Position numbers and translations under genes: made by a program
Origin: a virus
Length of the DNA stretch: 64,000 nt
Virus record (IMG/VR): IMGVR_UViG_3300029448_007456
Coordinates: 50,779 to 114,778 of that record
Direction: 5' to 3' (one strand)
The notes under the pieces: generated by a model
The model's input: the letters and a program-made list of their open reading frames with translations, nothing else
The model's database searches: none
Told to the model about the DNA's origin: nothing
Shown here: in pieces, positions 1-64,000 of the stretch
Layout: the number at the start of each line of letters is the position of its first letter
How positions within the stretch are numbered: the first letter of the stretch is position 1

Positions 1-572
1 TTCCTGATCCGGAAAATTATTATGCTCTGTTGAATGAAAGTGGAGCAGAAGGACTTACTATAGGTATTGAGTCTGGCAGTAACAAAGTTTTGGCTGAAAT
101 GAAAAAACACTGCACTGTGGATGATATTCTCACTGAAATCAATTATTTTTCCTCACATGATGTGTCTTGTGGTATATTATTGTTTCCTGCATTTCCATCT
201 GAGACTAGACAAGATTTTTTAGCCACAGTGAAAATGTTGAAAAAATTACAACCATATTGGTGCAACGGTACAATAAATCTTGTAAACTTCAACACATTTT
301 ATGGCAATGAAAATTACAGTGAATGGGGTAAAAAGACAGAACAAGACGGCATGTATTCACATCCCAATGATCATAGTTTATGGTGGTATAAAAATAATCC
401 AAAACTAGATTACAAAGAGATTGTGTTTAGGAGACTGGTATTGAATAAGTTGGTTGAAACTCTCAATATTCCAACCAATCACGAATATGACTACATGACC
501 CAAATTCATAATTATTTTACAACAAACATAGGAAAGGTAAAAAAGTTTCATGCTGACATTAAAAAACATTGA
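1..572 (+). CDS. C-terminal part of a (B12-binding-type) radical SAM protein, 5' end outside window
   Basis: SGAEGLTIGIESGSNKVLAEMKK and FPSETRQDF are typical C-terminal radical SAM barrel motifs; frame is open to the window edge. Confidence 0.7.
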   Translation, partial: PDPENYYALLNESGAEGLTIGIESGSNKVLAEMKKHCTVDDILTEINYFSSHDVSCGILLFPAFPSETRQDFLATVKMLKKLQPYWCNGTINLVNFNTFYGNENYSEWGKKTEQDGMYSHPNDHSLWWYKNNPKLDYKEIVFRRLVLNKLVETLNIPTNHEYDYMTQIHNYFTTNIGKVKKFHADIKKH

Positions 573-1119
573 ATCAGAGATTGATAAATGTGTTGCTCTA
601 GCAGATGAGTATTCCTATAGATTTGAAATTGAACTGCAAGGTGTATTGTGCAACGGAGATCCTAACACATTTATAAAAATTAATCAAACCACATACTATG
701 AAGAAAAGTTTAATGGTGACAAAAGTTTTGTGATCGATTGTGTGTTGCCAAAAGATAGTGTGTGCAACATTGTGATTGGATTACAGCACAAACAAACTTC
801 CAACACAATACTACAGAACAATAAAATCATACAAGATCAATTTGTCAAAATACGAGACATAAGAATCAATCAAATCAGTTTAGTAAAAAATAATTTATAC
901 TTTTGGGACCATTCCAAGTTTGTGATGCAAAACAATGGTGAAGTCCTGCACAACAGAGATGGAGCATATTTTAATGGTGAATTCATATTGTCGTTGCAGA
1001 CACCTATATTTCCTTATCTCAGTAAATTGTTTCAGGACAATATAAAAAATTACAATGTTGAAAACAAATTTTTGTCATCTGAACACAGACAGGAATTGAT
1101 TCAAGCAGTGTATGATTAG
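550..1119 (+). CDS. hypothetical protein, partner of upstream radical SAM; paralog of 49415..49825
   Basis: Overlaps upstream stop; [18 protein letters not shown] resembles NDTIVKDGVIVRDQMIKI in 49415..49825. Confidence 0.6.
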
Positions 1120-1712
1120 ATGTCTTCTCTGTGAGCGATAATTTTATCAACTAATCCAAACTCTAATGCTTCTTCAGGAGACATGAATTTATCACGTTCC
1201 ATAGAATCATTAATAGTTTCGATTGTTTGCCCTGTATGGTCAGCATACATTTGGTTGAGTTTTTTCTTGATCTTTGTGATTTCTTCTGCATGGATAAGGA
1301 TGTCAGTGGCTTGACCTGATGCTCCTCCTGATGGTTGATGAATCATGATGCGTGAATTTTTCAGTGCATATCGTTTTCCTTTGGTACCTGCCATAGCCAG
1401 TAGGGATCCTGCTGAACAAGCTTGTCCTATGACTAGTGTTGATATGTCACACTTGATAAACTGCATTGTGTCATACATGGCTAGACCTGCTGTGACCAGT
1501 CCGCCTGGCGAATTAATATACATAAAAATGTCTTTGTCAGGTGCCTGTGATTCCAAAAATAGTAATTGTGCTGACACAATAGAGGACACTTGTTCGTTGA
1601 TGCCTCCAGTCAAAAATATAATTCTTTCTTTTAATAAACGTGAAAATATATCATAGGACCTTTCGCCCTTTGATGTCTGTTCTATAACAACAGGTACTAA
1701 ACTCATATCCAT
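1116..1712 (-). CDS. clpP: ATP-dependent Clp protease proteolytic subunit
   Basis: [34 protein letters not shown] (catalytic Ser), [25 protein letters not shown]. Confidence 0.97.
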
Positions 1713-1724
1713 GCTAATATTATA

Positions 1725-2108
1725 CTACTCCTCTACAGTCTCGTCAACTGGTTGACGTTGTTCCGTTGGTTTTTCACATGCCCAACCTGTTCCATCAAAC
1801 CACCTACCATCATCACACAGATAATAGTAACCCCAAAAACCAGGCTTGTATCTTCCACATTCATCTTTGTATCTTCTATAAAATTTTTTTCTACGCACTT
1901 TGCCTTGATAGTGAGATCCATCTGGTTCAACAACATAGTTGCTTCCGCCAAAAGATTCATACATCCTTGCTACAAATGTGCCATTGATATCAATGTTGGA
2001 TAGTAGTTTAGGAAATGCTAATCGTTTCTTAAGTTCTTGCTTGGCTAGATAATCTTTATATTTTTCAGGATCGGTTACCCTTAAAAATGCGAGTTCTTTA
2101 TCTTCCAT
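1725..2108 (-). CDS. hypothetical protein
   Basis: 127-aa ORF tightly packed upstream of clpP. Confidence 0.6.
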   Translation of the reverse strand: MEDKELAFLRVTDPEKYKDYLAKQELKKRLAFPKLLSNIDINGTFVARMYESFGGSNYVVEPDGSHYQGKVRRKKFYRRYKDECGRYKPGFWGYYYLCDDGRWFDGTGWACEKPTEQRQPVDETVEE

Positions 2109-2134
2109 TATCTAACCAAACTGTATATTTTCAT

Positions 2135-2320
2135 TTACTTGGACGAAGCAGCTGCCTTCTCTTCAAGTATTTCTTTTCTTCTTGTCTTGATCAACTTGCC
2201 AAGTTCTTGTAAAGCCTTTCTGGCTCTTGTTGCAGATGCTTTAACACCCTTTTCAGCAAACTTAGTATTTTCTGCCATGTAAGCTTCCATTTGATTTTGT
2301 ATTTCATCCGTTGTTGACAT
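2135..2320 (-). CDS. small basic Hc1-like (histone H1-like) protein
   Basis: Start moved to MSTTDEIQ behind AAGGAG RBS; KFAEKGVKASATRARKALQELGKLIKTRRKEI resembles the Hc1 family core. Confidence 0.7.
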   Translation of the reverse strand: MSTTDEIQNQMEAYMAENTKFAEKGVKASATRARKALQELGKLIKTRRKEILEEKAAASSK

Positions 2321-2388
2321 ATTAATATATCTCCTTATTGCATTATTATATGCTCTGTAGACTGTTTCATGCAAGAAAAAGATTATTG

Positions 2389-3066
2389 TTAATTAAAAAT
2401 TAATCCAGTAAATGACACAGTGAACTGTGGACAGTAGCCAAAATTGCTTGATGCATGGCCATGCCCCCATGGGATATGATACACTTGTCCTGCTTTCCAA
2501 TGTGTTAACACAGTCTTTGATATTTGAAATGCATGACCATCACTCCACTCATTAACAGACCACCACAGTCTTTTGAGTTGGCCTTGCTCATTTGTTTTAG
2601 TGACCGGATCCAAATTGATGTGTGGAAACTTTTTTGCATATGATCCTGCATCATCTTGATGCCATGCAACACCATGTCCTGGAAATTTTACTAAAAGTCT
2701 TATTAATATTGAAGCCGGATCCACATTAAGTTTTGCAATGTTCTCCTTACCCAAAAGATCTTTCAGTTGTTCGTTGGTGTCTCCAAGTATGCCATAGTTT
2801 AATTCAAAGGTATTGTGTTCATTTCTGCCTAACAAATTATTAATATTGGCCCATTGTTTAGCATGTGCAGGATAATGGTCCTTTGGCATTTCCCATTCTT
2901 GTTTTGCATTATGGAAATTTTCTATGGTAAAGTCAATCCATTGTTGAGGATTAATAGATAGTTGTGTAATTGATTTAACTGTTACAGGATCTAGGGAATC
3001 AAAATGTTTTTGCATTTCTGCCCATGGCTTATTGGCAAGCAAATCAACGTATTCATCTTTGTTCAT
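2389..3066 (-). CDS. 2OG-Fe(II) oxygenase/cupin-like protein
   Basis: PGHGVAWHQD (HxD) and distal HASSNFG with WKAGQVY, a pattern common in phage oxygenases. Confidence 0.55.
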   Translation of the reverse strand: MNKDEYVDLLANKPWAEMQKHFDSLDPVTVKSITQLSINPQQWIDFTIENFHNAKQEWEMPKDHYPAHAKQWANINNLLGRNEHNTFELNYGILGDTNEQLKDLLGKENIAKLNVDPASILIRLLVKFPGHGVAWHQDDAGSYAKKFPHINLDPVTKTNEQGQLKRLWWSVNEWSDGHAFQISKTVLTHWKAGQVYHIPWGHGHASSNFGYCPQFTVSFTGLIFN

Positions 3067-3239
3067 AACAATTTAAATTTCTCATAATCAACTTTTAAAA
3101 CTTTTTTGCCTGTGTTTTGAAAATTTATTGTCACAGTGCCGTTAATACAGGATTGAACCTGTCCTTGACCCCATTCTGGATAGTCTACATGTTCAACAAC
3201 TGCGCCAGGCACTAGTATTGATTCTGATTGTCCAAGCAT
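3063..3239 (-). CDS. DUF3553-like small protein (58 aa, not in ORF track)
   Basis: Manual translation MLGQSESILVPGAVVEHVDYPEWGQGQVQSCINGTVTINFQNTGKKVLKVDYEKFKLL; overlaps both neighbours. Confidence 0.75.
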   Translation of the reverse strand: MLGQSESILVPGAVVEHVDYPEWGQGQVQSCINGTVTINFQNTGKKVLKVDYEKFKLL

Positions 3240-3754
3240 TATACTTTTAATTTAGCATAAGATTGTTGGACTGCTTGAGTTTGTGCCACAGCATCTGTAA
3301 GTGCATTGTGTTTGCCTTCTATCTTTACACTGACATCAGCAAGATCAAACAGTGTGCGTGTGTCTCTCACTTCCCAAAACTTCCAAGTGACTGCTTGTTG
3401 CAATGATCGACAGACATCTTCTATGATCACAACATCAAAAATTGCGCCATGACTCCACACATTAGAAGTGCCAAGGCCAAATGTATATAATTTTTTCATT
3501 GCATCTTTAAGATCAATTCGATCATCACCTTCACCGAATGCATCTTCTTGTATCTGTTTGTCTTGTTGGCTCCACCAACCAAGTGTGTCTTCATTGATCA
3601 CTCTGCCATAACTTTCTTGTGTTTCAAGAATAATTCTTTCATAATAGGTAGACTCTATATCTGTTGCATGTGGATCAAATCTACATGCTCCAATGGTCAA
3701 TATGGCCGCATTGGGCGATGTTGCCAGTGTTTCTAAATCAATCATTAAATGCAT
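3239..3754 (-). CDS. DEDDh 3'-5' exonuclease (DexA/DUF5051-like)
   Basis: HLMIDLETL, WSHGAIFD, RDTRT, HNALTDA motifs. Confidence 0.85.
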   Translation of the reverse strand: MHLMIDLETLATSPNAAILTIGACRFDPHATDIESTYYERIILETQESYGRVINEDTLGWWSQQDKQIQEDAFGEGDDRIDLKDAMKKLYTFGLGTSNVWSHGAIFDVVIIEDVCRSLQQAVTWKFWEVRDTRTLFDLADVSVKIEGKHNALTDAVAQTQAVQQSYAKLKV

Positions 3755-3790
3755 AATTTGAGTATATAAGGAAAAAAAGATACTGTCAAC

Positions 3791-4008
3791 ACTGCTTGGA
3801 GGGCCTTGCTATGAACTCACCCCCAACGTCCGGCTAGCAGATCACATCATCTCTATGAAGTTTAAATGTGAGCCTACTTCCAACCATCCCCTTGCAAACT
3901 TAGCCATTGGGCCATCTAAAACAAGGTCATGTGCGTTATCCCCCTGCCGAAGGATTATTCCGCCACAAGCTCTAAAAAGTTGCAACTAATTAGAATGCGT
4001 TGTTCAGT
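3791..4008 (-). ncRNA. candidate structured non-coding RNA (~218 nt), unidentified
   Basis: ORF-free, GC-richer intergenic block with own TTGACG-N16-TATTAT promoter and four stems with G-U pairs on the minus strand. Confidence 0.65.
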
Positions 4009-4014
4009 AATAGT

Positions 4015-4042
4015 ATAATAGCACTTTTATTAAATGCGTCAA
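4015..4042 (-). promoter_or_regulatory. sigma70-type promoter of the candidate ncRNA
   Basis: TTGACG (4042-4037), 16-nt spacer, TATTAT (4020-4015); same geometry as early promoters. Confidence 0.7.
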
Positions 4043-4114
4043 CCATATAAAAAATCATTGTTTTTTGCAGTTTTTTTGCCTGGAAAATCTTAATCCATAA
4101 ATATTTGACTTATC

Positions 4115-6031
4115 ATGCTTAATTTAGTGTTAGCACAACCTGGTTTCAGTTGGGGACCATCTCATCTGAATGCTCATTATCTTCCTTATTCAGTTGGTTG
4201 TTTGTGGGCGAAATGTCTAGACAATCAAACAATTGTTGAAAATGTTGAACTTTTAGACATGATTGCTGTGCGTGAAGATATTCAACACTTTGTTGACAAA
4301 TATGATAAAATTGATGTTATTGGTTTTTCTTGCTATGTTTGGAATTACAATTATGTCAATGCTTTAGCCAAAGCAATCAAACGCAAGTTTCCTGAGTGTG
4401 TTGTGGTTTTCGGAGGCCCAGAACCAGAACACAGTGATCAAGACATATTTGTCAATAAACCTTGGCTTGACTGTGTGGTGGTGCAGGAAGGCGAAGTTAG
4501 TTTTGAAAGAATTCTTGAATGCTTGATTACTAAAAAAAGTTTGGAAACAATTCCTGGATTGGTAATCAACAAACGGGGTCAAAGACTGGTTACACCCATA
4601 TCACAAAGAATAACTGATCTTGAGTCCTTGCCTTCACCCTACATCAAGGGCGTGTTTGATCATTTGTTTCACAAACACCCTGATATCACTTGGACAGCCA
4701 TAATGGAAACCAACAGAGGTTGTCCTTACAAATGCACATACTGTGATTGGGGTAGCCTCACATTAAGCAAGATCAAAAAGTTTTTGCTGGACAAAGTGGA
4801 ACAAGAAATCAAATGGATGAGTGATAAAAAAATAGACTTTGTTAACATAGCAGATGCCAACTATGGCATTTTCAAAGAAAGAGATTTAGCCATCACACGA
4901 CTATTTGGCAAATATAGATCAATCACTGGATGGCCAAAAGCAGTCACAACCAATTGGACAAAAAATGCCAAGAAGCATGTGTTGGACATTGCTCAAGAAT
5001 TCAAGGATCAAGGCATTGCAAACAGTGTGACAGTCAGTTTACAGAGTCTACACGATGATGTGTTGGATGCTGTTGAAAGGAAAAATTTTGAACTCAACAA
5101 TATCGAAGAAATGTCCATGGCTTGTTTTGAAAAACAATTACCAGTGGCTGTTGATTTAATTTTGGGATTGCCTATGGAAACAAAAAAATCTTGGAGGCAG
5201 ACATACTACAAGTTATTTGATCTAGACATTCATCAAGATTTTTACACACATCAAGCCATGCTGTTGGAAAATGCACACATGAATCAAAATCAATTGCATC
5301 AGTATGGTATGGAAAAATTTACAAGGCCCATCAAGTTTACTGAAGACAATATGCAACACACTGAATACGCAACCTTTGTCAAAAGCACAAACACAATGAC
5401 GTATGATGATATGATTGACTGTGCAATGCACACCAATTGGATTTATGCTCTGCATCACACTGGCCTAAGTTCTGAGCAGAGCAAATTTTTGCACAAACAC
5501 AGCGGGATACCTTATGCAACTTTTTACAATGGTCTGATTGAATTTTTGTTGCAACATGATTTTATGCACAATTGTTATCAGCAAAGCGTTGAGCAAATCA
5601 AGATGTCCTACAGTGATATAAACCAACCCACTTTGGAACAAATTGACCTTAGCCTAAGTGGTGAGTTTAATATACTTGAATGGAATATTATTAATAAAAA
5701 GATTGAAACTGATATACAAAATTGCATCAAAGAGTTCATTGACACACGATTTACAATTGACAAGGATCTAGTTGATCAGTTGGACGTATATGCACAACTC
5801 AGTTACTTGACATTTGAAAATCATACGAAGTTTGATCAACTGTCACATGAATTTGATTATAATTTTTATGAGGTCAACAATTTAAATGCTGACATGGCAA
5901 AAGGCAAACATACATATGTTTTTAAGAAAAAGTTATCACAGACTTTTGAAAACACTGTGGACTATGCAAATTACATGATTGTGCGAAAACGTAACATTCC
6001 TTCAAAGAACATCATCACACAACAAGATTAG
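4115..6031 (+). CDS. B12-binding radical SAM protein
   Basis: GFSCYVWN and GGPE cobalamin-binding N-domain; ETNRGCPYKCTYC; TAAATA box at 4098-4103. Confidence 0.9.
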   Translation: MLNLVLAQPGFSWGPSHLNAHYLPYSVGCLWAKCLDNQTIVENVELLDMIAVREDIQHFVDKYDKIDVIGFSCYVWNYNYVNALAKAIKRKFPECVVVFGGPEPEHSDQDIFVNKPWLDCVVVQEGEVSFERILECLITKKSLETIPGLVINKRGQRLVTPISQRITDLESLPSPYIKGVFDHLFHKHPDITWTAIMETNRGCPYKCTYCDWGSLTLSKIKKFLLDKVEQEIKWMSDKKIDFVNIADANYGIFKERDLAITRLFGKYRSITGWPKAVTTNWTKNAKKHVLDIAQEFKDQGIANSVTVSLQSLHDDVLDAVERKNFELNNIEEMSMACFEKQLPVAVDLILGLPMETKKSWRQTYYKLFDLDIHQDFYTHQAMLLENAHMNQNQLHQYGMEKFTRPIKFTEDNMQHTEYATFVKSTNTMTYDDMIDCAMHTNWIYALHHTGLSSEQSKFLHKHSGIPYATFYNGLIEFLLQHDFMHNCYQQSVEQIKMSYSDINQPTLEQIDLSLSGEFNILEWNIINKKIETDIQNCIKEFIDTRFTIDKDLVDQLDVYAQLSYLTFENHTKFDQLSHEFDYNFYEVNNLNADMAKGKHTYVFKKKLSQTFENTVDYANYMIVRKRNIPSKNIITQQD

Positions 6032-6267
6032 GATTTTTTGGTATTAGATGTCCAAATTTTGTGCAACACATAGAACCAAACTGAATTAATGGCTGGTTCG
6101 ACAATGGCCACAGTACCAGCTTCCCATAAACTTGCTCCAGTCATAATACTAACCACTATCATTGCAATGATAATGTGCCCAATAAAAAATATTACTGCAA
6201 GAGATATGCTTGATGTGCCTGCTACATTTTTAAATGTATTCCATATGCCATTTGTTAATTCTGTCAT
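6028..6267 (-). CDS. small membrane protein (DUF2061-like)
   Basis: TGASLWEAGTVAIVEPAINSVWFYVLHKIW. Confidence 0.65.
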   Translation of the reverse strand: MTELTNGIWNTFKNVAGTSSISLAVIFFIGHIIIAMIVVSIMTGASLWEAGTVAIVEPAINSVWFYVLHKIWTSNTKKS

Positions 6268-6319
6268 TTACTCTTCCCAAAAAGTTAGCTTGGTCTAATT
6301 TTAAGATATTTATAAATGG

Positions 6320-7687
6320 CTAATTGCCCTGGGTGGTAGAAAGAGTGCAACCTGCTTGTGTGCCACAGGTCATGTCAATGCTGTAATCTTGATCAGTGGA
6401 TCCTTGCTGTGACAGATCAAAATCAGTGGAATAGCCATCTAGATCAACACGAGCCGCATGGTTACCAGTGCCAGTTTGACTGATATCCACATCATGTGCA
6501 TAACTGCCTGTACCAAGTGTTAGATCTAAATAGTGTTCACCTGTGCCTGACTGATTGATATCAACAGTGTTGTTGCCATTGTCTATGTCCACAAACAAAA
6601 ACTTATCCCCATCGTTTAACTGTTGCATGGTGATCACATTAGAAGAAGAATCTAAATCCACACTCATGAAGTGCTCTGAAGATGTTGTACCATCATTGCG
6701 TTGTTGTAAAGTCAATGTGTTGGTTGATCCATCAATATCAATCAGCATTCTGTGATCTCCTACATCAGTGGCATAGTCACCTTGGGATAGATTCAGTGTG
6801 TTGGTATTGCCTGTGATGTCTAGTCCTATGCCGTTCCTACCACTGCTTCCAGATGTAGTCACATTGCCTTGATCAATATTGAGTGTGTTGTCGTTGCCTG
6901 TGATTTGTGAATCACTGGACCAATCACTGCCAACAACAAAATTATCATTGCCTGCTTGTTCAATATTAATTGTGTTGTTGTTGCCTTGCACATTCATTTT
7001 AATCCCGCTGTCTGATGTGCCTTTGGCTGTGTTCACTGCTGTGGTTTGTGAAGATGTGATTGTAACATTAACTGTGTTTTGGTCAGTGGTTGCAAAACCA
7101 GAGTTAGGCATATCTAACCAACCACTTGTAGAGTTTAAACTTAAATTAGATAAACTATAATGTATATCCATATTAGCAGAACCACCCCATTCATACCAGT
7201 TAATTTGTATTGGGTACCATTGACCACCAACACCAGAAAATGAACCACTAGAGTTCCAATATGTTGGTCCTTGTTGAGCCCAGTCAGATATTACTTTAGT
7301 ATTATTGATGTTTACAATAAGTCCATCATCATTACGACCAGCAAAATAAACTGTTGATGTTTGACCTGTGGTTCCTGGATGTTGCCAATAACCGGTGATA
7401 ACTACCATTCTCTGATTAGCACCATAATTATTATTATGAAGAACTATATTTCCACTATTCCAGTTGTAATTTAAACTGTCAGTAGTACCAGTTCCTTGTG
7501 ATAGACCTACATAACTTGGACTAGAATTATTACAGGTAGAGAGATATGTATAGTTGTTAAAACAAGGTGACTCTACATAAGGTGCATAATGACTAATTGC
7601 AAATACTTCATAATTTAAACTTCCTGCATATGCACTTGAACAAAGCAAAAACAAGATGCTACTGATTTTGAAGAATGCTAATTTCAT
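6320..7687 (-). CDS. secreted curlin-repeat protein with N-terminal PA14-like domain
   Basis: Signal peptide; YFAGRNDDG and YPIQINWYEWGG (PA14-like); repeated GxxNxxxIxQ curlin-like units. Confidence 0.7.
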   Translation of the reverse strand: MKLAFFKISSILFLLCSSAYAGSLNYEVFAISHYAPYVESPCFNNYTYLSTCNNSSPSYVGLSQGTGTTDSLNYNWNSGNIVLHNNNYGANQRMVVITGYWQHPGTTGQTSTVYFAGRNDDGLIVNINNTKVISDWAQQGPTYWNSSGSFSGVGGQWYPIQINWYEWGGSANMDIHYSLSNLSLNSTSGWLDMPNSGFATTDQNTVNVTITSSQTTAVNTAKGTSDSGIKMNVQGNNNTINIEQAGNDNFVVGSDWSSDSQITGNDNTLNIDQGNVTTSGSSGRNGIGLDITGNTNTLNLSQGDYATDVGDHRMLIDIDGSTNTLTLQQRNDGTTSSEHFMSVDLDSSSNVITMQQLNDGDKFLFVDIDNGNNTVDINQSGTGEHYLDLTLGTGSYAHDVDISQTGTGNHAARVDLDGYSTDFDLSQQGSTDQDYSIDMTCGTQAGCTLSTTQGN

Positions 7688-8756
7688 TTTCCTGTCCGTT
7701 AATGGTGTAATCTATTATTTCGTAATCTTGTTGTTGCACATTTAATATATAAGTGTTTTCTTTGTCCAGCCTTAATTCAATAAAGTTGCCTGCCGCATCT
7801 TCTCTGCTCCACACAAAATGTGGATCTTCGTCTAGCAGTATAATTCCTGTTGTTGGATCTTTTCCAAACCGCTGTCCTTCGACTTTTTTGTCAAATTCAC
7901 TTCTCATCTGTTTGGCCAGTTCTTCGTTGATTTGTTTTAGAATATCCACAAGAAAGTTTTGTTCTAAAAAATCAATATCCAATCCCGTTGCCCAATTTTC
8001 AATTTCTTCTTCTAAAGCATCGACATTAAGATCATCAAATTCCAAAAAGTCAATGTCAAGTGCATTGGCCACAGCATTATAGGATGAATTGTCCTGTTGT
8101 TCTTGGATTTCTTTTGGCTTGCTAATAATTAACAAATTGTTGATCATATCTTCTTCTAAACTAAGAATCACTGGCCGCATGGGCACACTTGCAACAGTAT
8201 CAACAACTGTAGCCTGGAATGCCTGGTTCATTATGACTTGACCAGCATCTGATTCAACTGATATTTCCCCCACATAACATTTTCCATCTGTGTTGCAACT
8301 TGGCAATAATATAATTGTGCTACTTCCTATTTCGTCCACTGTCATGGCAAAATCAGTGCCTCTAACTCCTATGGTTGCTGTTGGAGTTTGTATCAATACA
8401 TTCTGTTTGGAGTTTTTGGCAATTTGTCCTGATGCATAACGCACAGTGCCAAGACCTGCTTTAAGCGACAACTTGCCTGTGCCACTGGCAGGATCATACA
8501 CAAATTCATCAATAACAAGTTTTGAATGTTGGGTGATATCTACTCTGGTTTCATCAACAAATTCAATGGCAGTCTTGCCTTTGCCAGTTCGGACTGTGTC
8601 GTATGAAAACACATCAAGGTCAATTTCAGTGACTGCTTCTTCGCCATCAGTACGCTCCACAGCACCAGTGCCTTCGTGCAGTATGACATTCCCTATACTG
8701 GCCCATGAGTTTACTGTCAGCACAAAACTGCACAGCAAATAAAAAAGAAAGTTCAT
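7659..8756 (-). CDS. FecR-domain periplasmic protein
   Basis: Signal peptide; DTVRTG, IQTPTATIGVRGTDF. Confidence 0.85.
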   Translation of the reverse strand: MNFLFYLLCSFVLTVNSWASIGNVILHEGTGAVERTDGEEAVTEIDLDVFSYDTVRTGKGKTAIEFVDETRVDITQHSKLVIDEFVYDPASGTGKLSLKAGLGTVRYASGQIAKNSKQNVLIQTPTATIGVRGTDFAMTVDEIGSSTIILLPSCNTDGKCYVGEISVESDAGQVIMNQAFQATVVDTVASVPMRPVILSLEEDMINNLLIISKPKEIQEQQDNSSYNAVANALDIDFLEFDDLNVDALEEEIENWATGLDIDFLEQNFLVDILKQINEELAKQMRSEFDKKVEGQRFGKDPTTGIILLDEDPHFVWSREDAAGNFIELRLDKENTYILNVQQQDYEIIDYTINGQENEISILQNQ

Positions 8757-9439
8757 TAGTCTGTTTGACTAATGTCTATATCCGCGTTATCACCTGATGT
8801 TGTTAGTGTAATCATTTGATCGTTGATGCCACTCTGTACAATGTCCACATCTGCGATGCCACCTGTATGTGTGTGTATTAAAGTGTGTCCATTTACATCA
8901 CCGTTGCCATCAATGTCAACCAACCAGTTGTTAGTGTCACCGTCAACTGTGATTGTTAATATAGCACTGGTACCGTCGATGGTTGCCGCAATAACGTTTG
9001 AGTCATCATCACCTGCAGATGTAATTGTTGCAGTTGTGTTTGATGCATCTGATGTTTCGCCAATATCTAAATCAATATCATTGCTGTTTCCTACCATGGT
9101 CACATTAGCTGTTACAGTGCCACAAGAACTGTTATTTCCTGTGCTGTCACACATGATATCAATATCATTGCTGTTTCCTGTAACATTAAATGTACCAGTA
9201 TACGAAGCACCATTGATATCAAACTTTAATATGTTAGAGTTACCAACTTGATCAATATCAATTGTTGTGGTAGCTCCAGTGACAGTTGATGCAGTAGTCG
9301 AGTTACCCACTTGGTTGTTTTGACCATCTTGTGTGATGTCCAAATCCAAAGTAGCACCTGATTGTGTCACATAGATATCATTGGCGTTTGCAGATGTTAC
9401 AAACAAAAACGATAGTATTAATGTTATTAGTTTTGTCAT
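8756..9439 (-). CDS. curlin-like repeat protein (CsgA/CsgB-like)
   Basis: Signal peptide ending ANA-NDIY; repeats IxQxGxxN / GNSNDIDI; adjacent to csgG. Confidence 0.75.
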   Translation of the reverse strand: MTKLITLILSFLFVTSANANDIYVTQSGATLDLDITQDGQNNQVGNSTTASTVTGATTTIDIDQVGNSNILKFDINGASYTGTFNVTGNSNDIDIMCDSTGNNSSCGTVTANVTMVGNSNDIDLDIGETSDASNTTATITSAGDDDSNVIAATIDGTSAILTITVDGDTNNWLVDIDGNGDVNGHTLIHTHTGGIADVDIVQSGINDQMITLTTSGDNADIDISQTD

Positions 9440-9454
9440 TTATTTGTGTATCCC

Positions 9455-10252
9455 CTAAAAATATTTAATTTTCCATAACCCTTCTTTATCACCCAGTTTT
9501 AATAATTCCAGCACACAATATTCAATTGCACTGCGTACCGCATAATTTACTGGTTCATTTGTAGCAACACCGGTCTCAACTTCAAATGCTTTTGTGCTCA
9601 TGTCTAAAAACCTAAACACATCAGCCGACGTCTTATGGCTTGCAATTGTTTTTGTTGCTTCTGCTGTTAGTAAAACTTCTCCAGTTTGCACAGCAACTAA
9701 TCTCATGCTGACTGTGACTTGATCTATTCTGTATTCTTCTGACAGGCCGATGCCGAAATATCTAGCACCATCACCACCAGAAGCCACATTTGCATCATAT
9801 CCAATGATGCCTCCTTCAACAAGTAGTCCTGCAAACACAAGCGGTTTTAAAACATTTCCTACTTCTTGACTTCCATCATACAGTTCTCTAGTTGATCTTA
9901 TCAACTGTCTTTCTTTGACCAAACTGTCTAAACCTTTTCGTTCAACCACTCTGAACCATGTGCCTTCGCCCACTGCCTTGAGTGCTGAAATCACCCAGAC
10001 ATCTGCACCTTGTGAAACTGCCATAGACAGTTGACTAAACTTTGTGCTTGGCTTACGCTGTCCTGTAAGATCAGGAAACTTATATACAGCAATGGTTATC
10101 ACTGGTTGTTCAACAAGTGGAGGCAATGATTGTAAAATTTGCATTGTGGGTGTGCCTTCGATGAAAGGATCATCACCACTTTTAACTGTGTTCTGTGTGG
10201 TAGCACAAGATGTCAATATCAAAAGCATGCCTATTATAATAAAATTTTTCAT
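9455..10252 (-). CDS. csgG: curli secretion channel lipoprotein CsgG
   Basis: Lipobox LTSC; IAVYKFPDLTGQRKP, WFRVVERKGLDSLVKERQLIRS, EGGIIGYD, NEPVNYAVRSAIE. Confidence 0.92.
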   Translation of the reverse strand: MKNFIIIGMLLILTSCATTQNTVKSGDDPFIEGTPTMQILQSLPPLVEQPVITIAVYKFPDLTGQRKPSTKFSQLSMAVSQGADVWVISALKAVGEGTWFRVVERKGLDSLVKERQLIRSTRELYDGSQEVGNVLKPLVFAGLLVEGGIIGYDANVASGGDGARYFGIGLSEEYRIDQVTVSMRLVAVQTGEVLLTAEATKTIASHKTSADVFRFLDMSTKAFEVETGVATNEPVNYAVRSAIEYCVLELLKLGDKEGLWKIKYF

Positions 10253-10253
10253 G

Positions 10254-10712
10254 TTAAAAATTAAAGTCTCCTAGTGGAACAGACATTGTGGTTACATTGT
10301 TGTTGGGGTCTGTAATTGTTAGTGTTATTATTTCGGTTGATGTGTCCTTGACCCAATAAATTGTTGATCCTTCAACGTTTGCTGTGCCTGAAGTCGGACA
10401 TGTGCCTGTGCATGATGTTCCAAACATGTTGTCCACCAATTGTTTGGACAGGTTTGCATATATTCTTGATTCAACATTCTTAATAAATTTGTTTATGGTT
10501 GTGTTGTTTGCTAATCTTTCAGCCGCAGCTGCCGCAGATTTTCTTTCATCTTTGAGATCATTCTTTCTGCTATACTGCAATTGTTCAATTGATAACACAT
10601 GAGAAGAATATCCCTGCTTGCTGAAAGAAGGATTTCCAAATTCATGATGCAACTGATCAGCATGTGCAGAAGTCATAATAATAGCCAGTGTAATAACCAA
10701 GGTTTTTAACAT
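10254..10712 (-). CDS. csgF: curli assembly protein CsgF
   Basis: Start at MLKTLV, 5 nt after TAAATA; signal peptide then LHHEFGNPSF; ESRIYANLSKQLVDNMF; upstream of csgG. Confidence 0.8.
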   Translation of the reverse strand: MLKTLVITLAIIMTSAHADQLHHEFGNPSFSKQGYSSHVLSIEQLQYSRKNDLKDERKSAAAAAERLANNTTINKFIKNVESRIYANLSKQLVDNMFGTSCTGTCPTSGTANVEGSTIYWVKDTSTEIITLTITDPNNNVTTMSVPLGDFNF

Positions 10713-10717
10713 GCTTG

Positions 10718-10783
10718 TATTTAATGGTTTTTGAACCCAAATGATGTGCAGACACTTATGAACAGTTGTGCAAAAGTTAAATA
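10718..10783. promoter_or_regulatory. back-to-back T4-like late promoters
   Basis: TAAATA on minus (10723-10718, ATG 5 nt later) and plus (10778-10783, ATG 7 nt later). Confidence 0.65.
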
Positions 10784-10790
10784 CACACAT

Positions 10791-11069
10791 ATGGAGTTTT
10801 TAAAAATAGTAGGCGAAGTTGGATTTCCCATAGCAGGAGCCATCGCCGCAGGATATTTTGTGTTTCTCACAATCAAGTTCATACTGGCAGGAGTTACTGG
10901 CGGTGTAAATGGACTTAAAAATATCATCACAGCACTAGACAATCGAGTGCAAACCATGAACAACGACTTAGTGCAGATTGATGCTAAAATGAGTCATGTG
11001 TTAGGAGTAAAACCAAACGTAGAAAGAATAGCTGCCAATGAAGGCAAGGAGGATGCAAGACGTGATTAA
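10791..11069 (+). CDS. membrane/coiled-coil protein; paralog of 11396..11671
   Basis: GFPIAGAIAAGYFVF ... LDNRVQTMNNDL matches GFPIIAAMGLGYFVF ... LIDRIRMLDNDL. Confidence 0.7.
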   Translation: MEFLKIVGEVGFPIAGAIAAGYFVFLTIKFILAGVTGGVNGLKNIITALDNRVQTMNNDLVQIDAKMSHVLGVKPNVERIAANEGKEDARRD

Positions 11070-11259
11070 GAATTTGAAAGACCTAATAGTGGTAGCATTA
11101 GTGGTAGGCGTATTAACTTTGTTGGGCGTGATCATCATTGGTGACTATTACGTGGCACTACAAGAAAATAGACCAGTTGACGAGTCAGTGATCACACTGA
11201 TGAAAATGGCTCTCACAGGACTAATTGGCATCATAGCAGGCTACATAGGATCGAAATGA
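11062..11259 (+). CDS. small two-TM membrane protein
   Basis: Two hydrophobic helices; probable GTG start overlapping upstream stop. Confidence 0.55.
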   Translation: MIKNLKDLIVVALVVGVLTLLGVIIIGDYYVALQENRPVDESVITLMKMALTGLIGIIAGYIGSK

Positions 11260-11399
11260 AAATAGTGCATGTAAAAGAAGAACAGTTATACTGTGATGGT
11301 GAAGATCACGATCATCCTAGAGTGTATTACAACCTAGCCAAAAAAGGTGAGGCCATCTGTGGATACTGTAATATAAAGTATGTGTTGGATAAAAAATGA
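11256..11399 (+). CDS. zf-CHCC zinc-finger protein (47 aa, not in ORF track)
   Basis: MKIVHVKEEQLYCDGEDHDHPRVYYNLAKKGEAICGYCNIKYVLDKK: CDG..HPRVY..CGYC; ATGA overlaps at both ends. Confidence 0.85.
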   Translation: MKIVHVKEEQLYCDGEDHDHPRVYYNLAKKGEAICGYCNIKYVLDKK

Positions 11400-11671
11400 G
11401 TGGACCAATAGTAGAAGCAATCAATCAATATGGATTTCCAATCATTGCCGCAATGGGTCTTGGATACTTTGTGTTTTACATTTGGCAGTGGGTGACCACT
11501 GAGATAAAACCTGTGCTAGGTGCGGCCAACACCACATTAATTGCACTCATAGACAGAATTAGAATGTTGGACAATGATCTAATCAGACTCAACACCAAAC
11601 TTAAAATGATCGAAGAACTGCAAAACAAATCCAACAAAGAGATTGCTGACAAAGTAAAAAATAAAAAGTGA
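11396..11671 (+). CDS. membrane/coiled-coil protein
   Basis: Paralog of 10791..11069; coupled to cyclase start. Confidence 0.7.
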   Translation: MSGPIVEAINQYGFPIIAAMGLGYFVFYIWQWVTTEIKPVLGAANTTLIALIDRIRMLDNDLIRLNTKLKMIEELQNKSNKEIADKVKNKK

Positions 11672-13707
11672 CCAAACTTCTAACACATTGGCTAACTGTT
11701 TTGATAACCCTTGCTGTGTTAGTAGGGTTGAGATTTCAAGATGGTGGACTTACTGAAACTGCTAGACTAAAATCCTTTGACTATCTTCAGTCAACAGATG
11801 CTAAGGAGATGTCACAAGACATTGTCATTGTTGAATTTGACGAAAAGGCAATAGAAGGCTTTGGACAATGGCCATGGCCAAGGGATTATCTTGCTGATGT
11901 GATCAATCATTTGCGGAGTCAAGGTGCTGGGTTAATTGTGATGCCCATACTGTTTTCAGAAGAAGACAGAGCAGGCATGGACGATGTGCTTGCACAAACA
12001 CTGCAAGGCAATGGAGTCATCATTGCACAAACAGGAACCACACAAACAAATAAAAATGCAGTGCCAAGAGGCATTGCCAAAATAGGTGATCCAATACCAT
12101 ATCTTTTTCAATGGCCAGGCATGTTGGGTCCTATACCTAAATTAGGTCAATCAGCAGATGGTGTTGGTGTATTAAACATTGCTCCTGAAAGAGATGGAGT
12201 TGTAAGACGTATGCCACTCATCATGACAGTGTCAGGAGAAACATATCCTGCATTAGCCATTGAAACAATTCGTGTGGCCACACAGGCACCATCCTATCAA
12301 GTCAAAGCAGGCCCAACAGGAGTGCAGGCAGTGAGGGTGCCAGGTTATAATGTTATCACAACTGATGCCAATGCTAGAATTTGGTTACGTTGGAACAAAC
12401 AGTTTCCTTCTGTTAGTATCATGGAAGCCACACAAGAGCATGTGCAAGGCAAAATTGTTGTGATTGGACTCACAGCAGAAGGCATTGGATCCACCATTGC
12501 CGCACCCACAGGCACAGAATATGCCCACACACCAGTGGCTGTATCCTTGCAAACTATCATTAATGGTGACAACATTGTTAGATCCGATCTAGCAGACACA
12601 TACGAACTTGCATATCTGTTTGTGATTGGACTGTTATTGATCATTGCCGCAAGATTCTTTCACTATGGTGTGGTGGCAGGACTTATTGTATTAATTGGTG
12701 TGGGCACAGTGTATGGTTCTGTTCACATATATTCAACAAGACTGTTGCTGTTTGATTTTTCATGGCCTGTAATCACAACTGTGTTAGTAGGACTTCATGC
12801 TGTGTTCAATCGTTTTGTTTCTGAATACATGCAGAAGCAAGCCATAAAAAAACAGTTTGGTGGTTATGCATCGCCCACAGTGGTTAAGATGCTACAGGAA
12901 AATCCAGCACTTATCAAAGAAGGTGTTAAAAAAGAAGTGTCAATATGTTTTTCAGATCTACGTGGTTTTACACCACTTGGTGAATCGTTCGGCGATGATG
13001 TGAAAGGTTTGACTCAAGTGATGAATGGATACATGGACGCCATAACCAAACCAGTGCTTGATGCAGATGGCATGATTATCAAGTATATTGGAGATGCAAG
13101 TATGCACATCCACAACGCACCAATTGATGATGCTGATCATCCACGCACTGCTGTGCAAACTGGTTTGAATATGTTGAAAGCAGTTGAACAATTTAACAAC
13201 AAGATCACAGCAGAAGGTAGACCACCTGTTGGTATGGGTGCTGGTATTAACACAGGCCTTGGTTATATTGGTGAAATGGGATCAACTGAAAGACATTCAT
13301 ATGATGTGTTAGGCGATGCTGTGTCCACAACTGCAAGATTAGAATCACAGTGCAAGTCATATGGGGTGTTATTGATCATTGGGCCTGAAACTGTAGCAAG
13401 GACAAAAAACGATTTCTTCTATTTGAAACTAGACGATCTTGCTGTGAAAGGTAAAACAGTTGGACTAGATATCTACACGGTGTTGGACAAGTCATATACA
13501 CAAGCCAAAGCAACGCATGATGAAATGCATGAACTGTATGGCAAACAAAAATTCAAAGATGCTATTAGATTATGCAACAGACTCAAAGGAGAGTTTGATT
13601 CACAGATGGACAAATATTATGACATGTGGATTGAACGTTGCGAATACATGACCACACAAAAATTACCAAAAGATTGGAATGGAGTGTTTGTGGCCACAAC
13701 CAAGTAG
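11668..13707 (+). CDS. CHASE2-domain class III adenylate/guanylate cyclase
   Basis: GQWPWPRD and DGVVRRMPL (CHASE2), TM helices, FSDLRGFT, KYIGDA, GAGINTG, YDVLGDAVSTTARLE, VKGK. Confidence 0.92.
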   Translation: MTKLLTHWLTVLITLAVLVGLRFQDGGLTETARLKSFDYLQSTDAKEMSQDIVIVEFDEKAIEGFGQWPWPRDYLADVINHLRSQGAGLIVMPILFSEEDRAGMDDVLAQTLQGNGVIIAQTGTTQTNKNAVPRGIAKIGDPIPYLFQWPGMLGPIPKLGQSADGVGVLNIAPERDGVVRRMPLIMTVSGETYPALAIETIRVATQAPSYQVKAGPTGVQAVRVPGYNVITTDANARIWLRWNKQFPSVSIMEATQEHVQGKIVVIGLTAEGIGSTIAAPTGTEYAHTPVAVSLQTIINGDNIVRSDLADTYELAYLFVIGLLLIIAARFFHYGVVAGLIVLIGVGTVYGSVHIYSTRLLLFDFSWPVITTVLVGLHAVFNRFVSEYMQKQAIKKQFGGYASPTVVKMLQENPALIKEGVKKEVSICFSDLRGFTPLGESFGDDVKGLTQVMNGYMDAITKPVLDADGMIIKYIGDASMHIHNAPIDDADHPRTAVQTGLNMLKAVEQFNNKITAEGRPPVGMGAGINTGLGYIGEMGSTERHSYDVLGDAVSTTARLESQCKSYGVLLIIGPETVARTKNDFFYLKLDDLAVKGKTVGLDIYTVLDKSYTQAKATHDEMHELYGKQKFKDAIRLCNRLKGEFDSQMDKYYDMWIERCEYMTTQKLPKDWNGVFVATTK

Positions 13708-13711
13708 CCAT

Positions 13712-13742
13712 AAAAAAAGGGCGATGCCGAAACACCGCCCTT
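13712..13742 (-). terminator. intrinsic terminator between convergent genes
   Basis: Minus strand AAGGGCGGTG-TTTCGG-CATCGCCCTT followed by U run. Confidence 0.8.
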
Positions 13743-13756
13743 GAAAGCAAATTATA

Positions 13757-14074
13757 TTAAGCTACTGCTTGATTGATAATTGTTTTACCAGCAGATGCTA
13801 ATAATCCAATTGTTGCAGATCTTAATGACTTAGCACCTGCTAAATCACTCTTTGCTAATACTCTTACGTTGAAGTCATAACCTCTGTTAATGAGTTGTGT
13901 TGTAGGAGTTTTTCTTGTCATTGCAAGGTTCTTGTGTTTAATAACACCACCGTTGATGTTACCATTCTTGTCCATTGCAGTTTTAGCTTCGTCGATGAAA
14001 ACACCAACTTTTGAGTTTACGTTACCTTTTGTAAACTCTCTTGTGTATACCACGTATTGCTTAGTTCTTGCCAT
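13757..14074 (-). CDS. basic hypothetical protein
   Basis: Own TTGACT-N17-TATTAT promoter (14145-14117), AAAGGT RBS and terminator. Confidence 0.7.
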   Translation of the reverse strand: MARTKQYVVYTREFTKGNVNSKVGVFIDEAKTAMDKNGNINGGVIKHKNLAMTRKTPTTQLINRGYDFNVRVLAKSDLAGAKSLRSATIGLLASAGKTIINQAVA

Positions 14075-14151
14075 TTGTATTTGTTACCTTTCAAATGTAA
14101 GTTAATAGTTAATATTATAATACACTCAGACTGTGTATAAGTCAACCCCTG

Positions 14152-15291
14152 CTAGAATCCAAGCATATCAACAAGTTCTGGAAACACATCTTCAAACTTT
14201 TCATTTCTGTATGCATCTTGTTTTTTGGTAATCTTGCGGAATTTTGGCAACAGATGGCTGTTGTTGTCTGATAACCATCGGCTGACATTTCTCACATCTT
14301 GCCATTCACTCTTTTCTAGTTGTTGTTGCAGTTTCTGTCTGGGTGTGGTTGGTATTACACTACATTGGTAAAAGTCAGGATTGTGTAATCTACCTAACCA
14401 TGGTTTTGGTAATTTATTTGTGTGATAGTAGTCAAATATTTCTTCAAGATATCTGATGGTAAAGATAGACACCACACAGGCAATGCTCAATTGGAAATTG
14501 GGTGCGACCAGGGCGTTGTATCTTAACAAGTTTTCTTCAACCACTGACCAGTCAGCGCCTTTTCGATTGTACTCGAATCTCTTACCAATATCATCTATGC
14601 TGGGTTGTACATCAATGTGTTTAAATTTTTTCCATATTGATCTCACAGATTCACTTGGAAATGTTGTGGCATTCGTGGAATAATGTATTCTCACTTGATC
14701 AGCACCCGTGCTCACAAGTGATTCCAGAAACTGCATGTGGATGTCATTGTCCAACAAGAATGGCTCACCTCCGTGTATGTGTATTTCTAACATATCTTTA
14801 GAATGATTCACAAGATCTTTCCAAATCTCTGGATTATTTGCCCAATCACTCTTTGCAAATTCTTTCCCGTATAAATCTTTCCACTCTTTAATCCATTTGC
14901 TTGAATTTACAGGTGAACATATTCTGCACTTGAGATTACATAAATTTCCAATTGGTATAGACAGTAGGTTTAGTTTTTGTGAATCCAGATCATATCTTTC
15001 AAATTCTGCTTGCCATCTTTCATTGTGCAATTGTCTTTGACTTGGATAACCAGCATCTTCATCTTTCCAACACAACACACAACCTTTTGGTTTTTGTTTT
15101 AGTTGAAATTTCATCTGTAAATTTTTAATGTAATGGCTGTTCTGAAATCTTTCAATGGCATTTGGTTCTTTGATGTTGATGGCTTTAGCCAGGGGATCTA
15201 GTTCTGGACGATATTTGCAACAGGGTCGCAGATTGCCATCGTGGTTCACAAACAATCCGTTCCAGGGTTGATAGCAGAAAGAATCTTTCAT
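14152..15291 (-). CDS. radical SAM protein with SPASM/twitch-like N-domain
   Basis: CYQPW..GNLRPCC; GNLCNLKCRIC; GGEPF. Confidence 0.85.
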   Translation of the reverse strand: MKDSFCYQPWNGLFVNHDGNLRPCCKYRPELDPLAKAINIKEPNAIERFQNSHYIKNLQMKFQLKQKPKGCVLCWKDEDAGYPSQRQLHNERWQAEFERYDLDSQKLNLLSIPIGNLCNLKCRICSPVNSSKWIKEWKDLYGKEFAKSDWANNPEIWKDLVNHSKDMLEIHIHGGEPFLLDNDIHMQFLESLVSTGADQVRIHYSTNATTFPSESVRSIWKKFKHIDVQPSIDDIGKRFEYNRKGADWSVVEENLLRYNALVAPNFQLSIACVVSIFTIRYLEEIFDYYHTNKLPKPWLGRLHNPDFYQCSVIPTTPRQKLQQQLEKSEWQDVRNVSRWLSDNNSHLLPKFRKITKKQDAYRNEKFEDVFPELVDMLGF

Positions 15292-15304
15292 ACTATAATT
15301 TATT

Positions 15305-15610
15305 TTAACTGGCTTCTACTTTGACTTCTAGTGGGTAACCATGCTGAACAGCATCAACTTTGACTTCTGTGGCTTTTTGTTCTGCAATTTCAAATGAGTA
15401 CAATGCTACCACACCTTTGCCATCATTGTGAATGGTGGTGGTCATCTTATTGGCTTGTTCTTGATTGTATTGAAAGTGTTTGATCAAAGTATTGACTACA
15501 AAATCCATAGGAGTTTTTTCATCATTTATATAAATTACAGCCCATTTGCTAGGCTCTTTTAGTGTTACTTTTACTTTCTCTTCTACTTGTATATCGCTTT
15601 GTGTCATCAT
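15305..15610 (-). CDS. clpS: N-end rule adaptor ClpS
   Basis: PSKWAVIYINDEKTPMDFVV, IHNDGKGVV, EIAEQK, YPL. Confidence 0.92.
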   Translation of the reverse strand: MMTQSDIQVEEKVKVTLKEPSKWAVIYINDEKTPMDFVVNTLIKHFQYNQEQANKMTTTIHNDGKGVVALYSFEIAEQKATEVKVDAVQHGYPLEVKVEAS

Positions 15611-15650
15611 TGTATTTAAATTATAAACTCTTTCAATTGTATGTCAATAT

Positions 15651-15675
15651 AAAAGGGGGTGTTGCCACCCCCTCT
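15651..15675 (-). terminator. intrinsic terminator after hsp20
   Basis: Minus strand AGGGGGTG-GCAA-CACCCCCT followed by TTT. Confidence 0.8.
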
Positions 15676-15679
15676 ATCA

Positions 15680-16135
15680 TTATTTGATGTTGATCAGTCT
15701 GGCTTTCTTCTCTTCTGGAATAATTCTTTCCAATTCAACAGATAGTAGGCCATCCTTTAATTCAGCACCTTTGACCACTGTGTCATCAGCAATGGTAAAT
15801 GTTCTTTCAAAGTGTCGCTTGGCGATCCCTCTGTGAATTACACTGCCATCGTCTGTCTCAACTTCCTGGTCTGTTTTATCTTTAGAGCGGATTAAAAGTG
15901 AGTTTTCTTTTACTTCAACTTCAATGTCGTCCTTAGCAAATCCAGCCAGTGCCAATTGTATTTGATATTGATGATCATTCTTTTTAATGATATCATATGC
16001 TGGGAATGAAGATGTTACAGCAGATGTTAAATTAAAGTCATCTGTGAAAAATCTGTCCCATTGATCAAATGCATTGTCAAAGCCAATTGAGTATGGTCTT
16101 AGTTTGTTAAAAAGTGATAGAGATGTTCTTGTCAT
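15680..16135 (-). CDS. small heat-shock protein Hsp20 (IbpA-like)
   Basis: FPAYDI, ALAGF, HRGIAKRHFERTF, AELKDGLL, IPEEKKARLINI; start at MTRTS behind AAGGAGG. Confidence 0.95.
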   Translation of the reverse strand: MTRTSLSLFNKLRPYSIGFDNAFDQWDRFFTDDFNLTSAVTSSFPAYDIIKKNDHQYQIQLALAGFAKDDIEVEVKENSLLIRSKDKTDQEVETDDGSVIHRGIAKRHFERTFTIADDTVVKGAELKDGLLSVELERIIPEEKKARLINIK

Positions 16136-16204
16136 TGTATGTTCCTCCTTATAAAGCAAGTTCTCTTAATGTAGAACCCTAAGCATTCTACAACTATATT
16201 TATA
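16136..16204 (-). promoter_or_regulatory. ROSE-like RNA thermometer leader with TATAAATA late promoter
   Basis: CTTGCTT-TAT-AAGGAG hairpin (UUGCU with bulged G opposite SD), upstream hairpin GTAGAA..TTCTAC, TATAAATA at 16204-16197. Confidence 0.65.
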
Positions 16205-16227
16205 ATATAGTGTGTGTTTGAAAAATG

Positions 16228-16902
16228 TCAACCAACTATTTGAAGAATTTTTTGTGTCAATGTCTGGTGGCATTCATGACTAGGATGTAATTGGTCAGGC
16301 ATCAAGTGTTGTTGGTGTTTGGTAATTTCCATTCTTTTTTCACGTTGTGTAATTGCATCTATGACAAAGTGTTTGTCACTGTCTGTGAGTGATTCAGTGT
16401 TGAGCATTTCTAATGAAGCTGTGTCTATGCCAGATAGTTCACCCACAGGTCCTAATATGTCACTGAGCCAACTGCCAGTGCAAATTTGTATGTTGGAAAT
16501 ATGATCAAACGGATATAAATTTGCGTGCCCGCCTATCAGTAAGACATCGCATTTTTGTTGTTGTGTGATTTTTTTTAAATTGGTCAACCAACGTATAAAC
16601 AACAGTCTGTGTAGTTCATACAGTGATTCACCTTCACGCACCAAATATTTCATATTTTGTCCACGTAGACTGTCAGTGGCAAACACAACTAATATTTGAT
16701 CTTTTATTTTGTTTACAACTATTTGATGCAGAATGTCATCAGGTGATGCTCCACCTTCAGCAAAATTTTGCACTGAGTGATTTGCACGGCTAAGATAGTG
16801 TTGTGTGCCAGTGTGAGCAACATACAATGATTTGAGATTGCCTTGTTTTCTGTAACGCCATTCTCCACAACCAAAACTATCTCCAACTATGGAAATGTTC
16901 AA
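16228..16902 (-). CDS. SGNH/GDSL-like hydrolase or acyltransferase
   Basis: IVGDSFG at N-terminus and DQLHPS (DxxHP) at C-terminus. Confidence 0.6.
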   Translation of the reverse strand: MNISIVGDSFGCGEWRYRKQGNLKSLYVAHTGTQHYLSRANHSVQNFAEGGASPDDILHQIVVNKIKDQILVVFATDSLRGQNMKYLVREGESLYELHRLLFIRWLTNLKKITQQQKCDVLLIGGHANLYPFDHISNIQICTGSWLSDILGPVGELSGIDTASLEMLNTESLTDSDKHFVIDAITQREKRMEITKHQQHLMPDQLHPSHECHQTLTQKILQIVG

Positions 16903-17151
16903 TTAGAGTAATCCGTCTCGTTCCATATCTTTTCTCTTGTTTTTAAGAGCCTGTCGCTTGAGACGTTTAGCTGTTTCTCTTTTGACTATTGATGGTTTGA
17001 CATAGTATCTACGTTCTTTTACTTCTTCTAGTATGCGAGCATTGGCTAATTTCTTTTTCATTTTGCGCCATGCTTTCATTACATCATCACCTTTGGCATC
17101 AACAGATATATTCATCTGTTTGAATTCAGATCTTGGTTTGAATGGTTTCAT
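16903..17151 (-). CDS. rpsU: 30S ribosomal protein bS21
   Basis: DVMKAWRKMKKK..ILEEVKERRYYVKPS; start overlaps clpX stop. Confidence 0.88.
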   Translation of the reverse strand: MKPFKPRSEFKQMNISVDAKGDDVMKAWRKMKKKLANARILEEVKERRYYVKPSIVKRETAKRLKRQALKNKRKDMERDGLL

Positions 17152-18332
17152 TATTTAAAATTATACTTGGGCAATGCACATTTGTCAACTGTGTCTTTGG
17201 TAATTTTGATTCCTAGTAATCCTTTGTTTTTCAATTGTTTGATATCATATATAGTTTGTTTGAGAGATCTATCAAAATAGTTTTTGATGCCTCTTGCTCC
17301 TATATCCGAGTTGTAACAATTATTTGCAATAAGTTTACTGGCAGTTTTGTCTATGTCAAGTAATATGTCTTCTGTTTCAAATACTCTTTGGTATTGTAAG
17401 AATGGCGATATTTTAGAATCATATATGATGCTCAACAACTCGTCAGCAGTTAGTTTTTGCAATTCGATGATGTTGCCTATTCTACCTACAAACTCTGGAA
17501 TAAGTCCATACTTGATCAAATGGTCAGTTGTTATAGTCTTTTGTGGAATAGATGAATTGCCTTGATGTATAAATCCAACACCAGCATCATGTGATCTAAT
17601 GGTGTCAATGCCAACAAATGCGCCTGAACAAATGAACAGTATGTTGGATGTATCAACTTCAATGGATTCACCTTGTGGATGTTTTCTATTACGTTTCATT
17701 TGCACTTTTAACTTGGTTCCTTCAATTATTTTCAAAAGTGCTTGTTGCACGCCTTCTCCTGACACATCTCTTGTGATTGAAACATTTTCAGACTTTCGGG
17801 CAACCTTATCAATCTCATCTAAAAACACAATGCCACGTTGTGCTCTTTCAATATCTCCATCCGCTGACTCAACTAGGCTTGCAATAACAGTTTCAACATC
17901 ATCACCAACGTAACCTGATTCAGTGAGTGTGGTTGCATCTGCGATGTAGAAAGGCACATCTAAATATTTTGCCACTGTTTTAGCAATTAATGTTTTGCCT
18001 GAACCAGTAGGGCCTATCAAACAAACATTTGATTTTTCAAGTATGTCTGGATTGGCCAACCTTTTGTAATGTAGATATACACTCACAGCAATCTGCTGTT
18101 TTGCATCTTCTTGGCCTACAACATTTACATTCAAGTATTCAGTGATTGTGTGAGGATCAATGTCTGTAACATCGTATTCTTTTTTCCCTGCATTGTCATG
18201 TAGTATATTGCCACATTTTTCAACACATTCGTCGCATATTGAAGATTGATCAGATGCAATTAGTTTGTTTACTTCTGATTTGTCTTTTCCACAAAAAGAA
18301 CATTTTTCTGTATAAGTTTTTTTACTTGGCAT
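17151..18332 (-). CDS. clpX: ATP-dependent Clp protease ATPase ClpX
   Basis: CSFCGK..ICDEC zinc finger, [39 protein letters not shown]. Confidence 0.97.
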
Positions 18333-18561
18333 TCTGAATTATGTATTCAATTGACGATTGTGAACAATCAAATATTATTTTACTTTGTTTACTTACTTTT
18401 TGCAACCATTTATCTGTTGAATCTTGTTCGATAAGATAAAATGCAATTGTATTTTCACACTGTGTTAAAATTTTTTTGATGTGTGCATTTGTATAATTTT
18501 TTAAGCCGTAGGTTGCACCTTGAATTGTATCAGGTTGTGAGACAAAAATTATTTTATTCAT
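18322..18561 (-). CDS. hypothetical protein
   Basis: Overlaps both neighbours in the operon. Confidence 0.55.
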
Positions 18562-19003
18562 TGATCAATTTTTGAACAATTTCAGCTTCGGCATGAGTTA
18601 ATGTTTGCAAGTCTAGTTTGCCTGCTCTGACTTCTTCAACTAGTCTTTGATATCTTTGTTCTATTTTTTGCTCAGCAGTTAAGTCATCAATTGATTTTTT
18701 TGATATATTTTTTGGCCTACCCCAATAATCAATGTTTGGTGATTTAAGTTGGGCAATTTGGGATTCAAGATCTGATATCTTATTTTCGTAAAACGCTTTT
18801 TGTTCAGGTGTAAGTTCTTTCACCACTTCCACTTCAACAATTTTGGGCACCTCAACAAACTCAGTCACAGGCACTTCTACTATCTGTTCAACTGTTTTTG
18901 GACGTTGTTCCAGTCGTTCTAGTGCGTCTGCCAACTGTTCAAGTGTGTGTTGGTACTTCTTCCAAAGTGCATCAATGCCTATTTTATTCTTCTGATTCTG
19001 CAT
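18554..19003 (-). CDS. hypothetical coiled-coil protein
   Basis: VEV-rich repeats; N-terminus resembles 18984..19214. Confidence 0.6.
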   Translation of the reverse strand: MQNQKNKIGIDALWKKYQHTLEQLADALERLEQRPKTVEQIVEVPVTEFVEVPKIVEVEVVKELTPEQKAFYENKISDLESQIAQLKSPNIDYWGRPKNISKKSIDDLTAEQKIEQRYQRLVEEVRAGKLDLQTLTHAEAEIVQKLINE

Positions 19004-19214
19004 TGGCAGCTACTTTTTGTTCTACCTTACGTTCTAGTTCTGCAATAGCATCTGGAGTAGCAAGATCAATATCTGCTTCTACTTCTACTATCTTTTCAAC
19101 TTCGACTTCTTTTGGTTTTTCAGCAAGTTGATCTAATGCATCATCTAACAGTTGTAATGTCTTTTGATATTTTGCATACAGTTCATCTATTTGCTTTTGT
19201 TTGTCATCAGCCAT
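18984..19214 (-). CDS. hypothetical acidic protein
   Basis: AAGGAG RBS; paralogous to N-terminus of 18554..19003. Confidence 0.6.
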   Translation of the reverse strand: MADDKQKQIDELYAKYQKTLQLLDDALDQLAEKPKEVEVEKIVEVEADIDLATPDAIAELERKVEQKVAANAESEE

Positions 19215-19215
19215 T

Positions 19216-20631
19216 TTATTCTCCTTTTACTTTGTTGTAAACCTGTCGTTCTAATCTAGTGATATGATTGGGTTGATTTAGATTAAGTTTTTTGTAATCT
19301 TTTTCTGTCATTGCATCAAGATCACCTTTGCCTTCAAATGACCATCCATATCTAGCCTTAAGACTCATGTTCACTGCAATCAACAGCAACACAGCCAAAG
19401 GATCAAACACAAACATGATAGTAATGATTAACCATGTCACAGCACGTTCTAGATCAACTTCGCCATCAGCATCAAAAAACTGTGCAATATATTTGATTGG
19501 TCCAACTTCTGCTTCTAGATCTCTGATCTTTGATTCTGCCACAAACTTATCTGAGTTTAGTCCATCTATTTTATCATACGCACTGTTGATTTGTATTTCA
19601 TATTGTGCAATTTGGTCGTCTGCATTCTCTCCTGCTGTAATCGCCGCAGTATTAATCTCATTTATTCTTTGCTTGGCAAGTGCTACTTCGTCAGCAACAG
19701 AGGCTTGTAAGGTGCTTATTTCAGCATTAAAACCGTCAATTTTCGCCCTTAATTGGTTTATTTGGCTGTCTGCTGATGCTTGTATGTCTGTGATTTTGGT
19801 TTCAGTTTGGGAGTTTATTTGTGCAACATCGCCTGCAAGTTTCTTCTGTGTTTGATTGATTTTGACATCAATGGTGTTGCGTTCTGACTTTTGTGTTTCT
19901 TTGAGTTCAGCTGCCGCTTTTTCTTCATTGAAAAATGATTTGTTGGAGTTTAACACATCACTCACTGCTTGATCTAGTTTGTTTAGTTTGTCCTGTTCTG
20001 CTACAACAATGCTGTCTGCATCTTTCCTTAGTTGTGCAATTGAATCTTTAGCATCTATTCTTGCAATATCAATTTTTTTATCTGCATCAGTTTGTATGTC
20101 ATCTATCTGTTTTTGCACATTGTCTATTTTCTTTTGTATCAGAGTAACTTCGCCTGCAATCTTCTCGTCTGCATTATCTATGATCTTTTGTTCTCTATCA
20201 ATTTGATCATCCACGTTGGCTGTGGCTCCACCACCTTGCAGTCTATCAATCTTGCTTGTAAGATTAGTAATGGTGCTTTCCTGTCTTAGGATCTGTTCAT
20301 TAATCCTGTCAATCTTTGCCACAGTTTCTGCCGCTGGCGTTGACTGTTCAACATGTGCTTTACTTAAAAAGCCAAATATTCCTAAGGATGTAATGATCAT
20401 TAAAATGCCCACTGCTGTGGTCAAATAAGTTTTAAGTAGGAAAGGAATGTTGTTCCAGTTTTGATATAGCCACGATGCTGTGACCAATTTGGCCACTTCC
20501 AACACACCACCCATGATGTAAATTGGCACTTTGGCTGCCGCAAATATGGCTCCTAGTCCTATCACAGAATAGAAAATTGCAACGCCAGATATGGTCAAGG
20601 CACAAATCAATGCAAGTATTATCAAGAACAT
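19216..20631 (-). CDS. membrane-anchored long coiled-coil protein of T4-like phages
   Basis: FYSVIGL, LEVAKLVTASWL, GIFGFLSKAH, EVGPIKYIA, FVFDPLAVLLL; TAAATA 7 nt upstream. Confidence 0.75.
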   Translation of the reverse strand: MFLIILALICALTISGVAIFYSVIGLGAIFAAAKVPIYIMGGVLEVAKLVTASWLYQNWNNIPFLLKTYLTTAVGILMIITSLGIFGFLSKAHVEQSTPAAETVAKIDRINEQILRQESTITNLTSKIDRLQGGGATANVDDQIDREQKIIDNADEKIAGEVTLIQKKIDNVQKQIDDIQTDADKKIDIARIDAKDSIAQLRKDADSIVVAEQDKLNKLDQAVSDVLNSNKSFFNEEKAAAELKETQKSERNTIDVKINQTQKKLAGDVAQINSQTETKITDIQASADSQINQLRAKIDGFNAEISTLQASVADEVALAKQRINEINTAAITAGENADDQIAQYEIQINSAYDKIDGLNSDKFVAESKIRDLEAEVGPIKYIAQFFDADGEVDLERAVTWLIITIMFVFDPLAVLLLIAVNMSLKARYGWSFEGKGDLDAMTEKDYKKLNLNQPNHITRLERQVYNKVKGE

Positions 20632-20641
20632 AGTTTATTAT

Positions 20642-20890
20642 TTAATCTTCATCATCTACACACAATTGCCAAAGTGTTTTATACTTGTCCCATGCTTCTT
20701 GTAATGCAGGATGTTTTTTCCTTATTTGCACTGCTTCCCAGCCACACATTTTTTCATCGTCTTGTGCTTTCAACACACTTAACGCATAGTCATCTTCTGA
20801 TATCTTTACTTTTTTATCAGAGCCAAACTTGTGTTGATAAACTGTGTGTCCTCCATCAGGAGAAGTATAGATGTATTTAGGTGAACCCAT
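20642..20890 (-). CDS. hypothetical protein
   Basis: YIYTSPDGGHTVY..HPALQEAW, a recurring phage small-protein pattern. Confidence 0.65.
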   Translation of the reverse strand: MGSPKYIYTSPDGGHTVYQHKFGSDKKVKISEDDYALSVLKAQDDEKMCGWEAVQIRKKHPALQEAWDKYKTLWQLCVDDED

Positions 20891-20934
20891 ATAAATGTTT
20901 ATGTGATAACGTTCTGCTAAAAGATTAATATGAA

Positions 20935-21657
20935 TTAGTTTTGGCTAGTTTTGAGGATTTGTGTTGAATCATCACCACCACTAATTGCAAGTGTGCCAGT
21001 TAGTTGGTTAACAACAATAGCCTCATATATTTCACCGTATGCTGTTGGATTACCACATTCGACTGATGCCACCACTGTGTCAGTTGTTGCGGCAAGATAA
21101 CGAGTTCTTAGTTCACTATATGTGTTTGTGCTTGAAAAGTCAACATCAGTTCCGCCACCGTTAATACCGCTGGCAATTAATGCTCTGAATCTGTTTGCTT
21201 GAGTGTTTGTTCCTGCTGTATCAACATTTCCTGCAAGTGCTCTTGTAGAACCATCTGGGATACCATCAGTGGTTGTTATGTTGATATGATCAGGTGATTC
21301 AACACTGATCGTAAATTCAAGCAATGTCGCTTGTGCATCACCGTTTGCTTCTTGAATCTCAATGTCAAGTATGTCCACCAGTGTGTCAGACTGTAAGTGC
21401 TGAACCATTTTTTCAAATCTCATCAATCCACGTTCTCTACGATCAGCAAGGGCATTAGTTGTTGCTCTTGTGACGTTTGTGGCTAGAGTTGATAAGTTTG
21501 TGATATATGGTCTATCTGAAGTAGGAAAGTTACCATTTGGTGACACAGCGCCGCCTGTTACGCCGTCTGTATTAGTGTCAAATGCAGACATGTCTATGCT
21601 CACTCTAAAGTAAGCTGGTTTTCTTGTATCACCCTTAACTGAAAAATAACTTGGCAT
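20935..21657 (-). CDS. probable virion structural protein
   Basis: T/G/A-rich; TAAATA plus SD leader. Confidence 0.5.
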   Translation of the reverse strand: MPSYFSVKGDTRKPAYFRVSIDMSAFDTNTDGVTGGAVSPNGNFPTSDRPYITNLSTLATNVTRATTNALADRRERGLMRFEKMVQHLQSDTLVDILDIEIQEANGDAQATLLEFTISVESPDHINITTTDGIPDGSTRALAGNVDTAGTNTQANRFRALIASGINGGGTDVDFSSTNTYSELRTRYLAATTDTVVASVECGNPTAYGEIYEAIVVNQLTGTLAISGGDDSTQILKTSQN

Positions 21658-21686
21658 TGTCTGTATGTTTCCTTCGTTTTATTTAT

Positions 21687-22004
21687 TTAGTGTATTCGCC
21701 AAACTTGATCTCGTCTACAGGCTATGCCATGGTAATATTTTGTTGGATCAAAATATGCAATTTCGAAGTGTCTGCAAGGACCTTTGTATTTGTATGAAGC
21801 ATACACTGGTTTGATGGTGCCACTTTTGCCTGTGTTTTTGTCGTGCCAATGTGATGCAATGCCGTCTTTGTTGTATTCTAAAGCATGCTGAAGTGTGCGT
21901 TCTATTTGTTCAGATTGACCCGAGTGTCCTGTAAGTGAGTAATAACTTGTGTTTGCACAGCCGATAAGCCAAACACTGCTGATGATTGCAATTAGTTTTC
22001 CCAT
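21687..22004 (-). CDS. lipoprotein, 17-kDa surface antigen-like
   Basis: Lipobox LIGC; ALE..WHDKNTGKSG..CRHF..GIACR..W. Confidence 0.7.
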   Translation of the reverse strand: MGKLIAIISSVWLIGCANTSYYSLTGHSGQSEQIERTLQHALEYNKDGIASHWHDKNTGKSGTIKPVYASYKYKGPCRHFEIAYFDPTKYYHGIACRRDQVWRIH

Positions 22005-22546
22005 CTGTAAAACAAGTGATCGCCCACTTGCCCTATGAATGTAAGATCATGTCTCCATGCTGGACTGACCCATGTTGCATGATAGTGAGTGGCGCCTTCT
22101 AGTATGCCTCTGTATTTTCCATCCAGTAATTGCAATCCAACAATTTGTGCCTTATACCAATTTTCTGTAGGATATATGTCATCAGACTTGCCATCACAAT
22201 ACCAAGAGAATTGACATCTGTTTTTTACAGGATAGTAAATTCTGTCTTCATCTGCAAGATCTGTGTCTTTGCGTGTCTTCCAAGATTCATACATTGGGCC
22301 TTGTTTGATTACTTCACATATTGTGTTGGGATAACGATTGTCGTTTACTCGATTCAACACCACTAACCCTACAGCAATTTTACCTGCCATAGGTTCCACT
22401 GACGCTTCAAACAATATGTTTTGCGCCATGCAGTATGCTTCTGGATTTTTTGTTTTGTCTATGATATTGTAGTCAAAGGCACTGCCAATTTTACACCACA
22501 TCATACCTAGCCAGAATGCTACCACCACTAATAGTATTCTCATCAT
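21992..22546 (-). CDS. cell wall hydrolase (SleB/Hydrolase_2)
   Basis: CMAQNILFEA, VVLNRV, CQFSWYCDG, GATHYHA, GDHLFY; promoter TTGACA-N16-TACAAT-6 nt-ATG. Confidence 0.9.
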   Translation of the reverse strand: MMRILLVVVAFWLGMMWCKIGSAFDYNIIDKTKNPEAYCMAQNILFEASVEPMAGKIAVGLVVLNRVNDNRYPNTICEVIKQGPMYESWKTRKDTDLADEDRIYYPVKNRCQFSWYCDGKSDDIYPTENWYKAQIVGLQLLDGKYRGILEGATHYHATWVSPAWRHDLTFIGQVGDHLFYRWEN

Positions 22547-22580
22547 ACTGCTATTGTATGATATATTTGGTATTTGTCAA

Positions 22581-23006
22581 CTACAGTGCGACGATGCCTT
22601 TATCAACAAGGATCTTGCGATTTTTTTCATGCAATGCTTGAACTTCTTCTTTGGATCCGCCAAAATATGGAACAGCAAAACCTTCTTCACACATTATTTC
22701 AGTAGCCATTCTTGAGCCTACAACAAAGTCTCCTAAAATACGTCCAAACTTGCCTTTCATGTCTTCACCATTTTTGTTGACTTGTGTTTTAAGAACGCCT
22801 GTCTTGCCAAGCAATGACTTTAGTTTTTCTTTGGCCGCTAGTCCAAACTTCTTTTCAACTTTATCACGTGTTCTTGATTCTGGTGTGTCTATGCCCATAA
22901 CTCTCACACGTTCATCTTTCAGCCACACACCAAATCCTAGATCAATATCTACATCAACTGTGTCGCCATCAACTATTTTAACAATATTACACTTGTACTC
23001 ATACAT
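22581..23006 (-). CDS. thermonuclease (SNase-like)
   Basis: Start MYEYK; VDGDTVD, RVMGIDTPESRT, GKFGRILG. Confidence 0.9.
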   Translation of the reverse strand: MYEYKCNIVKIVDGDTVDVDIDLGFGVWLKDERVRVMGIDTPESRTRDKVEKKFGLAAKEKLKSLLGKTGVLKTQVNKNGEDMKGKFGRILGDFVVGSRMATEIMCEEGFAVPYFGGSKEEVQALHEKNRKILVDKGIVAL

Positions 23007-23197
23007 TACATTGCTCCAAACGTATGCATTAGGCCAGGACCAAATGATGACACAGCAAAGCCAAGTCCTACTAGTGCTCCTATTCCAACAATCAACCATT
23101 TCATTTTGAAATCATTCACTTCCATCTTAATTGCAATTAATTCATTTCCTAAAATTCTGATGGACAATTCAAGTTTGCCGTCTTCTTTATCTGCCAT
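23006..23197 (-). CDS. small membrane protein
   Basis: LELSIRILGNELI plus C-terminal TM helix; GAGGA RBS. Confidence 0.65.
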   Translation of the reverse strand: MADKEDGKLELSIRILGNELIAIKMEVNDFKMKWLIVGIGALVGLGFAVSSFGPGLMHTFGAM

Positions 23198-23285
23198 TGT
23201 GGGTTCCTCTCATGTAGTGTTTGCTGGGATCATATGACAGAGGTCTGCCCAATTTTACAAATAATAATTTAATCCGCTGAAACAT
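23187..23285 (-). CDS. 32-aa small protein (not in ORF track)
   Basis: MFQRIKLLFVKLGRPLSYDPSKHYMRGTHNGR; ATG 7 nt after TAAATA (23298-23293). Confidence 0.55.
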   Translation of the reverse strand: MFQRIKLLFVKLGRPLSYDPSKHYMRGTHNGR

Positions 23286-23299
23286 ATGTGAGTATTTAA

Positions 23300-24208
23300 T
23301 TAAGAACAGTGTTTTTTGCACAGACGCAATGGAGTTGTCAGCACCTGAGCGAAATTTTGGAACTGTGATGACTGCACAATGTGTTCCAACGTATGATGAG
23401 GTATTTTCATACGAGTTGGATCAGTCATTTTGAGCAACATTGAATAGTCTGTCTCTGTTTCAACTCCCGTGGACCATGCATGGAGTCCACCCAGATAACA
23501 ACAAGGATACACAGAGCCATCAGCATACACAAATAGTTCTTTTTTGTTCACACTCATGCAAGACACACAGCCTGTAGGCACTCTAACAGTTTGATCATCT
23601 GCTGGATATAGGCTGGTTTCTACAAAATTTCTATCTGAGTGCAAGGTTATGAAGTTTGAAAATGCAAGTTGCTGTGATAGTTGTTCACAGTCGTGCCATT
23701 GATGTTGATTGTGTTGGAATTTAATAAACTGCCAGTGTGCATTGCCACCATGGCCAATGAATGTTTTTGCATTTGCCAAAACTTTGTCATAGTCAGTTCC
23801 TATCCTATACATGCTATGTGTATCAGCCAATCCATCTATGCCAAACACAACCTTGTCATGGGAGTTTAATATTTCAGCCAGGCGTTGCCAATATGCATCA
23901 TTATGTAAGCCACCATTGGTTGCTATCCACACTTTTATCTTTGGATTGTGCTGTTTGAAATGTTGGACAATGTTCAAAAAGTCTTTAGCAATGATAGGAT
24001 CACCTGTGGTCCCTTTGAATATAACACTTCTAAGTCCTGATATGATTGTAGTATCAATAGACTGTTTGATGTCTTGTAGTGACAGTTCATCTTTGTTGAG
24101 TCCTTGTAGTAATCTACCTTTAGTGTATCTTGGACACTGTGGACATTTTGCATTACACTTGTTGGCCAGTTCAAACTCAATGGATTCTAATTGTTGTATA
24201 TCAAACAT
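23300..24208 (-). CDS. radical SAM/SPASM protein
   Basis: CNAKCPQC, GTTGDP, TNGG, FGIDG, DGSVYPCC. Confidence 0.85.
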   Translation of the reverse strand: MFDIQQLESIEFELANKCNAKCPQCPRYTKGRLLQGLNKDELSLQDIKQSIDTTIISGLRSVIFKGTTGDPIIAKDFLNIVQHFKQHNPKIKVWIATNGGLHNDAYWQRLAEILNSHDKVVFGIDGLADTHSMYRIGTDYDKVLANAKTFIGHGGNAHWQFIKFQHNQHQWHDCEQLSQQLAFSNFITLHSDRNFVETSLYPADDQTVRVPTGCVSCMSVNKKELFVYADGSVYPCCYLGGLHAWSTGVETETDYSMLLKMTDPTRMKIPHHTLEHIVQSSQFQNFAQVLTTPLRLCKKHCS

Positions 24209-24214
24209 TACTCA

Positions 24215-24403
24215 ATGGCCTGTTCTGTTGCTAGGTAGGCCAAACCCCGCCAACCTAATTAATTAGGCCGCAAGTGCTAGAGTTTCCTCAGCGATTGTAA
24301 TTTGCCAACTACTCTATCTGTCAATCCACTCGCCCCCGGAAGGGAGTCTGTTGGTGGAGGCGCCGGGGTTGATCCCGGGTCCAGTATAGTATCAAACGTC
24401 AGC
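24215..24403 (-). ncRNA. ssrA: two-piece (circularly permuted) tmRNA, tag AEETLALAA
   Basis: Acceptor piece ends CCGGG-ATCAAC-CCCGG-CGCCTCC-A-CCA (CCA ends 24352); 14-nt spacer; coding piece starts GGGGGCG (24337) giving G3-U70; tag frame 24292-24263; CCTAGCAACAGAA terminal hairpin. Confidence 0.9.
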
Positions 24404-24435
24404 ACAATTATTTTATGCTAATTTTGAACTTTTGT

Positions 24436-24753
24436 CTACTTGGTTTGTAAGGGTGGCACTGATGAAGCAGGCTGTATACCTGTGGTGCCTTGAATGTAAT
24501 TGTCAGCGGCTTGCTTGTTGGCTTTTTGCATGGTAACCACAGATGCTTTGTTGAACACAAAGTCCTTGGTCATGTCACCCATCACAAGATACTGTTGCAT
24601 GCCAATGCCTTGTTGTGTCATTGCAAGTGCCAGTGGTTTTGACACTTTCACTGTCTTGTCATCTTGTGATAAAAACTTTGCAATAACTTCGTCACCGCCT
24701 TGTATTCGCATAGCGATAATGTCATTTGACTTAAATCCTGCGTCGATAAGCAT
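24436..24753 (-). CDS. hypothetical protein, possible Sm-like fold
   Basis: IIAMRIQGGDEVIAKF resembles an Sm1-type strand-turn-strand; coupled to nrdB stop. Confidence 0.6.
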   Translation of the reverse strand: MLIDAGFKSNDIIAMRIQGGDEVIAKFLSQDDKTVKVSKPLALAMTQQGIGMQQYLVMGDMTKDFVFNKASVVTMQKANKQAADNYIQGTTGIQPASSVPPLQTK

Positions 24754-25853
24754 TAAAGTTTGAAACCTGCCAATGTGTCTTTGTTGACGTCTTGTTTGAC
24801 TCCGCCAATGATGTATGATTCAACTTCAGTTTCTTGTGGAGCAACTTGCAGTCCTGCTGACGATAACCAATGCTGTGTCCATGGTAGTGGGTTTGCATTA
24901 AGTGGACGATCAAATATAGGATCAAATCCTATGGACTTTATTCTCTTGTTAGCAACAAATTCAACATAGTCACCTAATAGTTTTTCGTTAAGTCCTATGA
25001 TGGTGCCCTCTTTCATCAAATGCTTGGCCCATGCTTTTTCTTCTTCAACACATAATTTATACATGTTAACAACTTCATCTTTGCATTCTTCAGTGATCTT
25101 TTTCATTTCAGGATCATCGCCTTCTTGCCACTTCTTAATAATCTGTGTGGACAAGTTTAAATGTGTTGCTTCATCTCTTGCAATGAATGATATAATCTTT
25201 GCAGAACCTTCCATAAGTTTAAGTTCTCCAAATGCAAATGTGCAGGCAAATGAAACATAAAATCTTAATCCTTCTAATATGTTAACATTGACCATAGCAA
25301 GATATAATTGTTTCTTGACTTCCTTAATGTCGCCTTTGCCTTTGACAAAGTAGTCTTGTGCTAGTGCTGAGAATCTATCATAGTTTTCTGTGACAGATAT
25401 AGCACGTTTAACAATCTGTTCGTCATTTAATATTGTGTCAAACACTTCTGATGGGTCAGCATACACATTCTTCATAATGTATGTGTAAGAACGTGAATGG
25501 ATAGTTTCCATAAAGTCCCAAGTGATAATGCAACCTTCAAGTTCGGGTAATGAGCAGTAAGGTAAGAAACTTAAACAAGGACCTCTGCCTTGCACACTGT
25601 CAAGCAGTGTTTGATATTTTAAGTTTGAAGTGAATATGTGTTTTTGTTCAGGACGGAATGTTTGAAAGTCTGCACGATCTTTCTGCAGAGATATTTCTTC
25701 TGGTCTCCAAAAGTAACCAAGCATTCGTTGATTAAGTTTATCCATTTCTGGATATTTGAATTGATCATATCTTTGTGTGTTTTGATCTTCACCAAAAAAC
25801 ATAGGCTGTTTTGTAAAGTCTACTTCATTTCTGTTGAATACTGTTTTGCTCAT
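24753..25853 (-). CDS. nrdB: class Ia ribonucleotide reductase beta subunit
   Basis: FWRPEEI, LDSVQGR, ETIHSRSY, LEGLRFYVSF, RDEATH, VAPQETEVESY. Confidence 0.97.
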   Translation of the reverse strand: MSKTVFNRNEVDFTKQPMFFGEDQNTQRYDQFKYPEMDKLNQRMLGYFWRPEEISLQKDRADFQTFRPEQKHIFTSNLKYQTLLDSVQGRGPCLSFLPYCSLPELEGCIITWDFMETIHSRSYTYIMKNVYADPSEVFDTILNDEQIVKRAISVTENYDRFSALAQDYFVKGKGDIKEVKKQLYLAMVNVNILEGLRFYVSFACTFAFGELKLMEGSAKIISFIARDEATHLNLSTQIIKKWQEGDDPEMKKITEECKDEVVNMYKLCVEEEKAWAKHLMKEGTIIGLNEKLLGDYVEFVANKRIKSIGFDPIFDRPLNANPLPWTQHWLSSAGLQVAPQETEVESYIIGGVKQDVNKDTLAGFKL

Positions 25854-25889
25854 TGTGTTAATTATACTTCCTTGTGAATTTTAGTCAAC

Positions 25890-28226
25890 CTATATTGCAC
25901 AGGCATCGCATGTTTCATCTTCTTCTTGTTCAGTCACAGACTCATTTATCTGTTGAACATTATCTTCTTGCACAGTGTCTTGTATGCCTTGTGGTTGCAC
26001 AGTGTCTTCTTCACCTTTGTAGTCATATGTGTTTTGGTAATAAGAAGTTTTCCAACCTAACTTGTATGTGGTTAATAAGTCTTTGATCATCACACTCATT
26101 GGAACTTCATTGTTTTCATAGTGTAATGGATTGTATGACCAGTTGCCAGATATGGCTTGATCAAAAAACTTTTGCATGACGCTTACTATATTAATGTAAC
26201 CTTCATTGGAAGGCATGTCCCATAACAGTGTGTAATAATTTTTTAGTGTTTGGAATTGTGGCACCACTTGTTTGAGTGGACCTTTTTTGCTTTTTTTGGT
26301 TGATAGCAATGCACGTGGTGGTTCAATGCCATTGGTTGCATTTGATACTACACTTGAAGATTCGGAAGGCATCTGTGCAGACAGAGTAGAGTGTCTAATG
26401 CCATGCTGTTTAATTTGACTTCTTAACCATTCCCAATCACAGGTATATTTGAATTTACCAAGATCATCAACATCTTTCTTGTATGTGTCAATTGGCAATA
26501 AGCCATCTGAATACTTGGTTCTTTCATAATATTCACAAGCACCACGTTCTTTGGCAAGATTCATTGATGCTTTTAGTAGATAGTATTGAAAACATTCTGT
26601 AAGTTCATGCACCAAAGGTAATGCTTCTTTGTCTGCATATTTCACTTTGTTCTTTGCTAGAAAGTGTGCCAAACCAATATAACCAACACCAAGTGATCTT
26701 CTTGCTTTGGTTGATCGTTCTGCCGCTTTGATTGGGTAACCTTGATAATCAATGATTTGATCCAATGCTCTTACAGATAAGTCGCATAAGTTTTCTAAGT
26801 CCTCAAAGTTTTTAAGTGTGCCCACATTAATAGCAGACAAAATACACAGTGCAATTTCGCCTTCGTTGTCATCAACGTGTTGAATAGGCACAGTCGGTAG
26901 AGTAATTTCTTGACATAGGTTAGACATACGCACAGGATCTTTGAATGATGAATGTGAATTTGCATGATCAATATTCATAACATATATTCTGCCTGTCTCT
27001 GCTCTTTCTTTCAACAACGCAGAAAATAAATCCATTGCTTTTATTTTCTTTTTGGGTGTCTTGCGATCATTTTCATATTTCACATAAAGTTCATCAAACT
27101 TTTTGTTGTCATGTCCAAATGTTTCATAAAGTTCAGGCACATCATGTGGCGAGAACAATGTGATGTCTCCATCCTGTAACACACGTTCATAGAATATTTT
27201 TGATATCTGAATTGAGTAATCCAACTTACGCACACGATTGTCTTCTGTGCCTTTGTTATTCTTCAACACAAGAATGTCTTCTATCTCTTGATGCCATATT
27301 GGAAAATGCACAGTGGCTGATCCGCCACGGATGCCATTCTGTGTGCATGAACGCACAGTTGCTTCAAACACTTTTAAGAATGGAATCACTCCTGTGTGTG
27401 CAACTTCGCCACCTCTAATTTTAGAATTAATGGCTCTTATCCTTCCAAGGTTTAATCCAATGCCCGCTCTCTGTGCAATGTAGTATCCAACAGCAGAGTT
27501 GGATGAAAATATTGAAGGCAATGTATCATCAACATCAACCAACACACAAGATGCAAACTGTTTGATAGGTGTTCTTACTCCACCCATCACAGGTGTTGGA
27601 ATATTAATTTGATATGTTGATATTGCATCATAATATTTTTTGATGTATTGCATTCTTGTTTCTTTTGGATAGTTGGCAAACAATGTAGCCGCAATCATCA
27701 TATACATGTATTGTGGAGTTTCATACACTTCGCCTGTGCTTCTATCCTGCACAAGATATTTGTCCACCACTTGTCTTAATCCTGCATATGTAAAGTCAAG
27801 ATCTCTGTCATGTTTAATCCATGTGTTGAGTTTTTTCAACTCAGTTTTTGTATAATTTTCAACGACTTGTTTGTCATACACACCGCGTTTTACATTTTGA
27901 ATAATAACATTAACAAAATGTTTAGGCTGAAACTGACCAAATACTTCTTTGTAGACGTTCCATAACAACAGTCTTGCCGCCGCAAATTGATAGTTGGGAT
28001 TTTCAAGTGTAATGAGATCGTTTGCAGAACGTATTAATATGTCCTGTATGTCTTTGGAGGTCATGTTGTTGGTGAATTGTATGTGAGAATTCATTTCGAT
28101 TTGAGAAGCACTCACGCCTGTTAGACCCTCACAAGCTTGCTCAACAACGAAGTGCATCTTGTTTATGTCTAATGGTTCTTTGGAGCCATCTCTTTTAATA
28201 ATGTTTGTTTCAATTGGTTTGTTCAT
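25890..28226 (-). CDS. nrdA: class Ia ribonucleotide reductase alpha subunit with ATP cone
   Basis: IIKRDG, QFASC, SNLCQEI, MPSESSS, KTSYY, C-terminal CDAC. Confidence 0.98.
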   Translation of the reverse strand: MNKPIETNIIKRDGSKEPLDINKMHFVVEQACEGLTGVSASQIEMNSHIQFTNNMTSKDIQDILIRSANDLITLENPNYQFAAARLLLWNVYKEVFGQFQPKHFVNVIIQNVKRGVYDKQVVENYTKTELKKLNTWIKHDRDLDFTYAGLRQVVDKYLVQDRSTGEVYETPQYMYMMIAATLFANYPKETRMQYIKKYYDAISTYQINIPTPVMGGVRTPIKQFASCVLVDVDDTLPSIFSSNSAVGYYIAQRAGIGLNLGRIRAINSKIRGGEVAHTGVIPFLKVFEATVRSCTQNGIRGGSATVHFPIWHQEIEDILVLKNNKGTEDNRVRKLDYSIQISKIFYERVLQDGDITLFSPHDVPELYETFGHDNKKFDELYVKYENDRKTPKKKIKAMDLFSALLKERAETGRIYVMNIDHANSHSSFKDPVRMSNLCQEITLPTVPIQHVDDNEGEIALCILSAINVGTLKNFEDLENLCDLSVRALDQIIDYQGYPIKAAERSTKARRSLGVGYIGLAHFLAKNKVKYADKEALPLVHELTECFQYYLLKASMNLAKERGACEYYERTKYSDGLLPIDTYKKDVDDLGKFKYTCDWEWLRSQIKQHGIRHSTLSAQMPSESSSVVSNATNGIEPPRALLSTKKSKKGPLKQVVPQFQTLKNYYTLLWDMPSNEGYINIVSVMQKFFDQAISGNWSYNPLHYENNEVPMSVMIKDLLTTYKLGWKTSYYQNTYDYKGEEDTVQPQGIQDTVQEDNVQQINESVTEQEEDETCDACAI

Positions 28227-28328
28227 GTTATTTTAATTTGTGCTATGGATTAAGCGTGATACTTATTATATGATGAAAAGGCTCTTTAGTAAACGATAAT
28301 TTTGTGAATCAGTGTGGATAATTAAGAT

Positions 28329-29870
28329 CTAGATAAAGTTTTGAATGCGATACTTCATGCTGGCTGCCGTGCCAGTTGAAGTTGTTTTGTATTGCAGTAT
28401 GCCTGCGGCATCAACCTTTAGCGTTACACCTGTGGCTGTATTCTCAACAAACTCATCCGAGAACACAACATTGGTCGGAGTGGACTCAACCCTTAATGTG
28501 CCTCTGCGTTTTGCTGTGCCTCTAGTGATTGCATAGTCAATGTCAAAATGAACTTCTCTTTGATTGTCTATTTGTATTGTTGCACTTGAAAATGGTTCAA
28601 CTGCGTTCGTAAATGTTGATGCATTATCATCCAGTGTCAGTGTGTTTCTAATAGGTGTTTCATGATAGAGCGAACCTGCAAAGTTAGATAACAAGTCAGT
28701 TCTGTGAAAGTAGTTTCCATATGCAAAGTTATTAGCATGTTCAAAGTTGATAGAAGGTAGATCAGAAGAATCATCTGAATTTGCGCCAACGTCTCTAAAA
28801 GAATTACCAGCAATAATGTTGCCTTCAGGTCTGCCACCATTACTGTGTATAAACACACCTTCGCCATCAATACTGTTAAATCTATTTCCTTGTGCCAACA
28901 CACCTGTTGGGCCTGTAACTTTGCCGCCAGTGGAGCCATCAGCACCTTCGCCCAAGTTCATGCCTCTGTGTAAATTTTGAAATTCTGAACCAGTCACTTG
29001 AATGTCTTGGCAATCAAAGTCTGAGTTGATGCCGAATTCACTTTTTTCAAATGCACAACTAACAAAAAACAATCTTGAAGATTTGTTTGCTAGGGTTCCT
29101 CTAATATCAACACAGGCCTTGCTGTTTGTTTGGCCATCTTGGTTAGTGAAGTTTCCTTTGAAATGAACATTCTGCACATGCAAGTCAACAGCACTATCAA
29201 TGATAAAAATATGATTGTCAGAACTAGTTTTTAGTTGAATGTCTTTGATTGCAACACCTTCAGGCACACTGGCTCCATCGTCGCCTATGCTAGTCGATGT
29301 GTTACCATTTGAATCACAAGTTCTCATCACACATTCTTCTGTGGCATCAGTTTGACTAATAATGGTTGACTCCATGCCGTCTCCCACTAGATTTGAAAAC
29401 GGATACAACAGGATTGGACCAGTAACAATATAAGTGCCACCTGGAAAATATAATCTTCTTTTTTGTTTGCCTGTAGTTTCTACAGTTACTAAATTTGCAA
29501 TGGCTCTGTTGATGGCCGCTGTGTCGTCAGTTTGTCCATCTCCTACAGCACCAAAGTCTTTGACATTGGCAAAATCGTCTAGTTTCTTTTGAAGTGTTCT
29601 AACAATAGGTGAATTGTTGTCAACACCTGTCACCACAGGCGAATCTGTGTTGCCTCTGAATGTAAATGTGTTAGCAGTAGATAATATGTTGTCATCTTCT
29701 GTTAAAATTTTAGTGTTGCCAGTTTGTGGAGCACCCTCTGATACAGTGCCATTACCTATGAATAATTCTTGTGTGTCTATTGAAAATCCAATTTCACCTG
29801 CCGCCAATTGGGGTAGTGACTCTCTCAAGCCTCGTCTGTGCTGAATTCGTGATATTTGAGTGATTGCCAT
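28329..29870 (-). CDS. virion protein with beta-helix (pectate lyase 3-like/tailspike) domain
   Basis: RIQHRRG..PQLAAGEIG..ELFIGNG N-module; NVKDFGAVGDGQTDDTAAI, LYFPGGTY; TATAAATA 6 nt upstream. Confidence 0.8.
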   Translation of the reverse strand: MAITQISRIQHRRGLRESLPQLAAGEIGFSIDTQELFIGNGTVSEGAPQTGNTKILTEDDNILSTANTFTFRGNTDSPVVTGVDNNSPIVRTLQKKLDDFANVKDFGAVGDGQTDDTAAINRAIANLVTVETTGKQKRRLYFPGGTYIVTGPILLYPFSNLVGDGMESTIISQTDATEECVMRTCDSNGNTSTSIGDDGASVPEGVAIKDIQLKTSSDNHIFIIDSAVDLHVQNVHFKGNFTNQDGQTNSKACVDIRGTLANKSSRLFFVSCAFEKSEFGINSDFDCQDIQVTGSEFQNLHRGMNLGEGADGSTGGKVTGPTGVLAQGNRFNSIDGEGVFIHSNGGRPEGNIIAGNSFRDVGANSDDSSDLPSINFEHANNFAYGNYFHRTDLLSNFAGSLYHETPIRNTLTLDDNASTFTNAVEPFSSATIQIDNQREVHFDIDYAITRGTAKRRGTLRVESTPTNVVFSDEFVENTATGVTLKVDAAGILQYKTTSTGTAASMKYRIQNFI

Positions 29871-29887
29871 TTGTAGTATTTATAGAC

Positions 29888-30580
29888 TTAGAGTTTATAG
29901 TATTGTTCTACACGAGCAAGCCATTGCTCTAGCCAATAATCGTAATGTGAAGGTTCTAAATCAAATTGTTGATAATTTAGATCTCTTGAACACATGAATA
30001 TGTGTCCTTCGCGAATCTGTGTGCCATACACTTCGTTGTGTGCTTCTGCGTAAGCAACTAACTGTAAGAAGTAATCTTCTACCCATTCCTTTTTCTTTGG
30101 TTTATTGGTTTGTTTGAAGTCCATGATTGCAGGTTGTCCTTTATACTGCCCAACTACATCAGTGGTGCCTGAGTAAAGTCCTGGAAAATATAATGCTTGT
30201 TCAATGCCCCAAACTTCATCTACATCAACAAGTGCATTTTGTATGATTTGGTCTGCCATTTTGTTTGCTTGAACATGAACAAGGTTAGAGCCAGGCATCC
30301 TTTGTTCGCCACACAAGAATCTTTCTAAATTGTTGTGCATGGCAGAACCAATGCCTGATGCTTCTTTGACAATGCGTTGTGCTTGTTGTTCACCCACACG
30401 TTTTTTCCATTCATTGAGATGTGTCATGTCTTTGGTTTTGCCTAGTATTGTGGTCACAGATGGCACTCTATCACCATTGGGTGTTTGATACACTCTGCGT
30501 CCAGATTCGTTGATCTGTTCTAATTTGTGGTACTCAAACTTTTCAACAAAAGGTGGTGGTGATTGATTACTTGTATTCAA
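29888..30580 (-). CDS. PD-(D/E)XK exonuclease (Cas4/ExoV-like phage family)
   Basis: PSVTTIL, GSAMH, YSGTTD, MDFKQ, YFLQLVAYA. Confidence 0.85.
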   Translation of the reverse strand: MNTSNQSPPPFVEKFEYHKLEQINESGRRVYQTPNGDRVPSVTTILGKTKDMTHLNEWKKRVGEQQAQRIVKEASGIGSAMHNNLERFLCGEQRMPGSNLVHVQANKMADQIIQNALVDVDEVWGIEQALYFPGLYSGTTDVVGQYKGQPAIMDFKQTNKPKKKEWVEDYFLQLVAYAEAHNEVYGTQIREGHIFMCSRDLNYQQFDLEPSHYDYWLEQWLARVEQYYKL

Positions 30581-30995
30581 AATTTTGATAGTCCTTATAT
30601 TTGTTTAACAACACAGCTCCATTTTTGAGATGAAAGCGACTCGCCATTTCTGTGCAAGGTGATAGAGTGACGAATCTATTGACCCATGGTTTAAACTTTT
30701 CAATGTGATCTTTCACTTCAAGAATTATGTTGGTTCCTGCTCCTTTAGTGTAACTCCACACTGTATAAAAAGTTGCCACAGAAGCATTAGTTGTGCAACA
30801 ACCAAGTTGTAGGTCTTGTTCATTTTGTGGAACAGCATCAAGATAAGACACACAAATCACAGCATCAACCTTGTCTTCAAATGAAAAGATATAAGTTTCG
30901 TTGGGTTCTGTTACTCTAAAAAAAGCAGGTATGTGTGGTCGGACTGGATCTTTTTCAAAGTGGTGTTCTTCTTCTGGCAGAAGTTTTCTAATCAT
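30567..30995 (-). CDS. hypothetical protein, GNAT-like
   Basis: DPVRPHI, FYTVWSYTKGAG, TLSP..ASRFHLKNGA. Confidence 0.55.
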   Translation of the reverse strand: MIRKLLPEEEHHFEKDPVRPHIPAFFRVTEPNETYIFSFEDKVDAVICVSYLDAVPQNEQDLQLGCCTTNASVATFYTVWSYTKGAGTNIILEVKDHIEKFKPWVNRFVTLSPCTEMASRFHLKNGAVLLNKYKDYQNFEYK

Positions 30996-31013
30996 TAGGA
31001 TTATTATACAGTA

Positions 31014-31343
31014 TTAAGAACGTTTACGCAAGGCTCTTTTTGCCATTTTGCTGACTTCGTCTGAACCGTTGATGTCCATGGCATTGTCATCTGTGGGTTC
31101 AACCACAGTGTCAATGGTGATCTTTTCTCCGTCAAACGATTTGATAAGATTTTTTATTGTAGGATCATTCATCAATGACTTGATGATGTCTGGATTGATG
31201 TCTATACCTTGATCATCCATGAAGTCTGACAGAGCATCAATAGGAACCACAGCGCCTTGCTTGCGAGCATCTGCTTCCTGTTTGAAGTATTGTAGTATGG
31301 ATGCTAGTTGATGAACGTAGTTTTCAACTTCAATTATTAGCAT
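31014..31343 (-). CDS. hypothetical late protein
   Basis: Coupled to upstream gene; ends VSKMAKRA. Confidence 0.6.
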   Translation of the reverse strand: MLIIEVENYVHQLASILQYFKQEADARKQGAVVPIDALSDFMDDQGIDINPDIIKSLMNDPTIKNLIKSFDGEKITIDTVVEPTDDNAMDINGSDEVSKMAKRALRKRS

Positions 31344-32836
31344 TATCTCTCTGCACGACCAGCTAGCTCGTCGCCACCGGCAGCAGGTTCAGATGCGCCA
31401 AAGTCGTCTCCACCTTCTATGTCTGCATCACCCATGCCATCGCCTGTGTCAATGTCCATGTCACCGCCCATGTCAAGGTCATCATCGCCTGCCATTGGAG
31501 TTGGTGCTTCACCTTTCACTATTGCAACAGAATCCTGAGCACCTTGTCTTGCTGTGCTGAGTGCTTGTTCCAATGCTTCAAGAGCTGGATCAATTTGATT
31601 TTGATATGACTGTGCTTGTTCTTGCCCTAGTTCATTGGACATTCTGTCCACTAGTTCAAGCACTTGTGAAGATTTTATTTCTGCAATCTTCTCATACATG
31701 TCTGTGATGGTATCTACTATGTCTTGTGATGCAAGTAGAATTTCTGATGTTTCCATTTCATTCTCTAATAGAGATTTCAATGTTGATGCATAATCGTCGG
31801 ACTCATTGCGTCCTACAATTTTCTGTAAGTTATTAAATCTAGTCACGGCTGACGCTCCTCCTCTGATGAATGTGTCTAGTTTATCAATGATTGGCATGAA
31901 GCCTTTCATCAATGGTGCTGGCACAGAACGTCCTGACTTAGCAAGTTCTAATGCCCTTTTGGCTTCAGAAAAATTCTGATTGCCTACTAACAGTCTTAGA
32001 GCTGCCATTTCTTTGGCTCCTAGTCTAACCTGTTGCTCAGCCACTTGTCCTGTGATTGTTTGTCTTATTGCTTCAACCACAGCGGCTAAATCTTTTGATA
32101 ATTGTTCAATTGAATCTTTTTGTTTAGGATATTTTTTTTCAAGTTCTTGTTTGCTCATACCCTGTTGCATGTCATGAACAAGTTTTTTGAATTCAGGTGC
32201 AACCACATCTTCAAGGTCGCCTGCACCTTCTTTGTCTGCTTCAGTGACTCCGCCTGTTTTAAATTCAACTGTGTGTGCTTTGCCTTCACGGTCTTGATAC
32301 TCAATGGATATGCCTTTTGGACCACCGCCTTGACTGGTGACTGTATATCCTTGGCTATCAAGATATTTCATAAAATTTTTTACATCATCATTGATGTCTT
32401 CGCCCATGTTTACCTTGGCACCTACTTTTAATTGTGGTGCTTTATCTTGTTTGTTTGGGTCTTTGGCTTTTACTTCTACATTGCCTTGTGCATCTGTGTC
32501 TACATCAACTTCTTTGGTGTTTACTTTTGTTGTAACACCTGGCTTGGCAGGATCTTCTATTTCAATTTCATCGCCTTGAACTTTTTTGATACGCATTTCT
32601 TGTTCTTTGATAATAGCATCTAACAATAATTTGTTCTCTACATATTTTGGATTGGATGCACCTGTATTGAAAGCCATAGCAGATTCAAAATTTTTCACTG
32701 AATTTTGAACCGACCCTTTAAAGGTTTCAAGTGTGGTATCTTCTAGTTCATTAAGATTAATGGATTGCCCAAATCTTTCTTCGATAATCTTACTCAATTT
32801 AGAGCTTGAAAAATAATCTATGTTGTCTATTATCAT
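31343..32836 (-). CDS. acidic late protein, probable head/scaffold-associated
   Basis: TAAATA upstream; LLENEME..LASQDIVD; D/G-rich tail ending GRAER. Confidence 0.55.
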   Translation of the reverse strand: MIIDNIDYFSSSKLSKIIEERFGQSINLNELEDTTLETFKGSVQNSVKNFESAMAFNTGASNPKYVENKLLLDAIIKEQEMRIKKVQGDEIEIEDPAKPGVTTKVNTKEVDVDTDAQGNVEVKAKDPNKQDKAPQLKVGAKVNMGEDINDDVKNFMKYLDSQGYTVTSQGGGPKGISIEYQDREGKAHTVEFKTGGVTEADKEGAGDLEDVVAPEFKKLVHDMQQGMSKQELEKKYPKQKDSIEQLSKDLAAVVEAIRQTITGQVAEQQVRLGAKEMAALRLLVGNQNFSEAKRALELAKSGRSVPAPLMKGFMPIIDKLDTFIRGGASAVTRFNNLQKIVGRNESDDYASTLKSLLENEMETSEILLASQDIVDTITDMYEKIAEIKSSQVLELVDRMSNELGQEQAQSYQNQIDPALEALEQALSTARQGAQDSVAIVKGEAPTPMAGDDDLDMGGDMDIDTGDGMGDADIEGGDDFGASEPAAGGDELAGRAER

Positions 32837-32871
32837 GGTATGCGATTATTTATTAAGATGTCTATGCGATT

Positions 32872-33303
32872 TCATAGTGTCATGGCTTTATATAAATCAT
32901 CAATTTTGCCTACAATGATTTCAAGTCTATCTTGTAGATACTCTAATGCATCTTGATTTGATATAGGTTTGTGCTTATGCCGTAAGCACTCTGCATAATT
33001 TACTGCATATTCTTTGTCTAGATGTAATAGCTTGTCTAATGTATCACGATGTGGTTCTGTGAACTGATTCATTAGGGTAGCAATACAAATAGCAACTTTC
33101 CTATTTGCAATGTCTCTTTTGATTGGTTGTCTTTGTTTGGAAAAAACATCATAGGTTTGTTGCTTGTTTAATAACACAGCACAATCGCCTATCACCACAC
33201 CGTTCTTAATGCTTTTTGGAATGTATTTTACTGTGTTTCCAGAACGAGTTAGTTTGTGGACTGCTCGCTTGATAAAGCTCTCAATACGTTTGACCTGCAC
33301 CAT
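32872..33303 (-). CDS. hypothetical protein
   Basis: 143-aa ORF in minus-strand block. Confidence 0.55.
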   Translation of the reverse strand: MVQVKRIESFIKRAVHKLTRSGNTVKYIPKSIKNGVVIGDCAVLLNKQQTYDVFSKQRQPIKRDIANRKVAICIATLMNQFTEPHRDTLDKLLHLDKEYAVNYAECLRHKHKPISNQDALEYLQDRLEIIVGKIDDLYKAMTL

Positions 33304-33494
33304 GGTTGTATCTCAGGTTTCCTTTCCCTTAGTTTATCGTATATTACTATATGTTTTCGCCAAAGTAAATCAATAATGTGCCAGTCGTCTAGAGCAATCA
33401 TGTCAAGAGTAAAATTTTCATCCACAATGTTTTCTAACATTTTTACTTCAAGACTATCAAGTCCGATGGAATAGTATTTGAACTTTATATTCAC
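33249..33494 (-). CDS. hypothetical protein
   Basis: Fills gap in operon. Confidence 0.45.
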   Translation of the reverse strand: MNIKFKYYSIGLDSLEVKMLENIVDENFTLDMIALDDWHIIDLLWRKHIVIYDKLRERKPEIQPWCRSNVLRALSSEQSTN

Positions 33495-33495
33495 T

Positions 33496-33780
33496 TTATC
33501 TTTTTCTGTTGAGGATTCTTAATCTGCGTGATGCTGGATTTGTTCTTTTGGTGCGTTTGGCTCTTCTTACCATGACAGCACCTTTTTGTGATCTTAGACG
33601 TCTCATTCTTATTCTGGCTTTGATGTTGATTGGTTTAAAACATTGATCAGGTTTAGCAACTATCCTGCCTTTTCTTTGTCCAGATGTGCAACGATACTTC
33701 CTTACCACTGAAGTGCCTTTGCGTCCCCAGATTTGTTTTTCGTCTAGGACTTCTTCTGCAAAAATTTCAAAGATTTTCAT
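33496..33780 (-). CDS. highly basic protein, probable internal head protein; paralog of 40373..40711
   Basis: MKIFEIFAE N-terminus; RKYRCTSGQRKGRIVA..C.KPI shared with paralog. Confidence 0.7.
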   Translation of the reverse strand: MKIFEIFAEEVLDEKQIWGRKGTSVVRKYRCTSGQRKGRIVAKPDQCFKPINIKARIRMRRLRSQKGAVMVRRAKRTKRTNPASRRLRILNRKR

Positions 33781-33781
33781 A

Positions 33782-34024
33782 CTATAACATCATGACAATA
33801 GCAACCACTGTGGACAATAATCCACCTGTCACTGTTGCGGCTGACCCAATGATGATTTTTGATGTGCGTTTGGATTCTTCCAACATGGTGTCTTTCAATC
33901 CATGCACTGCTGCTTCAACACCTTCTATTCTTGTCTCCAAACGGTAGTAGCGTTCAGAACAAAGGTCAACGTGTGCTTCTAAACTTTTCTTTTCACTTGC
34001 ATATTGAACTGCTGTTCGTTCCAT
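33782..34024 (-). CDS. coiled-coil plus C-terminal TM protein (holin/hemolysin-like)
   Basis: EKKSLEAHVDLCSERY then TM helix. Confidence 0.55.
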   Translation of the reverse strand: MERTAVQYASEKKSLEAHVDLCSERYYRLETRIEGVEAAVHGLKDTMLEESKRTSKIIIGSAATVTGGLLSTVVAIVMML

Positions 34025-34099
34025 TATATCATAGCGTCCTTTCCACGCTCAGTGGTGCCTATGATGCCTATGTTGTGCCTATACATGTGTATTTAGTGG

Positions 34100-34489
34100 T
34101 CATAGGTCCTGAATATTAAAATATATGTTTTTGGTCTTTGGATTCTTTGTGTCAAACACAGAAGGCTTGATGACCACAGACTCCATCAAATTGCAAATGA
34201 CAGGCACCTGATGACAGTCTTCAATCAACCCTCCGAGACTACTGAATTTATTTGCAAACACATCTATCTGTTCACACACAAACGACACCACCCATATGTT
34301 TTGATTACCACCAAATTCTTCACCAAAATCATATTCAGACATAGGCTGATTGCCTGCCGCATTCACATGCAGACTGAGAGGATTACCACGCAGGGCAATA
34401 GTTTGGATCAGTGAATTGTAGTTTTGTATTTGTAGGGCAGACGTCTGTGAAATATCCACAAGACTGTAACCCACAATGTGCTGATGCAT
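34100..34489 (-). CDS. hypothetical late protein
   Basis: YSLVDIS..NYNSLIQTIALR..KNIYF. Confidence 0.6.
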   Translation of the reverse strand: MHQHIVGYSLVDISQTSALQIQNYNSLIQTIALRGNPLSLHVNAAGNQPMSEYDFGEEFGGNQNIWVVSFVCEQIDVFANKFSSLGGLIEDCHQVPVICNLMESVVIKPSVFDTKNPKTKNIYFNIQDL

Positions 34490-34521
34490 GTTAGTATTTT
34501 ATATGATGTTGTTGGAAGAGT

Positions 34522-34549
34522 AAAGCGGTCCTGAATAAAGAACCGCTTT
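34522..34549 (-). terminator. terminator-like hairpin
   Basis: AAAGCGGT..ACCGCTTT inverted repeat after 34568..34942. Confidence 0.6.
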
Positions 34550-34567
34550 GAAGTATAATGTATCTTA

Positions 34568-34942
34568 TTATACAGCTGCCGCTGTTAAGATACCTAGATC
34601 TGTTGCTGTCACAGTTGCACTTGAAATAGTTGCTGTAATTGAACCATTTCCGTTGAGTGCTCTGATTGCAGTTTGTAGAGCCGCCGCAGTTGGGGCTGTG
34701 TCTGATCTCATAATGTAAGTCTTTTGAGTGTTTGTGTCTGTTAAAGGACCTTCAGCAAGAATGTTGCCGAATTGCTCAATTGTTCTTCTTACTATTTCAA
34801 GACCAGCCACTGCTGATGATGTGTCTGGATCACCTGTTTCTGCGTTCATGGCGCTGATAAAATCAACGATGAAAATGCTATACTCAGGATAGCCATGTTC
34901 TACGTTAGTAGTATGACTAAAGTTGTTTCTTGTAATTGCCAT
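34568..34942 (-). CDS. probable virion (decoration-like) protein
   Basis: TAAATA, strong SD and own terminator; A/T-rich with ALQTAIRAL. Confidence 0.55.
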   Translation of the reverse strand: MAITRNNFSHTTNVEHGYPEYSIFIVDFISAMNAETGDPDTSSAVAGLEIVRRTIEQFGNILAEGPLTDTNTQKTYIMRSDTAPTAAALQTAIRALNGNGSITATISSATVTATDLGILTAAAV

Positions 34943-35005
34943 TTTGTTTATCTCCTTATGCCCACGCTCCGTGGACTTTGCAAGTATTTATGTGGAATTT
35001 TGGTA

Positions 35006-35037
35006 AAAGTTAGGGGCAATGGTGCCACTGCCCCCAT
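35006..35037 (-). terminator. intrinsic terminator
   Basis: Minus strand GGGGCAGTGG-CA-CCATTGCCCC, then short U run. Confidence 0.6.
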
Positions 35038-35040
35038 AGA

Positions 35041-35157
35041 TTATTCAGCCACTGCTTCGACCGGTACGTCGGCAGGAGTGAATATGCCGGACATGTAGCC
35101 AACAACAACAATAACTGCCACTGCCGCCCATACCCATTTGTTTTTTAGATGTTTCAT
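35041..35157 (-). CDS. 38-aa single-TM protein (not in ORF track)
   Basis: MKHLKNKWVWAAVAVIVVVGYMSGIFTPADVPVEAVAE behind TAAGGAG RBS. Confidence 0.7.
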   Translation of the reverse strand: MKHLKNKWVWAAVAVIVVVGYMSGIFTPADVPVEAVAE

Positions 35158-35166
35158 TAAGTCTCC

Positions 35167-35400
35167 TTACTTAGATTTGTAAATGTTATACAAAACCCAA
35201 ACTGCCACCAAGCCTAATAAGCCTTGTGCTGATAGTCCAGCCAATACTCCTGTGATATTATCAATCACAGATATATTTGGCCAAAACGGAATACCTTGTC
35301 CGTTGAACAATATCTCTAGGACAATGCCCAGAGCAACTAATGATACACCAACATCTGCTAGTGCTGATGCCCATCCTTTGATAGATTTTACAATCTCCAT
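35167..35400 (-). CDS. small two-TM membrane protein
   Basis: GVSLVALGIVLEILF..PFWP..GLLGLVAVWVLY; AAGGAG RBS. Confidence 0.75.
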   Translation of the reverse strand: MEIVKSIKGWASALADVGVSLVALGIVLEILFNGQGIPFWPNISVIDNITGVLAGLSAQGLLGLVAVWVLYNIYKSK

Positions 35401-35523
35401 CTTGTCTCCTTTGTGGTTGACCTCCAGTCAACTTGTATATTTGCCGCAGGTAAGATCAGTTAATAAACTACCATATTTGGTTGTAGATGTCTGTGCAGTG
35501 GTGAAAAATCTTTATGTAGTCAT

Positions 35524-35549
35524 AAAAAAAGGGGGATATACCCCCTTTT
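35524..35549. terminator. intrinsic terminator
   Basis: AAAAGGGGG-ATATA-CCCCCTTTT with A/T runs on both sides. Confidence 0.7.
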
Positions 35550-35569
35550 AATTTGTTTATCAAATGTTA

Positions 35570-36109
35570 TTAGGCGTCGCCTCTTCCGTCGAACATACCA
35601 ATAATTTCTGAGTTAGCGCCAGCTAATGGAGCTGAACCATCTGCAGGAAGTTTTGCTATCTTCACACCAACTGTGCCTGATGAGTCATCGGAGCCGGAAA
35701 TTGCAGCTAAGATTGCTGTTTCGATGTCTGCTTCTGATCCTGATTTAACAGTTGAGTCATCACCTGTGCTTGCACCTGCTGATGCTGGAGCATCAAACAA
35801 AGCTTCACCTTCAACAATGTATTGATACACATCAATGTCTACGCCTGCTGTGACGTTTGTGTTGATTAAAGCATCTTCTGAAGTTGCTGTTCTAGCTAGG
35901 TAGTAGTTTATTGCCAATAGTGTGCCACCATTACCAGCTGCTGAGTTGATAACATTGGTCACTGTTTGAAATGTTGAACCATCTGATTCAGGTGTTGTTG
36001 CTGAAGAGGCAAAGTCAGCGTTGAATATTACTTCAATAAAAGTTAAAGTCTTACCTGTGAAAGACTGTCTTCTGATCACGTTAGTTGATCTTGATTTAGT
36101 TGCGGGCAT
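35570..36109 (-). CDS. probable virion structural protein
   Basis: TAAATA (36197-36192), long leader, AAGGAG SD, own terminator. Confidence 0.55.
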   Translation of the reverse strand: MPATKSRSTNVIRRQSFTGKTLTFIEVIFNADFASSATTPESDGSTFQTVTNVINSAAGNGGTLLAINYYLARTATSEDALINTNVTAGVDIDVYQYIVEGEALFDAPASAGASTGDDSTVKSGSEADIETAILAAISGSDDSSGTVGVKIAKLPADGSAPLAGANSEIIGMFDGRGDA

Positions 36110-36233
36110 TTGAGATCTCCTTTTCTATTTTTCAATTGTCCTAAGGGGGGTCAGTAAACTGGATATCTAGAATTGTTTACTCAACTAGATGTATTTAGTT
36201 GCATTTTAATCTTAGATCATGTATAATTGGCAA

Positions 36234-36932
36234 GTGGACACTGTCTTAGTAATACCTGCTAGAATGCAGTCAACCAGACTGCCTCAAAAACCCTTACTGA
36301 AACGCAATGGCATCACACTGATTGAAACAGTGTGGCGCCAGTGTGTCCAAACAGGTTTTGATGTTATTGTTGCCACTGACCATGAAGACATTGCTCGTGA
36401 AGTAGATGCCTTCAGAGGACAAGTAGTGATGACAAAATCAGACACACCCACAGGCACAGATCGTTGTGCAGAAGCAGTGTATCAAACCAATTACAACTAT
36501 GTGATCAATGTGCAAGGTGACATGCCCTACATCACACCAGAACAAATTGTTGAGTGCCATTCATTGGTCAAACAATTTGATGTAGGCACACTCATCTATG
36601 ACATGGCTGATCAAGAACAAACCAATCCCAACTCTGTGAAATGCATAGGAGTTGAACATCATAAAGTGAAACATGATGTGTATGAATGCAAATGGTTTGG
36701 CAGAATGGCTGTGCCCTATGGGTTTCACCATGCAGGCATCTATGCCTACAGAATGAATGCACTGCGTCAATACAAAAGATTGCCTCAAGGCAAGTTTGAA
36801 CAGATAGAACGGTTGGAACAACTGCGTTGGCTAGAACGTGGCTTTAGAGTATTTGCAAAAGAAACCACTCCTATTCAAGGAGAAATAAACACTAGGCAAG
36901 ACTATGATGATTGGTGTTTAACAGATGCTTGA
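36234..36932 (+). CDS. kdsB: CMP-Kdo synthetase-like cytidylyltransferase
   Basis: IPARMQSTRLPQKPL, TGTDRCAEA, INVQGD, ERLEQLRWL; probable GTG start 6 nt after TATAAT. Confidence 0.85.
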   Translation: MDTVLVIPARMQSTRLPQKPLLKRNGITLIETVWRQCVQTGFDVIVATDHEDIAREVDAFRGQVVMTKSDTPTGTDRCAEAVYQTNYNYVINVQGDMPYITPEQIVECHSLVKQFDVGTLIYDMADQEQTNPNSVKCIGVEHHKVKHDVYECKWFGRMAVPYGFHHAGIYAYRMNALRQYKRLPQGKFEQIERLEQLRWLERGFRVFAKETTPIQGEINTRQDYDDWCLTDA

Positions 36933-37848
36933 TGCCTCCACACATCTGCACATTGTTGTTAGATAAAAAATTTAATTCATTCAATAACTTTTGATCAACT
37001 GCCACTTGATTATTATTCCACCATTGCTCTGTGTGATGGCCCCATCTATCAAGTAGTTGCATCGAAATAGTTTTGAATCCTAGCCTGTGTCCTAGTTCGT
37101 AATATTTTACAATCTCATTTTGATTGTTGCGTTGCAACACAAACTGTCCGTGTGTGACTATATCATTTTGTCGTAGCCATTCACAGTTGTCTATCACTTG
37201 ATCAAAGTTGCTGTTTCTAATCACTTGATAGGTGTTGGCTGTGCCAGCATCCAAACTGATCACCATGGAATGGATGTTTGCTTTGATTTTATTGATGAGG
37301 TTGTGATACTGATGTATGGTTGTACCATTGGTGGTGATGGTCAATTGCACATTGGTGGGCAGTGCAGTTTCTTGAAAAAAATCAAGATAGGACCTACTGG
37401 CAAAGATATCCCCATATCCATCACAAAATATTTCCACAGGCAGATCGTGTTTTACATAGAATCCAAACACATGATTCAATATGCGTCTTGCATCAGCACC
37501 CTGTTTGTCAATGACGGGTTGCAGTCTACAGGATGGACAGGCAAGATTACAACTTTGGTCAATGGTCAACATTATTCTGTTGGGCAAAGGTTGGGCAATC
37601 AAATCCTGTGTTTTGTCGGGCAGGTTGTGTAGATTGGGACACTCTTCAGCTGAGCAACGAGAAAAGTCTCCTTGATTAATCCCTTGCCTAATGTCCTTAA
37701 CTTTGTTGCTATGCCATACCTTAAAAAAGTCTTTGTCAAAAATATTTCCAATGCACACAGGCATCCATCTGTGGCACAGACATGAATATACCTCCCCACT
37801 TACATGTATGTTGCAGGTATCGAATGGTTGATTACAAATCTTAGACAC
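36892..37848 (-). CDS. radical SAM protein with SPASM-like N-domain
   Basis: CNQPF..YSCLC; DQSCNLACPSC; TNGT; ISLDAGT. Confidence 0.85.
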   Translation of the reverse strand: MSKICNQPFDTCNIHVSGEVYSCLCHRWMPVCIGNIFDKDFFKVWHSNKVKDIRQGINQGDFSRCSAEECPNLHNLPDKTQDLIAQPLPNRIMLTIDQSCNLACPSCRLQPVIDKQGADARRILNHVFGFYVKHDLPVEIFCDGYGDIFASRSYLDFFQETALPTNVQLTITTNGTTIHQYHNLINKIKANIHSMVISLDAGTANTYQVIRNSNFDQVIDNCEWLRQNDIVTHGQFVLQRNNQNEIVKYYELGHRLGFKTISMQLLDRWGHHTEQWWNNNQVAVDQKLLNELNFLSNNNVQMCGGIKHLLNTNHHSLA

Positions 37849-37863
37849 AATGTAGTTTAATGG

Positions 37864-39084
37864 TTATTTCTCTTGTGCCCACAGTTTTTGGGCAGAGAAG
37901 TTGGCTTTGGAAAATGTTAGTCTGTCTACAATCTTGACTGCTTGCCCATCATTATCAATGGCCACATAGCCTTCTGGGTTGGTCACTTGATAGCCTTGAT
38001 CTGTTTTGAGAAATTGTTTGGTAGACTGCACATCATTGATTTGTTTGATAATTTTGTTTTTGATCTGCATGGTTGCATTATGAATACGAATGATAGCAGA
38101 AACTCCGCGTTCATTCTCAGCAAACAATTTGCCCATCACTGCCACTGCTTGGTCACGTTTCAGTTTGGCTGTGTCTGTCTTGAGTTTATCCTTGGCTTGT
38201 GCTTGTATGTCACGATAGTAGTTGATGTATTGTTGCATCATTTGTTTTGGATCTTGTGTAACTCCACCTTTTTTGATTTGTGAATTGATGAACTGCAACA
38301 TGTATTGAACAAAATCTTTGCTGGTGGATAATTTCATCCACAGAGGCATGGGCACTTCGTCTACCAATTGATCAATTTTTTGAATTGCAGTTTTCAGTGA
38401 CAAACTTTCACTCTGTTTGAAAGTTGCTGTGCCAGTGAAGTCTTTGAAGTAGGCATCGTCATACCATACATTACTGTCTTGACCAAATTCACTAACGTCA
38501 ACTCCAAAGGATGCTGACAGTGTGTCCATTGTATCACCATCATACTTGGTGTGAAACACAATGCCAATTTTAGACTTGGTGATTTGATCATACAATTTAC
38601 TTCCTTTTTGCACAGCATATGTAATTGTGTTAGGAGTAAATGTTAAAAACGCTTCGTCGTCTATTCTCTCAGGCTTTAACATGCCAGGAATATACATAAG
38701 GTCGCCTTGCACCACACCTTGAATGTTTAGGCCGCTAAGATACCTATGAGCATACTTGAGAACTTTTGCAAGTCCACCTTGATGATTCTTATCAATGTCA
38801 TCAAATGTGTAATTTATTTTTGGTGTGCGAGCATTGAACACTGATTTAGTGCCCACAAAAAACTTTCCGTTAAGCGGATCTTTGCCACACACAATGGCAG
38901 GTGCACCATCCCACTTCACTGTGGCTCTCACATCAGCATCTGCATTGCCTCCTAGCATGTCCACCAGCCCCATAAGATATCTTACTGCTGATTTGGCGCC
39001 TACTAATCCGTTGCGAATTATTTCTTCTTCAATGTGATAGAGATGTGTGTTGACGTCTTCTGTTAAAAATTGCTTAATTCTCAT
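37864..39084 (-). CDS. conserved phage protein with ligase-like nucleotidyltransferase motifs
   Basis: TVKWDGAPA (KxDG), QGDL, PEGYV, VKIVDR; MRIKQFLTE N-terminus. Confidence 0.65.
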   Translation of the reverse strand: MRIKQFLTEDVNTHLYHIEEEIIRNGLVGAKSAVRYLMGLVDMLGGNADADVRATVKWDGAPAIVCGKDPLNGKFFVGTKSVFNARTPKINYTFDDIDKNHQGGLAKVLKYAHRYLSGLNIQGVVQGDLMYIPGMLKPERIDDEAFLTFTPNTITYAVQKGSKLYDQITKSKIGIVFHTKYDGDTMDTLSASFGVDVSEFGQDSNVWYDDAYFKDFTGTATFKQSESLSLKTAIQKIDQLVDEVPMPLWMKLSTSKDFVQYMLQFINSQIKKGGVTQDPKQMMQQYINYYRDIQAQAKDKLKTDTAKLKRDQAVAVMGKLFAENERGVSAIIRIHNATMQIKNKIIKQINDVQSTKQFLKTDQGYQVTNPEGYVAIDNDGQAVKIVDRLTFSKANFSAQKLWAQEK

Positions 39085-39322
39085 CTTTGCGAGCGAGACT
39101 GCGATAAAACTTTTTTGAATCTAGTGATTTAATGGAGTTGATGAATTTTTTATGTAGATCCATTGCCTCGTCCTTGTCATATACACTGTAAAATTCGTTG
39201 ACGATATTGATTGCTGACTCTAATACATGTTGACTTTTGTTCTCTACAATGTTCTTACGAGTTGATCCAGGAGATGACATGCTTATTTCTTCAAGAATTG
39301 AACGAGTGGTGCGTTTCATCAT
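39074..39322 (-). CDS. hypothetical late protein
   Basis: RTTRSILEEI; TAAATA at 39330-39325. Confidence 0.65.
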   Translation of the reverse strand: MMKRTTRSILEEISMSSPGSTRKNIVENKSQHVLESAINIVNEFYSVYDKDEAMDLHKKFINSIKSLDSKKFYRSLARKDEN

Positions 39323-39350
39323 AGTATTTACTTCCTAATAAATATTTGTG

Positions 39351-40097
39351 ATGTTACATGATTATACACTTCATTGCAAGCTGAGTGAACTGGTGTATCT
39401 TCCAGCAGAAGAATTCATGGGCAAAGTCAAGCGAGAGTATGGTTTATTCAGCGAATTTTCGTCAGTAGAAGGTTCAGATGTCGCTGTATGTTGGAACACA
39501 AGCAGAGTGATCATTGTGTGCAGAGGCACACAGCCTACATCGATGAATGATATCAAAGCAGATCTCAAAGCATATAAAACCAAATTCAAAGACATATGCT
39601 GGTGTCATGATGGTTTCAAAGACGAAGTGGAAAAAAATTTAGATTGGGCAATCAAAGTTGCCACCAAAAACAAAATGAACAACAAACAGATTTCTGTGTG
39701 TGGACATTCATTAGGTGGAGCCATGGCACATCTGTTTGCACTGTACATATCACATGAACTCAGCAATAATGTTAAATTGTACACATATGGTTCACCTAGA
39801 GTGGGTGGATGGTCATTCCACAAAGCATGGAAAAACTGCGACATTGAAGCACACAGATTTAGAAACAACAATGATGTTGTGCCTGGTGTACCGTTTGCCA
39901 TCATGGGATTCAAACACGTGGGCGAACTGCATTACATCAATCATTATGGTAATGTGCGTAAGATGTCATACTGGCAGAGAATGAAAGACAAACTTCGTGG
40001 ACGTTGGCGAGCACTGCAAAAAGGTCAACCCTTTGATGGTGTGTTTGATCACTCGATGGGTTTGTACGCCAACAAAATTTCCAAACAATTTAATTAA
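39351..40097 (+). CDS. class 3 lipase
   Basis: CRGT, HDGF, GHSLGGA, TYGSPRVG, NNDVVP, DHSM; TAAATA 6 nt upstream. Confidence 0.9.
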   Translation: MLHDYTLHCKLSELVYLPAEEFMGKVKREYGLFSEFSSVEGSDVAVCWNTSRVIIVCRGTQPTSMNDIKADLKAYKTKFKDICWCHDGFKDEVEKNLDWAIKVATKNKMNNKQISVCGHSLGGAMAHLFALYISHELSNNVKLYTYGSPRVGGWSFHKAWKNCDIEAHRFRNNNDVVPGVPFAIMGFKHVGELHYINHYGNVRKMSYWQRMKDKLRGRWRALQKGQPFDGVFDHSMGLYANKISKQFN

Positions 40098-40315
40098 GAA
40101 TAGTCTTTGAGAGGGCCACCATACTTCTTGCCTTTAATTTTTTTGCCGCCCACTTTGACTCGTTTAGATCCAATCTTCTGTGACTTTTCGCCTGTGCGTG
40201 ATCTTAGTCCTTGACTCTTGCATGATGACAACCAGGATTTAGGCAGTGCTGAATCCGGTTTGGATGATCTACACACCTTGGCTGGTGCTGGACCTATTAC
40301 TTCTGACAAACGCAT
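40094..40315 (-). CDS. small basic late protein
   Basis: SCKSQGLRSR..KKYGGPL; TAAATA 5 nt upstream. Confidence 0.65.
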   Translation of the reverse strand: MRLSEVIGPAPAKVCRSSKPDSALPKSWLSSCKSQGLRSRTGEKSQKIGSKRVKVGGKKIKGKKYGGPLKDYS

Positions 40316-40372
40316 ATGTGTATTTAACAGACCCCGCTATTGTGATTATTGTTTTTGCTTGTGGCCCCGCTA

Positions 40373-40711
40373 TTAGGTTCGTTTGATGCCTTTGATTTTT
40401 CTTGCTTTGGCTCTTCTCAGCGGATTAACTTTCTTCAGAATTTTTGTGACAGGTGATGTTCTCATTGTTCTTGCTCGTTTGAATGATGCCTGACCTGCTT
40501 TTCTCTTTCTGGTCATCTTCGCCGCAATTCTTTTAGCAACATCAATGGGTTTGTTGCAGGTGGCAGGGTCTGCCACAATACGGCCTTTGCGTGGTCCTGA
40601 TGTGCAACGAAACTTTCTTTTGATCTTGGGGGCAGAAGTGCCCTGTCTATCACGGGCAAACACACCTCTGGATGCTTCTTCAACACCTTCGAACAGTTCA
40701 TAGACTTTCAT
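40373..40711 (-). CDS. highly basic protein; paralog of 33496..33780
   Basis: MKVYELFE; RKFRCTSGPRKGRIVA; TAAATA 5 nt upstream. Confidence 0.7.
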   Translation of the reverse strand: MKVYELFEGVEEASRGVFARDRQGTSAPKIKRKFRCTSGPRKGRIVADPATCNKPIDVAKRIAAKMTRKRKAGQASFKRARTMRTSPVTKILKKVNPLRRAKARKIKGIKRT

Positions 40712-40753
40712 CAATATATTTATTGGCTTCAGGACACACGTCAGTATTACTTG

Positions 40754-40812
40754 TCAGTATGGCTTCAGTATGGCTTCAGTATGGCTTCAGTATGGCTTCA
40801 GTATGGCTTCAG
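40754..40812. repeat. perfect tandem repeat (TCAGTATGGCT)x5 plus partial unit
   Basis: Read directly; TGGCTTCAGGACA also at 40724-40736 and 40804-40816. Confidence 0.95.
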
Positions 40813-40949
40813 GACATATGCCATACACTGATCACACACATGATTGATAGGGATATGAAAATTGCTATGGCCAGATAGAGGTCCCAATATATTTTCAAAT
40901 CTGGCAGTAATATTTTATTACTCCATCGTCGTAATATTTTATTACTCAT
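40809..40949 (-). CDS. 46-aa membrane peptide (not in ORF track)
   Basis: AGGAGG RBS; MSNKILRRWSNKILLPDLKIYWDLYLAIAIFISLSIMCVISVWHMS. Confidence 0.55.
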   Translation of the reverse strand: MSNKILRRWSNKILLPDLKIYWDLYLAIAIFISLSIMCVISVWHMS

Positions 40950-41021
40950 TTTTAGTCCTCCTGTCTATTGGCAAGGCGTGAGGTGCCCTGTGAATATGCT
41001 TCACATCGACCTCCATGGTAT

Positions 41022-42218
41022 CTACAGTTTAAATTCATGTTTGAATCTGTCAACCACGTGATAGGTCCAAAAGATTGTGGGTCTGTTGGTGGTCAGTGTC
41101 AAGGCCTCTGATAAGATTTTCAATTGAGGTTTGAACAGTTCCAACCAATGATTGATGTCCATGGCCAGGTGATGATTGTGTTGTATGGCAGATACATTTT
41201 CACGCCAAAGAGTTTCAATTGCCTCATGGTCTGTGATTAATTCTTTGTTCAGTTCACAACCACCTATGGTTTGATAATATCTATCAAGTGAATCCAGATG
41301 ATCAGTGTGAAAACAATTGGCAAAGGTTTCTAATCCCAATTGGTGATATAGATCAAAAACTTTATAATTGCCAAACTGTAGAACCAAAGTCCCACCTGCA
41401 AATGATTCCCAAGTTTTTTCTCCAACATCTGTGTTGAGAGTGATGTCTTGCGGTTCAGTTTGCAGAGATAGATAGGATGTCAATTTATACTGTGGTATCA
41501 ATAAATTTATGCCAGTATCAAATCTCCTATAAGGAAATTCCTCTGGTTGTGATATGATGACGTCATCTTCTTGCAGTCGTCTCTCAACAGAATCTCTCTC
41601 AATGTAATTGCAACCACCATTGTCACTTGCAACAATGCGCCAAGATCTTGGCTTGTTGGTGATGGGTTTGCGGATTAGATCATTCCATTGCACGGGAAGA
41701 TTCTTGCGAGGTGACACGTGACTTCTATTGGCATACGAAGAATAATCAATCACTGGTTTAATCATAGATAGATCACTTTCTTCAGGTTTGGTGTAAGTCA
41801 ACTGGTCCAGCGGATAATTTTTTGCCAACCAATGCTCCAACAAGATGCGATTGATTCTATTCCTACCACCAAGATGATTAACAGTGAATCGTCTCGAGGA
41901 TTGCCAATCAACAGGCACATCCTGGCGGTCTTTTATCATGGTTGCAGGCCACATAAATGTCAGCGGAATCCAGATCACATTGTCACAGTCATCAAGAGAT
42001 GTCCTGTAGTGATCAAGAAAGAACACACAATTAGGATATTGTTTGACCAACTGATCCAGCAGATGAGGCTGACCTTGGAGATACTGTTTGGCACGGGGAC
42101 CTCCTGTGGTTTCAGTGTTGGTATGATCAATCACTACCACATATTTGGTGGTGGATGTAATGCCCTGCAGAATCTCATCATCCGTCATAGTAGGCCATAA
42201 TATAAAAGTCTCTGCCAT
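41022..42218 (-). CDS. distant member of the glycosyltransferase-like family at 44680-47893
   Basis: LSLQTE..GEKTWESF..LGLETF parallels ELVxE..EKxxKP..GFxTF. Confidence 0.55.
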   Translation of the reverse strand: MAETFILWPTMTDDEILQGITSTTKYVVVIDHTNTETTGGPRAKQYLQGQPHLLDQLVKQYPNCVFFLDHYRTSLDDCDNVIWIPLTFMWPATMIKDRQDVPVDWQSSRRFTVNHLGGRNRINRILLEHWLAKNYPLDQLTYTKPEESDLSMIKPVIDYSSYANRSHVSPRKNLPVQWNDLIRKPITNKPRSWRIVASDNGGCNYIERDSVERRLQEDDVIISQPEEFPYRRFDTGINLLIPQYKLTSYLSLQTEPQDITLNTDVGEKTWESFAGGTLVLQFGNYKVFDLYHQLGLETFANCFHTDHLDSLDRYYQTIGGCELNKELITDHEAIETLWRENVSAIQHNHHLAMDINHWLELFKPQLKILSEALTLTTNRPTIFWTYHVVDRFKHEFKL

Positions 42219-42232
42219 ACTTTAATTATTGA

Positions 42233-42340
42233 TCAACTGATCACAGTGAATCCCCATTCTGAAAGGATTCTGATGCCTGTGACTGTGATGGATACTGCCT
42301 CAATTAATATTAATGTTCCTATAAATGCTATTGTTTCCAT
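42233..42340 (-). CDS. 35-aa hydrophobic peptide (not in ORF track)
   Basis: METIAFIGTLILIEAVSITVTGIRILSEWGFTVIS; TTGACA-N16-CATAAT-6 nt-ATG. Confidence 0.55.
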   Translation of the reverse strand: METIAFIGTLILIEAVSITVTGIRILSEWGFTVIS

Positions 42341-42346
42341 ATCTGT

Positions 42347-42408
42347 ATTATGAAGTCTTATAATAATATGTCAACAGGGGTTGACGAATTTGAACATGGA
42401 CTTATTAT
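42347..42408. promoter_or_regulatory. divergent sigma70-type promoters at the major strand switch
   Basis: Minus TTGACA 42374-42369 with CATAAT; plus TTGACG 42381-42386, N16, TATTAT 42403-42408. Confidence 0.75.
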
Positions 42409-42434
42409 AATATGTATAAACCAGGAGGTTGAAC

Positions 42435-42866
42435 ATGACAATGAGTTATAAGACTAAACAAACAGACACTTTCACACAATTTGTGAAGGGTGACGACAAT
42501 CCAGTATTTGCTGATAGATTGGCAAAACTACAAGAAGGCATTGTGATCATCATGAATGAACACAAATTAAGATATAAACACCTTGCAGAAAGAAACGCCA
42601 GAATAGAATACAACACAGGCAAGAGATACATCAAAATGATCTACTTGGATGGTGGATCCTACTCACGCAGAGTGCATGGCTTCATCGACAGGACCAATGG
42701 TGATGTGTTGATGCCCGCTGGCTGGAATGCTCCTGCCAAGTCAGGTGCTAGAGGTAATATATGGAATGATGACTATGGATTGAATGCCATGAATGAATAT
42801 GGTGTGAACTACAAAGGTCATGTTTCCAACAATGATTGGATCGTGGAGATTGTAAATGAAGGATAA
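42435..42866 (+). CDS. conserved early phage protein
   Basis: GKRYIK..VHGFIDRTNGDVLMPAGWNAPAK..RGNI; GGAGGTTG RBS. Confidence 0.75.
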   Translation: MTMSYKTKQTDTFTQFVKGDDNPVFADRLAKLQEGIVIIMNEHKLRYKHLAERNARIEYNTGKRYIKMIYLDGGSYSRRVHGFIDRTNGDVLMPAGWNAPAKSGARGNIWNDDYGLNAMNEYGVNYKGHVSNNDWIVEIVNEG

Positions 42867-43221
42867 TAAGAAAACTTTTTTTTATCAAACAGTGAAATGG
42901 GCCACTTGGTTCTGGGCCTTGTTTGGTATGGCCACGATAATATATGCCTACACCTTGTTATGGGACTTCAAACAACACGCCGAAACCTACAACGACTTTA
43001 ATGCAGTTCAATTGTCATGGGAAAAACCATACATCAGTGAATTAGAGTCATGGCACGTGGTGGTCGACTACTGTATGGATGAGGCCTGTGGCCGAATGCA
43101 AGGCGCAGACATTTATCACAGTAAGGACATCTGTGATGTCAACAGACAAGAAATTGTGGCAGATACCATAGATGTAGGAGGAGTTTGGGCCTACAGATGT
43201 GTTGAAAAACAAGACATTTAA
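42856..43221 (+). CDS. membrane-anchored hypothetical protein
   Basis: N-terminal TM helix; overlaps upstream stop. Confidence 0.6.
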   Translation: MKDNKKTFFYQTVKWATWFWALFGMATIIYAYTLLWDFKQHAETYNDFNAVQLSWEKPYISELESWHVVVDYCMDEACGRMQGADIYHSKDICDVNRQEIVADTIDVGGVWAYRCVEKQDI

Positions 43222-43226
43222 CATGG

Positions 43227-43254
43227 TTGACAGATTACCAACAGGAAATATAAT
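43227..43254 (+). promoter_or_regulatory. early promoter
   Basis: TTGACA-N16-TATAAT with ATTACCA half-site. Confidence 0.85.
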
Positions 43255-43287
43255 AGTATTATCAAACAAAGACAAAGGAGGTCGTGT

Positions 43288-43581
43288 ATGATACAAAAAT
43301 ACAACTTTAAAAGAGGCGAACTTATCACAGCCATTCACGAGATGAGCAGAGATGACTTAGACTTAGTCGTTGAAGCCGTGAAGTTGAGAAGAACTTATCT
43401 TCACAAACAGAATGCCAGAGAAATGCAGATAGGTGACTATGTGGAGTTTGATGGCAAACATGGCATGTCCATGAAAGGCAAAGTCGTCAAGAAGGCAATC
43501 AAATATCTCAACGTCGATTGCACCATGCATGGTGGATCTATTTGGAGAGTGCCAGCAGGTGCATTAAGGAAAGTGGCATAA
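43288..43581 (+). CDS. early hypothetical protein (SH3-like C-terminus)
   Basis: GGAGGTCG RBS; IGDYVEF..GKVVK..WRVP. Confidence 0.75.
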   Translation: MIQKYNFKRGELITAIHEMSRDDLDLVVEAVKLRRTYLHKQNAREMQIGDYVEFDGKHGMSMKGKVVKKAIKYLNVDCTMHGGSIWRVPAGALRKVA

Positions 43582-43796
43582 TGCTGATTAAAATCAACGA
43601 CGACATCAAGGTGGGGCCCCTAGAGGGCACCATCACTTCTATCTCAATCGGAGTCACACAAGGCGATCCAGCAGGTGAACTTGGCCCCAAGGCAGTTGAA
43701 TATGACACTGAACTAGGTTATCAAGGTGCAGTCACTTACATCACAAGAGCAGGCGACAGCAAGTGGGCCTACTTTAGACAGATTGAAGAAGCATGA
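43581..43796 (+). CDS. early hypothetical protein
   Basis: TAATG coupling; start MLIKIND. Confidence 0.65.
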   Translation: MLIKINDDIKVGPLEGTITSISIGVTQGDPAGELGPKAVEYDTELGYQGAVTYITRAGDSKWAYFRQIEEA

Positions 43797-43915
43797 GTCA
43801 TCCTGGCAACGATGAATTGATGGAAAGATATTATGATGAAGGCCTTGACCTTGGTCTATCAGAAGAGGAAGCAGAAAAATATGCCCAAGAAAAATTCGAA
43901 CAAGAATCCTACTAA
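43793..43915 (+). CDS. 40-aa acidic protein (not in ORF track)
   Basis: ATGA coupling; MSHPGNDELMERYYDEGLDLGLSEEEAEKYAQEKFEQESY. Confidence 0.6.
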   Translation: MSHPGNDELMERYYDEGLDLGLSEEEAEKYAQEKFEQESY

Positions 43916-44234
43916 GGACGAAGGTGTTTATACTGTGGACTCAGACAAACTGTCTTATGGCTATGTTTCAGGCACATATCGAGATCAAGGTTGCATCACA
44001 GTGACATTCAATGATAGAGTGCAACAAGCATGGCATCCTCATCACAATCACAAAGGCGGTGACTTCAAAATCAAGCCAGAATTGATTGTGGACTTCTTGC
44101 AGAAGATAGGAGTCACTTTACATTTTCACACAGACCGAAAACATTCATACTGTAATAAAATTGAATTGAAGCCATGGTCTGAATTTGAACAAACTTTGAG
44201 ACAATCAATTGACAAAAACAAAGAATACAATTAA
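43881..44234 (+). CDS. early hypothetical protein
   Basis: Probable start MPKKNS. Confidence 0.55.
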   Translation: MPKKNSNKNPTKDEGVYTVDSDKLSYGYVSGTYRDQGCITVTFNDRVQQAWHPHHNHKGGDFKIKPELIVDFLQKIGVTLHFHTDRKHSYCNKIELKPWSEFEQTLRQSIDKNKEYN

Positions 44235-44243
44235 AATATAATC

Positions 44244-44471
44244 ATGGCTATCATTATACAAAAAAATCAAAAGTTTTTTGATGAAGTGTCCAAGTTCAAT
44301 CCTAAACTTGCAAGACTTTTGGAGCATGAACATGGATGGACAGATAAATTAGTGCATAGGAGTGACGATGGAAGTATACCACAACCCAGAAGACGACAAG
44401 AAGGAACTAAAGCGATTGCAGATGATGATCCGATTAAAAACTTGGTTCCAGACAAGATGGGAAGAAATTAA
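44244..44471 (+). CDS. early hypothetical protein, leaderless
   Basis: TTGACA(44209)-N17-TAAAAT-6 nt-ATG. Confidence 0.65.
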   Translation: MAIIIQKNQKFFDEVSKFNPKLARLLEHEHGWTDKLVHRSDDGSIPQPRRRQEGTKAIADDDPIKNLVPDKMGRN

Positions 44472-44477
44472 ATCCTT

Positions 44478-44594
44478 ATGTGGTGGCTTGAAGCCATAGG
44501 AGCCACACTACTCTTAGGAGCCATTATTGTATTAAACTGTTTGGTTTTATTCGATGATGGCAAACGCAATGGGTCGAAGTCCCGCAAGGACTAA
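44478..44594 (+). CDS. 38-aa single-TM peptide (not in ORF track)
   Basis: MWWLEAIGATLLLGAIIVLNCLVLFDDGKRNGSKSRKD. Confidence 0.5.
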   Translation: MWWLEAIGATLLLGAIIVLNCLVLFDDGKRNGSKSRKD

Positions 44595-44660
44595 GCAACA
44601 AATTTCATTCGACCTCCAATCAATGAAAGCAAGGCTCGGAACTAATCTTCCGGGCCTTTG
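44595..44660 (+). ncRNA. candidate anti-SD sRNA, copy 1 (3' UTR hairpin plus terminator hairpin)
   Basis: TTTCATT-CGACCTCCAATC-AATGAAA (44603-44628), identical at 59758-59783; then 11-bp hairpin 44631-44658. Confidence 0.6.
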
Positions 44661-44679
44661 TCATCTATAAGTATTTTTT

Positions 44680-45807
44680 ATGAACCTAGACAGCATAGAT
44701 CTTATCAAATTGACTGACGTGCAAAGACTTAAACTCAATTTAAGATTGCCAAAACCAGATCAAGAAATCATAGGCGATATGTCAGTTTTGCCTATGACCT
44801 TGCTAATGGGATGTCAAATAAAAATTTTGCCTGAAAATGATCTCAGGCAATGGTTGAAAAAAGAAAATTGTTTTTTATTGGATGGTAAAAAAATATCATA
44901 TCCTAGTTTTTCAAATGACGCCAGTGATGCCACACAAGATTTTATTGACATAGGTGGAGATCACTTTTGTATAGGTGACTCAAGTTTGGGTGGGAGATAT
45001 AAAAATCACGTTGACAGTTTTTATCCTTCAACATTTTTTGGATTTAGTGAAAAAAATTTATTAGATATACCAATTGAGCAAAGACAAGGCTGGTGTTGCA
45101 CGGTGTCAAAAAGACGTCCCACGAGAGATTGTATAATTGATATTATAAAATCCAAACATATGAACAAATTCCAAGGTAATGAATGGCTATGCTATGATGG
45201 TATCGATGAAAGTCAAAAAGAGATCATTGATTTGATGTTCAGAAGTCCTCAAGGAGGTAAAGCCGCTTTCATTGAATCTTGTGATGGTATAGATAACCAA
45301 CCATCAAGAAACTGGAGTGATCGCACGTTCACAGACACATTTGATAAGCACCAATCACACACAAATCAATTCCTAGGAGGCATCAAAAATTCCGCAGGTG
45401 GAGACCTAGGACATTTATTAGGTCCATGGCATAGGACAAGTTTGATTGAATTAGTATCAGAAGCAACAGTTGATTGGTTTGACCCATCTGAAAAAATGGC
45501 AAAACCTCTCAGAGCAGGTATGCCGTTTGTGGTGGTTGCCAGTCATAGATTTCTATACCGTCTGCGTAAAATGGGTTTGAAAACTTTCCATCCCTACATC
45601 AACGAATCATATGATACACAAGACAATTGGCGTAAACGCACAGAAATGGCAGTGGACGCCATGTTTGATTTTTCAAAATCTCCACAACAACTAGAACAGG
45701 TTGCAGAAATATGCAAACACAATCAAAACATCATGGTCAAGATTGGAAAACACAATAACCTTAAAAGAACTGCAAAAAAATTGAAAAGGCTCATAACTTT
45801 TTCTTGA
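44680..45807 (+). CDS. glycosyltransferase-like phage protein, paralog 1 of 3
   Basis: ELVSEAT..SEKMAKPLRAGMPFVVVA..LRKMGLKTFHPYINESYD; TATAAGTA 6 nt upstream. Confidence 0.65.
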   Translation: MNLDSIDLIKLTDVQRLKLNLRLPKPDQEIIGDMSVLPMTLLMGCQIKILPENDLRQWLKKENCFLLDGKKISYPSFSNDASDATQDFIDIGGDHFCIGDSSLGGRYKNHVDSFYPSTFFGFSEKNLLDIPIEQRQGWCCTVSKRRPTRDCIIDIIKSKHMNKFQGNEWLCYDGIDESQKEIIDLMFRSPQGGKAAFIESCDGIDNQPSRNWSDRTFTDTFDKHQSHTNQFLGGIKNSAGGDLGHLLGPWHRTSLIELVSEATVDWFDPSEKMAKPLRAGMPFVVVASHRFLYRLRKMGLKTFHPYINESYDTQDNWRKRTEMAVDAMFDFSKSPQQLEQVAEICKHNQNIMVKIGKHNNLKRTAKKLKRLITFS

Positions 45808-46832
45808 TGGATATCAATAAGATAGATACAACTAATTTGTCTCTTAGAGAGCAAATCCTTATCAATCAAAAACTACCACGGCCTAAACAAAATGTATTTG
45901 GTGATATCCAAGCATTTCCTGTCACATTCAGATTGGGTTGTAGAATAGAACTGTCTGACAAACCACAATGGCACGATGGCAACGCTCCTGCCATACTAAT
46001 TGATGGCAAAAAAGTAAATTGGGGGCCCGATTCAACCTTAGATTTTGAAAAAAATCCAAATGAATATCTACTGTGTATTGGAGAATCTTCACTTCACGCC
46101 AAATACTCCAATCATATTGATCATCTTTATTCGCCTTATCTTTGGAAGACTGGAGTGATGCAGGAACAGATATCACTGGCTCAAAGGCAAGGGTGGTGTT
46201 GCACCATGTTCCGTAAAGATCAACACAGAGATTATATCAGTGAACTGTTGATAACCAAGTACCAAAATCAATTCACAGGCTCGGAATGGTTTTGTTATGA
46301 TCAAGGCCACAACTTCAAAGATCTATTCAAACATATGTTTCGCAAACCTCATCGCAAAAGTCTACAAAATCTGCTTGGCTCGGGCAATATGGAATTATTG
46401 AAAACATTTCCAGTGATATCTGGCGATGCAGATCACAAATCATTAGGACCATGGCACGCACAGACTCTGGTTGAGTTGGTGCCCGAAACGACCACAAGAT
46501 ATTTTGACCCCACTGAAAAAATCTACAAACCAATATCAGCAGGTATGCCGTTTGTGATGGTTGCTAGTCAAGGATTTTTATATCGTCTGCGTAAAATGGG
46601 ATTCTGCACGTTCCATCCGTGGATAGATGAATCCTATGATCAAGAACCTAATTGGAAGATCAGAACAGAAATGGCTGTGGCGGCTATGTTTGAATTTGTT
46701 CAATCTCCAAACAATCTTGAACATATTCAATCTGTGTGTGATCACAATCAACAGACTTTCCGTCGCATCAGACGGCATGATTACTTGTCAAGGATTGCCA
46801 AAAAACTTCGGCCACTAATTACTATTGAATGA
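45807..46832 (+). CDS. glycosyltransferase-like phage protein, paralog 2 of 3
   Basis: ELVPETT..TEKIYKPISAGMPF..LRKMGFCTFHPWIDESYD. Confidence 0.65.
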   Translation: MDINKIDTTNLSLREQILINQKLPRPKQNVFGDIQAFPVTFRLGCRIELSDKPQWHDGNAPAILIDGKKVNWGPDSTLDFEKNPNEYLLCIGESSLHAKYSNHIDHLYSPYLWKTGVMQEQISLAQRQGWCCTMFRKDQHRDYISELLITKYQNQFTGSEWFCYDQGHNFKDLFKHMFRKPHRKSLQNLLGSGNMELLKTFPVISGDADHKSLGPWHAQTLVELVPETTTRYFDPTEKIYKPISAGMPFVMVASQGFLYRLRKMGFCTFHPWIDESYDQEPNWKIRTEMAVAAMFEFVQSPNNLEHIQSVCDHNQQTFRRIRRHDYLSRIAKKLRPLITIE

Positions 46833-47893
46833 AAACACTCACAGGCATTGACATAGACTCGTTGGATGAACGACAACTCATTCTGATCAACCAAAGGCTG
46901 CCAAAGCCTTGTGAACACATTATAGGTGATGTCAAATGCCTACCTGTCACACTAAGATTAGGATGTAGAATCGAAGTGAGCAATCATCAGGACCTTCATG
47001 GAGGCAGATGCAGAGTTCTTTACATCGAGAACAAAAAAATAGGTTTTGGATTTGATGCCACTAGAGATTTTCTATATGCAGACTATCACAAAGACTTTGA
47101 AATAGTGTATGGTGACGCTTGGTTGACTCCTCCACAATCTGGCCACGTCAATACTCTGTTGACTTGGTCGTTCTATCACACACAATGGTTGGATTCTGTG
47201 CCTTCTATTGCAGAACGCAGGGGTTGGTGTTGCACCATGACACGAGCAGATCGCCACAGGCACAAGATATTGGATGTCATAGCAGACAAACACATGACAG
47301 GATTCACAGGCTCAGAATGGTTTTGTTATGATGAGGCCACTCATCAAGGCCATCACAGACCTGAACTGTATCCTTTTATGTTCAGACAGCCTGCAGGCAT
47401 TGATCACACAAGTCTGACCAGAGATGAAAGGCAGAGATTTAGACACTACAAAAGGTTGTCAAACTATAATCCACACCCTTTTCACAATCATGGCCATAGT
47501 TTGGCTGAATGGCATCTGACCAATCTGGTTGAACTGTGCCCCACCGCCAACTTGGAATATTTTGAATTTGACGAAAAGATTGCCAAACCAATCGCCGCAG
47601 GTATGGCCTTTGTGGTGGTGGCCGCACAGAACACTCTGGCAAGACTTAGAAGGATTGGTTTTAGAACCTTTAATCCTTTGATTGATGAATCATATGATCA
47701 AGAACCTGATTGGCAAAGCCGCACAGAGAAGGCAGTGGATGCGATGTTTGAATTTGTCAGCGGAGCACACGATCATCAACAATTACAAGAAATCTGTGAT
47801 CACAACAGATCAGTGATGGCTAGACTGCAACGATACACCTATGAAGACCGAGTGGCCAAAAGACTTAGACCACTTATATCTTGGCCTTCATAG
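46829..47893 (+). CDS. glycosyltransferase-like phage protein, paralog 3 of 3
   Basis: DEKIAKPIAAGMAF..LRRIGFRTFNPLIDESYD. Confidence 0.65.
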   Translation: MKTLTGIDIDSLDERQLILINQRLPKPCEHIIGDVKCLPVTLRLGCRIEVSNHQDLHGGRCRVLYIENKKIGFGFDATRDFLYADYHKDFEIVYGDAWLTPPQSGHVNTLLTWSFYHTQWLDSVPSIAERRGWCCTMTRADRHRHKILDVIADKHMTGFTGSEWFCYDEATHQGHHRPELYPFMFRQPAGIDHTSLTRDERQRFRHYKRLSNYNPHPFHNHGHSLAEWHLTNLVELCPTANLEYFEFDEKIAKPIAAGMAFVVVAAQNTLARLRRIGFRTFNPLIDESYDQEPDWQSRTEKAVDAMFEFVSGAHDHQQLQEICDHNRSVMARLQRYTYEDRVAKRLRPLISWPS

Positions 47894-47911
47894 ACAGCGA
47901 TAATTACTTGT

Positions 47912-48007
47912 ATGACCTTACCTTTTGTTCAATCTTGTATAGATTGTGGTGCCATTGTGTCAGATTCTGACATCTGTCCTCAGTGTGGTCAAATCATGCC
48001 TAAATAA
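47912..48007 (+). CDS. 31-aa zinc-ribbon peptide (not in ORF track)
   Basis: MTLPFVQSCIDCGAIVSDSDICPQCGQIMPK, two CxxC motifs. Confidence 0.55.
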   Translation: MTLPFVQSCIDCGAIVSDSDICPQCGQIMPK

Positions 48008-48011
48008 CACG

Positions 48012-49418
48012 ATGACCATATGGCTTCTACAACTGCCCAGATTAGATGACACCTTCTCATGGGGTCTCAAAGAAATCGAACACATCCTCACAGAATTGAA
48101 TCAACCAGTCAAGGTGTTGGATATCAATCATGCCATCACCAAACGATTCCATGACACAGAACATTGGAACATCATAGAGGATTATGGCATTTTAGGCAAG
48201 TCATTACTGCCAATCGAAGATGTGAGATCCTCTGTTGCTGAAGTGATTGATGTGATTGCACCAGAGGACATTGTGTTGTCTTGTGTGTTCACGGTTGAAA
48301 GCAGAGCCTGGTTAACTTTGGTACACTCAATGCTGAGACTCAGGCACGGCAAGGAGGTGTTGTTAGGCGCAGGAGGACAAGGTGTGAGAGCACCTGGAGA
48401 AGAAGGCAATCAGAGTGAATGGGCAGACTGGACCTTGGCCATAGGCTTAAGTGACGTGATGTTCCTAGGCGAAACAGTCAAAACCATGGCAGATTGGGTT
48501 TCTAGTGGATTTTCACAGCGTGGCAAACAATATTTCGCACACGATGCCTTTCCTCATCTTGGATTTTTGCCACCACAATCACTGCAAGATGATCTAGACA
48601 GAAAAATTAATATACCTAATTATTATCACTATGATTATCGTCATGAAGGACAACGTGGTATCAAGATACATTTCACTCAAGGTTGTGTCAAACAATGCAC
48701 CTTCTGTGATGTTTGGCACACTTGGCCAAAATTTGTGATGCGAGAACCACTTGATGTGATCAAAGAGATCAACCATTACGACAAGAATGGTCAGGTCAGT
48801 CACATATCTTTTCCAGACAACACCATCAATGCAAGTAATTCTAAATTCATTGAACTGTTAGAAAGATTTTATGACTGGAAGGATCAACACAATCGCCATG
48901 ACATCACTTGGAGTTCACAGTTTGCAGTCAAACCTATCAATCAATTTGGAGATAAGATGTTTGAGTTGATTGCCGCCACCAAAGGACACCTGTCAGTTGG
49001 TTTTGATCACGTGAGCGACTCTGTGTTGACACACATGAAAAAATTGTATGGATGGCAAGACATCACAAGTTTTATTGAAAGATGCAATCAACATCAAAGC
49101 ATCATCTCAGTGGCTGTTTGGTTGGTAGGTTATCCCACTGAAACTGATCAAGACTTTGATCAATATCGCAAGTTGATTCCTTTGCTTCAACGCAAAAATA
49201 CCATTCTATCACATAACGTATCCATCACAGGCATCAATAGAAATTCTCCTTTGGAACGTATAGTCACAGTTGATCATTCTCGTCCAATGGATTGGCACAA
49301 TGCTTTGGTCAACAAACAAACCAGACAACAGAGAAAACACATCCTGGACAAGATGTTGTTGGAACACAATGCAAGTTATATGATGTATAGATCAACCTTG
49401 AAGAGAGCAGAAGCGTGA
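48012..49418 (+). CDS. radical SAM protein (B12-binding-like N-domain)
   Basis: TQGCVKQCTFC, VGYPTET; start MTIWLL 5 nt after TAAATA. Confidence 0.8.
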   Translation: MTIWLLQLPRLDDTFSWGLKEIEHILTELNQPVKVLDINHAITKRFHDTEHWNIIEDYGILGKSLLPIEDVRSSVAEVIDVIAPEDIVLSCVFTVESRAWLTLVHSMLRLRHGKEVLLGAGGQGVRAPGEEGNQSEWADWTLAIGLSDVMFLGETVKTMADWVSSGFSQRGKQYFAHDAFPHLGFLPPQSLQDDLDRKINIPNYYHYDYRHEGQRGIKIHFTQGCVKQCTFCDVWHTWPKFVMREPLDVIKEINHYDKNGQVSHISFPDNTINASNSKFIELLERFYDWKDQHNRHDITWSSQFAVKPINQFGDKMFELIAATKGHLSVGFDHVSDSVLTHMKKLYGWQDITSFIERCNQHQSIISVAVWLVGYPTETDQDFDQYRKLIPLLQRKNTILSHNVSITGINRNSPLERIVTVDHSRPMDWHNALVNKQTRQQRKHILDKMLLEHNASYMMYRSTLKRAEA

Positions 49419-49825
49419 TCACATCTGGCGAGTTTGTGGTGCACATTGATTATGATTTGTCTCCCATTGTGATGATATCTGCAGACAAAAAAATTCTCAT
49501 CAACAAAACATTGCCTGACCAAGGAAGCATCACTGTGACCATACCAAATCAAACCAGCCTTGTGAGAATGTTCATACAAGGCAAACTCAATGACACCATT
49601 GTCAAGGATGGTGTGATTGTGAGAGATCAAATGATCAAGATCGTTGGTGCAGAACACCAAGGCATTCAGTTTGATGAACCGCACTTTCTCAATCTTGTCA
49701 AACCACGTCTGCATCATCAAGACACAGTGATGCCCTCTGTGTATCTTGGTTATAATTTTCCTTCGTATCTTGAATTCAAACCTCGTGCTTTGGCTGACGC
49801 ATTAATTGACTCCACTGTTGGTTGA
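49415..49825 (+). CDS. hypothetical partner of radical SAM; paralog of 550..1119
   Basis: GTGA coupling; NDTIVKDGVIVRDQMIKI motif. Confidence 0.6.
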   Translation: MITSGEFVVHIDYDLSPIVMISADKKILINKTLPDQGSITVTIPNQTSLVRMFIQGKLNDTIVKDGVIVRDQMIKIVGAEHQGIQFDEPHFLNLVKPRLHHQDTVMPSVYLGYNFPSYLEFKPRALADALIDSTVG

Positions 49826-49855
49826 CACAATACCAACTGGCTTTACAATAGGAGT

Positions 49856-50083
49856 ATGAAAGTTGACAAACAAACACTTCGCCACTTCAAAGTCTTTCTG
49901 GAGCAACAGAAATCAGTGATGGAAAGTGCTATGGATGGTGACGAACTCAATACCAATACAAGTTATTATGGTTGGTATGAGGCCACTAATCATTACATCA
50001 AAGTCATTGAAAAATCTGAAAAAAACCCCAATTATTCGTTCTTTTACGGGGACTTGACAGATTGGAAAAAGGAATTATTATAA
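49856..50083 (+). CDS. early hypothetical protein, leaderless
   Basis: TTGACA(49822)-N16-TACAAT-6 nt-ATG. Confidence 0.65.
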   Translation: MKVDKQTLRHFKVFLEQQKSVMESAMDGDELNTNTSYYGWYEATNHYIKVIEKSEKNPNYSFFYGDLTDWKKELL

Positions 50084-50111
50084 TATTAATTAATCGACAA
50101 GGAGGTCGCAA

Positions 50112-50321
50112 ATGGGAGAAGTAAAATCCTGGGCAATGGATCAAGAAGATGAATTCTATGAAATTGCTATTAGAGAATCAAACAATCACATAGACTATCA
50201 GACATTTGAAACACACATGGTTGAGACCTATGGTGATATGATTATTAGTGCCCCAGAAGAAGTCTTACAGAATCTTGGCATGATATATGGAGAGCATACA
50301 CAGGAGGTGGGTCATGCCTAA
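50112..50321 (+). CDS. early acidic protein
   Basis: Promoter TTGACA(50054)-N16-TATTAT; GGAGGTCG RBS. Confidence 0.7.
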   Translation: MGEVKSWAMDQEDEFYEIAIRESNNHIDYQTFETHMVETYGDMIISAPEEVLQNLGMIYGEHTQEVGHA

Positions 50322-50958
50322 TTGGTGTTCCAACACAGTTGAATTCATAGGCAGTCCTTCAAAAATTGAAAAGATTAGAAAGGCTGTAGAAGAAGATGGT
50401 TTGTTTCAGTCTTTGGTTCCTATGCCTGATGCATTAAAAGACTCGGTATCTGGTTCTGAATCGGCTAAGCCTGATTGGCAGAAGGAAAATTCTGCTCAAC
50501 TAATAAAGGAACATGGTGCAGACAATTGGTATGATTGGAATATAAAAAACTGGGGGACCAAGTGGGATGCCACAGAACCTTGTATTGATGACATATCCAT
50601 TGATTGGCTAAATCCGAAATTATCCAGCATCCAAGTTAGTTTTGAAACTGCATGGTCACCGCCAACTAGATTCTATGATGCATTGTTAGATCAGATGACT
50701 GCAAAAGGCAAGGACTTTTCAATCTATGCCACATACTATGAACCAGGTGTTGACTTCATGGGGGTGTGGTCAGATGGTGACGATAGAACTTATAGTGTTG
50801 AAGAGCAAGAGGATGAGTTCTTCACAGATCACGAAGATGGCGAAAGCATTAATGCTCATTATAGTATACTTGAACAAAGGATTACGGACCGTGAAAACGA
50901 ACTTGAAGAAGTTCAAGAATGGTATGAAGATGGTAAGAAGGAGTTGAATCTTGCTTAA
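50314..50958 (+). CDS. DUF1281/YubB ferredoxin-like family protein
   Basis: MPNWCSN, WYDWNIKNWGTKWD, FETAWSPP, YYEPG. Confidence 0.8.
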   Translation: MPNWCSNTVEFIGSPSKIEKIRKAVEEDGLFQSLVPMPDALKDSVSGSESAKPDWQKENSAQLIKEHGADNWYDWNIKNWGTKWDATEPCIDDISIDWLNPKLSSIQVSFETAWSPPTRFYDALLDQMTAKGKDFSIYATYYEPGVDFMGVWSDGDDRTYSVEEQEDEFFTDHEDGESINAHYSILEQRITDRENELEEVQEWYEDGKKELNLA

Positions 50959-51115
50959 CCTACTAGAAGTTTTGAAAGCAGATCTTAAGATATTAAAGTC
51001 TGCTATCAAGAATCCAGATGCTCCTCACTCCACCGATGAGCAGATCAATAGGATGATTAAGATGGTGGATCAAATGATAAAGGAGGCTAAGAATGGCAAT
51101 AAACGGAAAAGTTGA
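50951..51115 (+). CDS. 54-aa protein (TTG start, not in ORF track)
   Basis: AAGGAG RBS; fills gap and overlaps both neighbours. Confidence 0.5.
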   Translation: MLNLLEVLKADLKILKSAIKNPDAPHSTDEQINRMIKMVDQMIKEAKNGNKRKS

Positions 51116-51356
51116 TACATTGAAGTTTTGGTTCTTACCAAGAAAATGTAGAACACTATTAGAGCAACACAAGGCACACCCATTAGAAAAGGCAGTGGCC
51201 AAACAGATCCCAATCAGTGGCAATGAAGAAACCATTGAACAGTTGGTGCAGATGTTGAAACTGAAAAGGCGTTTCAGAGGTCCTAGAACACAACTGACAT
51301 TCATGAGAGATTGTGTCAAGGCAGATGCTGAACGTGTTTCTCTTTATAACAAATAG
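51093..51356 (+). CDS. early hypothetical protein
   Basis: AGGAGG RBS; RRFRGPR..DCVKADAERVSLY. Confidence 0.65.
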   Translation: MAINGKVDTLKFWFLPRKCRTLLEQHKAHPLEKAVAKQIPISGNEETIEQLVQMLKLKRRFRGPRTQLTFMRDCVKADAERVSLYNK

Positions 51357-51541
51357 TGGCAAAGTCAAAAACACATTACAAAGATCCTAACAGACGATCC
51401 AATTGGTTCAAAGGGGAGCAGGTGCCTACAAGGCGTCTTCCCCAGGAACGAGCCAAACGGTTTGATGAACTAATAGAATCTGGCCTATCTGAAGCAGAAG
51501 CATTGGCTAGAGCATTGGAAATTATCCCAAAACATCGCTAA
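51356..51541 (+). CDS. early hypothetical protein
   Basis: Start overlaps upstream stop. Confidence 0.55.
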   Translation: MAKSKTHYKDPNRRSNWFKGEQVPTRRLPQERAKRFDELIESGLSEAEALARALEIIPKHR

Positions 51542-51562
51542 AATCAACAGTTCTCGTGGTGG

Positions 51563-51590
51563 TTGACAGATTACCATATGGTAATACTAT
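51563..51590 (+). promoter_or_regulatory. early promoter containing a perfect 16-bp palindrome
   Basis: TTGACA, G, ATTACCATATGGTAAT (51570-51585), TACTAT. Confidence 0.85.
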
Positions 51591-51596
51591 AATAGT

Positions 51597-51983
51597 ATGA
51601 CAACAACAAACACATTCATCAAAGAGAACTTTTCTTACTCAGGTGGATATTTGACATATGATGATGGAGTTGATAGACATTTTATCGCTCGTTTCAAGTA
51701 TGTTCCTAAATCATCTGCCACAAAGTTTATGAACTTTTTGATCAAAAACTTCACTTGTGAAGAATACTTGGAGAGAGCCAATCAAGAGGCTCCGCTCACA
51801 ATATTGGAGAGCAAAGGTTATTGCTCTCCTGAAATGGCCAGATTGGCTCGTAGATGGGGATATGCTCCTACTCTTGCAAATGCTCATCAGGCTCTGATTG
51901 ATCAAACCAATCAGGATTTGGTTGGAATGGGTAAAGATCCAATAACACCACAGCAGGCGGAGGAATTTTTACAGTCTGCCTAG
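51597..51983 (+). CDS. conserved early phage protein, leaderless
   Basis: FIARFKY..FLIKNFTCEEY..APLTILESKGY. Confidence 0.7.
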   Translation: MTTTNTFIKENFSYSGGYLTYDDGVDRHFIARFKYVPKSSATKFMNFLIKNFTCEEYLERANQEAPLTILESKGYCSPEMARLARRWGYAPTLANAHQALIDQTNQDLVGMGKDPITPQQAEEFLQSA

Positions 51984-52043
51984 TTGACAGATTGTAGATT
52001 GGTAATATTATAATAATAAGACAACAACAAGGAGGTCGTTGAT

Positions 52044-52343
52044 ATGGGATTTGAAAGAAGAGCAAACATTACAATAAAAGAAGAGTTCATCGAACATTTT
52101 GGCTTTGATTGCACTCCAAGACTAGAATGGACAAACGGATGTCTGTTCGCAGATACTTCTAGCAAAGAAGAAGTTCAATTGATTAAAGAAACACTCGAGT
52201 GGTATTCCGGTGGCTACAAGGTGATTGTATCTTGTTTGAAGGCCACAGACACTGAACCATGGGATCAGTATGCATTTGACATCACTGACGAAAAGTTTGA
52301 AAGCACATGGTCAGAATTTTCAGAGGAAGGATTATTAGCATGA
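52044..52343 (+). CDS. early hypothetical protein
   Basis: Promoter TTGACA(51984)-N16-TATTAT; GGAGGTCG RBS. Confidence 0.7.
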   Translation: MGFERRANITIKEEFIEHFGFDCTPRLEWTNGCLFADTSSKEEVQLIKETLEWYSGGYKVIVSCLKATDTEPWDQYAFDITDEKFESTWSEFSEEGLLA

Positions 52344-52519
52344 TTAAACAGATAGTTGGCATCAACGAAAACTTCAGCAAAAGGGATCAAGAATATGTCT
52401 CTGAACTGATATGGGAAACTGTCCAAGAACAGGACGCATTCAAAGACTCAAAGGGCATCACAGGTATTTCATATACCATAACAGTGGATGTCCAAGAAGA
52501 GGAGGAAGACCATGCTTAG
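52340..52519 (+). CDS. early acidic protein
   Basis: ATGA coupling. Confidence 0.6.
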   Translation: MIKQIVGINENFSKRDQEYVSELIWETVQEQDAFKDSKGITGISYTITVDVQEEEEDHA

Positions 52520-52877
52520 ATGGGACAACAGAGAGCGTCAATACCATGCACCCTTTGACATCATCATTCAAACAATACCAGAGGAAGTCCGCATCAGAGA
52601 CATGTTTGATGATTCCATCAATCCAGACACAGGCAAATCATACTATGATGTTGACTACATGGAACAACAGGTTGAGAATGGTTCAGCAGAATGGTCAGTG
52701 GTTAATGTTCAGTGTATGCTGAATGGCGTTGAATTAGGGTCATTTGCCATAGGGGGTGCTTATCTGGATGAACACTATGATTTGATGTCATTTGTTTACG
52801 ACAATGGCATGATTGACGAAGCGAAGAATGATGCTAAAATATGGTTAGACAACACAAAGGAGGTCGTGTATGCTTAA
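52512..52877 (+). CDS. early hypothetical protein
   Basis: GGAGG RBS; start MLRWDN. Confidence 0.65.
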   Translation: MLRWDNRERQYHAPFDIIIQTIPEEVRIRDMFDDSINPDTGKSYYDVDYMEQQVENGSAEWSVVNVQCMLNGVELGSFAIGGAYLDEHYDLMSFVYDNGMIDEAKNDAKIWLDNTKEVVYA

Positions 52878-53028
52878 AGAACATGAAGAATATGTGGATC
52901 CAGGAGAAGGATACTCATCAGAAAACAAATGGAAAGTGGCCTATCAGATACTGATGGACTATTTTGAAGACTTGCCTGAACAGACTCAACAGGAAGCAGA
53001 TGAAAGATTGAAGGCGGTGGATTTATGA
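52870..53028 (+). CDS. 52-aa acidic protein (not in ORF track)
   Basis: GGAGGTCG RBS; MLKEHEEYVDPGEG..AYQILMDYFEDLPE.. Confidence 0.7.
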   Translation: MLKEHEEYVDPGEGYSSENKWKVAYQILMDYFEDLPEQTQQEADERLKAVDL

Positions 53029-53270
53029 GTGATATCATTACATCAGACGGTCTGACTCGTCAACAACTCATCGATCGTTTGGTTGCAGACGATGTAAGGC
53101 TGATGATGAAAGGTGCTGGAGCAAATGACTTTGGATTTGTGGCACACAGATTTGAACATGGCTTCAAAGGTTATGACAATATGTCTGATGGTGAATTAGC
53201 CTTGGAATGGCGTGAGATCAGTGAATATTGGAATGACACAGAACAGGAGAGAATGTATGATGTGGCTTAA
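53025..53270 (+). CDS. early hypothetical protein
   Basis: ATGA coupling; GFKGYDNMSDGEL. Confidence 0.65.
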   Translation: MSDIITSDGLTRQQLIDRLVADDVRLMMKGAGANDFGFVAHRFEHGFKGYDNMSDGELALEWREISEYWNDTEQERMYDVA

Positions 53271-53475
53271 AGGAGACAGAGTTAAGACTATCACAGAACC
53301 ATACATCACAGGCATTGTGGTTGAAGATCTTGGCAACAAGGTTGTGATTGAAGATGATCACGCAGAAACTGATGATTGCAGACTAGAGTTTCACAAAAGT
53401 GATTTGGAAGTATTCAAAGGTGGCCAGTATCATCCAGTAGATGGCAACACATGGAAAGAGATCATAGGTTATTAA
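53257..53475 (+). CDS. early hypothetical protein
   Basis: AGGAG RBS; KGDRVK..GIVVED. Confidence 0.6.
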   Translation: MMWLKGDRVKTITEPYITGIVVEDLGNKVVIEDDHAETDDCRLEFHKSDLEVFKGGQYHPVDGNTWKEIIGY

Positions 53476-53530
53476 ACGTGAGACTTGTGAACTTGGTGTT
53501 TGGGGCACACAAAATTGGCAACTCGATCCT

Positions 53531-53899
53531 ATGGCTTCTTGGCTATGGAACCGCCAAGGTACGCCATGGTGGGAAACAAAATATATGGGGCATTTTGGAC
53601 AAGTGAAAGATCCTAAACATTCAGAATTGATGGAGTTAAGATCATCTGCATCAATCAAAACATCAGCAGAATATGGAGGCATAACCTTCCAGCATCAAGA
53701 TGGTGAAATAGAAGAATACGATGGGTGGCAAGTCAGATTAAATGGCTACAAGTTTCCTAGGCCAAGATATGACTTTCATTCTGAAACATGGGATTGGAAA
53801 GCAAGATATGAAACACCTAATACTCCTGAAGGCAAACAAGAGGCCATTGACCTTGCTGTGCGTCAAAGTGGGCATTGGTGGGGAGAAATGTTGAGATGA
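53531..53899 (+). CDS. early hypothetical protein (start uncertain, possibly GTG 53603)
   Basis: Ends overlapping next ATG. Confidence 0.5.
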   Translation: MASWLWNRQGTPWWETKYMGHFGQVKDPKHSELMELRSSASIKTSAEYGGITFQHQDGEIEEYDGWQVRLNGYKFPRPRYDFHSETWDWKARYETPNTPEGKQEAIDLAVRQSGHWWGEMLR

Positions 53900-55056
53900 C
53901 AGAAGAGAACAAACAGGTTGAGGAATTAAGTTATCCTTTCAATCCAAAACTGCGAGACAGAGAGGACTCAAAATTAGAAATTTTGAATCCATTGCAGAAT
54001 ACAAAAAAGAAACTGGTGCCATTAGCAGATAGAGTTAAACAATTGAGAAGGTCTAACCTATGGAAGGCCCAAATGAGAAATTGGAAAGATAATAACAAGT
54101 TTATGAATGTGGACTTACTCCCTAAGATTAAAAAGTTTAGATTAGGTGACACTATGATTGATGAGGACATACAAAGACTCTTAGTGACTGAGGCTTGTTC
54201 AAATAGAATATGTCATTATCAGAAGTTTGGTGAATATTACATACAAACACCTTATGTTCAAGTGATGTCAGATGGAACAATTAAGAATATTAATGGTCAA
54301 CATACCACAACGGTTGTGGCTACTTTAATAGAAGAAGGACGAGTAAAAGGATATACAGGTGCTTGGCAAGACTTTGAATTGGAAATGGCTTATATAGAAA
54401 CAGACAATGATGCCATTGCTAGAAGAGCCTTTAATCTTTGGAATGGTGCAGGGCAAGAAAAACAGACACCATTTAATATTTTGAGAGGTAAAGTTCTTTC
54501 AGTAAGAGTTGATGGAGATAGAACTTTTGAAGACGAAGTTGAAGCAGAAGAAAGACTTTCGGCTGTTGAAGAAAATTTAAGTTTTCCTGTTCCAGCAGAA
54601 AATTCATTGGCTCATCTTCCTGGGGCTTTCACTAACTTTGGAACATACAATTTAATGGATAAGACGGCAGTGGCAGAGGCATCTAGATGGCACAATGAAT
54701 ATTTCCATCATAAGACAATCCATGTATCTTTGTGGTTCATATTTAAAGACTTTGGTGATGCAGAAGGATTCAGTTATGACAACAAATTTTTGAAAGAGAT
54801 TGCAGGGTTGGTTAAAACTTATTTTGATGATTTAAGTGAATTTGCTTTATCTTACAAGAATGTCTATCAAAAATATTATTTAGATATCAACAATGTAAAG
54901 GTGAAGACTGCTCCGGACAAAGGATATGCCTGTGCCTTATTGCAATTATACAAGGCAAACGGTGGTAAACAGAAATTGCCTGCAGAAATATTGAATAGAT
55001 ACCCAGACCTTGTTGACTATTGGGATGATAGTTATAAGCAGGGTGGCGATGAATAA
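53896..55056 (+). CDS. hypothetical protein with ParB/DGQHR-like motif
   Basis: EDIQR..INGQHT..ARRAFNLWNG. Confidence 0.55.
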   Translation: MTEENKQVEELSYPFNPKLRDREDSKLEILNPLQNTKKKLVPLADRVKQLRRSNLWKAQMRNWKDNNKFMNVDLLPKIKKFRLGDTMIDEDIQRLLVTEACSNRICHYQKFGEYYIQTPYVQVMSDGTIKNINGQHTTTVVATLIEEGRVKGYTGAWQDFELEMAYIETDNDAIARRAFNLWNGAGQEKQTPFNILRGKVLSVRVDGDRTFEDEVEAEERLSAVEENLSFPVPAENSLAHLPGAFTNFGTYNLMDKTAVAEASRWHNEYFHHKTIHVSLWFIFKDFGDAEGFSYDNKFLKEIAGLVKTYFDDLSEFALSYKNVYQKYYLDINNVKVKTAPDKGYACALLQLYKANGGKQKLPAEILNRYPDLVDYWDDSYKQGGDE

Positions 55057-55438
55057 AAATTATAACCTATATACCATAATCAATAGGATAGGTAGGCCTG
55101 GGTTTGGCATAGCCACAGACCTAGATGGTAGACAATGGCACTATATTGATCACTCCGGTGATTGGATGTATATGCCTATAACCTGGAGCGGCAATGAACA
55201 TCATATTAGATCGTTGGAGAAGGATTGCAAAAGACAATTTTTTGATGTTCGATGGAAACCACACGAAGCAAAGAAAAAGAGAGAATGGCTAGACGACAAT
55301 TACCTAGGTCCTAAAGGAACAGAGTTTGATCAGACAGGAGTAAAGACTATCATTGATTATATCAAATCAGAAATTGAAAAAAGTGATTTAGATATCCAAA
55401 TACTTCATGAAAATTATAAAGTCCACGAAATATATTAA
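55049..55438 (+). CDS. hypothetical protein, GIY-YIG-like
   Basis: LYTI..GFGIATDLDGR..Y..LE..REW; overlaps upstream gene. Confidence 0.5.
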   Translation: MNKNYNLYTIINRIGRPGFGIATDLDGRQWHYIDHSGDWMYMPITWSGNEHHIRSLEKDCKRQFFDVRWKPHEAKKKREWLDDNYLGPKGTEFDQTGVKTIIDYIKSEIEKSDLDIQILHENYKVHEIY

Positions 55439-55534
55439 TAAAAAGTCATATTTTATGCGACTTTTTAGTAGGTTGACACATTACCATCAGAATATATTAT
55501 AATATTAACAACAAAAACAACAAGGAGGTCGTTT

Positions 55535-55921
55535 ATGTTAGATACTTTAGAAAAGAACAAAGAATTACTTCAGTTTAATGCTGGAGGCGTTGAACCAGGT
55601 AGAATATGGATCGAGGCTAGTGAGGCTGGCAAGAAAGCGGTGCATGATTACCTCGCTGAACATGAAGAGCCAATGTATTGTGGTTTTGCCAATGTTAAGA
55701 TTCGTCCTGCAAAAGGATCATTTGTGAAATGGTTGAAAGAAAGAAAAATTGGTGACAAAGGTTGGAATGGTGGATACTCCATATCCTACTATGACTTCAT
55801 GGGTGATGTCCGTGAGTCTTTCACACAGTCAATGGACTTGAAAGAAATGGGTTGTGATGCATTTGTGGCCGTGTTGAGAAAGTATGGCATGGATGCTTAC
55901 ATGGAAAGTAGGGCAGACTAG
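55535..55921 (+). CDS. conserved early phage protein
   Basis: Promoter TTGACA(55473)-N16-TATTAT; GGAGGTCG RBS; CGFANVKI..TQSMDLKE..SRAD. Confidence 0.75.
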   Translation: MLDTLEKNKELLQFNAGGVEPGRIWIEASEAGKKAVHDYLAEHEEPMYCGFANVKIRPAKGSFVKWLKERKIGDKGWNGGYSISYYDFMGDVRESFTQSMDLKEMGCDAFVAVLRKYGMDAYMESRAD

Positions 55922-55985
55922 TTGACAGATTGTTGATTGGTTTTATAATAGTATTAAGAAAACATTTTACACAAGGAGGTCGTAA

Positions 55986-56501
55986 ATGGCAACAAGAGCA
56001 AGAATAGGATTACAAAAAGAAGATGGCACAATCATTGCCTCATATCAACATTGGGATGGTTATCCTGGTGGACTTGGATACAATCTAGAAGATCACTGGA
56101 CCGATTCTCAGAAAGTCGGTGAAGCAATTGAATTGGGCAACTCATCCAAGTGGGGTCAGTTCATTGGCACCAAGATTGATTTTGATGATAGGGATTGCGA
56201 GACTTATGAATATCAGAATGTCTACTACATGAGAGACAGAGGTGAAAAAGATCAAGAGGCAAGAGTCTACAAAGACGAAGCAGACTACTTGGCAAATGGC
56301 TTCAACTCAGGCGAAGAATACATCTATCTCATGAAGGTGGACACAGGCAAGACTGACTACTTGGGCAAGGCCAGAGGCGAATGGTTCTATGCTGACTACA
56401 ACAATCAGACAATGAAGCCATTAGAAGCAGACGCCATCCATGAGCATATTGAAATGCTCAAGAGACATCTTGAAAGAATGAAGGAAAGGAAGGTGGCATA
56501 A
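55986..56501 (+). CDS. conserved early phage protein (HWDGYP family)
   Basis: Promoter TTGACA(55922)-N16-TATAAT; GGAGGTCG RBS; MATRARIG..YQHWDGYP..EYIYL. Confidence 0.8.
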   Translation: MATRARIGLQKEDGTIIASYQHWDGYPGGLGYNLEDHWTDSQKVGEAIELGNSSKWGQFIGTKIDFDDRDCETYEYQNVYYMRDRGEKDQEARVYKDEADYLANGFNSGEEYIYLMKVDTGKTDYLGKARGEWFYADYNNQTMKPLEADAIHEHIEMLKRHLERMKERKVA

Positions 56502-56983
56502 TGCAGTGGTATCACAAAGACAAAGATCCAAGAATGGATGAAAGGTCAGCAAGACTACACGCAAGAATGATCAAGAAACATCTTGTGGCACAAAACTATC
56601 ACGATGACGTCAATGTGGCCAGAGCCTCAACTTATGTGACTTGGGACTATGGCAAGAAAAAATGGTGTGAAGTGGATCATCTCATGTTTCATGTATTGAC
56701 TGTGGCTCAACCCACAGACACAAGACAGCAACTGGAGGATAGAGTATGTGGCGATGTGGCAAAGTATCTTAAAAATTTTAGTCTTTACAAAAGTGCCAAG
56801 ATCTATGTGACCACAATGGACATGGAACATCCTGAATGGGACTATGGCAAGGACAAAGGTCAACCAAAATATTATCAAACCACTCTTCATATTCAAGAAT
56901 GTAATGCCACAGACTTGGCCATTAGAGGACATGATCATGATTACTTTGATTTAGGTGGTGAAAACTTGTTAGAAGTGGCGTGA
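56501..56983 (+). CDS. early hypothetical protein
   Basis: TAATG coupling. Confidence 0.6.
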   Translation: MQWYHKDKDPRMDERSARLHARMIKKHLVAQNYHDDVNVARASTYVTWDYGKKKWCEVDHLMFHVLTVAQPTDTRQQLEDRVCGDVAKYLKNFSLYKSAKIYVTTMDMEHPEWDYGKDKGQPKYYQTTLHIQECNATDLAIRGHDHDYFDLGGENLLEVA

Positions 56984-57204
56984 ACAAATACATCAAATTC
57001 AAAACCAGATACATTGATATCCCAGGTGTTAATTTGAAAGGACATCCTTTTGTGGGTGTCACTTATCCTTTTGAATCTAAATCATCGCCAGGCAAGACAC
57101 ATCATGTCCATGTCACAGAACAAGGACTGACCTGCGAATGTATTGGATTTTCACGTCATGCCAACTGTTGGCACTCCAAGAAAGTGGCCAGCAAGATAAG
57201 ATGA
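56980..57204 (+). CDS. SWIM zinc-finger protein
   Basis: CECIGFSRHANCWH (CxC..CxH). Confidence 0.75.
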   Translation: MNKYIKFKTRYIDIPGVNLKGHPFVGVTYPFESKSSPGKTHHVHVTEQGLTCECIGFSRHANCWHSKKVASKIR

Positions 57205-57383
57205 AAACTTGTCCCAAATGTGAATCATACATTGATGATGAACAAGACAAATGTCTTAAATGTGAAGAAGACCACACTTTTTCTTTTGGTATCAAAGTAT
57301 CAAGGAGCAAAAAAGAAGAAGCCAAGAAGATTGAATGGGACGAAAAACCAAATGAACAGAATTGTGGAGTGAGAAAAAATTGA
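57201..57383 (+). CDS. small zinc-ribbon protein
   Basis: MKTCPKC..CLKC; ATGA coupling. Confidence 0.6.
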   Translation: MKTCPKCESYIDDEQDKCLKCEEDHTFSFGIKVSRSKKEEAKKIEWDEKPNEQNCGVRKN

Positions 57384-57530
57384 ATTTTGAAAAACTATTT
57401 GGATTGATCACGTTGGTATTGATATCAATAATCCTTTTGACTCATTTGATGTGATTGACAGATACAAGATATAGTGTATCCTATGCATAGGAGGAACAAT
57501 TTTATTAACCCGCAACCAAAGGAGTTTGCA

Positions 57531-57833
57531 ATGACCAAAACACTAAGAACAATGGATTTCGGCAGTGTATTGTTTGGTGCCTCGATTGTGATATTGGCTA
57601 TCACTGTTTTTCTAGGCTCTGCTTCAATCACCAAGAACTCTATACAAAAAAAAGAACGCATGAACAATCTCGAAGGAGACATTGATTATCTAATGATGGA
57701 GGTTGATTACTTGGAACAAAGAATCGACGAAATGATGTTGAGAATTAAGAGTAGGGACAATGAGGCAGGACGTGTGTTTGAAAGACTATTTGATGAAATG
57801 ATGACACATGGATCAAAAGCCACAGACAAGTAA
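57531..57833 (+). CDS. TM plus coiled-coil protein
   Basis: Promoter TTGACA(57455)-N16-TATCCT; AAGGAG RBS. Confidence 0.65.
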   Translation: MTKTLRTMDFGSVLFGASIVILAITVFLGSASITKNSIQKKERMNNLEGDIDYLMMEVDYLEQRIDEMMLRIKSRDNEAGRVFERLFDEMMTHGSKATDK

Positions 57834-58038
57834 TGACAACAGTCAAGCCAGTGGCAAGACCATCCGTAAAGGCATGATCATCACTGGCTTGGGCACAGAA
57901 ATAACCAAATGGATGTTTGACGATTTTGAACAGGTGGAAGACTTTTATATTAATAATATCGATAAATGGAGACTCCAAGATAAAGTGACTAAAGTGATAG
58001 GAACAAATATTTTGGTTTACAATAAAACAAATGGCTAA
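57808..58038 (+). CDS. early hypothetical protein
   Basis: Overlaps neighbours. Confidence 0.5.
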   Translation: MDQKPQTSNDNSQASGKTIRKGMIITGLGTEITKWMFDDFEQVEDFYINNIDKWRLQDKVTKVIGTNILVYNKTNG

Positions 58039-58993
58039 TCATGTTGGTTCACATCTATATTTTTTAAGAATTAATGCCAAGGCCAAAGAAAAGTTGGCCA
58101 TGATGCTGAGATGGAACGAAATGCAACAAGGCAGAGGGCAATTAGAAAACTTTCATGAACTAATGGAACACGCCCCAGAGCATCCAGACTATGAATGGTA
58201 TCATGACCACATAGGACCCAAATGGTGCTTCTTCGAAGAGTATGACCTTGATCGAATTCACTGCACGTCTGCATGGGGCTGGCCTGAAAAAGGATTCAAC
58301 TGGATTGTGTCTGAATTGAGAAAAGAGGATCCAAATCTGTTGGCACAATGCACCTATGAAGATGAAGCACCTTGTTTCTATGGCGTGGCAGGATGGGGAC
58401 CTCGAGGCTATGAGGATTACTATATGGATATTGAAGAAGGCAAGGATTGTTTTAAAAAATTAGGCGATAGATTCAACTTTATACAGCCATATCTACAAGA
58501 AAATGAAGACGAGGAAATGCCAGAAGAATATCATGAGAATTTGTGGGAAGCAATTGAGATTCATCAAGACATGATGTGGCAAGAGTGTAGAGGGGATGTT
58601 GAACCATATGAAGAAGATGAAATACAAGAAACAGATAGATTTCCTACTGCTGAAGAAAGATGGCCCAGAGCAGGCGAAATAATACCAGAAGATAGAAAAG
58701 TTAAAGTGCCTTTTAGATTCGACTCAAAAGGATATGATCAATCAGGGCAAGAATATATTGAATTAGTGGATGGTGGTTCCGATGGTTATGATGATGGCAA
58801 AGACTTTCATGGTGCATGGTGGGAAACAATTCCTGATTCAAAAGAATATGGCACGATACGAAATTCTGTTGATGCTCAACAAGGTGACTATGATAGAAAG
58901 TCCGACGCTTCTGGTATACAATGGTTGGATCATCATGCACAGGCTTACAACGACGAATTCAACCGTTCGAAAAAGAAAACCAAGGATGATTGA
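58031..58993 (+). CDS. acidic protein, distant DUF1281-like
   Basis: MANHV..WYHDHIGPKW..SAWGWP..YEDE parallels 50314..50958. Confidence 0.6.
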   Translation: MANHVGSHLYFLRINAKAKEKLAMMLRWNEMQQGRGQLENFHELMEHAPEHPDYEWYHDHIGPKWCFFEEYDLDRIHCTSAWGWPEKGFNWIVSELRKEDPNLLAQCTYEDEAPCFYGVAGWGPRGYEDYYMDIEEGKDCFKKLGDRFNFIQPYLQENEDEEMPEEYHENLWEAIEIHQDMMWQECRGDVEPYEEDEIQETDRFPTAEERWPRAGEIIPEDRKVKVPFRFDSKGYDQSGQEYIELVDGGSDGYDDGKDFHGAWWETIPDSKEYGTIRNSVDAQQGDYDRKSDASGIQWLDHHAQAYNDEFNRSKKKTKDD

Positions 58994-59023
58994 CACATTT
59001 GGAAACGGTGTTAAAATATTAAT

Positions 59024-59233
59024 ATGAACATCACAGGAATAGTCACAGGCTTTTGGATGGCCCTATCAGGTGGCAATGATGGCAACATCACTGCTGGACA
59101 AGTTCTGCAAACTGCTCAAACAGTTTATGCCATTCAACAGAAAACAGAAGCAGGCACTTGGGATGAATCGTGGCATGAAGAGTCACATCAAATGGTCAAA
59201 GACACATTGAGGAGGATACAATATGAACAGTAG
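59024..59233 (+). CDS. early hypothetical protein, leaderless
   Basis: TTGACA(58990)-N16-TAAAAT-6 nt-ATG. Confidence 0.6.
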   Translation: MNITGIVTGFWMALSGGNDGNITAGQVLQTAQTVYAIQQKTEAGTWDESWHEESHQMVKDTLRRIQYEQ

Positions 59234-59438
59234 AACCGTAGAGCGATGCAATAATATGTTGAGAGCATTGTATGATGAAAGAACAGAACTAGAAACAGAC
59301 ATTGAGTTGGCTGGAGGCAATTGGTTAGCCATTCTGGAAGACCAACTGCATGATCTCAATAATTCAATCAAAGAACTTGAAAGACAACTGCATGAAGCAG
59401 AAGCAGAAAATTTAGAACAGATGAGGCAGGTGATCTAA
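59223..59438 (+). CDS. small coiled-coil protein
   Basis: GAGGAGG RBS. Confidence 0.65.
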   Translation: MNSRTVERCNNMLRALYDERTELETDIELAGGNWLAILEDQLHDLNNSIKELERQLHEAEAENLEQMRQVI

Positions 59439-59572
59439 TGAAATTGATCATTGGTTTTGCCATAGGTTATTTTGTGGCCACCACACCCATTGGACAGGAG
59501 ATGCTTCCCACCGTGCAGGCATATTCTGTGCAACTGTTAGAATGGATTACCAACACAGTAAGGAGTATATGA
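59438..59572 (+). CDS. 44-aa membrane peptide (not in ORF track)
   Basis: TAATG coupling; MKLIIGFAIGYFVATTPIGQEM.. Confidence 0.6.
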   Translation: MKLIIGFAIGYFVATTPIGQEMLPTVQAYSVQLLEWITNTVRSI

Positions 59573-59754
59573 TGGCAGATGTAAAAATTAAAATGAGTGC
59601 CGACGATCTTTCGCAGGCCATAGGAGAATATCTCTACAACAGGAAGAAACTGCCTGTGGGCATGGAAGAAGCATCAGTTGGTTTCAAAGTGGAGGACGGA
59701 GAGTTCGTAATCACAGTATCAACAGATCAGATACCGTCGATGACTCTAAATTAA
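59569..59754 (+). CDS. early hypothetical protein
   Basis: TAAGGAG RBS, ATGA coupling. Confidence 0.65.
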   Translation: MMADVKIKMSADDLSQAIGEYLYNRKKLPVGMEEASVGFKVEDGEFVITVSTDQIPSMTLN

Positions 59755-59832
59755 CAGTTTCATTCGACCTCCAATCAATGAAACTCGTGGGCGGACTTTC
59801 GTCATGAATGCTAGTTCGCCTGCGTTTTATTT
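59755..59832 (+). ncRNA. candidate anti-SD sRNA, copy 2 (3' UTR hairpin plus intrinsic terminator)
   Basis: AGTTTCATT-CGACCTCCAATC-AATGAAACT (59756-59785), then 12-bp hairpin 59786-59824 with three G-U pairs and a U tract. Confidence 0.65.
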
Positions 59833-59867
59833 CAAAAAAACCCTTAATAATCAGCCGTTTGCATTGG

Positions 59868-59895
59868 TTGACAGATTACCATATGGTAATATTAT
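59868..59895 (+). promoter_or_regulatory. early promoter with second copy of the 16-bp palindrome
   Basis: TTGACA, G, ATTACCATATGGTAAT (59875-59890), TATTAT. Confidence 0.85.
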
Positions 59896-59901
59896 AATAG
59901 T

Positions 59902-59982
59902 ATGAACACAAGGAACAATGGTCTAATATTATTTTTGTTCATAATTTTCCTTTCTTATTTTTCTACTGTTTCTTGTGTTCAT
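59902..59982 (+). ncRNA. candidate small hairpin RNA with RBS-antisense loop (or 37-aa hydrophobic peptide 59902..60015)
   Basis: Predicted +1 at 59902; ATGAACACAAGGAACA pairs with TGTTTCTTGTGTTCAT (16 bp, one G-U). Confidence 0.5.
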
Positions 59983-60019
59983 CAGTTGACACATTCCAAA
60001 GGAGAAGTAAACTAAAAAC

Positions 60020-61075
60020 ATGACAACAAACACACAACAATTCATCCGTATTAAAAACGGCGATTACGGACGCCATGTTATTGCTGACGAAGTATTTCCA
60101 CTGGTTGGCTCATTATCAAGGAATCCAAAAGGACAACTATACGTCACAGTGGATGGTTCACAAACAGAAGTGCCTGGCATTGAGCCAAGAAACTGTCGCA
60201 TCAAGGTGAAGTCACCTGAATCCATTCAGATCATTTCCAAAGATGAATTTGAAAGCAACAAGACATCTACAATCCCTGCTCCACGTAAACAACAAAAGAC
60301 TGAAGCAGAAAGATTGGCAGACATCCAACAGAGATTTGATATCCTGGATGACATGGCTGGAGGATGCTCAGAAGGCACAGTGAGAGCATTGATACTATCA
60401 GGCCCTCCAGGTGTTGGCAAAAGTTATGGCGTGACCAATCAACTGCAAAAGGCCAACTTGTTCAACACACTACAAAACAAACAGAGATGGGAAGTGGTGA
60501 AAGGTGCTACATCTGCCATTGGACTCTACAAAAAATTGTATGAGTATTCTGCCAAAGGCTCTGTGATAGTGTTTGACGATTGTGACACAGTTTTATTCGA
60601 TGATCTATCTTTGAACATACTGAAAGCCGCATTGGACTCAGGCAAGAAGAGAATGATACAATGGAACACAGAATCCAGAGTGTTGGACAGAGAAGGCATA
60701 CCTGACAAGTTTGAATTTGAAGGTGCTGTGATATTCATCACCAATGTGAAGTTTGATTCTGTGAGATCCAAGAAACTGCAGGATCATCTATCTGCACTGA
60801 TGTCAAGATGTCACTACATTGATCTTACCATTGACTCTGCAGAAGACAAGATGTTGAGGATCAAGTCAGTGATTGATCAAGGTATGTTGAATGAATACAA
60901 CTTTGATGATGTCAAGTCAGTGGAACAACAGATCATGGACTACATGGCAGACAACATGAATAGGATCAATGAACTTAGTTTGAGAATGGCCATCAAGTTG
61001 GCAGAACTTATTAAGATGAGACCAGATTCATGGAAAGTAGTGGCAGACGTCACTTGTATGAAGAGAGGACACTAG
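60020..61075 (+). CDS. P-loop AAA+ ATPase, conserved in T4-like phages
   Basis: GPPGVGKS, VIVFDDCD, LNILKAALD, IFITN, ALMSRC; own TTGACA-N16-TAAACT promoter. Confidence 0.85.
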   Translation: MTTNTQQFIRIKNGDYGRHVIADEVFPLVGSLSRNPKGQLYVTVDGSQTEVPGIEPRNCRIKVKSPESIQIISKDEFESNKTSTIPAPRKQQKTEAERLADIQQRFDILDDMAGGCSEGTVRALILSGPPGVGKSYGVTNQLQKANLFNTLQNKQRWEVVKGATSAIGLYKKLYEYSAKGSVIVFDDCDTVLFDDLSLNILKAALDSGKKRMIQWNTESRVLDREGIPDKFEFEGAVIFITNVKFDSVRSKKLQDHLSALMSRCHYIDLTIDSAEDKMLRIKSVIDQGMLNEYNFDDVKSVEQQIMDYMADNMNRINELSLRMAIKLAELIKMRPDSWKVVADVTCMKRGH

Positions 61076-61076
61076 T

Positions 61077-61310
61077 ATGAACAAAAAAGAAATAGATCAG
61101 TTGATGGACTTGTTCAACAAGATCAAGTTAGACCTGTCCGATGATGGTTTTCCTACAAGAACTAACAGATTAGAGGCCGTGGAGAATATGGCAAAGGTTC
61201 TGAAGATACATGGATGGATGGCTGTCAAAGGCCCCCTAATATGGACTGAACCAAGCAAGAGTGAAAGAGAAGAAGGCAAAGATATTGAAAGAAGGGGGAT
61301 CTTTTCATAA
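61077..61310 (+). CDS. hypothetical protein
   Basis: GAGGA RBS; packed in operon. Confidence 0.6.
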   Translation: MNKKEIDQLMDLFNKIKLDLSDDGFPTRTNRLEAVENMAKVLKIHGWMAVKGPLIWTEPSKSEREEGKDIERRGIFS

Positions 61311-61540
61311 TGGACAAAAAATTACGAGCAATCATTTACAATCTCAAGCCAAGGGATCAATACTCCACTGACATCATTGAAGGGCGTCAGTGCCAGTATG
61401 TCTTTGGTGGCAAAGATCAAGAAGATAATTTCTACTGTGGTCACAAAACGGTGCAGACTGGTGTGCCCTACTGTGAAGAACACTATGCACTCTGCTACAG
61501 AGGCACTGCCGCCAAAAAGAAATTGAAACAATTGATATGA
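61310..61540 (+). CDS. GcrA C-terminal domain-like protein
   Basis: CQYVFG..FYCGHK..GVPYCEEHYALCY matches GcrA CxWPxG..FCG..PYCxxH..Y. Confidence 0.7.
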   Translation: MDKKLRAIIYNLKPRDQYSTDIIEGRQCQYVFGGKDQEDNFYCGHKTVQTGVPYCEEHYALCYRGTAAKKKLKQLI

Positions 61541-61659
61541 TGCAGTTTATTCAATCTGTGTGGGCCGTGGGATGGCCTGTGCAATTTGCGAGCATGATGA
61601 TGCTGGCAATAATTGTGGCCGGGGTGTTGGTGCATCTAGACGTTCATAAAAAAGATTGA
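61537..61659 (+). CDS. 40-aa membrane peptide (not in ORF track)
   Basis: ATGA coupling; hydrophobic core. Confidence 0.5.
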   Translation: MMQFIQSVWAVGWPVQFASMMMLAIIVAGVLVHLDVHKKD

Positions 61660-61699
61660 ATTAAAGAGACTCCTAGATGATAGGAGTGTTTGTTGTGTG

Positions 61700-61726
61700 A
61701 GGGGGCAGGCAACTGTCCCCTTTTTT
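61700..61726 (+). terminator. intrinsic terminator ending the early block
   Basis: GGGGGCAG-GCAA-CTGTCCCC followed by T6. Confidence 0.85.
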
Positions 61727-61865
61727 CTTGACTGCAAATGCCTACAAAATTGAATCATTTGATTGTGATGATGTGATGGTAATTGGACCATTTTTAGAGG
61801 CATCGCACGATGAGGTCATCATCAAAAATGAATCATTTTCTGGGTCCGAGTTCTAAATATACATA

Positions 61866-62717
61866 ATGACTCATATTGCAATAATTTCTGCCACACAAGA
61901 ACAGATAGACATTGAATTTGTCACCAAGGAATTGGCAGATGCATGGTGTTCACTGTATGCAGGTCAACCCTATTCACTGGCACAGGACCCTGTGTTTAAT
62001 CTGCCTGTGCTACCTGATCAACAGATGGTGGCAGATCGATTTGACATCATTCGCGATGCCTATGCACAGATGCAGGCATGGGGTTATCACTGTGATGCAG
62101 GTGAACTGGAGTTCACTCATGAATGCCTCAATCGACTGCACAGAGATTTCACCACAGCAGAACAACACACACCTGATGATCGTTCCTTTGAAGAATGGTT
62201 GGCTGTGGTGGATCACATCAATGAATCTGTGCATGATCTTGAACGATATGTTCACACACCACACCGCACATGGGCCAACCAACAGTTTCCACATCACACA
62301 GACCTGCTGATTTGGCCTGCACGTTGGGACAACACTCGCTCAGGGCAATGGCTGGATCTCACTGATCTTAGATCACAATGCTTGGGATGGCCCACAGATG
62401 ATCCACAGGCAGTGTATCTCAACACATCCATTCGAGGCAAATCAGTGATGCAGGCCTTTCTGGAGCATGATGACCCCAGAGAAGACGATGTTCAAGGCCA
62501 ATGGGGCACATTTGGTGCTCTGTGCATACCGCAAACCATGGCCAGACGTGAAGTGTATCAATCTGCTGAATTCACTGCATGGTGCCGTCAACACACAGTG
62601 ATGGCTGAAGATCTGCCCTTGGAGTTCTGTGTGGGTCGTGTGACTAGATCATCCAAACCACTCAATCAATTCACTGCCAAAGACTGTGGCTATGCCTGTG
62701 ATGTGGTTAAATATTAA
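61866..62717 (+). CDS. hypothetical late protein
   Basis: TAAATA 6 nt upstream; LNRLHRDF..INESVHDLE..GKS. Confidence 0.65.
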   Translation: MTHIAIISATQEQIDIEFVTKELADAWCSLYAGQPYSLAQDPVFNLPVLPDQQMVADRFDIIRDAYAQMQAWGYHCDAGELEFTHECLNRLHRDFTTAEQHTPDDRSFEEWLAVVDHINESVHDLERYVHTPHRTWANQQFPHHTDLLIWPARWDNTRSGQWLDLTDLRSQCLGWPTDDPQAVYLNTSIRGKSVMQAFLEHDDPREDDVQGQWGTFGALCIPQTMARREVYQSAEFTAWCRQHTVMAEDLPLEFCVGRVTRSSKPLNQFTAKDCGYACDVVKY

Positions 62718-62718
62718 C

Positions 62719-62829
62719 ATGTCAAACGGTATATGTATTACTTGTTCACACGCCTGTCACTGTTCCAACGGTGGGTCCTGCTCATCATGTGGTTGTGGTG
62801 CCTGCGCCTGTGACACTTCAGGTTGCTAG
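62719..62829 (+). CDS. metallothionein-like Cys-rich peptide (36 aa, not in ORF track)
   Basis: MSNGICITCSHACHCSNGGSCSSCGCGACACDTSGC: 10 Cys, 2 His; TAAATA (62708-62713) 5 nt upstream. Confidence 0.7.
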   Translation: MSNGICITCSHACHCSNGGSCSSCGCGACACDTSGC

Positions 62830-63044
62830 TCAATAGCAATTGGTATTGAAATCTCAGCACTCACTCCAGGGGTGATTTCTCCTGAATCAATGGTGTCTTG
62901 CACTGCCTCTTCAGACGGCCTAATCACAATCTCAGCATCCATTTCACCAGAATCATTGTAGTAGGACATCTTCACACATGATGTCAACATCCACCACATG
63001 ATGCAGGCATACATTATGAATATTGCAATTTGTCGCGTGGTCAT
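62826..63044 (-). CDS. small putative lipoprotein
   Basis: Hydrophobic N-terminus with LTSC lipobox. Confidence 0.5.
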   Translation of the reverse strand: MTTRQIAIFIMYACIMWWMLTSCVKMSYYNDSGEMDAEIVIRPSEEAVQDTIDSGEITPGVSAEISIPIAID

Positions 63045-63065
63045 CGTGTGTATGTAAGCCTTTGT

Positions 63066-63260
63066 CTATGAATTTGATGTGAACAGTTTAAAAGGGATTG
63101 GTTTGTGATTGGCATCTCGAATGATGGAAAATTCATCATCCTTGTAGCGAGCCGCAATGGTGCCGCCAGGCATCATCTTGATGGGCACAATTTCACGTTC
63201 TTGATGAAACTTCTTTTGAATGGCACCTCTGTTGGGATTGTTGTTTCTGGAGCCTGCCAT
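63066..63260 (-). CDS. small basic hypothetical protein
   Basis: Probable start MAGSRNN; IVPIK..AARY..IRDANHKPIPF. Confidence 0.55.
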   Translation of the reverse strand: MAGSRNNNPNRGAIQKKFHQEREIVPIKMMPGGTIAARYKDDEFSIIRDANHKPIPFKLFTSNS

Positions 63261-63268
63261 GCTGATAG

Positions 63269-63865
63269 TTATGCTGGTGCACACCATTGCTCACACTGAG
63301 TGAGATTGCGAATCACACTCCTTGCACCGCCTAGATCCACAGAAGGCACAGACTGCACACGTGAATGAGGCTCAATCAACCATGCATCAGAGTCTGGCGC
63401 CACAGCACCCACAAGGTCTTCTGTGTAGATGATGTGATCACAGGGCCACACATCCTGCTGACTCAGTTGATCATCAATGCTCAGTCTGGCCGCTTCACAG
63501 TCTGATTCAGTGAGGGTGATGTCATGCTCAAGCCATTGATCTCTGATGCTGACATCATGAGTGTTCCATCGATCTCTCACTCTGGCCACTGCCAAACTCA
63601 GTATCTGACCCACACGATCACGCCTGCGTAGATGCCAAATGTCTGGCCATGCATCACGCAGTTGATCAGGTGTTGACGAAATGTCTTTGATCAGTGTTTT
63701 CACACACACAGGTGATTCAGATGTTGATTGACCATAGTGTTCTGACCAAGGATTCCATGGTTCTGACACACAGTGATGAGATGCTCCATGCAACTGTAGA
63801 CTGTAGGTGGATGCTGTGCGTTGAGTGGCAATGATCAGCCTGTTTTTTGTGCATTTAAGCGTCAC
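63269..63865 (-). CDS. Stf0-like sulfotransferase (start uncertain)
   Basis: IIATQRTAST (PAPS-binding loop-like), EPWN, HLRRRDRVGQILSLAVA, YTEDL. Confidence 0.6.
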   Translation of the reverse strand: MTLKCTKNRLIIATQRTASTYSLQLHGASHHCVSEPWNPWSEHYGQSTSESPVCVKTLIKDISSTPDQLRDAWPDIWHLRRRDRVGQILSLAVARVRDRWNTHDVSIRDQWLEHDITLTESDCEAARLSIDDQLSQQDVWPCDHIIYTEDLVGAVAPDSDAWLIEPHSRVQSVPSVDLGGARSVIRNLTQCEQWCAPA

Positions 63866-64000
63866 TGAGACACCTTCACAATGACCACATGAGTGTTTGG
63901 CCATGCCCTCATCATTTGAACTTGTTTTTGATCCACTCTTTGGCATAATATGTGAACAGGGCCCACAGTGATATGGTGATCATCACTAAAAATGCCAACA

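Follow-up and report, generated by a model that had tools for sequence, protein, structure and literature searches.

The DNA analysed here, referred to below as the window, is a stretch of 64,000 nucleotides from a 114.8-kb IMG/VR virus record (IMGVR_UViG_3300029448_007456), the completeness of which is estimated by CheckV at 34%, indicating that it comes from a large uncultured phage. A 360-nt intergenic gap (3755-4114) separates two divergent genes, one encoding an Rv2179c-like 3'-5' exonuclease on the minus strand (3754-3239) and the other a B12-binding radical SAM protein on the plus strand (4115-6031), for which a search for relatives gave none. AdoCbl-II riboswitches (58 bits) were also observed at L006:2347-2439 and L009:2347-2439 (minus), just upstream of more distant exonuclease homologues and on the opposite strand; together with the B12-binding neighbour in the window, they fit a B12 theme of these phages.

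The block within the gap has a GC content of 0.44-0.49, compared with 0.26-0.40 in the flanks, and the promoter scan of positions 3650-4200 returned two sigma-70-like sites in total, both on the minus strand. The upstream one (4015-4042) consists of TTGACG (4042-4037), a 16-nt spacer with an extended TG, and TATTAT (4020-4015), and predicts an RNA 5' end at about 4009-4007; the downstream one (3761-3789), TTGACA-N17-TATACT, precedes the exonuclease gene. Both promoters and the GC-richer block had been pointed out in a preliminary description of this DNA, which proposed a structured non-coding RNA of ~218 nt, transcribed on the minus strand from its own promoter. The proposal is borne out by homologues, compensatory base pairs and a promoter at a fixed distance; the RNA is now placed at ~4008 to 3781 on the minus strand, i.e. 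at ~228 nt, so that its existence stands while its 3' end has moved.

No Rfam family reached its gathering score over the RNA, and blastn found nothing similar to the gap among 50,697 GenBank phage records. Neither ARAGORN nor Rfam matched a tRNA, tmRNA or RNase P in the RNA block, in agreement with the earlier remark that such signatures are lacking; a sub-threshold fragment of the tmRNA model (12.2 bits, 4018-4077) covers the promoter and the spacer upstream and lies outside the RNA. The calculated fold energy of the gap block is -69.2 kcal/mol for the minus strand (z = -1.66) and -42.3 kcal/mol for the plus strand (z = +1.13), and this preference, as well as the G-U pairs, agrees with the strand assigned in the preliminary description. 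Since z is only -1.66 against shuffles, however, the folding of a single sequence is not convincing alone.

Homologues and secondary structure

Viral contigs were searched with a pattern of the conserved arm, GTGGCNGAATAA-N(10-30)-TAANGCAC, which was found in at least 120 of them; mostly the gap forms a hairpin of variable sequence with the pairing kept, and the two N positions of the pattern covary. A pattern based on the P9 loop gathered the subfamily of the window RNA itself, comprising 21 distinct close homologues from uncultured marine phage contigs with a mean column identity of 82%. This subfamily pattern was present in 42 metagenome contigs, Tara Oceans scaffolds among them, and had no copy in 185,579 prokaryote species genomes, which hence offer no clue to the host. 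A covariance model built solely from the subfamily, R1, found one copy only in the 114.8-kb record.

In the alignment of the 21 sequences, a manA-like structure has its partners paired in 97.9% of pair cells, and compensatory changes occur in 20 of the 49 pairs, against 0-5 pairs in slid controls, in which the partners were shifted by 1-3 columns. Covariation among homologues, named as a check in the preliminary description, is thus present. In a wider alignment of 52 sequences (A3), the corresponding values are 95.5% of cells and 43 of 49 pairs; this alignment, like A4 and A5, was fitted to a model, and the pair counts taken from it, including those given below for individual helices, are therefore inflated.

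The outermost helix, P0, closes the RNA: its 5' strand (3997-4009, minus strand), UACUG-AA-CAACGC, pairs with GUGUUG-A-CAGUA (3792-3781), the duplex with the 3' tail having a calculated energy of -12.2 kcal/mol. In relatives, P0 is formed by quite different sequences (AACAACUAAC/GUUAGUUGU, CUACACAC/GUGUGUAG and UUCAACUGC/GCAGUUGAA). It is followed by the P1 hairpin (3971-3994, minus; P1/L1 of the cryo-EM preprint discussed below), the apex of which, AGUUGCAACU with its core at 3986-3979, is self-complementary; compensatory changes are seen in 7/7 pairs of P1 in A3. P2 (5' strand GCUUG, 3966-3970, minus, paired with CAAGC at 3798-3794) is the closing stem of a multi-helix junction, with compensatory changes in three of its five pairs in alignment A2 and in four of five in A3, and aligns to the junction-closing stem of the Rfam manA family.

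Within the junction, the first arm (3931-3964, minus) is the most conserved module of the RNA. It is composed of P3a (GGCG/CGC), the internal loop M1 (GAAUAA/UAA; GUGGCGGAAUAA..UAACGCAC in the window) and P3b (UCCUUC-GGCA-GGGGGA), and the pair flanking M1 is seen as G-C, A-U, U-G, U-A and C-G in A3. The P4 domain (3885-3931, minus) is one long hairpin of 47 nt with the pairings CAU/AUG, CCUUG/CAAGG and GGCC-CAAU-GGCU. P8 (3827-3883, minus) has an outer stem UUGG/CCGG, an internal loop AAGUAGG/UCUGCUAG, an inner stem UCACAU/AUGUGA and the loop L8. An alignment gap kept its outer stem out of the pair count; inspection of alignment A2 shows that it covaries, being UUCU/AGAA and UUCG/CGAA in a sister clade. 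The last arm, P9 (3799-3824, minus), is a GGGGG/CCCUC hairpin with compensatory changes in 5/5 pairs (A3) and a near-invariant loop L9, UGAGUUCA..GCAAGG.

The preliminary description had drawn several of these helices correctly: GGCG/CGC enclosing UCCUUC/GGGGGA, CCUUG/CAAGG, UCACAU/AUGUGA and GGGGG/CCCUC are all supported by covariation. Two of its stems did not hold, both being in the wrong register and lacking compensatory support: for UUAG/CUAA, covariation favours GGCC/GGCU instead, and in AGUAGG/UCUGCU the changes are one-sided only. As for the terminal pairing of ACUG (4008) with CAGU that it had suggested, a CAGU is indeed the partner, but not the one at 3794-3791, which likewise lacks compensatory support: in the covarying P0 the partner lies 9 nt further downstream.

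Two segments, UCUGCU in the P8 internal loop (3836-3841) and GAGUUCA..GCAAGG of L9 (3804-3819), are invariant throughout the 21-sequence subfamily, and no covarying partner for UCUGCU was found there. This hexamer is complementary to GGCNGA of P3a, a pairing proposed by RNAalifold as an alternative, and the complementarity might point to a tertiary contact or to a second possible fold. As a secondary-structure element it was rejected and the local P3a stem preferred, since UCUGCU never changes, whereas N and the base proximal to UAA covary with four pair types.

These data also bear on whether there is an RNA gene here at all. The block lies between divergent genes, as a regulatory region acting at the DNA level could, and contains short ORFs on both strands, one of which (47 aa, 3985-3842) might encode a small protein. 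The latter reading was rejected, as each homologue checked has several stop codons within the 47-aa ORF. Substitutions in the helices are compensatory, the G-U pairs and the fold energy favour one strand, and the element moves as a unit among different gene neighbourhoods; we consider a locus devoid of an RNA gene extremely improbable.

Kinship with manA RNA

The manA motif has been known since 2010, when it was rated a probable cis-regulator upstream of varied genes (Weinberg et al. 2010, PMC2864571). A permissive Rfam scan aligned positions 3789-3992 of the minus strand with positions 1-192 of the manA model (RF01745) at 16.7 bits and E = 0.047, the gathering threshold of the family being 55.2 bits; when the whole phage record was searched with the same model, no match was obtained at E up to 10. 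The alignment retains the junction nucleotides GUG.C.GAAUAA, UAA.G, GCC (before the 3' strand of P8) and UUG.GGGU, while the closing stem, GGGAG/CUCCC in the manA consensus and GCUUG/CAAGC in the window, is fully compensated, as is the first pair of P3a.

The distance between the two is bridged by intermediates. A locus of the sister clade (L126) scored 22.9 bits with the Rfam model. Among 20 loci found by the conserved-arm pattern, two exceeded the threshold (79 and 77.9 bits), 13 more gave full-length sub-threshold matches of 23-52 bits, and one lay inside a ROOL RNA. Conversely, R1 gave full-length matches of 40-88 bits at loci scoring 28-52 bits with Rfam manA. Among loci scored with both models, all of which had been preselected by the M1 motif, the R1 and Rfam manA scores were 61.8 and 51.9 bits for the L139/L167 type, 60.9 and 49.6 bits for L147, 62.3 and 44.1 bits for the L121/L185 type, 26.7 and 77.9 bits for L160, and 17.9 and 79 bits for L135; L155, which carries a chance copy of the motif only, had no R1 match. 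R1 alone did not match the manA RNA of cyanophage P-SSM2, which itself scored 181.6 bits with the Rfam model.

Since the intermediates score well with both models and the chance-motif locus is unmatched, the window RNA is, as judged from its sequence, a divergent member of the manA superfamily despite its sub-threshold Rfam score. The label "unidentified" given to it in the preliminary description can no longer be kept in view of the shared helix order and junction nucleotides and of intermediates with 44-62 bits in both models. The same description had held that a match to a known family would end the claim of novelty, and such a match has been found in substance, though below the Rfam gathering score. 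Hence we are not dealing with a new kind of RNA but with a relative of one that was described in 2010 and has remained an orphan "riboswitch candidate", and the family is extended to large uncultured marine phages. It also follows that most of the family escapes the Rfam model, as just 2 of the 20 tested loci reach its threshold.

Transcript ends and the downstream gene

A promoter of the GGTTGAC..TATATT type was found at the same distance from the RNA in all 15 of the 15 subfamily loci examined; it is of the sigma-70 type and early-looking. At the other end, the 3' region (3772-3798, minus) contains the 3' strand of P2 (CAAGC), the 3' strand of P0 (GUGUUG-A-CAGUA, 3792-3781) and then UC followed by seven U residues (3780-3772), and overlaps the -35 element of the exonuclease promoter. 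U-rich tracts follow P0 in several homologues as well. The transcript would thus have its ends near 4008 and 3781. No canonical hairpin terminator was found for the RNA locus, and transcription may therefore read through into the exonuclease gene.

Such read-through is the basis of a different explanation, in which transcripts starting at 4008 enter the exonuclease gene and the RNA serves as a cis-acting 5' leader or riboswitch that senses a metabolite or tunes expression, stability or promoter occupancy. The overlap of the P0 3' strand with the exonuclease -35 and the missing hairpin terminator are compatible with it, as is the position of the RNA directly upstream of a same-strand ORF, both here and at all subfamily loci (in several homologues the ORF starts just 6-24 nt past the RNA). 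The rating of manA as a probable cis-regulator points in the same direction, and so does the P-SSM2 manA RNA, the end of which is separated by 15 nt from an ORF for purine synthesis, annotated purL. The exonuclease gene, however, has a promoter of its own, rated 11/12, and its ATG (3754) lies 6 nt past the -10 element, so that the mRNA is leaderless and offers no ribosome-binding site to sequester. In relatives that lack the RNA at this place (L001, L002, L004 and L005), a TTGACA-type -35 and a TATACT/TACAAT-type -10 can be read from the alignment just upstream of the exonuclease gene. Upstream regions were inspected at 80 loci of exonuclease homologues, of which the closest have coding sequence or a different region and no RNA directly there; in the nearest relative (L003) the RNA is located ~1.15 kb upstream of the exonuclease gene, with a radical SAM gene in between.

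Nor is there a constant downstream gene. Within the subfamily the RNA is followed by genes for the exonuclease, radical SAM proteins, ClpP or unknown proteins of 330-344 aa or ~140 aa, which are unrelated to one another, and many of these genes are preceded by a sigma-70-type promoter of their own or by a box of the ATAAATA type (late-type as read by eye). In other clades the RNA precedes tRNA genes and not ORFs, lying 5 nt before tRNA-Pro in L108 and 75 nt before tRNA-Gly in L129; elsewhere it occurs within tRNA arrays (L086 and L150) or immediately follows a phage tmRNA (L092, L144 and L170). An expression platform (terminator, anti-terminator or sequestration of a ribosome-binding site) and a conserved class of downstream genes were looked for and not found for the window RNA, and P0 makes the RNA self-contained.

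Some of these loci have features of their own. The tmRNAs are located at L144:2088-2521, L092:1064-1547 and L170:4005-4392, with the manA-type motif ~10-60 nt further on, on the same strand, and then tRNA genes; their tag peptides end in ..FVGADYAVAA or ..ADEATFA. At L112, L204, L205, L267 and L271, a second GGTTGAC..TATAAT promoter appears ~30-150 nt after the RNA (e.g. L205:390-495), followed by a conserved leader of ~100 nt, UGUUAGCAGUACAUCAGGAAGGUGUACA..UUGCUAUCA..GGCAAU, which may be another structured RNA, and by the ORF of 330-344 aa, for which no Pfam match was found.

Because of the fixed promoter, the covarying P0, the exonuclease gene's own promoter, the varied neighbours and the tRNA/tmRNA contexts, we read the window RNA as a stand-alone unit. 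It shares with phage cis-regulatory leaders, such as the AdoCbl-II switch of the same phage, the position of a structured RNA upstream of a same-strand gene; it differs from phage riboswitches in having no expression platform, in being followed by a leaderless gene with a separate promoter, and in lacking a conserved downstream class. It probably does not serve the exonuclease gene as a riboswitch, a view already taken in the preliminary description on account of the leaderless promoter, and a leader function in the wider sense appears quite unlikely to us. The same observations provide genomic evidence that manA family members are stand-alone, promoter-driven RNA genes.

Loop complementarity and comparison with cage-forming RNAs

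According to a cryo-EM preprint of July 2026 (10.64898/2026.07.01.735769), manA RNAs assemble in vitro into RNA-only structures, namely octamers, decamers and an icosahedral cage of 60 subunits, held together by L1-L1', L5-L7', L8-L9' or L3-L8' and GNRA-receptor contacts; five of the five manA RNAs examined oligomerise, and the preprint is silent on manA biology. The signals for such contacts were sought in the present family. In 34 of the 35 members without a GACG loop, the L1 apex is self-complementary over at least 4 nt, and in 20 over at least 6 nt, as assessed against a weak control, a composition-preserving shuffle. The palindrome itself changes from clade to clade: about ten different ones were seen (UUAUAA, AAUUAAUU, UGAUCA, AGCU, GAUAUC, UUGCAA and others), that of the window RNA being GUUGCAAC. 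This pattern suggests selection for an L1-L1' contact, which would produce it, although a palindromic apex could also merely lengthen the P1 hairpin.

Complementarity between L8 and L9 is distributed less evenly. In the sister clade the two loops are complementary over 6 nt, CCUUGC/GCAAGG (-10.3 kcal/mol), and other clades have CUUGAU/AUCAAG and CUGAUU/AAUCAG; in the window RNA and in L003 an L8-L9 kissing complement is absent (-4.0 kcal/mol). In the window RNA, AAACU of L8 is complementary over 5-6 nt to AGUUU in the 3' internal loop of P4, and the equivalent in the sister clade, AAACC/GGUUU, differs from it by one compensatory change.

Taken together, we consider it probable that the locus encodes a discrete, stand-alone RNA of ~228 nt belonging to the manA superfamily, which most likely joins to itself through loop-loop contacts. 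A sigma-70-type promoter would set its 5' end at ~4008, and P0, followed by the U7 tract, would join this end to the 3' strand ending at 3781, enclosing the 5' hairpin and a four-armed junction, in which P3 with its GAAUAA/UAA loop is followed by the single P4 hairpin, P8 and P9. The RNA would be a product in its own right and would not act as a leader for the exonuclease mRNA. In analogy to the manA RNAs studied by cryo-EM, its copies would associate through loop-loop contacts, the best candidate being the self-complementary apex of P1, and it may have a role in infection.

The evidence of structure and promoter would be the same for a stand-alone RNA that remains monomeric and builds no cages, for example one that binds proteins as a decoy or scaffold or that exists as a processed or circular RNA. 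The lack of L8-L9 complementarity in the window clade would be in line with this, and the near-invariant L9 (GAGUUCA..GCAAGG) and UCUGCU could be sites of protein binding or of tertiary contact. However, all five manA RNAs in the cryo-EM study oligomerise (10.64898/2026.07.01.735769), and the self-complementary L1 apex is retained across clades despite the change of its sequence; a purely monomeric RNA is in our judgement unlikely. For the self-joining RNA, a broader picture may be put forward tentatively, as one possibility among others: manA-type RNAs, the compact form closed by P0 among them, would be a very large, mostly uncatalogued class of early-transcribed phage RNA "capsomers" that form cages in infected cells, with the self-complementary L1 apices as two-fold joints; they may have in common with ROOL a modular core made up of the GAAUAA/UAA and P8-P9 arms, and perhaps also their ancestry; P0 and the U tract would mark off a unit that is released and possibly circularised; and downstream tRNAs or mRNAs would, in some phages, be tethered cargo.

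ROOL and GOLLD are phage-encoded RNAs of unknown function that form cages free of protein and often lie beside tRNA genes (Kretsch et al., 10.1101/2024.12.08.627333). When positions 3700-4160 were searched with the ROOL model (RF03087), no match was obtained at E up to 10, and R1 matched the 5' 200 nt of ROOL only at E = 0.006. The Rfam ROOL consensus does contain stretches, AAGUAG and GGUAAuCAAUCC, like those in P8/P9 of some manA-like RNAs (e.g. L158). Separately, the ROOL RNA found among the pattern loci (L132:4086-4584, 110 bits), which adjoins tRNA-Asn, carries an exact manA-type module, GUGGCUGAAUAA-hairpin-UAAGGCAC, at 4108-4141. The likeness between manA and ROOL may reflect either modules held in common or a common ancestry. 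The GAAUAA/UAA loop is similar to the recurrent UAA/GAN motif, so its presence in both need not mean common descent.

With the known manA RNAs, the window RNA has in common the order of the helices (5' hairpin, closing stem, P3a-GAAUAA/UAA-P3b, middle domain, P8 with its internal loop, P9), the stacking of P9 on the closing stem, the occurrence in marine phages and a sigma-70-like promoter just upstream, as in cyanophage P-SSM2, where TTGACA-N17-TATAAT stands before a 5' hairpin and a junction with several arms. It differs in having an extra covarying closing helix (P0), a palindromic L1 apex in place of the GACG loop of the consensus, a P3a shorter by one nucleotide on the 3' side, a separate promoter after the RNA, and a single P4 hairpin instead of the four-way junction P4-P7 of canonical manA. 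According to the preprint, the P4-P5-P6-P7 junction is present in most manA members and is lacking in the variant 6FAB (10.64898/2026.07.01.735769), which in this respect resembles the window RNA. The compact form closed by P0 and devoid of the four-way junction, found in large marine phages, is thus what is particular to the window RNA, along with the clear signs that it is a transcription unit of its own. As regards ROOL and GOLLD, these are two to four times longer than the window RNA, whereas the tRNA context typical of them is shared by other manA-like clades.

Follow-up and report, generated by a model that had tools for sequence, protein, structure and literature searches.

The DNA analysed here is a stretch of 64,000 nt, called the window throughout, that belongs to the record, 114,778 bp (114.8 kb) long, of an uncultured marine phage. 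The phage is T4-related, as late TAAATA motifs are present in the record and Kyanoviridae are found among its relatives. On the plus strand of the window, we observed six cassettes, each made of a sigma-70-type promoter, a leader and a start codon that opens an ORF, as well as two hairpins that are each followed by a second, terminator-like hairpin (Table 1). A further promoter of the early type points leftward. Hairpin 2 begins 3 nt past the stop of the ORF 59542-59754 and, like the ORF 44244-44471 upstream of hairpin 1, this ORF gave no Pfam match.

Table 1. Coordinates of the early cassettes, hairpins and neighbouring features in the window
Feature	Position	Strand	Description
Early cassette 1	43227..43290	+	Promoter TTGACA-16-TATAAT 43227-43254, A-rich leader, tag AAGGAGGTCG 43275-43284, ATG 43288, 97-aa ORF
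Early cassette 2	50054..50114	+	Promoter 50054-50081, tag 50099-50108, ATG 50112, 69-aa ORF
Early cassette 3	51984..52046	+	Promoter 51984-52011, tag 52029-52038, N5, ATG 52044, 99-aa ORF
Early cassette 4	52813..52872	+	Promoter TTGACG-16-TAAAAT with TG 52813-52840, tag 52857-52866, ATG 52870, 52-aa ORF
Early cassette 5	55473..55537	+	Promoter 55473-55500, tag 55522-55531, ATG 55535, 128-aa ORF (phrog_22149)
Early cassette 6	55922..55988	+	Promoter TTGACA-16-TATAAT 55922-55949, tag 55973-55982, ATG 55986, 171-aa ORF (phrog_1987)
Leftward early promoter (41053-41026)	41002..41053	-	Leader with GGAGGTCG 41014-41007, 2-5 nt before GTG 41004
Hairpin 1	44603..44628	+	7-bp A/U stem, 12-nt loop starting CGACCUCC (44610-44617); 3' region after ORF 44244-44471
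Terminator-like hairpin	44631..44679	+	G+C-rich hairpin 44631-44658 and distal T-run, downstream of hairpin 1
Hairpin 2	59757..59784	+	26-nt element 59758-59783 plus closing G-C pair, loop CGACCUCC 59765-59772
Probable intrinsic terminator	59786..59832	+	12-bp G+C-rich hairpin followed directly by TTTTATTT; probably closes the early array
AAA+ ATPase gene	60020..61075	+	351 aa, phrog_1250; conserved landmark beside the anti-tag hairpin

An extended ribosome-binding site is shared by six early starts

The motif GGAGGTCG was found on the plus strand at 43277, 50101, 52031, 52859, 55524 and 55975, separated from the ATG by N3 at five of these sites and by N5 at 52031. It is part of a 10-column block, AAGGAGGTCG, that is invariant over the six sites, and the leaders that precede it are unstructured and A-rich (48-68% A, 8-16% C, 0-12% G). 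This tag keeps a fixed spacing to the ATG (N3-N5) but lies at varying distances from the -10 box. We counted exact matches in the window and compared them with those in 100 dinucleotide-preserving shuffles. GGAGGTCG occurred nine times vs 0.18 expected (maximum 3) and AAGGAGGTCG six times vs 0.03 expected. The rest of the 114,778-bp record adds no copy of GGAGGTCG, leaving nine genome-wide: the six plus-strand starts, one leftward RBS-like site and two hairpin-loop complements. Moreover, GGAGGT is followed by CG in 9 of its 24 genome copies, although CG makes up only 1.6% of dinucleotides.

These counts bear out the sequence-only reading of this DNA, which had proposed an extended RBS shared by six starts and less than one chance occurrence of the 8-mer per window, with six copies on the plus strand and three on the minus strand. 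It had placed five of the six starts behind a promoter; all six have one, the site at 52859 being preceded by TTGACG-16-TAAAAT with an upstream TG. It had also considered that the leaders could be simple recent duplicates with long flanking identity, which they are not, since the flanks are only about 40% identical. GGAGGTCG is best explained as a Shine-Dalgarno (SD) core (GGAGG) with the first three spacer bases of a repeated promoter/A-rich leader/RBS cassette, one of which would head every early transcription unit in this large, marine, T4-related phage. The leftward copy at 41007-41014, in front of a 20-codon GTG-started ORF read by eye, is a possible seventh target.

The tag has an exact complement in the loops of two hairpins

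The other two minus-strand matches of GGAGGTCG (44610-44617 and 59765-59772) correspond to CGACCTCC when read from the plus strand and lie within an exact 26-nt repeat on the gene strand, which forms hairpins 1 and 2. In both, the loop CGACCUCC is the exact 8-nt complement of the tag, and the plus strand of the 115-kb record offers this loop six perfect 8-nt targets, every one of them a promoter-proximal start. The predicted duplex between the loop and the start regions reaches -16.4 to -19.9 kcal/mol vs -12.6 to -14.0 kcal/mol for the canonical 16S tail. The stem, 7 bp of A/U, has little stability (-3.4 and -7.5 kcal/mol for the two hairpins), and hairpin 1, when folded in a longer context, competes with an upstream GGGUCGA segment. 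Neither hairpin folds better on the plus than on the minus strand, and therefore their assignment to the plus strand rests on context. No Rfam family was matched at gathering score in the window or at the loci of seven relatives.

Related phages have their own tags and matching loops

Contigs of related phages contain the same promoter-leader-RBS cassette, at 10-20 copies per 20 kb, with a 3' extension of the lineage's own: GGAGCGAA, GAGAGGTA, GGAGTTGAA, GAGGGCA, GGAGGTGT or GGAGCCA. Each contig carries 6-15 copies of its own tag vs 0-4 of foreign tags, and eight or more different extensions are in use among relatives that share 50-74% protein identity. This diversity speaks against the host 16S rRNA 3' tail being itself complementary to GGAGGUCG, an explanation that we find barely credible. 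To our knowledge, the textbook bacterial tail ...GAUCACCUCCUUA is near-universal, and most other genes of the phage use an AGGAG(A)-type SD or none. Judged by the textbook tail, 16S pairing does not explain the CG, and the eight or more extensions in close relatives reinforce this.

In seven lineages, a hairpin located beside the conserved AAA+ ATPase gene, or at most about 1 kb from it, complements the lineage's own tag; in lineages A-F, it lies 45-470 nt from the ortholog of the window gene at 60020-61075. Of eight candidate tags tried on the 1-kb flanks of the AAA+ gene, the one with the longest complement was the genome's own in each of the 10 genomes, which represent six lineages. Similarly, early-strand intergenic loops complementing the own tag numbered 10 in 17 genome cells vs 4 in 119 foreign-tag cells, and the foreign intergenic matches of the first screen sat inside tRNA genes. 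The hairpins had first been chosen by complementarity, and five lineages had already revealed the position when the position test was devised; genuine out-of-sample confirmation is limited to lineages E and K, genome G008 and the six GC-richer C-type loci. In G008, the RBS (GGAGCGAG) and the loop (CUCGCUCC) are altered together. A seventh pair, GGAGCCA with UGGCUCC, was found out of sample at five loci, and the out-of-sample loci also include six more AUUCGCUCC loops and one more lineage-E hairpin. Among relatives, stems diverge by compensatory changes and loops are kept. For three weakly defined tag classes (L275/L277, L308/L323 and L279), no matching loop was detected within 400 nt of the AAA+ gene, and one genome, G014, has a hairpin like that of the window, yet zero GGAGGTCG starts in its 84 kb. 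The sequence-only reading had named a hairpin RNA as one of two possible kinds of reader, and the seven lineages whose hairpin near the same AAA+ gene complements their private extension support this branch of its proposal.

Gene order near the 171-aa, 128-aa and AAA+ genes varies between lineages. The ortholog of the 171-aa gene has the cassette in some lineages and none in others, and its promoterless orthologs lack the tag, indicating that the tag goes with the cassette and not with the gene. This would be expected if the tag were a by-product of concerted evolution, the cassettes being homogenised by recombination, the CG a neutral hitch-hiker and the loops coincidental. Promoter spacers are indeed partly conserved here, and the promoter-early stem-loop (PeSL) cassettes of T4-type phages, in which promoter, SD and start codon are combined, vary from one phage pair to another (PMC4122927, PMC2839356). 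However, ten invariant columns between flanks of such low identity indicate selection on the block, not recent copying, coincidence cannot yield complements of the own tag beside the same gene in seven lineages, and an inverted match of 8-11 nt is probably too short to be homogenised by recombination. We therefore regard concerted evolution as distinctly unlikely.

The strand on which the hairpins act was also considered. Read on the minus strand, the elements of the window give GGAGGTCG-A-ATG followed by 5-codon ORFs, and the lineage D loops give GAGTTGAAATG followed by 2-3 codons on the opposite strand; an antisense transcript showing an RBS tag and a mini-ORF could act as a CsrB-like decoy for a tag binder, and the hairpins of lineages A and B fold slightly better in this orientation. 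We judge this very unlikely, because no good minus-strand promoter lies nearby (best score 9/12), the spacing from SD to ATG is 4 nt vs 6-8 nt in real starts, and both the neighbour genes and the terminator-like hairpins that follow have plus-strand orientation. Moreover, on the early strand, T-runs follow the hairpins of lineages C, E and K, and these hairpins fold much better there.

It is highly improbable that the 8-mer is a double-stranded DNA site, working in either orientation, for a phage DNA-binding protein such as an early-transcription repressor or roadblock. The nine copies do cluster in the early region in both orientations, and an AAA+ protein of the initiator/clamp-loader clade always adjoins the inverted copy. 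In contrast, the spacing is kept to the ATG and not to the -10 box, the motif contains a canonical SD, and the inverted copies always lie in loops of hairpins with co-varying stems, which a duplex DNA site would not need.

Proposed mechanism

Because relatives changed tag and loop together and the loops hold the exact complement, the tag is most likely an antisense-RNA address. From the sequence evidence, we put at roughly 60% the probability that it is read by a small antisense hairpin RNA, which would damp or shut off early-gene translation. The three extra bases would then form a lineage-private tag, not read by 16S rRNA, and the conserved CG is best explained as a part of this putative address. 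The hairpin would be made as RNA from the strand of the early genes, at the 3' termini of early units (44603-44628 and 59758-59783) and each time ahead of a terminator-like hairpin. The loop CGACCUCC would pair with the tag, the 5' arm of the stem could lengthen the pairing toward the AUG, and the ribosome-binding site of all tagged early mRNAs would be occluded, so that repression is the outcome we infer. The hairpin may work in trans, with a 3'-end fragment that accumulates, or in cis, with the 5' and 3' parts of one transcript pairing. A trans mode is suggested by the duplicated or tandem hairpins of several phages and by the tag being common to many transcription units. In relatives, the AAA+ mRNA has a tag at its 5' end and a loop at its 3' end.

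Comparison with known systems

We found no description of this tag/hairpin family in the literature searched. The six cassettes of the window resemble the PeSL cassettes of T4-type phages (Arbiol 2010, PMC2839356; Comeau 2014, PMC4122927), which are repeated composites of early or hyperplastic regions with a sigma-70-like promoter, an SD and a start codon, and whose consensus is lineage-specific. In contrast to PeSLs, most promoters here lack an immediately preceding stem-loop: when the 70 nt in front of each promoter were folded in this record and in one relative (G007), no consistent hairpin emerged, and only the anti-tag hairpin stands out. Moreover, the conserved block here has a private 3' extension of the SD mirrored by a distant hairpin loop, of which PMC4122927 makes no mention.

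The Cuckoo/CcsR (alpha-r14) sRNAs of Alphaproteobacteria (PMC4615179, PMC8034643) likewise combine variable stems with a conserved anti-SD-like loop. They are cellular RNAs with a fixed pyrimidine-rich loop, CCUCCUCCC, while the loops here, CGACCUCCAAUC, depend on the lineage and match the private tag on the phage's own early genes. Cuckoo RNAs have two to four adjacent hairpins, each with CCUCCUCCC, in the 3' UTR of a DUF1127 (ccaF) gene, from which they are processed; here, each site has a single anti-tag hairpin, the next hairpin in the window lacks the motif, and the AAA+ gene is the neighbour that is conserved. The present hairpins also have no Rfam match.

In phages P1 and P7 (immI), the c4 antisense RNA uses its loops to bind the RBS region of a phage mRNA that comes from c4's own transcription unit. 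Among related phages, matched changes of RNA and target give specificity, and c4 controls one operon (icd-ant) of a temperate phage. The present loops are alike in their exact 8-nt complement to an RBS region, with all six plus-strand sites being starts, and in the seven tag/loop pairs with matched changes between related phages. They differ in that the phage is T4-related and of lytic type and that six or seven scattered early starts are addressed by a single loop, and they have no sequence or Rfam similarity to c4.

A cis version of the proposed model exists in the icaR mRNA of Staphylococcus aureus, in which a 3' UTR anti-SD motif blocks translation by pairing with the mRNA's own SD (PMC3868564). 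From their positions, the tag at 43277 with the hairpin at 44603, and the tag at 55975 with the hairpin at 59758, are candidate pairs of this type on one mRNA. However, icaR is a single cellular gene, whereas the tag is common to many transcription units.

Finally, early mRNA start regions with a GGAG-type SD and its downstream context are also the targets of the T4 RegB/RegA shut-off (PMC1702504, PMC3014915), the effectors of which are proteins, unlike the RNA reader proposed here. The GGAG of early SDs is cleaved by RegB, whose complete site comprises 11 single-stranded nt and extends 3' beyond GGA (PMC1702504). A lineage-specific RegB-like endoribonuclease or RegA-like repressor could thus read the SD and its extension, the hairpins being unrelated or competitors. 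The phage is a relative of T4, the leaders are unstructured and A-rich, and the region that is private here is the one of the RegB site 3' of GGA. The T4 site is, however, A-rich after GGAG (PMC1702504), in contrast to the G-U-C-G and variable N3 found here, and a protein reader would not account for conserved hairpin loops that complement every private tag. No match to PF10715 (RegB) was obtained at E<=1 in this record or five relatives (about 480 kb), nor any to PF01818 (RegA) in this record, so the protein branch of the sequence-only reading, such as a RegB-like endonuclease or a translational repressor, gained no support; such absence is weak evidence, the records being fragments that are 7-39% complete. 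We consider a protein reader unlikely.

Significance

The linked AAA+ gene is carried by more than 344 IMG/VR contigs, some up to 264 kb. The tag and anti-tag hairpin could be an RNA-based address code that related phages have diversified against each other, an idea that we offer tentatively and with little confidence. The accumulating hairpin of a resident phage would shut off its own early genes on schedule, and would also silence the early genes of a superinfecting phage carrying the same tag; such silencing would select new tag/loop pairs and explain the fast divergence of tags between lineages. If the antisense pairing is real, a large, widespread group of uncultured marine and lake phages would control its whole immediate-early gene set via one short RNA together with a private SD extension, an RNA counterpart of the T4 RegB/RegA shut-off. 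It would constitute a natural regulon addressed by sequence in the SD-to-AUG spacer and provide a ready-made set of orthogonal RBS/anti-RBS pairs. It would also explain a recurring oddity of phage annotation, namely that bases downstream of the SD are conserved although they have no pairing partner in 16S rRNA.

A ten-base tag at early gene starts of the window

The sequence-only reading had claimed that an 8-mer extending the RBS is enriched at early gene starts, with six plus-strand copies all at starts and three copies on the minus strand. Exact counts bear this out, since GGAGGTCG was observed nine times against 0.18 expected from shuffles. The ten-base block AAGGAGGTCG, here called the tag, was observed six times against 0.03 expected, and the rest of the genome outside the window holds zero further copies. 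The six plus-strand copies lie 3 nt (once 5 nt) 5' of the ATG of an ORF. A sigma-70-type promoter is present upstream of all six and not only of five as had been stated, the one missed being that of the 52859 site (TTGACG-16-TAAAAT with a TG upstream). GGAGG is scarce genome-wide (70 copies, both strands counted), the strong SDs cluster at 42.4-59.3 kb of the window, and 9 of the 24 genomic GGAGGT are followed by CG, which makes up only 1.6% of all dinucleotides. One minus-strand copy lies in a leader behind a leftward early promoter and may mark a seventh tagged start, and the two others are CGACCTCC read on the plus strand.

If the tagged leaders were simple recent duplicates, long identity would be expected around them. 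The ten columns of the tag are invariant and the flanking 20 nt are ~40% identical. Moreover, the coding sequences behind the tagged starts have no common family: most are without any family match, and the three with a match each belong to a different PHROG. Recent duplication is therefore not the explanation of the shared block.

Two promoters of the window have a -10 box ending 6 nt before an ATG, suggesting leaderless mRNAs; one of them would yield a short transcript made of an ORF and hairpin 1. Elsewhere, six genes of the plus strand, one of them a radical SAM gene, have neither an SD nor a sigma-70-type promoter, and TATAAGTA upstream of the ATG at 44680 is possibly a late-type promoter (Table).

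Related phages carry private tags

The window is the final 64 kb of a 114,778-bp virus record (G+C 38.6%) that is ~34% complete according to CheckV. Its cyclase protein shares 62% identity with that of Methylophilales phage Melnitz (Kyanoviridae) and 46% with that of Pelagibacter phage HTVC008M, and many genes of the record have a TAAATA-type late motif immediately 5' of the ATG; on these grounds, the record is part of the genome of a large marine T4-related phage. CheckV completeness was 7-39% for the record and all the relatives fetched. This implies genome sizes of about 250-350 kb, far above those of Melnitz or HTVC008M. Nucleotide searches of the region found no close relative among GenBank phages, and a structural protein used as a query found no relative. 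Relatives were reached only by the cyclase protein and then by early proteins in IMG/VR, where orthologs of the 171-aa gene are present on 58 contigs; 21 whole contigs were fetched and genes were called on them. Because Melnitz has neither the tag nor an ortholog of the AAA+ gene described below, it is not useful as a model for the tag/hairpin system. Its whole genome (MZ577097, L118-L120; 141.5 kb) contains only 16 GGAGG, both strands taken together, none of the 16 being followed by A or T, a strong avoidance of the full SD.

Early regions of the contigs carrying the 171-aa ortholog are arrays of very short operons, each with a TTGACA-N16/17-TAtAaT promoter, a leader rich in A and an RBS that is strongly conserved, and the lineages differ in the RBS bases 3' of the SD core (Table). 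Each tag has 6-15 copies in its own contig against 0-4 in other contigs. The tag goes with the cassette rather than with the gene; 171-aa orthologs located inside an operon have an ordinary SD. That close relatives differ so much in their extensions speaks against explaining the tag by complementarity to the host 16S tail. A candidate conserved small RNA is an 18-nt stretch (ACGCTCCCGATGGGCGAA) shared without change by two lineages whose RBS tags differ; in both it comes directly 3' of a minus-strand early promoter.

Hairpin loops are complementary to the tags

A G+C-rich hairpin stands 3' of each copy of the 26-nt repeat that forms hairpins 1 and 2 of the window, and TTTTATTT comes directly 3' of the second of these G+C-rich hairpins. 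The duplex predicted between the hairpin loop and the six start regions gives -16.4 to -19.9 kcal/mol for the duplex only, partly because the 5' stem arm (which contains CAU) pairs with the AUG region. On the same start regions, the canonical 16S tail gives -12.6 to -14.0 kcal/mol, likewise for the duplex only. Rfam, tRNA and tmRNA searches gave no match for the elements, and the 24-nt hairpin core had no exact match in IMG/VR. A scan with ACAAGGAGGTCGNNNATG gave over 117 unrelated single matches and was uninformative, while a gapped hairpin pattern found only G014, a lineage D contig, and chance matches that are RBSs of opposite-strand genes. A tRNA-like origin of the hairpins was considered since CGACCTCC and TCGCTCCT sit in tRNA genes of the lineage E contig G004, but ARAGORN detects no tRNA in the window, and this origin was therefore rejected.

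Early-strand intergenic stretches were screened for at least 8 nt of complementarity to the 11-mer tag of each lineage. Complements of the own tag in hairpin loops gave 10 matches in 17 genome cells, against 4 in 119 cells for foreign tags; the foreign intergenic matches of the first screen were tRNA genes. In the lineage C contig G008, RBS and loop show a paired change.

The hairpins lie between early-strand genes. Those of lineages C, E and K have T-runs 3' on the early strand, and those of C (G002, G007) and E fold far better on this strand (e.g. -28.3 vs -16.7 kcal/mol); the K hairpin folds just marginally better or worse on it. G-U pair counts (34 vs 20) were overall indecisive as to the strand. 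For the two hairpins of the window, folding energies do not separate the strands; the plus strand is favoured from the context and the terminator after hairpin 2.

Lineage D has a second hairpin much like that of the window, with a terminator (Table). The two contigs concerned, G014 and G016, have no GGAGGTCG start. The loops of these second hairpins fit SDs of GGGAGG type, present at internal genes and at the AAA+ gene itself, which suggests that there is a second class of tag. In the window, a stretch situated after hairpin 2 and before the AAA+ gene could represent an ncRNA or else a leaderless mini-ORF of 8 codons.

Table. Features of the window, and tags and hairpin loops of the lineages
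Feature	Location	Strand	Sequence	Details
Hairpins 1 and 2	44603-44628; 59758-59783		CGACCTCC within the repeat	exact 26-nt repeat; 7-bp A/U stem, 12-nt loop
Minus-strand GGAGGTCG copy	41007-41014	-		2 nt before GTG of 20-codon ORF
171-aa gene	55986-56501			
AAA+ gene	60020-61075			
Leaderless-type promoter	51563-51599			
Leaderless-type promoter	44209-44246			predicted short transcript with ORF 44244-44471 and hairpin 1
Genes without SD	44680-50083	+		radical SAM gene, 47946-49418
Possible late-type promoter	8 nt upstream of ATG at 44680		TATAAGTA	
Stretch after hairpin 2	59868-59985			perfect early promoter, then ~85 nt with 11-bp long-range stem, pyrimidine-rich interior
18-nt stretch	L121 near 6467; L141 near 15521	-	ACGCTCCCGATGGGCGAA	
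Tag, lineage A (this phage)			AAGGAGGTCG	
Tag, lineage B			AGAGAGGTAA	
Tag, lineage C			AAGGAGCGAA	
Tag, lineage D			AAGGAGTTGAA(ATG)	
Tag, lineage E			AGAGGGCAAA	
Tag, lineage F			AGGAGGTGT	
Tag, lineage G			GGGAGGTT	
Tag, lineage H			AGAGAGGCAAA	
Tag, hairpin/tag family on other genomes			AGGAGCGAA	
Loop, B (G001)			ACCUCUCU	second, tandem hairpin with ACCUCUC
Loop, C (G002, G007)			AUUCGCUCC	9 nt; 14-bp stems quite different between contigs; T-run 3'
Loop, C (G008)			CUCGCUCC	matches AAA+ gene's own RBS GGAGCGAG
Loop, D (G003, G014)			CAUUUCAACUC	complement of GAGUUGAAAUG, SD through AUG
Loop, D (G016)			UUCAACUC	two in tandem in one loop
Second hairpin, D (G014)	L263 1340-1361	-	CGACCUCCC or CCUCCC	loop of either second hairpin
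Second hairpin, D (G016)	~130 nt after AAA+ gene			
Loop, E (G004)			UGCCCUC	terminator apex; found only on looking beside AAA+ gene
Loop, F (G005)			ACACCUCC	then UUCG-capped G+C-rich hairpin

The hairpins adjoin an AAA+ gene

Every hairpin with an anti-tag loop adjoins an ortholog of the AAA+ gene (tblastn). In lineages A and D it precedes that gene by 105-470 nt, whereas in B, C, E and F it lies 45-370 nt after it, and the gene order around it varies between lineages. Position and sequence were tested together in flanks of 500 nt either side of the AAA+ ORF. Of the eight tags, that of the lineage itself had the longest complement in 10/10 genomes, with one tie; for six independent lineages, chance would be about (1/8)^6, an optimistic figure because the position was first noticed in the first five lineages.

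Alignment A1 of nine AAA+ orthologs gave 80 further loci from a set of at least 344 relatives; the contigs of some measure 230-264 kb. Among the tag-callable loci, five had a new pair, GGAGCCA and a terminator loop with UGGCUCC, on two different stems (lineage K), and one additional lineage-E hairpin was found. Six GC-richer C-type loci had CCG-AUUCGCUCC-CGG within a variable outer stem and then a strong terminator, 810-930 nt downstream of the AAA+ gene. Over seven C-type copies, RNAalifold gave double (compensatory) changes in 3 of 7 pairs, the loop being invariant. Three weakly defined tag classes among these out-of-sample loci had no matching loop.

The AAA+ protein contains Walker A and B motifs (GPPGVGKS, FDDCD), an SRC motif and an N-terminal beta domain. 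At least 344 IMG/VR contigs (up to 264 kb long) encode it with ~46-51% identity, and its start codon is TTG in several lineages. Its predicted model (mean pLDDT 84) matched clamp-loader, Hda and RuvB-type AAA+ proteins, generically only, and these fold matches gave no link to RNA.

A proposed antisense hairpin RNA as reader of the tag

The sequence-only reading had proposed as reader of the motif either the hairpin RNA or a protein such as a RegB-like endonuclease. The co-variation of tag and loop supports the hairpin branch, at the level of sequence; for the protein, RegB (PF10715) had no match in this record and five relatives and RegA (PF01818) had none in this record, all of these records being incomplete. 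The most economical reading is an antisense anti-RBS hairpin RNA, located at the 3' ends of early transcripts, that would pair with the common start region of the tagged early genes.

The hairpin is duplicated in this phage and at L307. This duplication, the tandem hairpins of G001 and the two anti-tags per loop of G016 suggest that dosage matters, and action in trans is therefore indicated. In lineages B, C and E, the predicted AAA+ mRNA is monocistronic, and tag and loop stand at its opposite ends. This layout and the paired change of G008 are equally compatible with 5'-3' pairing in cis of the icaR type (PMC3868564).

In the P1/P7 c4 RNA, RNA and target change in a matched fashion, as tag and loop do here. 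The proposed antisense hairpins have in common with the 3' UTR-derived Cuckoo/CcsR sRNAs variable stems and a fixed anti-SD-like loop (PMC4615179, PMC8034643). Like T4 RegB/RegA, they would be directed at the start regions of early genes (PMC1702504, PMC3014915). PeSL cassettes of T4-type phages have the same architecture, with SD and start codon within the cassette (PMC4122927), although most promoters here are without an upstream stem-loop. In full-text searches of the literature, no paper described an early-gene tag of a phage that co-varies with a hairpin. The motif is confirmed as an observation and its function stays putative: we infer repression as the outcome by analogy, and the hairpin may instead have a role in stabilisation or timing.

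Follow-up and report, generated by a model that had tools for sequence, protein, structure and literature searches.

A 26-nt hairpin element, TTTCATT-CGACCTCCAATC-AATGAAA (HP1), occurs in two exact copies, both on the plus strand, in the whole 114,778-bp contig of this phage. Each copy lies directly past the last stop codon of its operon, the hairpin loop is complementary to the Shine-Dalgarno (SD) sequence of a set of early genes, and the same 26-mer recurs in phages of marine metagenomes. The explanation that fits HP1 best, which we put forward tentatively, is that it may be an anti-RBS riboregulator, one that most likely switches off a subset of the early genes.

The HP1 element and its surroundings

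The two copies are direct repeats spaced 15,155 bp apart in the window (the whole 64,000-nucleotide stretch that we analysed), at 44603-44628 and 59758-59783, and the preliminary description, which had reported an identical pair with unrelated flanks, was exact on both positions and on the flanks. No third copy was found at up to three mismatches, whether in the window or across all 114,778 bp of the contig, the chance expectation being 0.00. Copy 1 (44603..44628, plus strand) folds into a 7-bp A/U stem with a bulged C8, the pairs G9-C19 and A10-U18, and a 7-nt apical loop, CCUCCAA; copy 2 (59758..59783, plus strand) is the same 26-mer with flanks that lengthen the stem to 9 bp (59756-59785).

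Copy 1 begins 8 nt past the TAA (44592-44594) of U1, a small ORF for a 38-aa hydrophobic (membrane) peptide (44478..44594, plus strand), and copy 2 begins 3 nt past the TAA (59752-59754) of U2, a 61-aa ORF with an ATGA-coupled start (59569..59754, plus strand), so that the site does stand directly past the last stop of its operon, as had been claimed. Orthologues of U1 (45-92% identity) lie upstream of HP1 at 31 metagenome loci and those of U2 (34-90% identity) at 41. Neither ORF matched Pfam at E<=1, DUF1127 included, and for U2 there was neither a PHROG family nor a fold match with Z above 3. The last promoter upstream of each copy is of the leaderless type: for copy 1, TTGACA-17-TAAAAT with an ATG 6 nt on (44209..44237, plus strand), and for copy 2 a promoter at 58990..59017 (plus strand).

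Both copies adjoin a GC-rich hairpin, HP2. At copy 1 it occupies 44629..44661 (plus strand) and has a weak U tract (UUUGUCAU), beyond which come TATAAGTA and an ATG at 44680; at copy 2 (59786..59832, plus strand) it is a 12-bp GC-rich hairpin with a UUUUAUUU tract and is terminator-like. Plus-strand folding gave -21.5 kcal/mol for copy 1 and -27.3 kcal/mol for copy 2 (z of -4.2 and -4.6), and minus-strand folding of the same two sites gave -20.4 and -19.2 kcal/mol; the better plus-strand fold and the adjoining GC-rich hairpin both support the earlier assignment of a plus-strand 3'-UTR element. We found HP2 in 65 of 65 contexts, with a helix of 9-15 bp that always starts 0-4 nt past HP1 and a mean energy of -18.9 kcal/mol, versus -7.8 kcal/mol for shuffles. 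Its sequence differs between contexts and covaries, and its loops are short and variable, CCUCC being carried by HP1 only. A U tract (at least 5 U within the next 8 nt) follows HP2 in 5 of the 65 contexts; in the window, copy 2 has such a tract and copy 1 a weak one. One sub-lineage carries ACCUAUCCUUA within a large HP2 loop.

Conservation across marine phages

A search of relatives for the 26-mer, proposed in the preliminary description, took HP1 far beyond its source genome: at least 87 marine metagenome contigs carry it, in 63-65 distinct sequence contexts. Every context maps to one of two syntenic positions, after the U1 ORF or after the U2 ORF; HP1 is always 1-8 nt past the stop codon, it faces the same way relative to transcription in every instance, and the plus strand is the better fold in 42 of 63 contexts. 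The base preceding HP1 is always a purine, giving an R-N|W-U-U context, which we take to be of the RNase E type.

The search pattern fixed the 7-bp stem, so that the invariance of the stem cannot be judged from it, and left seven loop positions free. Six of these seven are invariant, and the sole change, C8 to A, falls at the predicted bulge; the loop reads CGACCUCCAAUC across the 87 instances, or AGACC... at the 5 loci with this change. Flanking proteins are 34-96% identical, some neighbours diverging down to 34-50% while HP1 stays frozen. HP1 is very probably under strong selection on its sequence and, judged from these contigs, occurs throughout a lineage of giant phages that are marine and uncultured. 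Because it is identical where neighbour proteins share a third of their residues, it would make a ready marker for this abundant uncultured marine jumbo-phage lineage. Whatever its mechanism, HP1 is among the most conserved noncoding sequences seen in these phages, and it offers a well-defined object for reporter and structure-probing work.

Matching leaders and predicted pairing

The window has 9 occurrences of GGAGGTCG where 0.18 would be expected: six on the plus strand, one on the minus strand, and two as the complements of the HP1 loops. The six plus-strand occurrences are exactly the early starts at which the complement of the loop had been claimed. Each is separated by 3-5 nt from the ATG that follows and by about 20 nt from a TTGACA-N16-TAnnnT promoter upstream, and each is a candidate target leader: 43277..43284 (ATG 43288), in a short promoter-proximal leader, 50101..50108 (ATG 50112), 52031..52038 (ATG 52044), 52859..52866 (ATG 52870), 55524..55531 (ATG 55535), and 55975..55982 (ATG 55986). 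A seventh candidate, at 42424..42431 (plus strand, ATG 42435), is of the GGAGGTTG class and pairs with the loop through one G-U, again as had been described. The minus-strand GGAGGTCG (41007..41014) lies at the 5' end of a transcript whose promoter -10 ends at 41026 and in which ATG-TGA comes next; this unit is kept in L168, L171, and L189. A 318-kb outgroup phage has one GGAGGTCG and is without HP1. The leaderless geometry implied by the preliminary description also holds: at about 16 of the contig's promoters the -10 hexamer ends exactly 6 nt ahead of the ATG.

Leaders of the form GGAGGT[C/T]G co-occur with HP1 throughout the lineage, both being absent from an outgroup phage. Among the 57 RBSs of contigs that bear HP1, 49 have C or U at position 7, after GGAGGT, as compared with about half pyrimidines at other phage loci, and in 34 of the 57 CG or TG comes next. 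The leader also forms a covarying mini-hairpin of its own (GAC..GUC or CAACC..GGUUG), with GGAG held in its small loop, and this mini-hairpin also explains the UC(G) of the leaders.

The predicted duplex comprises 8 bp to GGAGGTCG, a bulge of 2-4 nt, and then 3-7 bp across the AUG. Loop and 5' arm are predicted to cover both SD and AUG of the seven leaders, in line with the preliminary description, in which CAT in the 5' arm was suggested to pair with the AUG. For the seven SD-led early leaders the predicted duplexes range from -16.4 to -19.9 kcal/mol (the best being that at 50101..50108, -19.9 kcal/mol); once both partners have been unfolded, the net gain is -9 to -14 kcal/mol, and these leaders make up seven of the top eight predicted targets among 344 ORF starts. 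They pair at about -16 kcal/mol with the HP1 loop versus about -13 kcal/mol with the canonical 16S tail, whereas a canonical SD shows the reverse preference (-11 with the HP1 loop, -23 with the 16S tail). Either C or U at leader position 7 pairs with G9. The cores of loop and leader are both invariant, and the covariation between loop and RBS that had been proposed as a check did not appear: there is no compensatory change, and lineages with the sole variant, C8 to A, keep their GGAGGTCG leaders. Loop positions A16 and A17 are invariant yet stand opposite mismatches in the leaders.

In the mechanism that we propose, HP1 and HP2 would form a conserved RNA module within the 3' UTRs of two early operons that start leaderless. 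HP2 would act as a terminator or 3'-end stabiliser whose sequence is free to change, and HP1 as a self-sequestered anti-RBS, in which the CCUCC of the apical loop, with G9-A10 and C8 as an extension, would nucleate on the SD (GGAGGU[C/U]G) and the weak A/U 5' arm (UUUCAUU) would then open and pair with the start-codon region. The RBS of this early mRNA subset would be occluded in trans, possibly in cis too, and leaderless or SD-less phage mRNAs would escape HP1 binding. A stable HP1 RNA, its pairing with the leaders, and the resulting repression are what we infer from the observed placement, conservation, and complementarity of the element. A sequence that has to pair both with itself and with the target would be frozen at G9, A10, U18, C19, and the CAU/AUG arms. 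Several points weigh against the pairing model: compensatory change is absent, the leaders have a mini-hairpin of their own to explain UC(G), the invariance of A16 and A17 is left unaccounted for, and only two HP1 copies per genome were seen. Because the promoters of HP1 look as early as those of its targets, the "timer" envisaged earlier would need an extra assumption, either slow accumulation or processing.

If the pairing model is true, HP1 would constitute a compact, portable RNA switch made of 26 nt plus any terminator, with which a virus grades its own translation by class of initiation signal, SD-led versus leaderless. A more specific version, which we regard as rather doubtful, is a private SD/anti-SD code: the extended SD (GGAGGUCG) would be moderate for the ribosome and would be outbid by the frozen, toehold-type HP1 over SD and AUG, and accumulating 3' fragments would shift translation to leaderless and SD-less mRNAs.

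Alternative explanations and known systems

The main rival, somewhat unlikely in our judgement, takes HP1 to be a hairpin that a protein, RNA polymerase, or an RNase recognises, that is, a nut/boxB-like, put-like, or RNase-entry site for termination, read-through, processing, or stability at two operon ends, with the RBS likeness reflecting ancestry (an inverted leader copy) rather than function. The freezing of all loop bases, even the leader-mismatched A16 and A17, speaks for such a site, although no candidate binder was found, U1 being a membrane peptide and U2 lacking a family or a fold match above Z 3. Its occurrence as two copies only, at fixed syntenic sites and against a terminator-like hairpin, is likewise in its favour, as is the purine that always precedes HP1 in an RNase E-type context, and most HP2 hairpins, lacking a proper U tract (at least 5 U in 8 nt in 5 of 65), might need a helper. 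Most of the genes downstream, however, are served by leaderless or late-type promoters of their own, which argues against a need for read-through control, including that of the lambda nut/boxB type (boxA plus a boxB hairpin bound by an N-like protein). A recognition hairpin would also not account for a loop that fits the private extension of the leaders more closely than the 16S tail does.

An improbable alternative is that HP1 acts as DNA, as an operator with half-sites TTTCATT and AATGAAA, as a recombination or replication signal, or as 26-bp direct repeats that merely bracket the 15-kb early block. The perfect 7-bp inverted repeat, the two direct copies 15,155 bp apart, and the fact that GGAGGTCG, taken as double-stranded DNA, reads as one motif in either direction are consistent with this; against it, the orientation to transcription never varies among the instances, the element is always 1-8 nt past a stop and abuts an RNA-type hairpin with G-U pairs, and its non-palindromic spacer is as frozen as its arms. 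Nor is there any hint of mobility: the early block shares promoters with the rest of the genome, and no integrase or transposase family appeared among the ORFs scanned with Pfam and PHROGs, a scan that covered a minority of the small ORFs of the block.

Less probable again is mimicry of the 16S rRNA 3' tail, with titration of an anti-SD-binding factor such as bS21: HP1 shares ACCUCC with the 16S tail, but the bases beside it are unlike the tail (5' G not C; 3' AAU not UUA) and match the phage leaders. We give the least credence to a functional minus strand, on which the 26-mer would be an SD, 4 nt, and AUG-AAA in a hairpin serving as a ribosome or regulator decoy or a mini-ORF start, for while the reverse complement is a textbook RBS and similar strings serve as real gene starts in unrelated genomes, nothing is conserved past ATGAAA, no ORF or stop position is kept, no minus-strand promoter is nearby in the window or its relatives, and the plus strand folds better.

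Rfam, cultured phages, GTDB genomes, and the literature yielded nothing that matches HP1. The suggestion that it belongs to an undescribed family came through the Rfam scan, in which no family reached the gathering score in the window and 10 relatives and nothing relevant appeared at E<=10 on either HP1 copy. In P1 C4, P4 CI, and the 3' end of the T7 gene 1.1/1.2 mRNA, a phage RNA derived from an early transcript pairs with the phage's own early translation start region. C4 and CI derive from their target operon's own leader and act in the immunity of temperate elements, and the T7 case is a cis effect exposed by RNase III processing; none of them, unlike HP1, is a hairpin frozen across multiple lineages. 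Bacillota sRNAs such as the RNAIII hairpins and RsaE/RoxS use C-rich apical loops to pair with G-rich SDs, some by loop-loop contact with a target hairpin. HP1 resembles them in its C-rich loop complementary to an SD, and its leaders likewise hold GGAG in a small loop, but they are stand-alone host genes, whereas HP1 is a 26-nt module inside phage mRNAs, and there is no homology.

The PeSL cassettes of T4-type phages are repeated units of stem-loop, sigma70 promoter, SD, and ATG in the early region; each genome has many, which vary from one phage pair to the next and have plain GC or A/T clamps as their stem-loops, and a role in recombination or shuffling has been proposed (PMC2839356, PMC4122927). 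The GGAGGTCG promoter-leader units resemble PeSL promoters with a conserved SD, and HP2 plus a promoter is PeSL-like. HP1 itself was rejected as a PeSL cassette, having two copies in 114.8 kb at fixed syntenic sites, identical across deep divergence.

The CcsR "cuckoo" sRNAs have anti-SD loops, and RNase E processes them out of a 3' UTR that follows a 71-aa ORF (PMC8034643). In these RNAs of Alphaproteobacteria (CcsR1-4 or cuckoo, ar14 family, NfeR1; PMC8034643, PMC4615179), a hairpin loop displays the anti-Shine-Dalgarno, as in HP1, in an mRNA 3' UTR behind a small-protein ORF (71 aa versus the 38 and 61 aa upstream of HP1), and RNase E releases the RNA in an A/U-rich context with a terminator end, to which HP1 is alike in its 3'-UTR position and its R-N|W-U-U context. 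The loop motif, however, is CCUCCUCCC in the cuckoo RNAs and CGACCUCCAAUC in HP1, and their two motif hairpins per unit, in tandem units, contrast with one motif hairpin per site at two sites. Their upstream ORF is DUF1127 (CIN1 context), whereas U1 and U2 have no family; they are bacterial and stress induced, whereas HP1 is phage early, and they vary outside the motif, whereas the HP1 sequence is frozen. HP1, without CCUCCUCCC, a second motif hairpin, a DUF1127 neighbour, or an Rfam match, was rejected as a member of the cuckoo/CcsR/ar14 group. If the pairing model holds, it would be a viral, 3'-UTR-embedded addition to the anti-SD riboregulators known mainly from bacteria so far; the feature of that functional class, an exposed run of C-rich sequence that complements the SD in defined mRNAs, is present in the CCUCCAA loop of HP1, with 8 bp predicted to each of seven leaders.

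A hairpin conserved at two syntenic sites

The 26-nt hairpin HP1 is a real RNA-level element, ultraconserved and new to databases, in an uncultured marine jumbo-phage lineage. An exact-match search places the 26-mer TTTCATT-CGACCTCCAATC-AATGAAA at 44603-44628 and 59758-59783, both on the plus strand, and agrees with the preliminary description of two identical copies in unrelated flanks, each shortly after a stop codon (8 nt from the TAA in copy 1, 3 nt in copy 2) and directly before a GC-rich hairpin, HP2. No third copy with 3 or fewer mismatches occurs in the window or the whole contig, the number expected by chance being zero. CheckV puts the completeness of the 114,778-bp IMG/VR virus contig at 34%, so the full genome is probably larger than 300 kb, roughly 330 kb; the window is the contig's final 64 kb. 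Folded as a unit on the plus strand, HP1 and HP2 reach -21.5 and -27.3 kcal/mol (z of -4.2 and -4.6); the minus-strand folds are weaker. In the minimum-energy fold C8 is the sole bulged nucleotide, and G9-C19 and A10-U18 close the 7-nt loop CCUCCAA; GATTGGAGGTCGAATGAAA is the complement of HP1 nt 1-19.

Scanned with the pattern TTTCATT-NNN-CCTCC-NNNN-AATGAAA, the JGI/ENA metagenomes yielded at least 118 matching contigs, nearly all of them marine. Among the matches listed, at least 87 instances (the window counted in) make up one HP1 family in 63 to 65 distinct contexts, with the 7 free pattern positions reading CGA/AATC throughout apart from five loci with AGA/AATC; the variable base is C8, the predicted bulge. 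The other matches are RBS-plus-ATGAAA gene starts on the opposite strand in unrelated organisms. Because the pattern fixed 19 of the 26 HP1 positions, so that lineages with an altered stem would escape retrieval, only the invariance of the loop counts as unbiased.

Searches by tblastn with the window's neighbouring ORFs indicate that essentially all contexts among the matches listed are orthologous to the window's two sites. At one, HP1 follows U1, a 38-aa hydrophobic ORF (45-92% identity, 31 loci), and at the other it follows U2, a 61-aa ORF (34-90% identity, 41 loci), both counts again being among the matches listed. The genes 3' of the HP1 sites are 25-96% identical to those of the window, and in clear cases the stop codon of the relatives lies 1-8 nt before HP1. 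With the same two syntenic sites kept between diverged neighbours, the hairpin has stayed unchanged at two loci while the adjacent proteins fell to one-third identity; 585 kb of family loci contain no variant copy.

The suggestion that this is not a recognised family also held: Rfam gives no family in the window at the gathering score, and the loop sequence retrieves only unrelated primers from the full-text literature. Scans by sequence or pattern found HP1 absent from cultured phages, IMG/VR contigs, and GTDB genomes. Cultured phages gave no match to 20 kb of the window by megablast or to a 38-nt HP1 query by blastn. Within IMG/VR, single-protein scans returned no close relative, the loop plus inner stem had one match (in an unrelated phage, where it is a genuine RBS on the other strand), the degenerate hairpin had three, all chance RBS-type matches, and the HP2-flank motif had 51 chance matches and zero family members; the IMG/VR homologues of the window's 375-aa gene (L005, L006) are non-syntenic and lack HP1. 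The GTDB scan gave a single chance match, an RBS on the other strand, which argues that HP1 is not host-borne as far as the pattern reaches: it held part of the 3' arm and is blind to a host target matching only HP1 nt 1-19.

The second hairpin and the early promoters

Among the matches listed, a 9-15-bp helix starts 0-4 nt after HP1 in all 65 distinct downstream sequences, and HP2 has a mean folding energy of -18.9 kcal/mol compared with -7.8 for shuffles. Its sequence is free to differ among lineages, with compensating changes seen in the alignment, and for 42 of 63 contexts (matches listed) the HP1-HP2 unit has its better fold on the plus strand. Five or more U residues within the 8 nt that follow HP2 are found in only 5 of 65 cases among the matches listed, so HP2 is at best a weak intrinsic terminator in most lineages. 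It may be a 3'-end stabiliser rather than a terminator. The genes 3' of HP2 nearly always have their own promoter, of the leaderless or TATAA(A/G)TA type. In one U2-type sub-lineage the large HP2 loop carries a conserved C/U-rich motif, ACCUAUCCUUA (L097, L100, L111, L117, L121, L125, L131, L135, L136, L147, L162, L173, L180, L182, L183, L192, L199, L202-L204), which the window's HP2 lacks. Its candidacy as an anti-RBS against the RBS AGGAUAGG of the upstream gene was rejected, as it matches that RBS in 4 loci but does not covary; L121, L131, and L204 keep the ACCUAUCCUUA loop despite a different upstream RBS.

Between 42 and 60 kb the plus strand carries a series of near-consensus sigma70 promoters (TTGACA-N16/17-TAnnnT), which fall into two kinds. 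In the first, the ATG comes exactly 6 nt after the end of the -10 hexamer, as for a leaderless mRNA; about 16 occur in the whole contig (for example, at 44237/44244, 49849/49856, 51590/51597, 59017/59024, 59895/59902, and 60013/60020), as expected from the earlier statement that leaderless phage mRNAs are numerous. This geometry is systematic and recurs in the metagenome relatives. In the window, as in all the long relatives, the last promoter before each HP1 is of this kind. Promoters of the second kind precede a leader, about 27 nt long, that reads ...GACAA-GGAGGTCG-NNN-ATG; since this pattern recurs after promoters, GGAGGTCG belongs to a promoter-leader cassette that is repeated. The window holds nine GGAGGTCG sites against 0.18 expected; two are complements of the HP1 loops, and the six plus-strand sites first singled out are all real RBSs. 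Relatives share the cassettes, with TCG (on the element's strand) as the commonest triplet after GGAGG. The cassettes resemble the PeSL cassettes of T4-type phages (PMC4122927), while HP1 itself behaves unlike a PeSL.

Proposed pairing with early leaders and competing readings

The best mechanism we can offer, and we offer it tentatively, is that HP1 may be an anti-RBS hairpin, self-sequestered, that targets the SD-led early leaders of the phage itself. RNAduplex predicts, in line with the proposal that the loop is complementary to the early RBS and the 5' arm able to pair with the AUG, that HP1 nt 1-15 pair with all seven leaders (42424, 43277, 50101, 52031, 52859, 55524, and 55975), forming 8 bp over GGAGGUCG (with one G-U in the case of the GGAGGUUG leader) and then, past a 2-4-nt bulge, 3-7 bp over the AUG region. 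The predicted duplexes have energies of -16.4 to -19.9 kcal/mol, or a net -9 to -14 once both partners are unfolded, and the seven leaders fill 7 of the top 8 places when the contig's 344 ORF starts are ranked as predicted targets; elsewhere the contig has no longer complementary target, none exceeding 8-10 bp. Leaders bind the loop alone at about -16 versus about -13 for the canonical 16S tail (the textbook sequence), whereas for a canonical SD the values are -23 with the 16S tail and -11 with the loop; on these modelled energies, the loop-leader match appears private to the phage's leaders. Of 57 RBSs in HP1-bearing contigs, 49 have at position 7, next to GGAGGT, a pyrimidine with which G9 could pair; in the other phage loci compared, about half do. 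HP1 is absent from an outgroup phage (318 kb, 91% complete; 45% identity in the AAA ATPase), which has GGAGGTCG only once.

Several observations weigh against pairing. Co-variation of loop and RBS between phages, raised in the preliminary description, failed to appear: both cores are invariant and thus offer no compensatory change in favour of pairing. GGAGGTCG leaders persist in lineages with A8, and lineages with GGAGGTCA leaders (L115) keep C8, so position 8, which does not track leader type, looks dispensable. Loop residues A16 and A17 are frozen though they lie opposite mismatches in the leaders. A mini-hairpin within the leader, which partly sequesters the SD in all seven window leaders and in relatives, shows real covariation (GAC/GUC in the GGAGGUCG class, CAACC/GGUUG in the GGAGGUUG class); it also accounts for the leader UC(G), and HP1 is thus not needed to explain the TCG. 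The GGAG left in the loop of this modelled mini-hairpin would suit a loop-loop contact. Finally, the promoters of the HP1 transcripts look as early as those of the targets, so a timer would require differential stability.

P1 C4, P4 CI, and the T7 1.1/1.2 3'-end effect are precedents for pairing between a phage RNA and the phage's own early start regions. The nearest functional counterpart of HP1 is the CcsR/"cuckoo" family, RNAs whose hairpins carry anti-SD loops and which RNase E releases from the 3' UTR of a 71-aa ORF (PMC8034643, PMC4615179), although HP1 shares none of the testable hallmarks, namely the loop motif, a pair of motif hairpins, a DUF1127 neighbour, and the Rfam model.

The main rival to anti-RBS pairing, which we judge unlikely, is that a protein or polymerase recognises HP1 at the operon end for termination, processing, or stability. 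Such recognition would explain why the loop is wholly frozen and why HP1 sits at a fixed position against HP2. It lacks a candidate protein, with U2 having no family or fold match above Z 3 (the best structural match of its AF2 model, pLDDT 75.5, is at Z 3.0 and is uninformative as to RNA binding), and it leaves the private loop-leader match to chance or ancestry. The remaining readings conflict with the observations: a DNA site with the constant orientation and stop-codon adjacency, a 16S-tail mimic with the bases beside ACCUCC, which track the leaders and not rRNA, and a minus-strand decoy with the conservation of neither an ORF nor a promoter on that strand.

Other features of the early block

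A minus-strand mini-ORF of 5 codons at both window copies of HP1 was considered and set aside, with nothing of it conserved in relatives, as was a likeness to the tRNA T-arm or the 16S h45 tail that is unconvincing by eye. Three tandem plus-strand paralogues of about 340-375 aa (44680-47893) have no Pfam or PHROG family and, in their C-terminal part, hundreds of distant homologues in IMG/VR phages; the first has a late-type box, TATAAGTA, 5-6 nt ahead of its ATG. A 490-aa radical SAM protein (PF04055, E value of 8e-14) is encoded at 47946-49418 (plus strand), in the early block between both hairpins. ARAGORN gives no tRNA or tmRNA in window positions 1-64000. At 59902-60015 (plus strand), a leaderless-type promoter (59868-59895) is followed by a hydrophobic 37-aa ORF whose Pfam match to CbtB is sub-threshold (E value of 0.0034); it may well encode a small membrane peptide. 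In the 318-kb outgroup phage (L257), the AAA ATPase gene is immediately preceded by a long array (3360-3890) of repeats of about 23 aa that look MORN-like by eye. On the minus strand of the window (41004-41026), a promoter gives a transcript whose 5' end (...AUGGAGGUCGAUGUGA...) contains GGAGGUCG and then a start-stop AUG-UGA; this arrangement precedes a real RBS at 40961 and is conserved in L168, L171, and L189.
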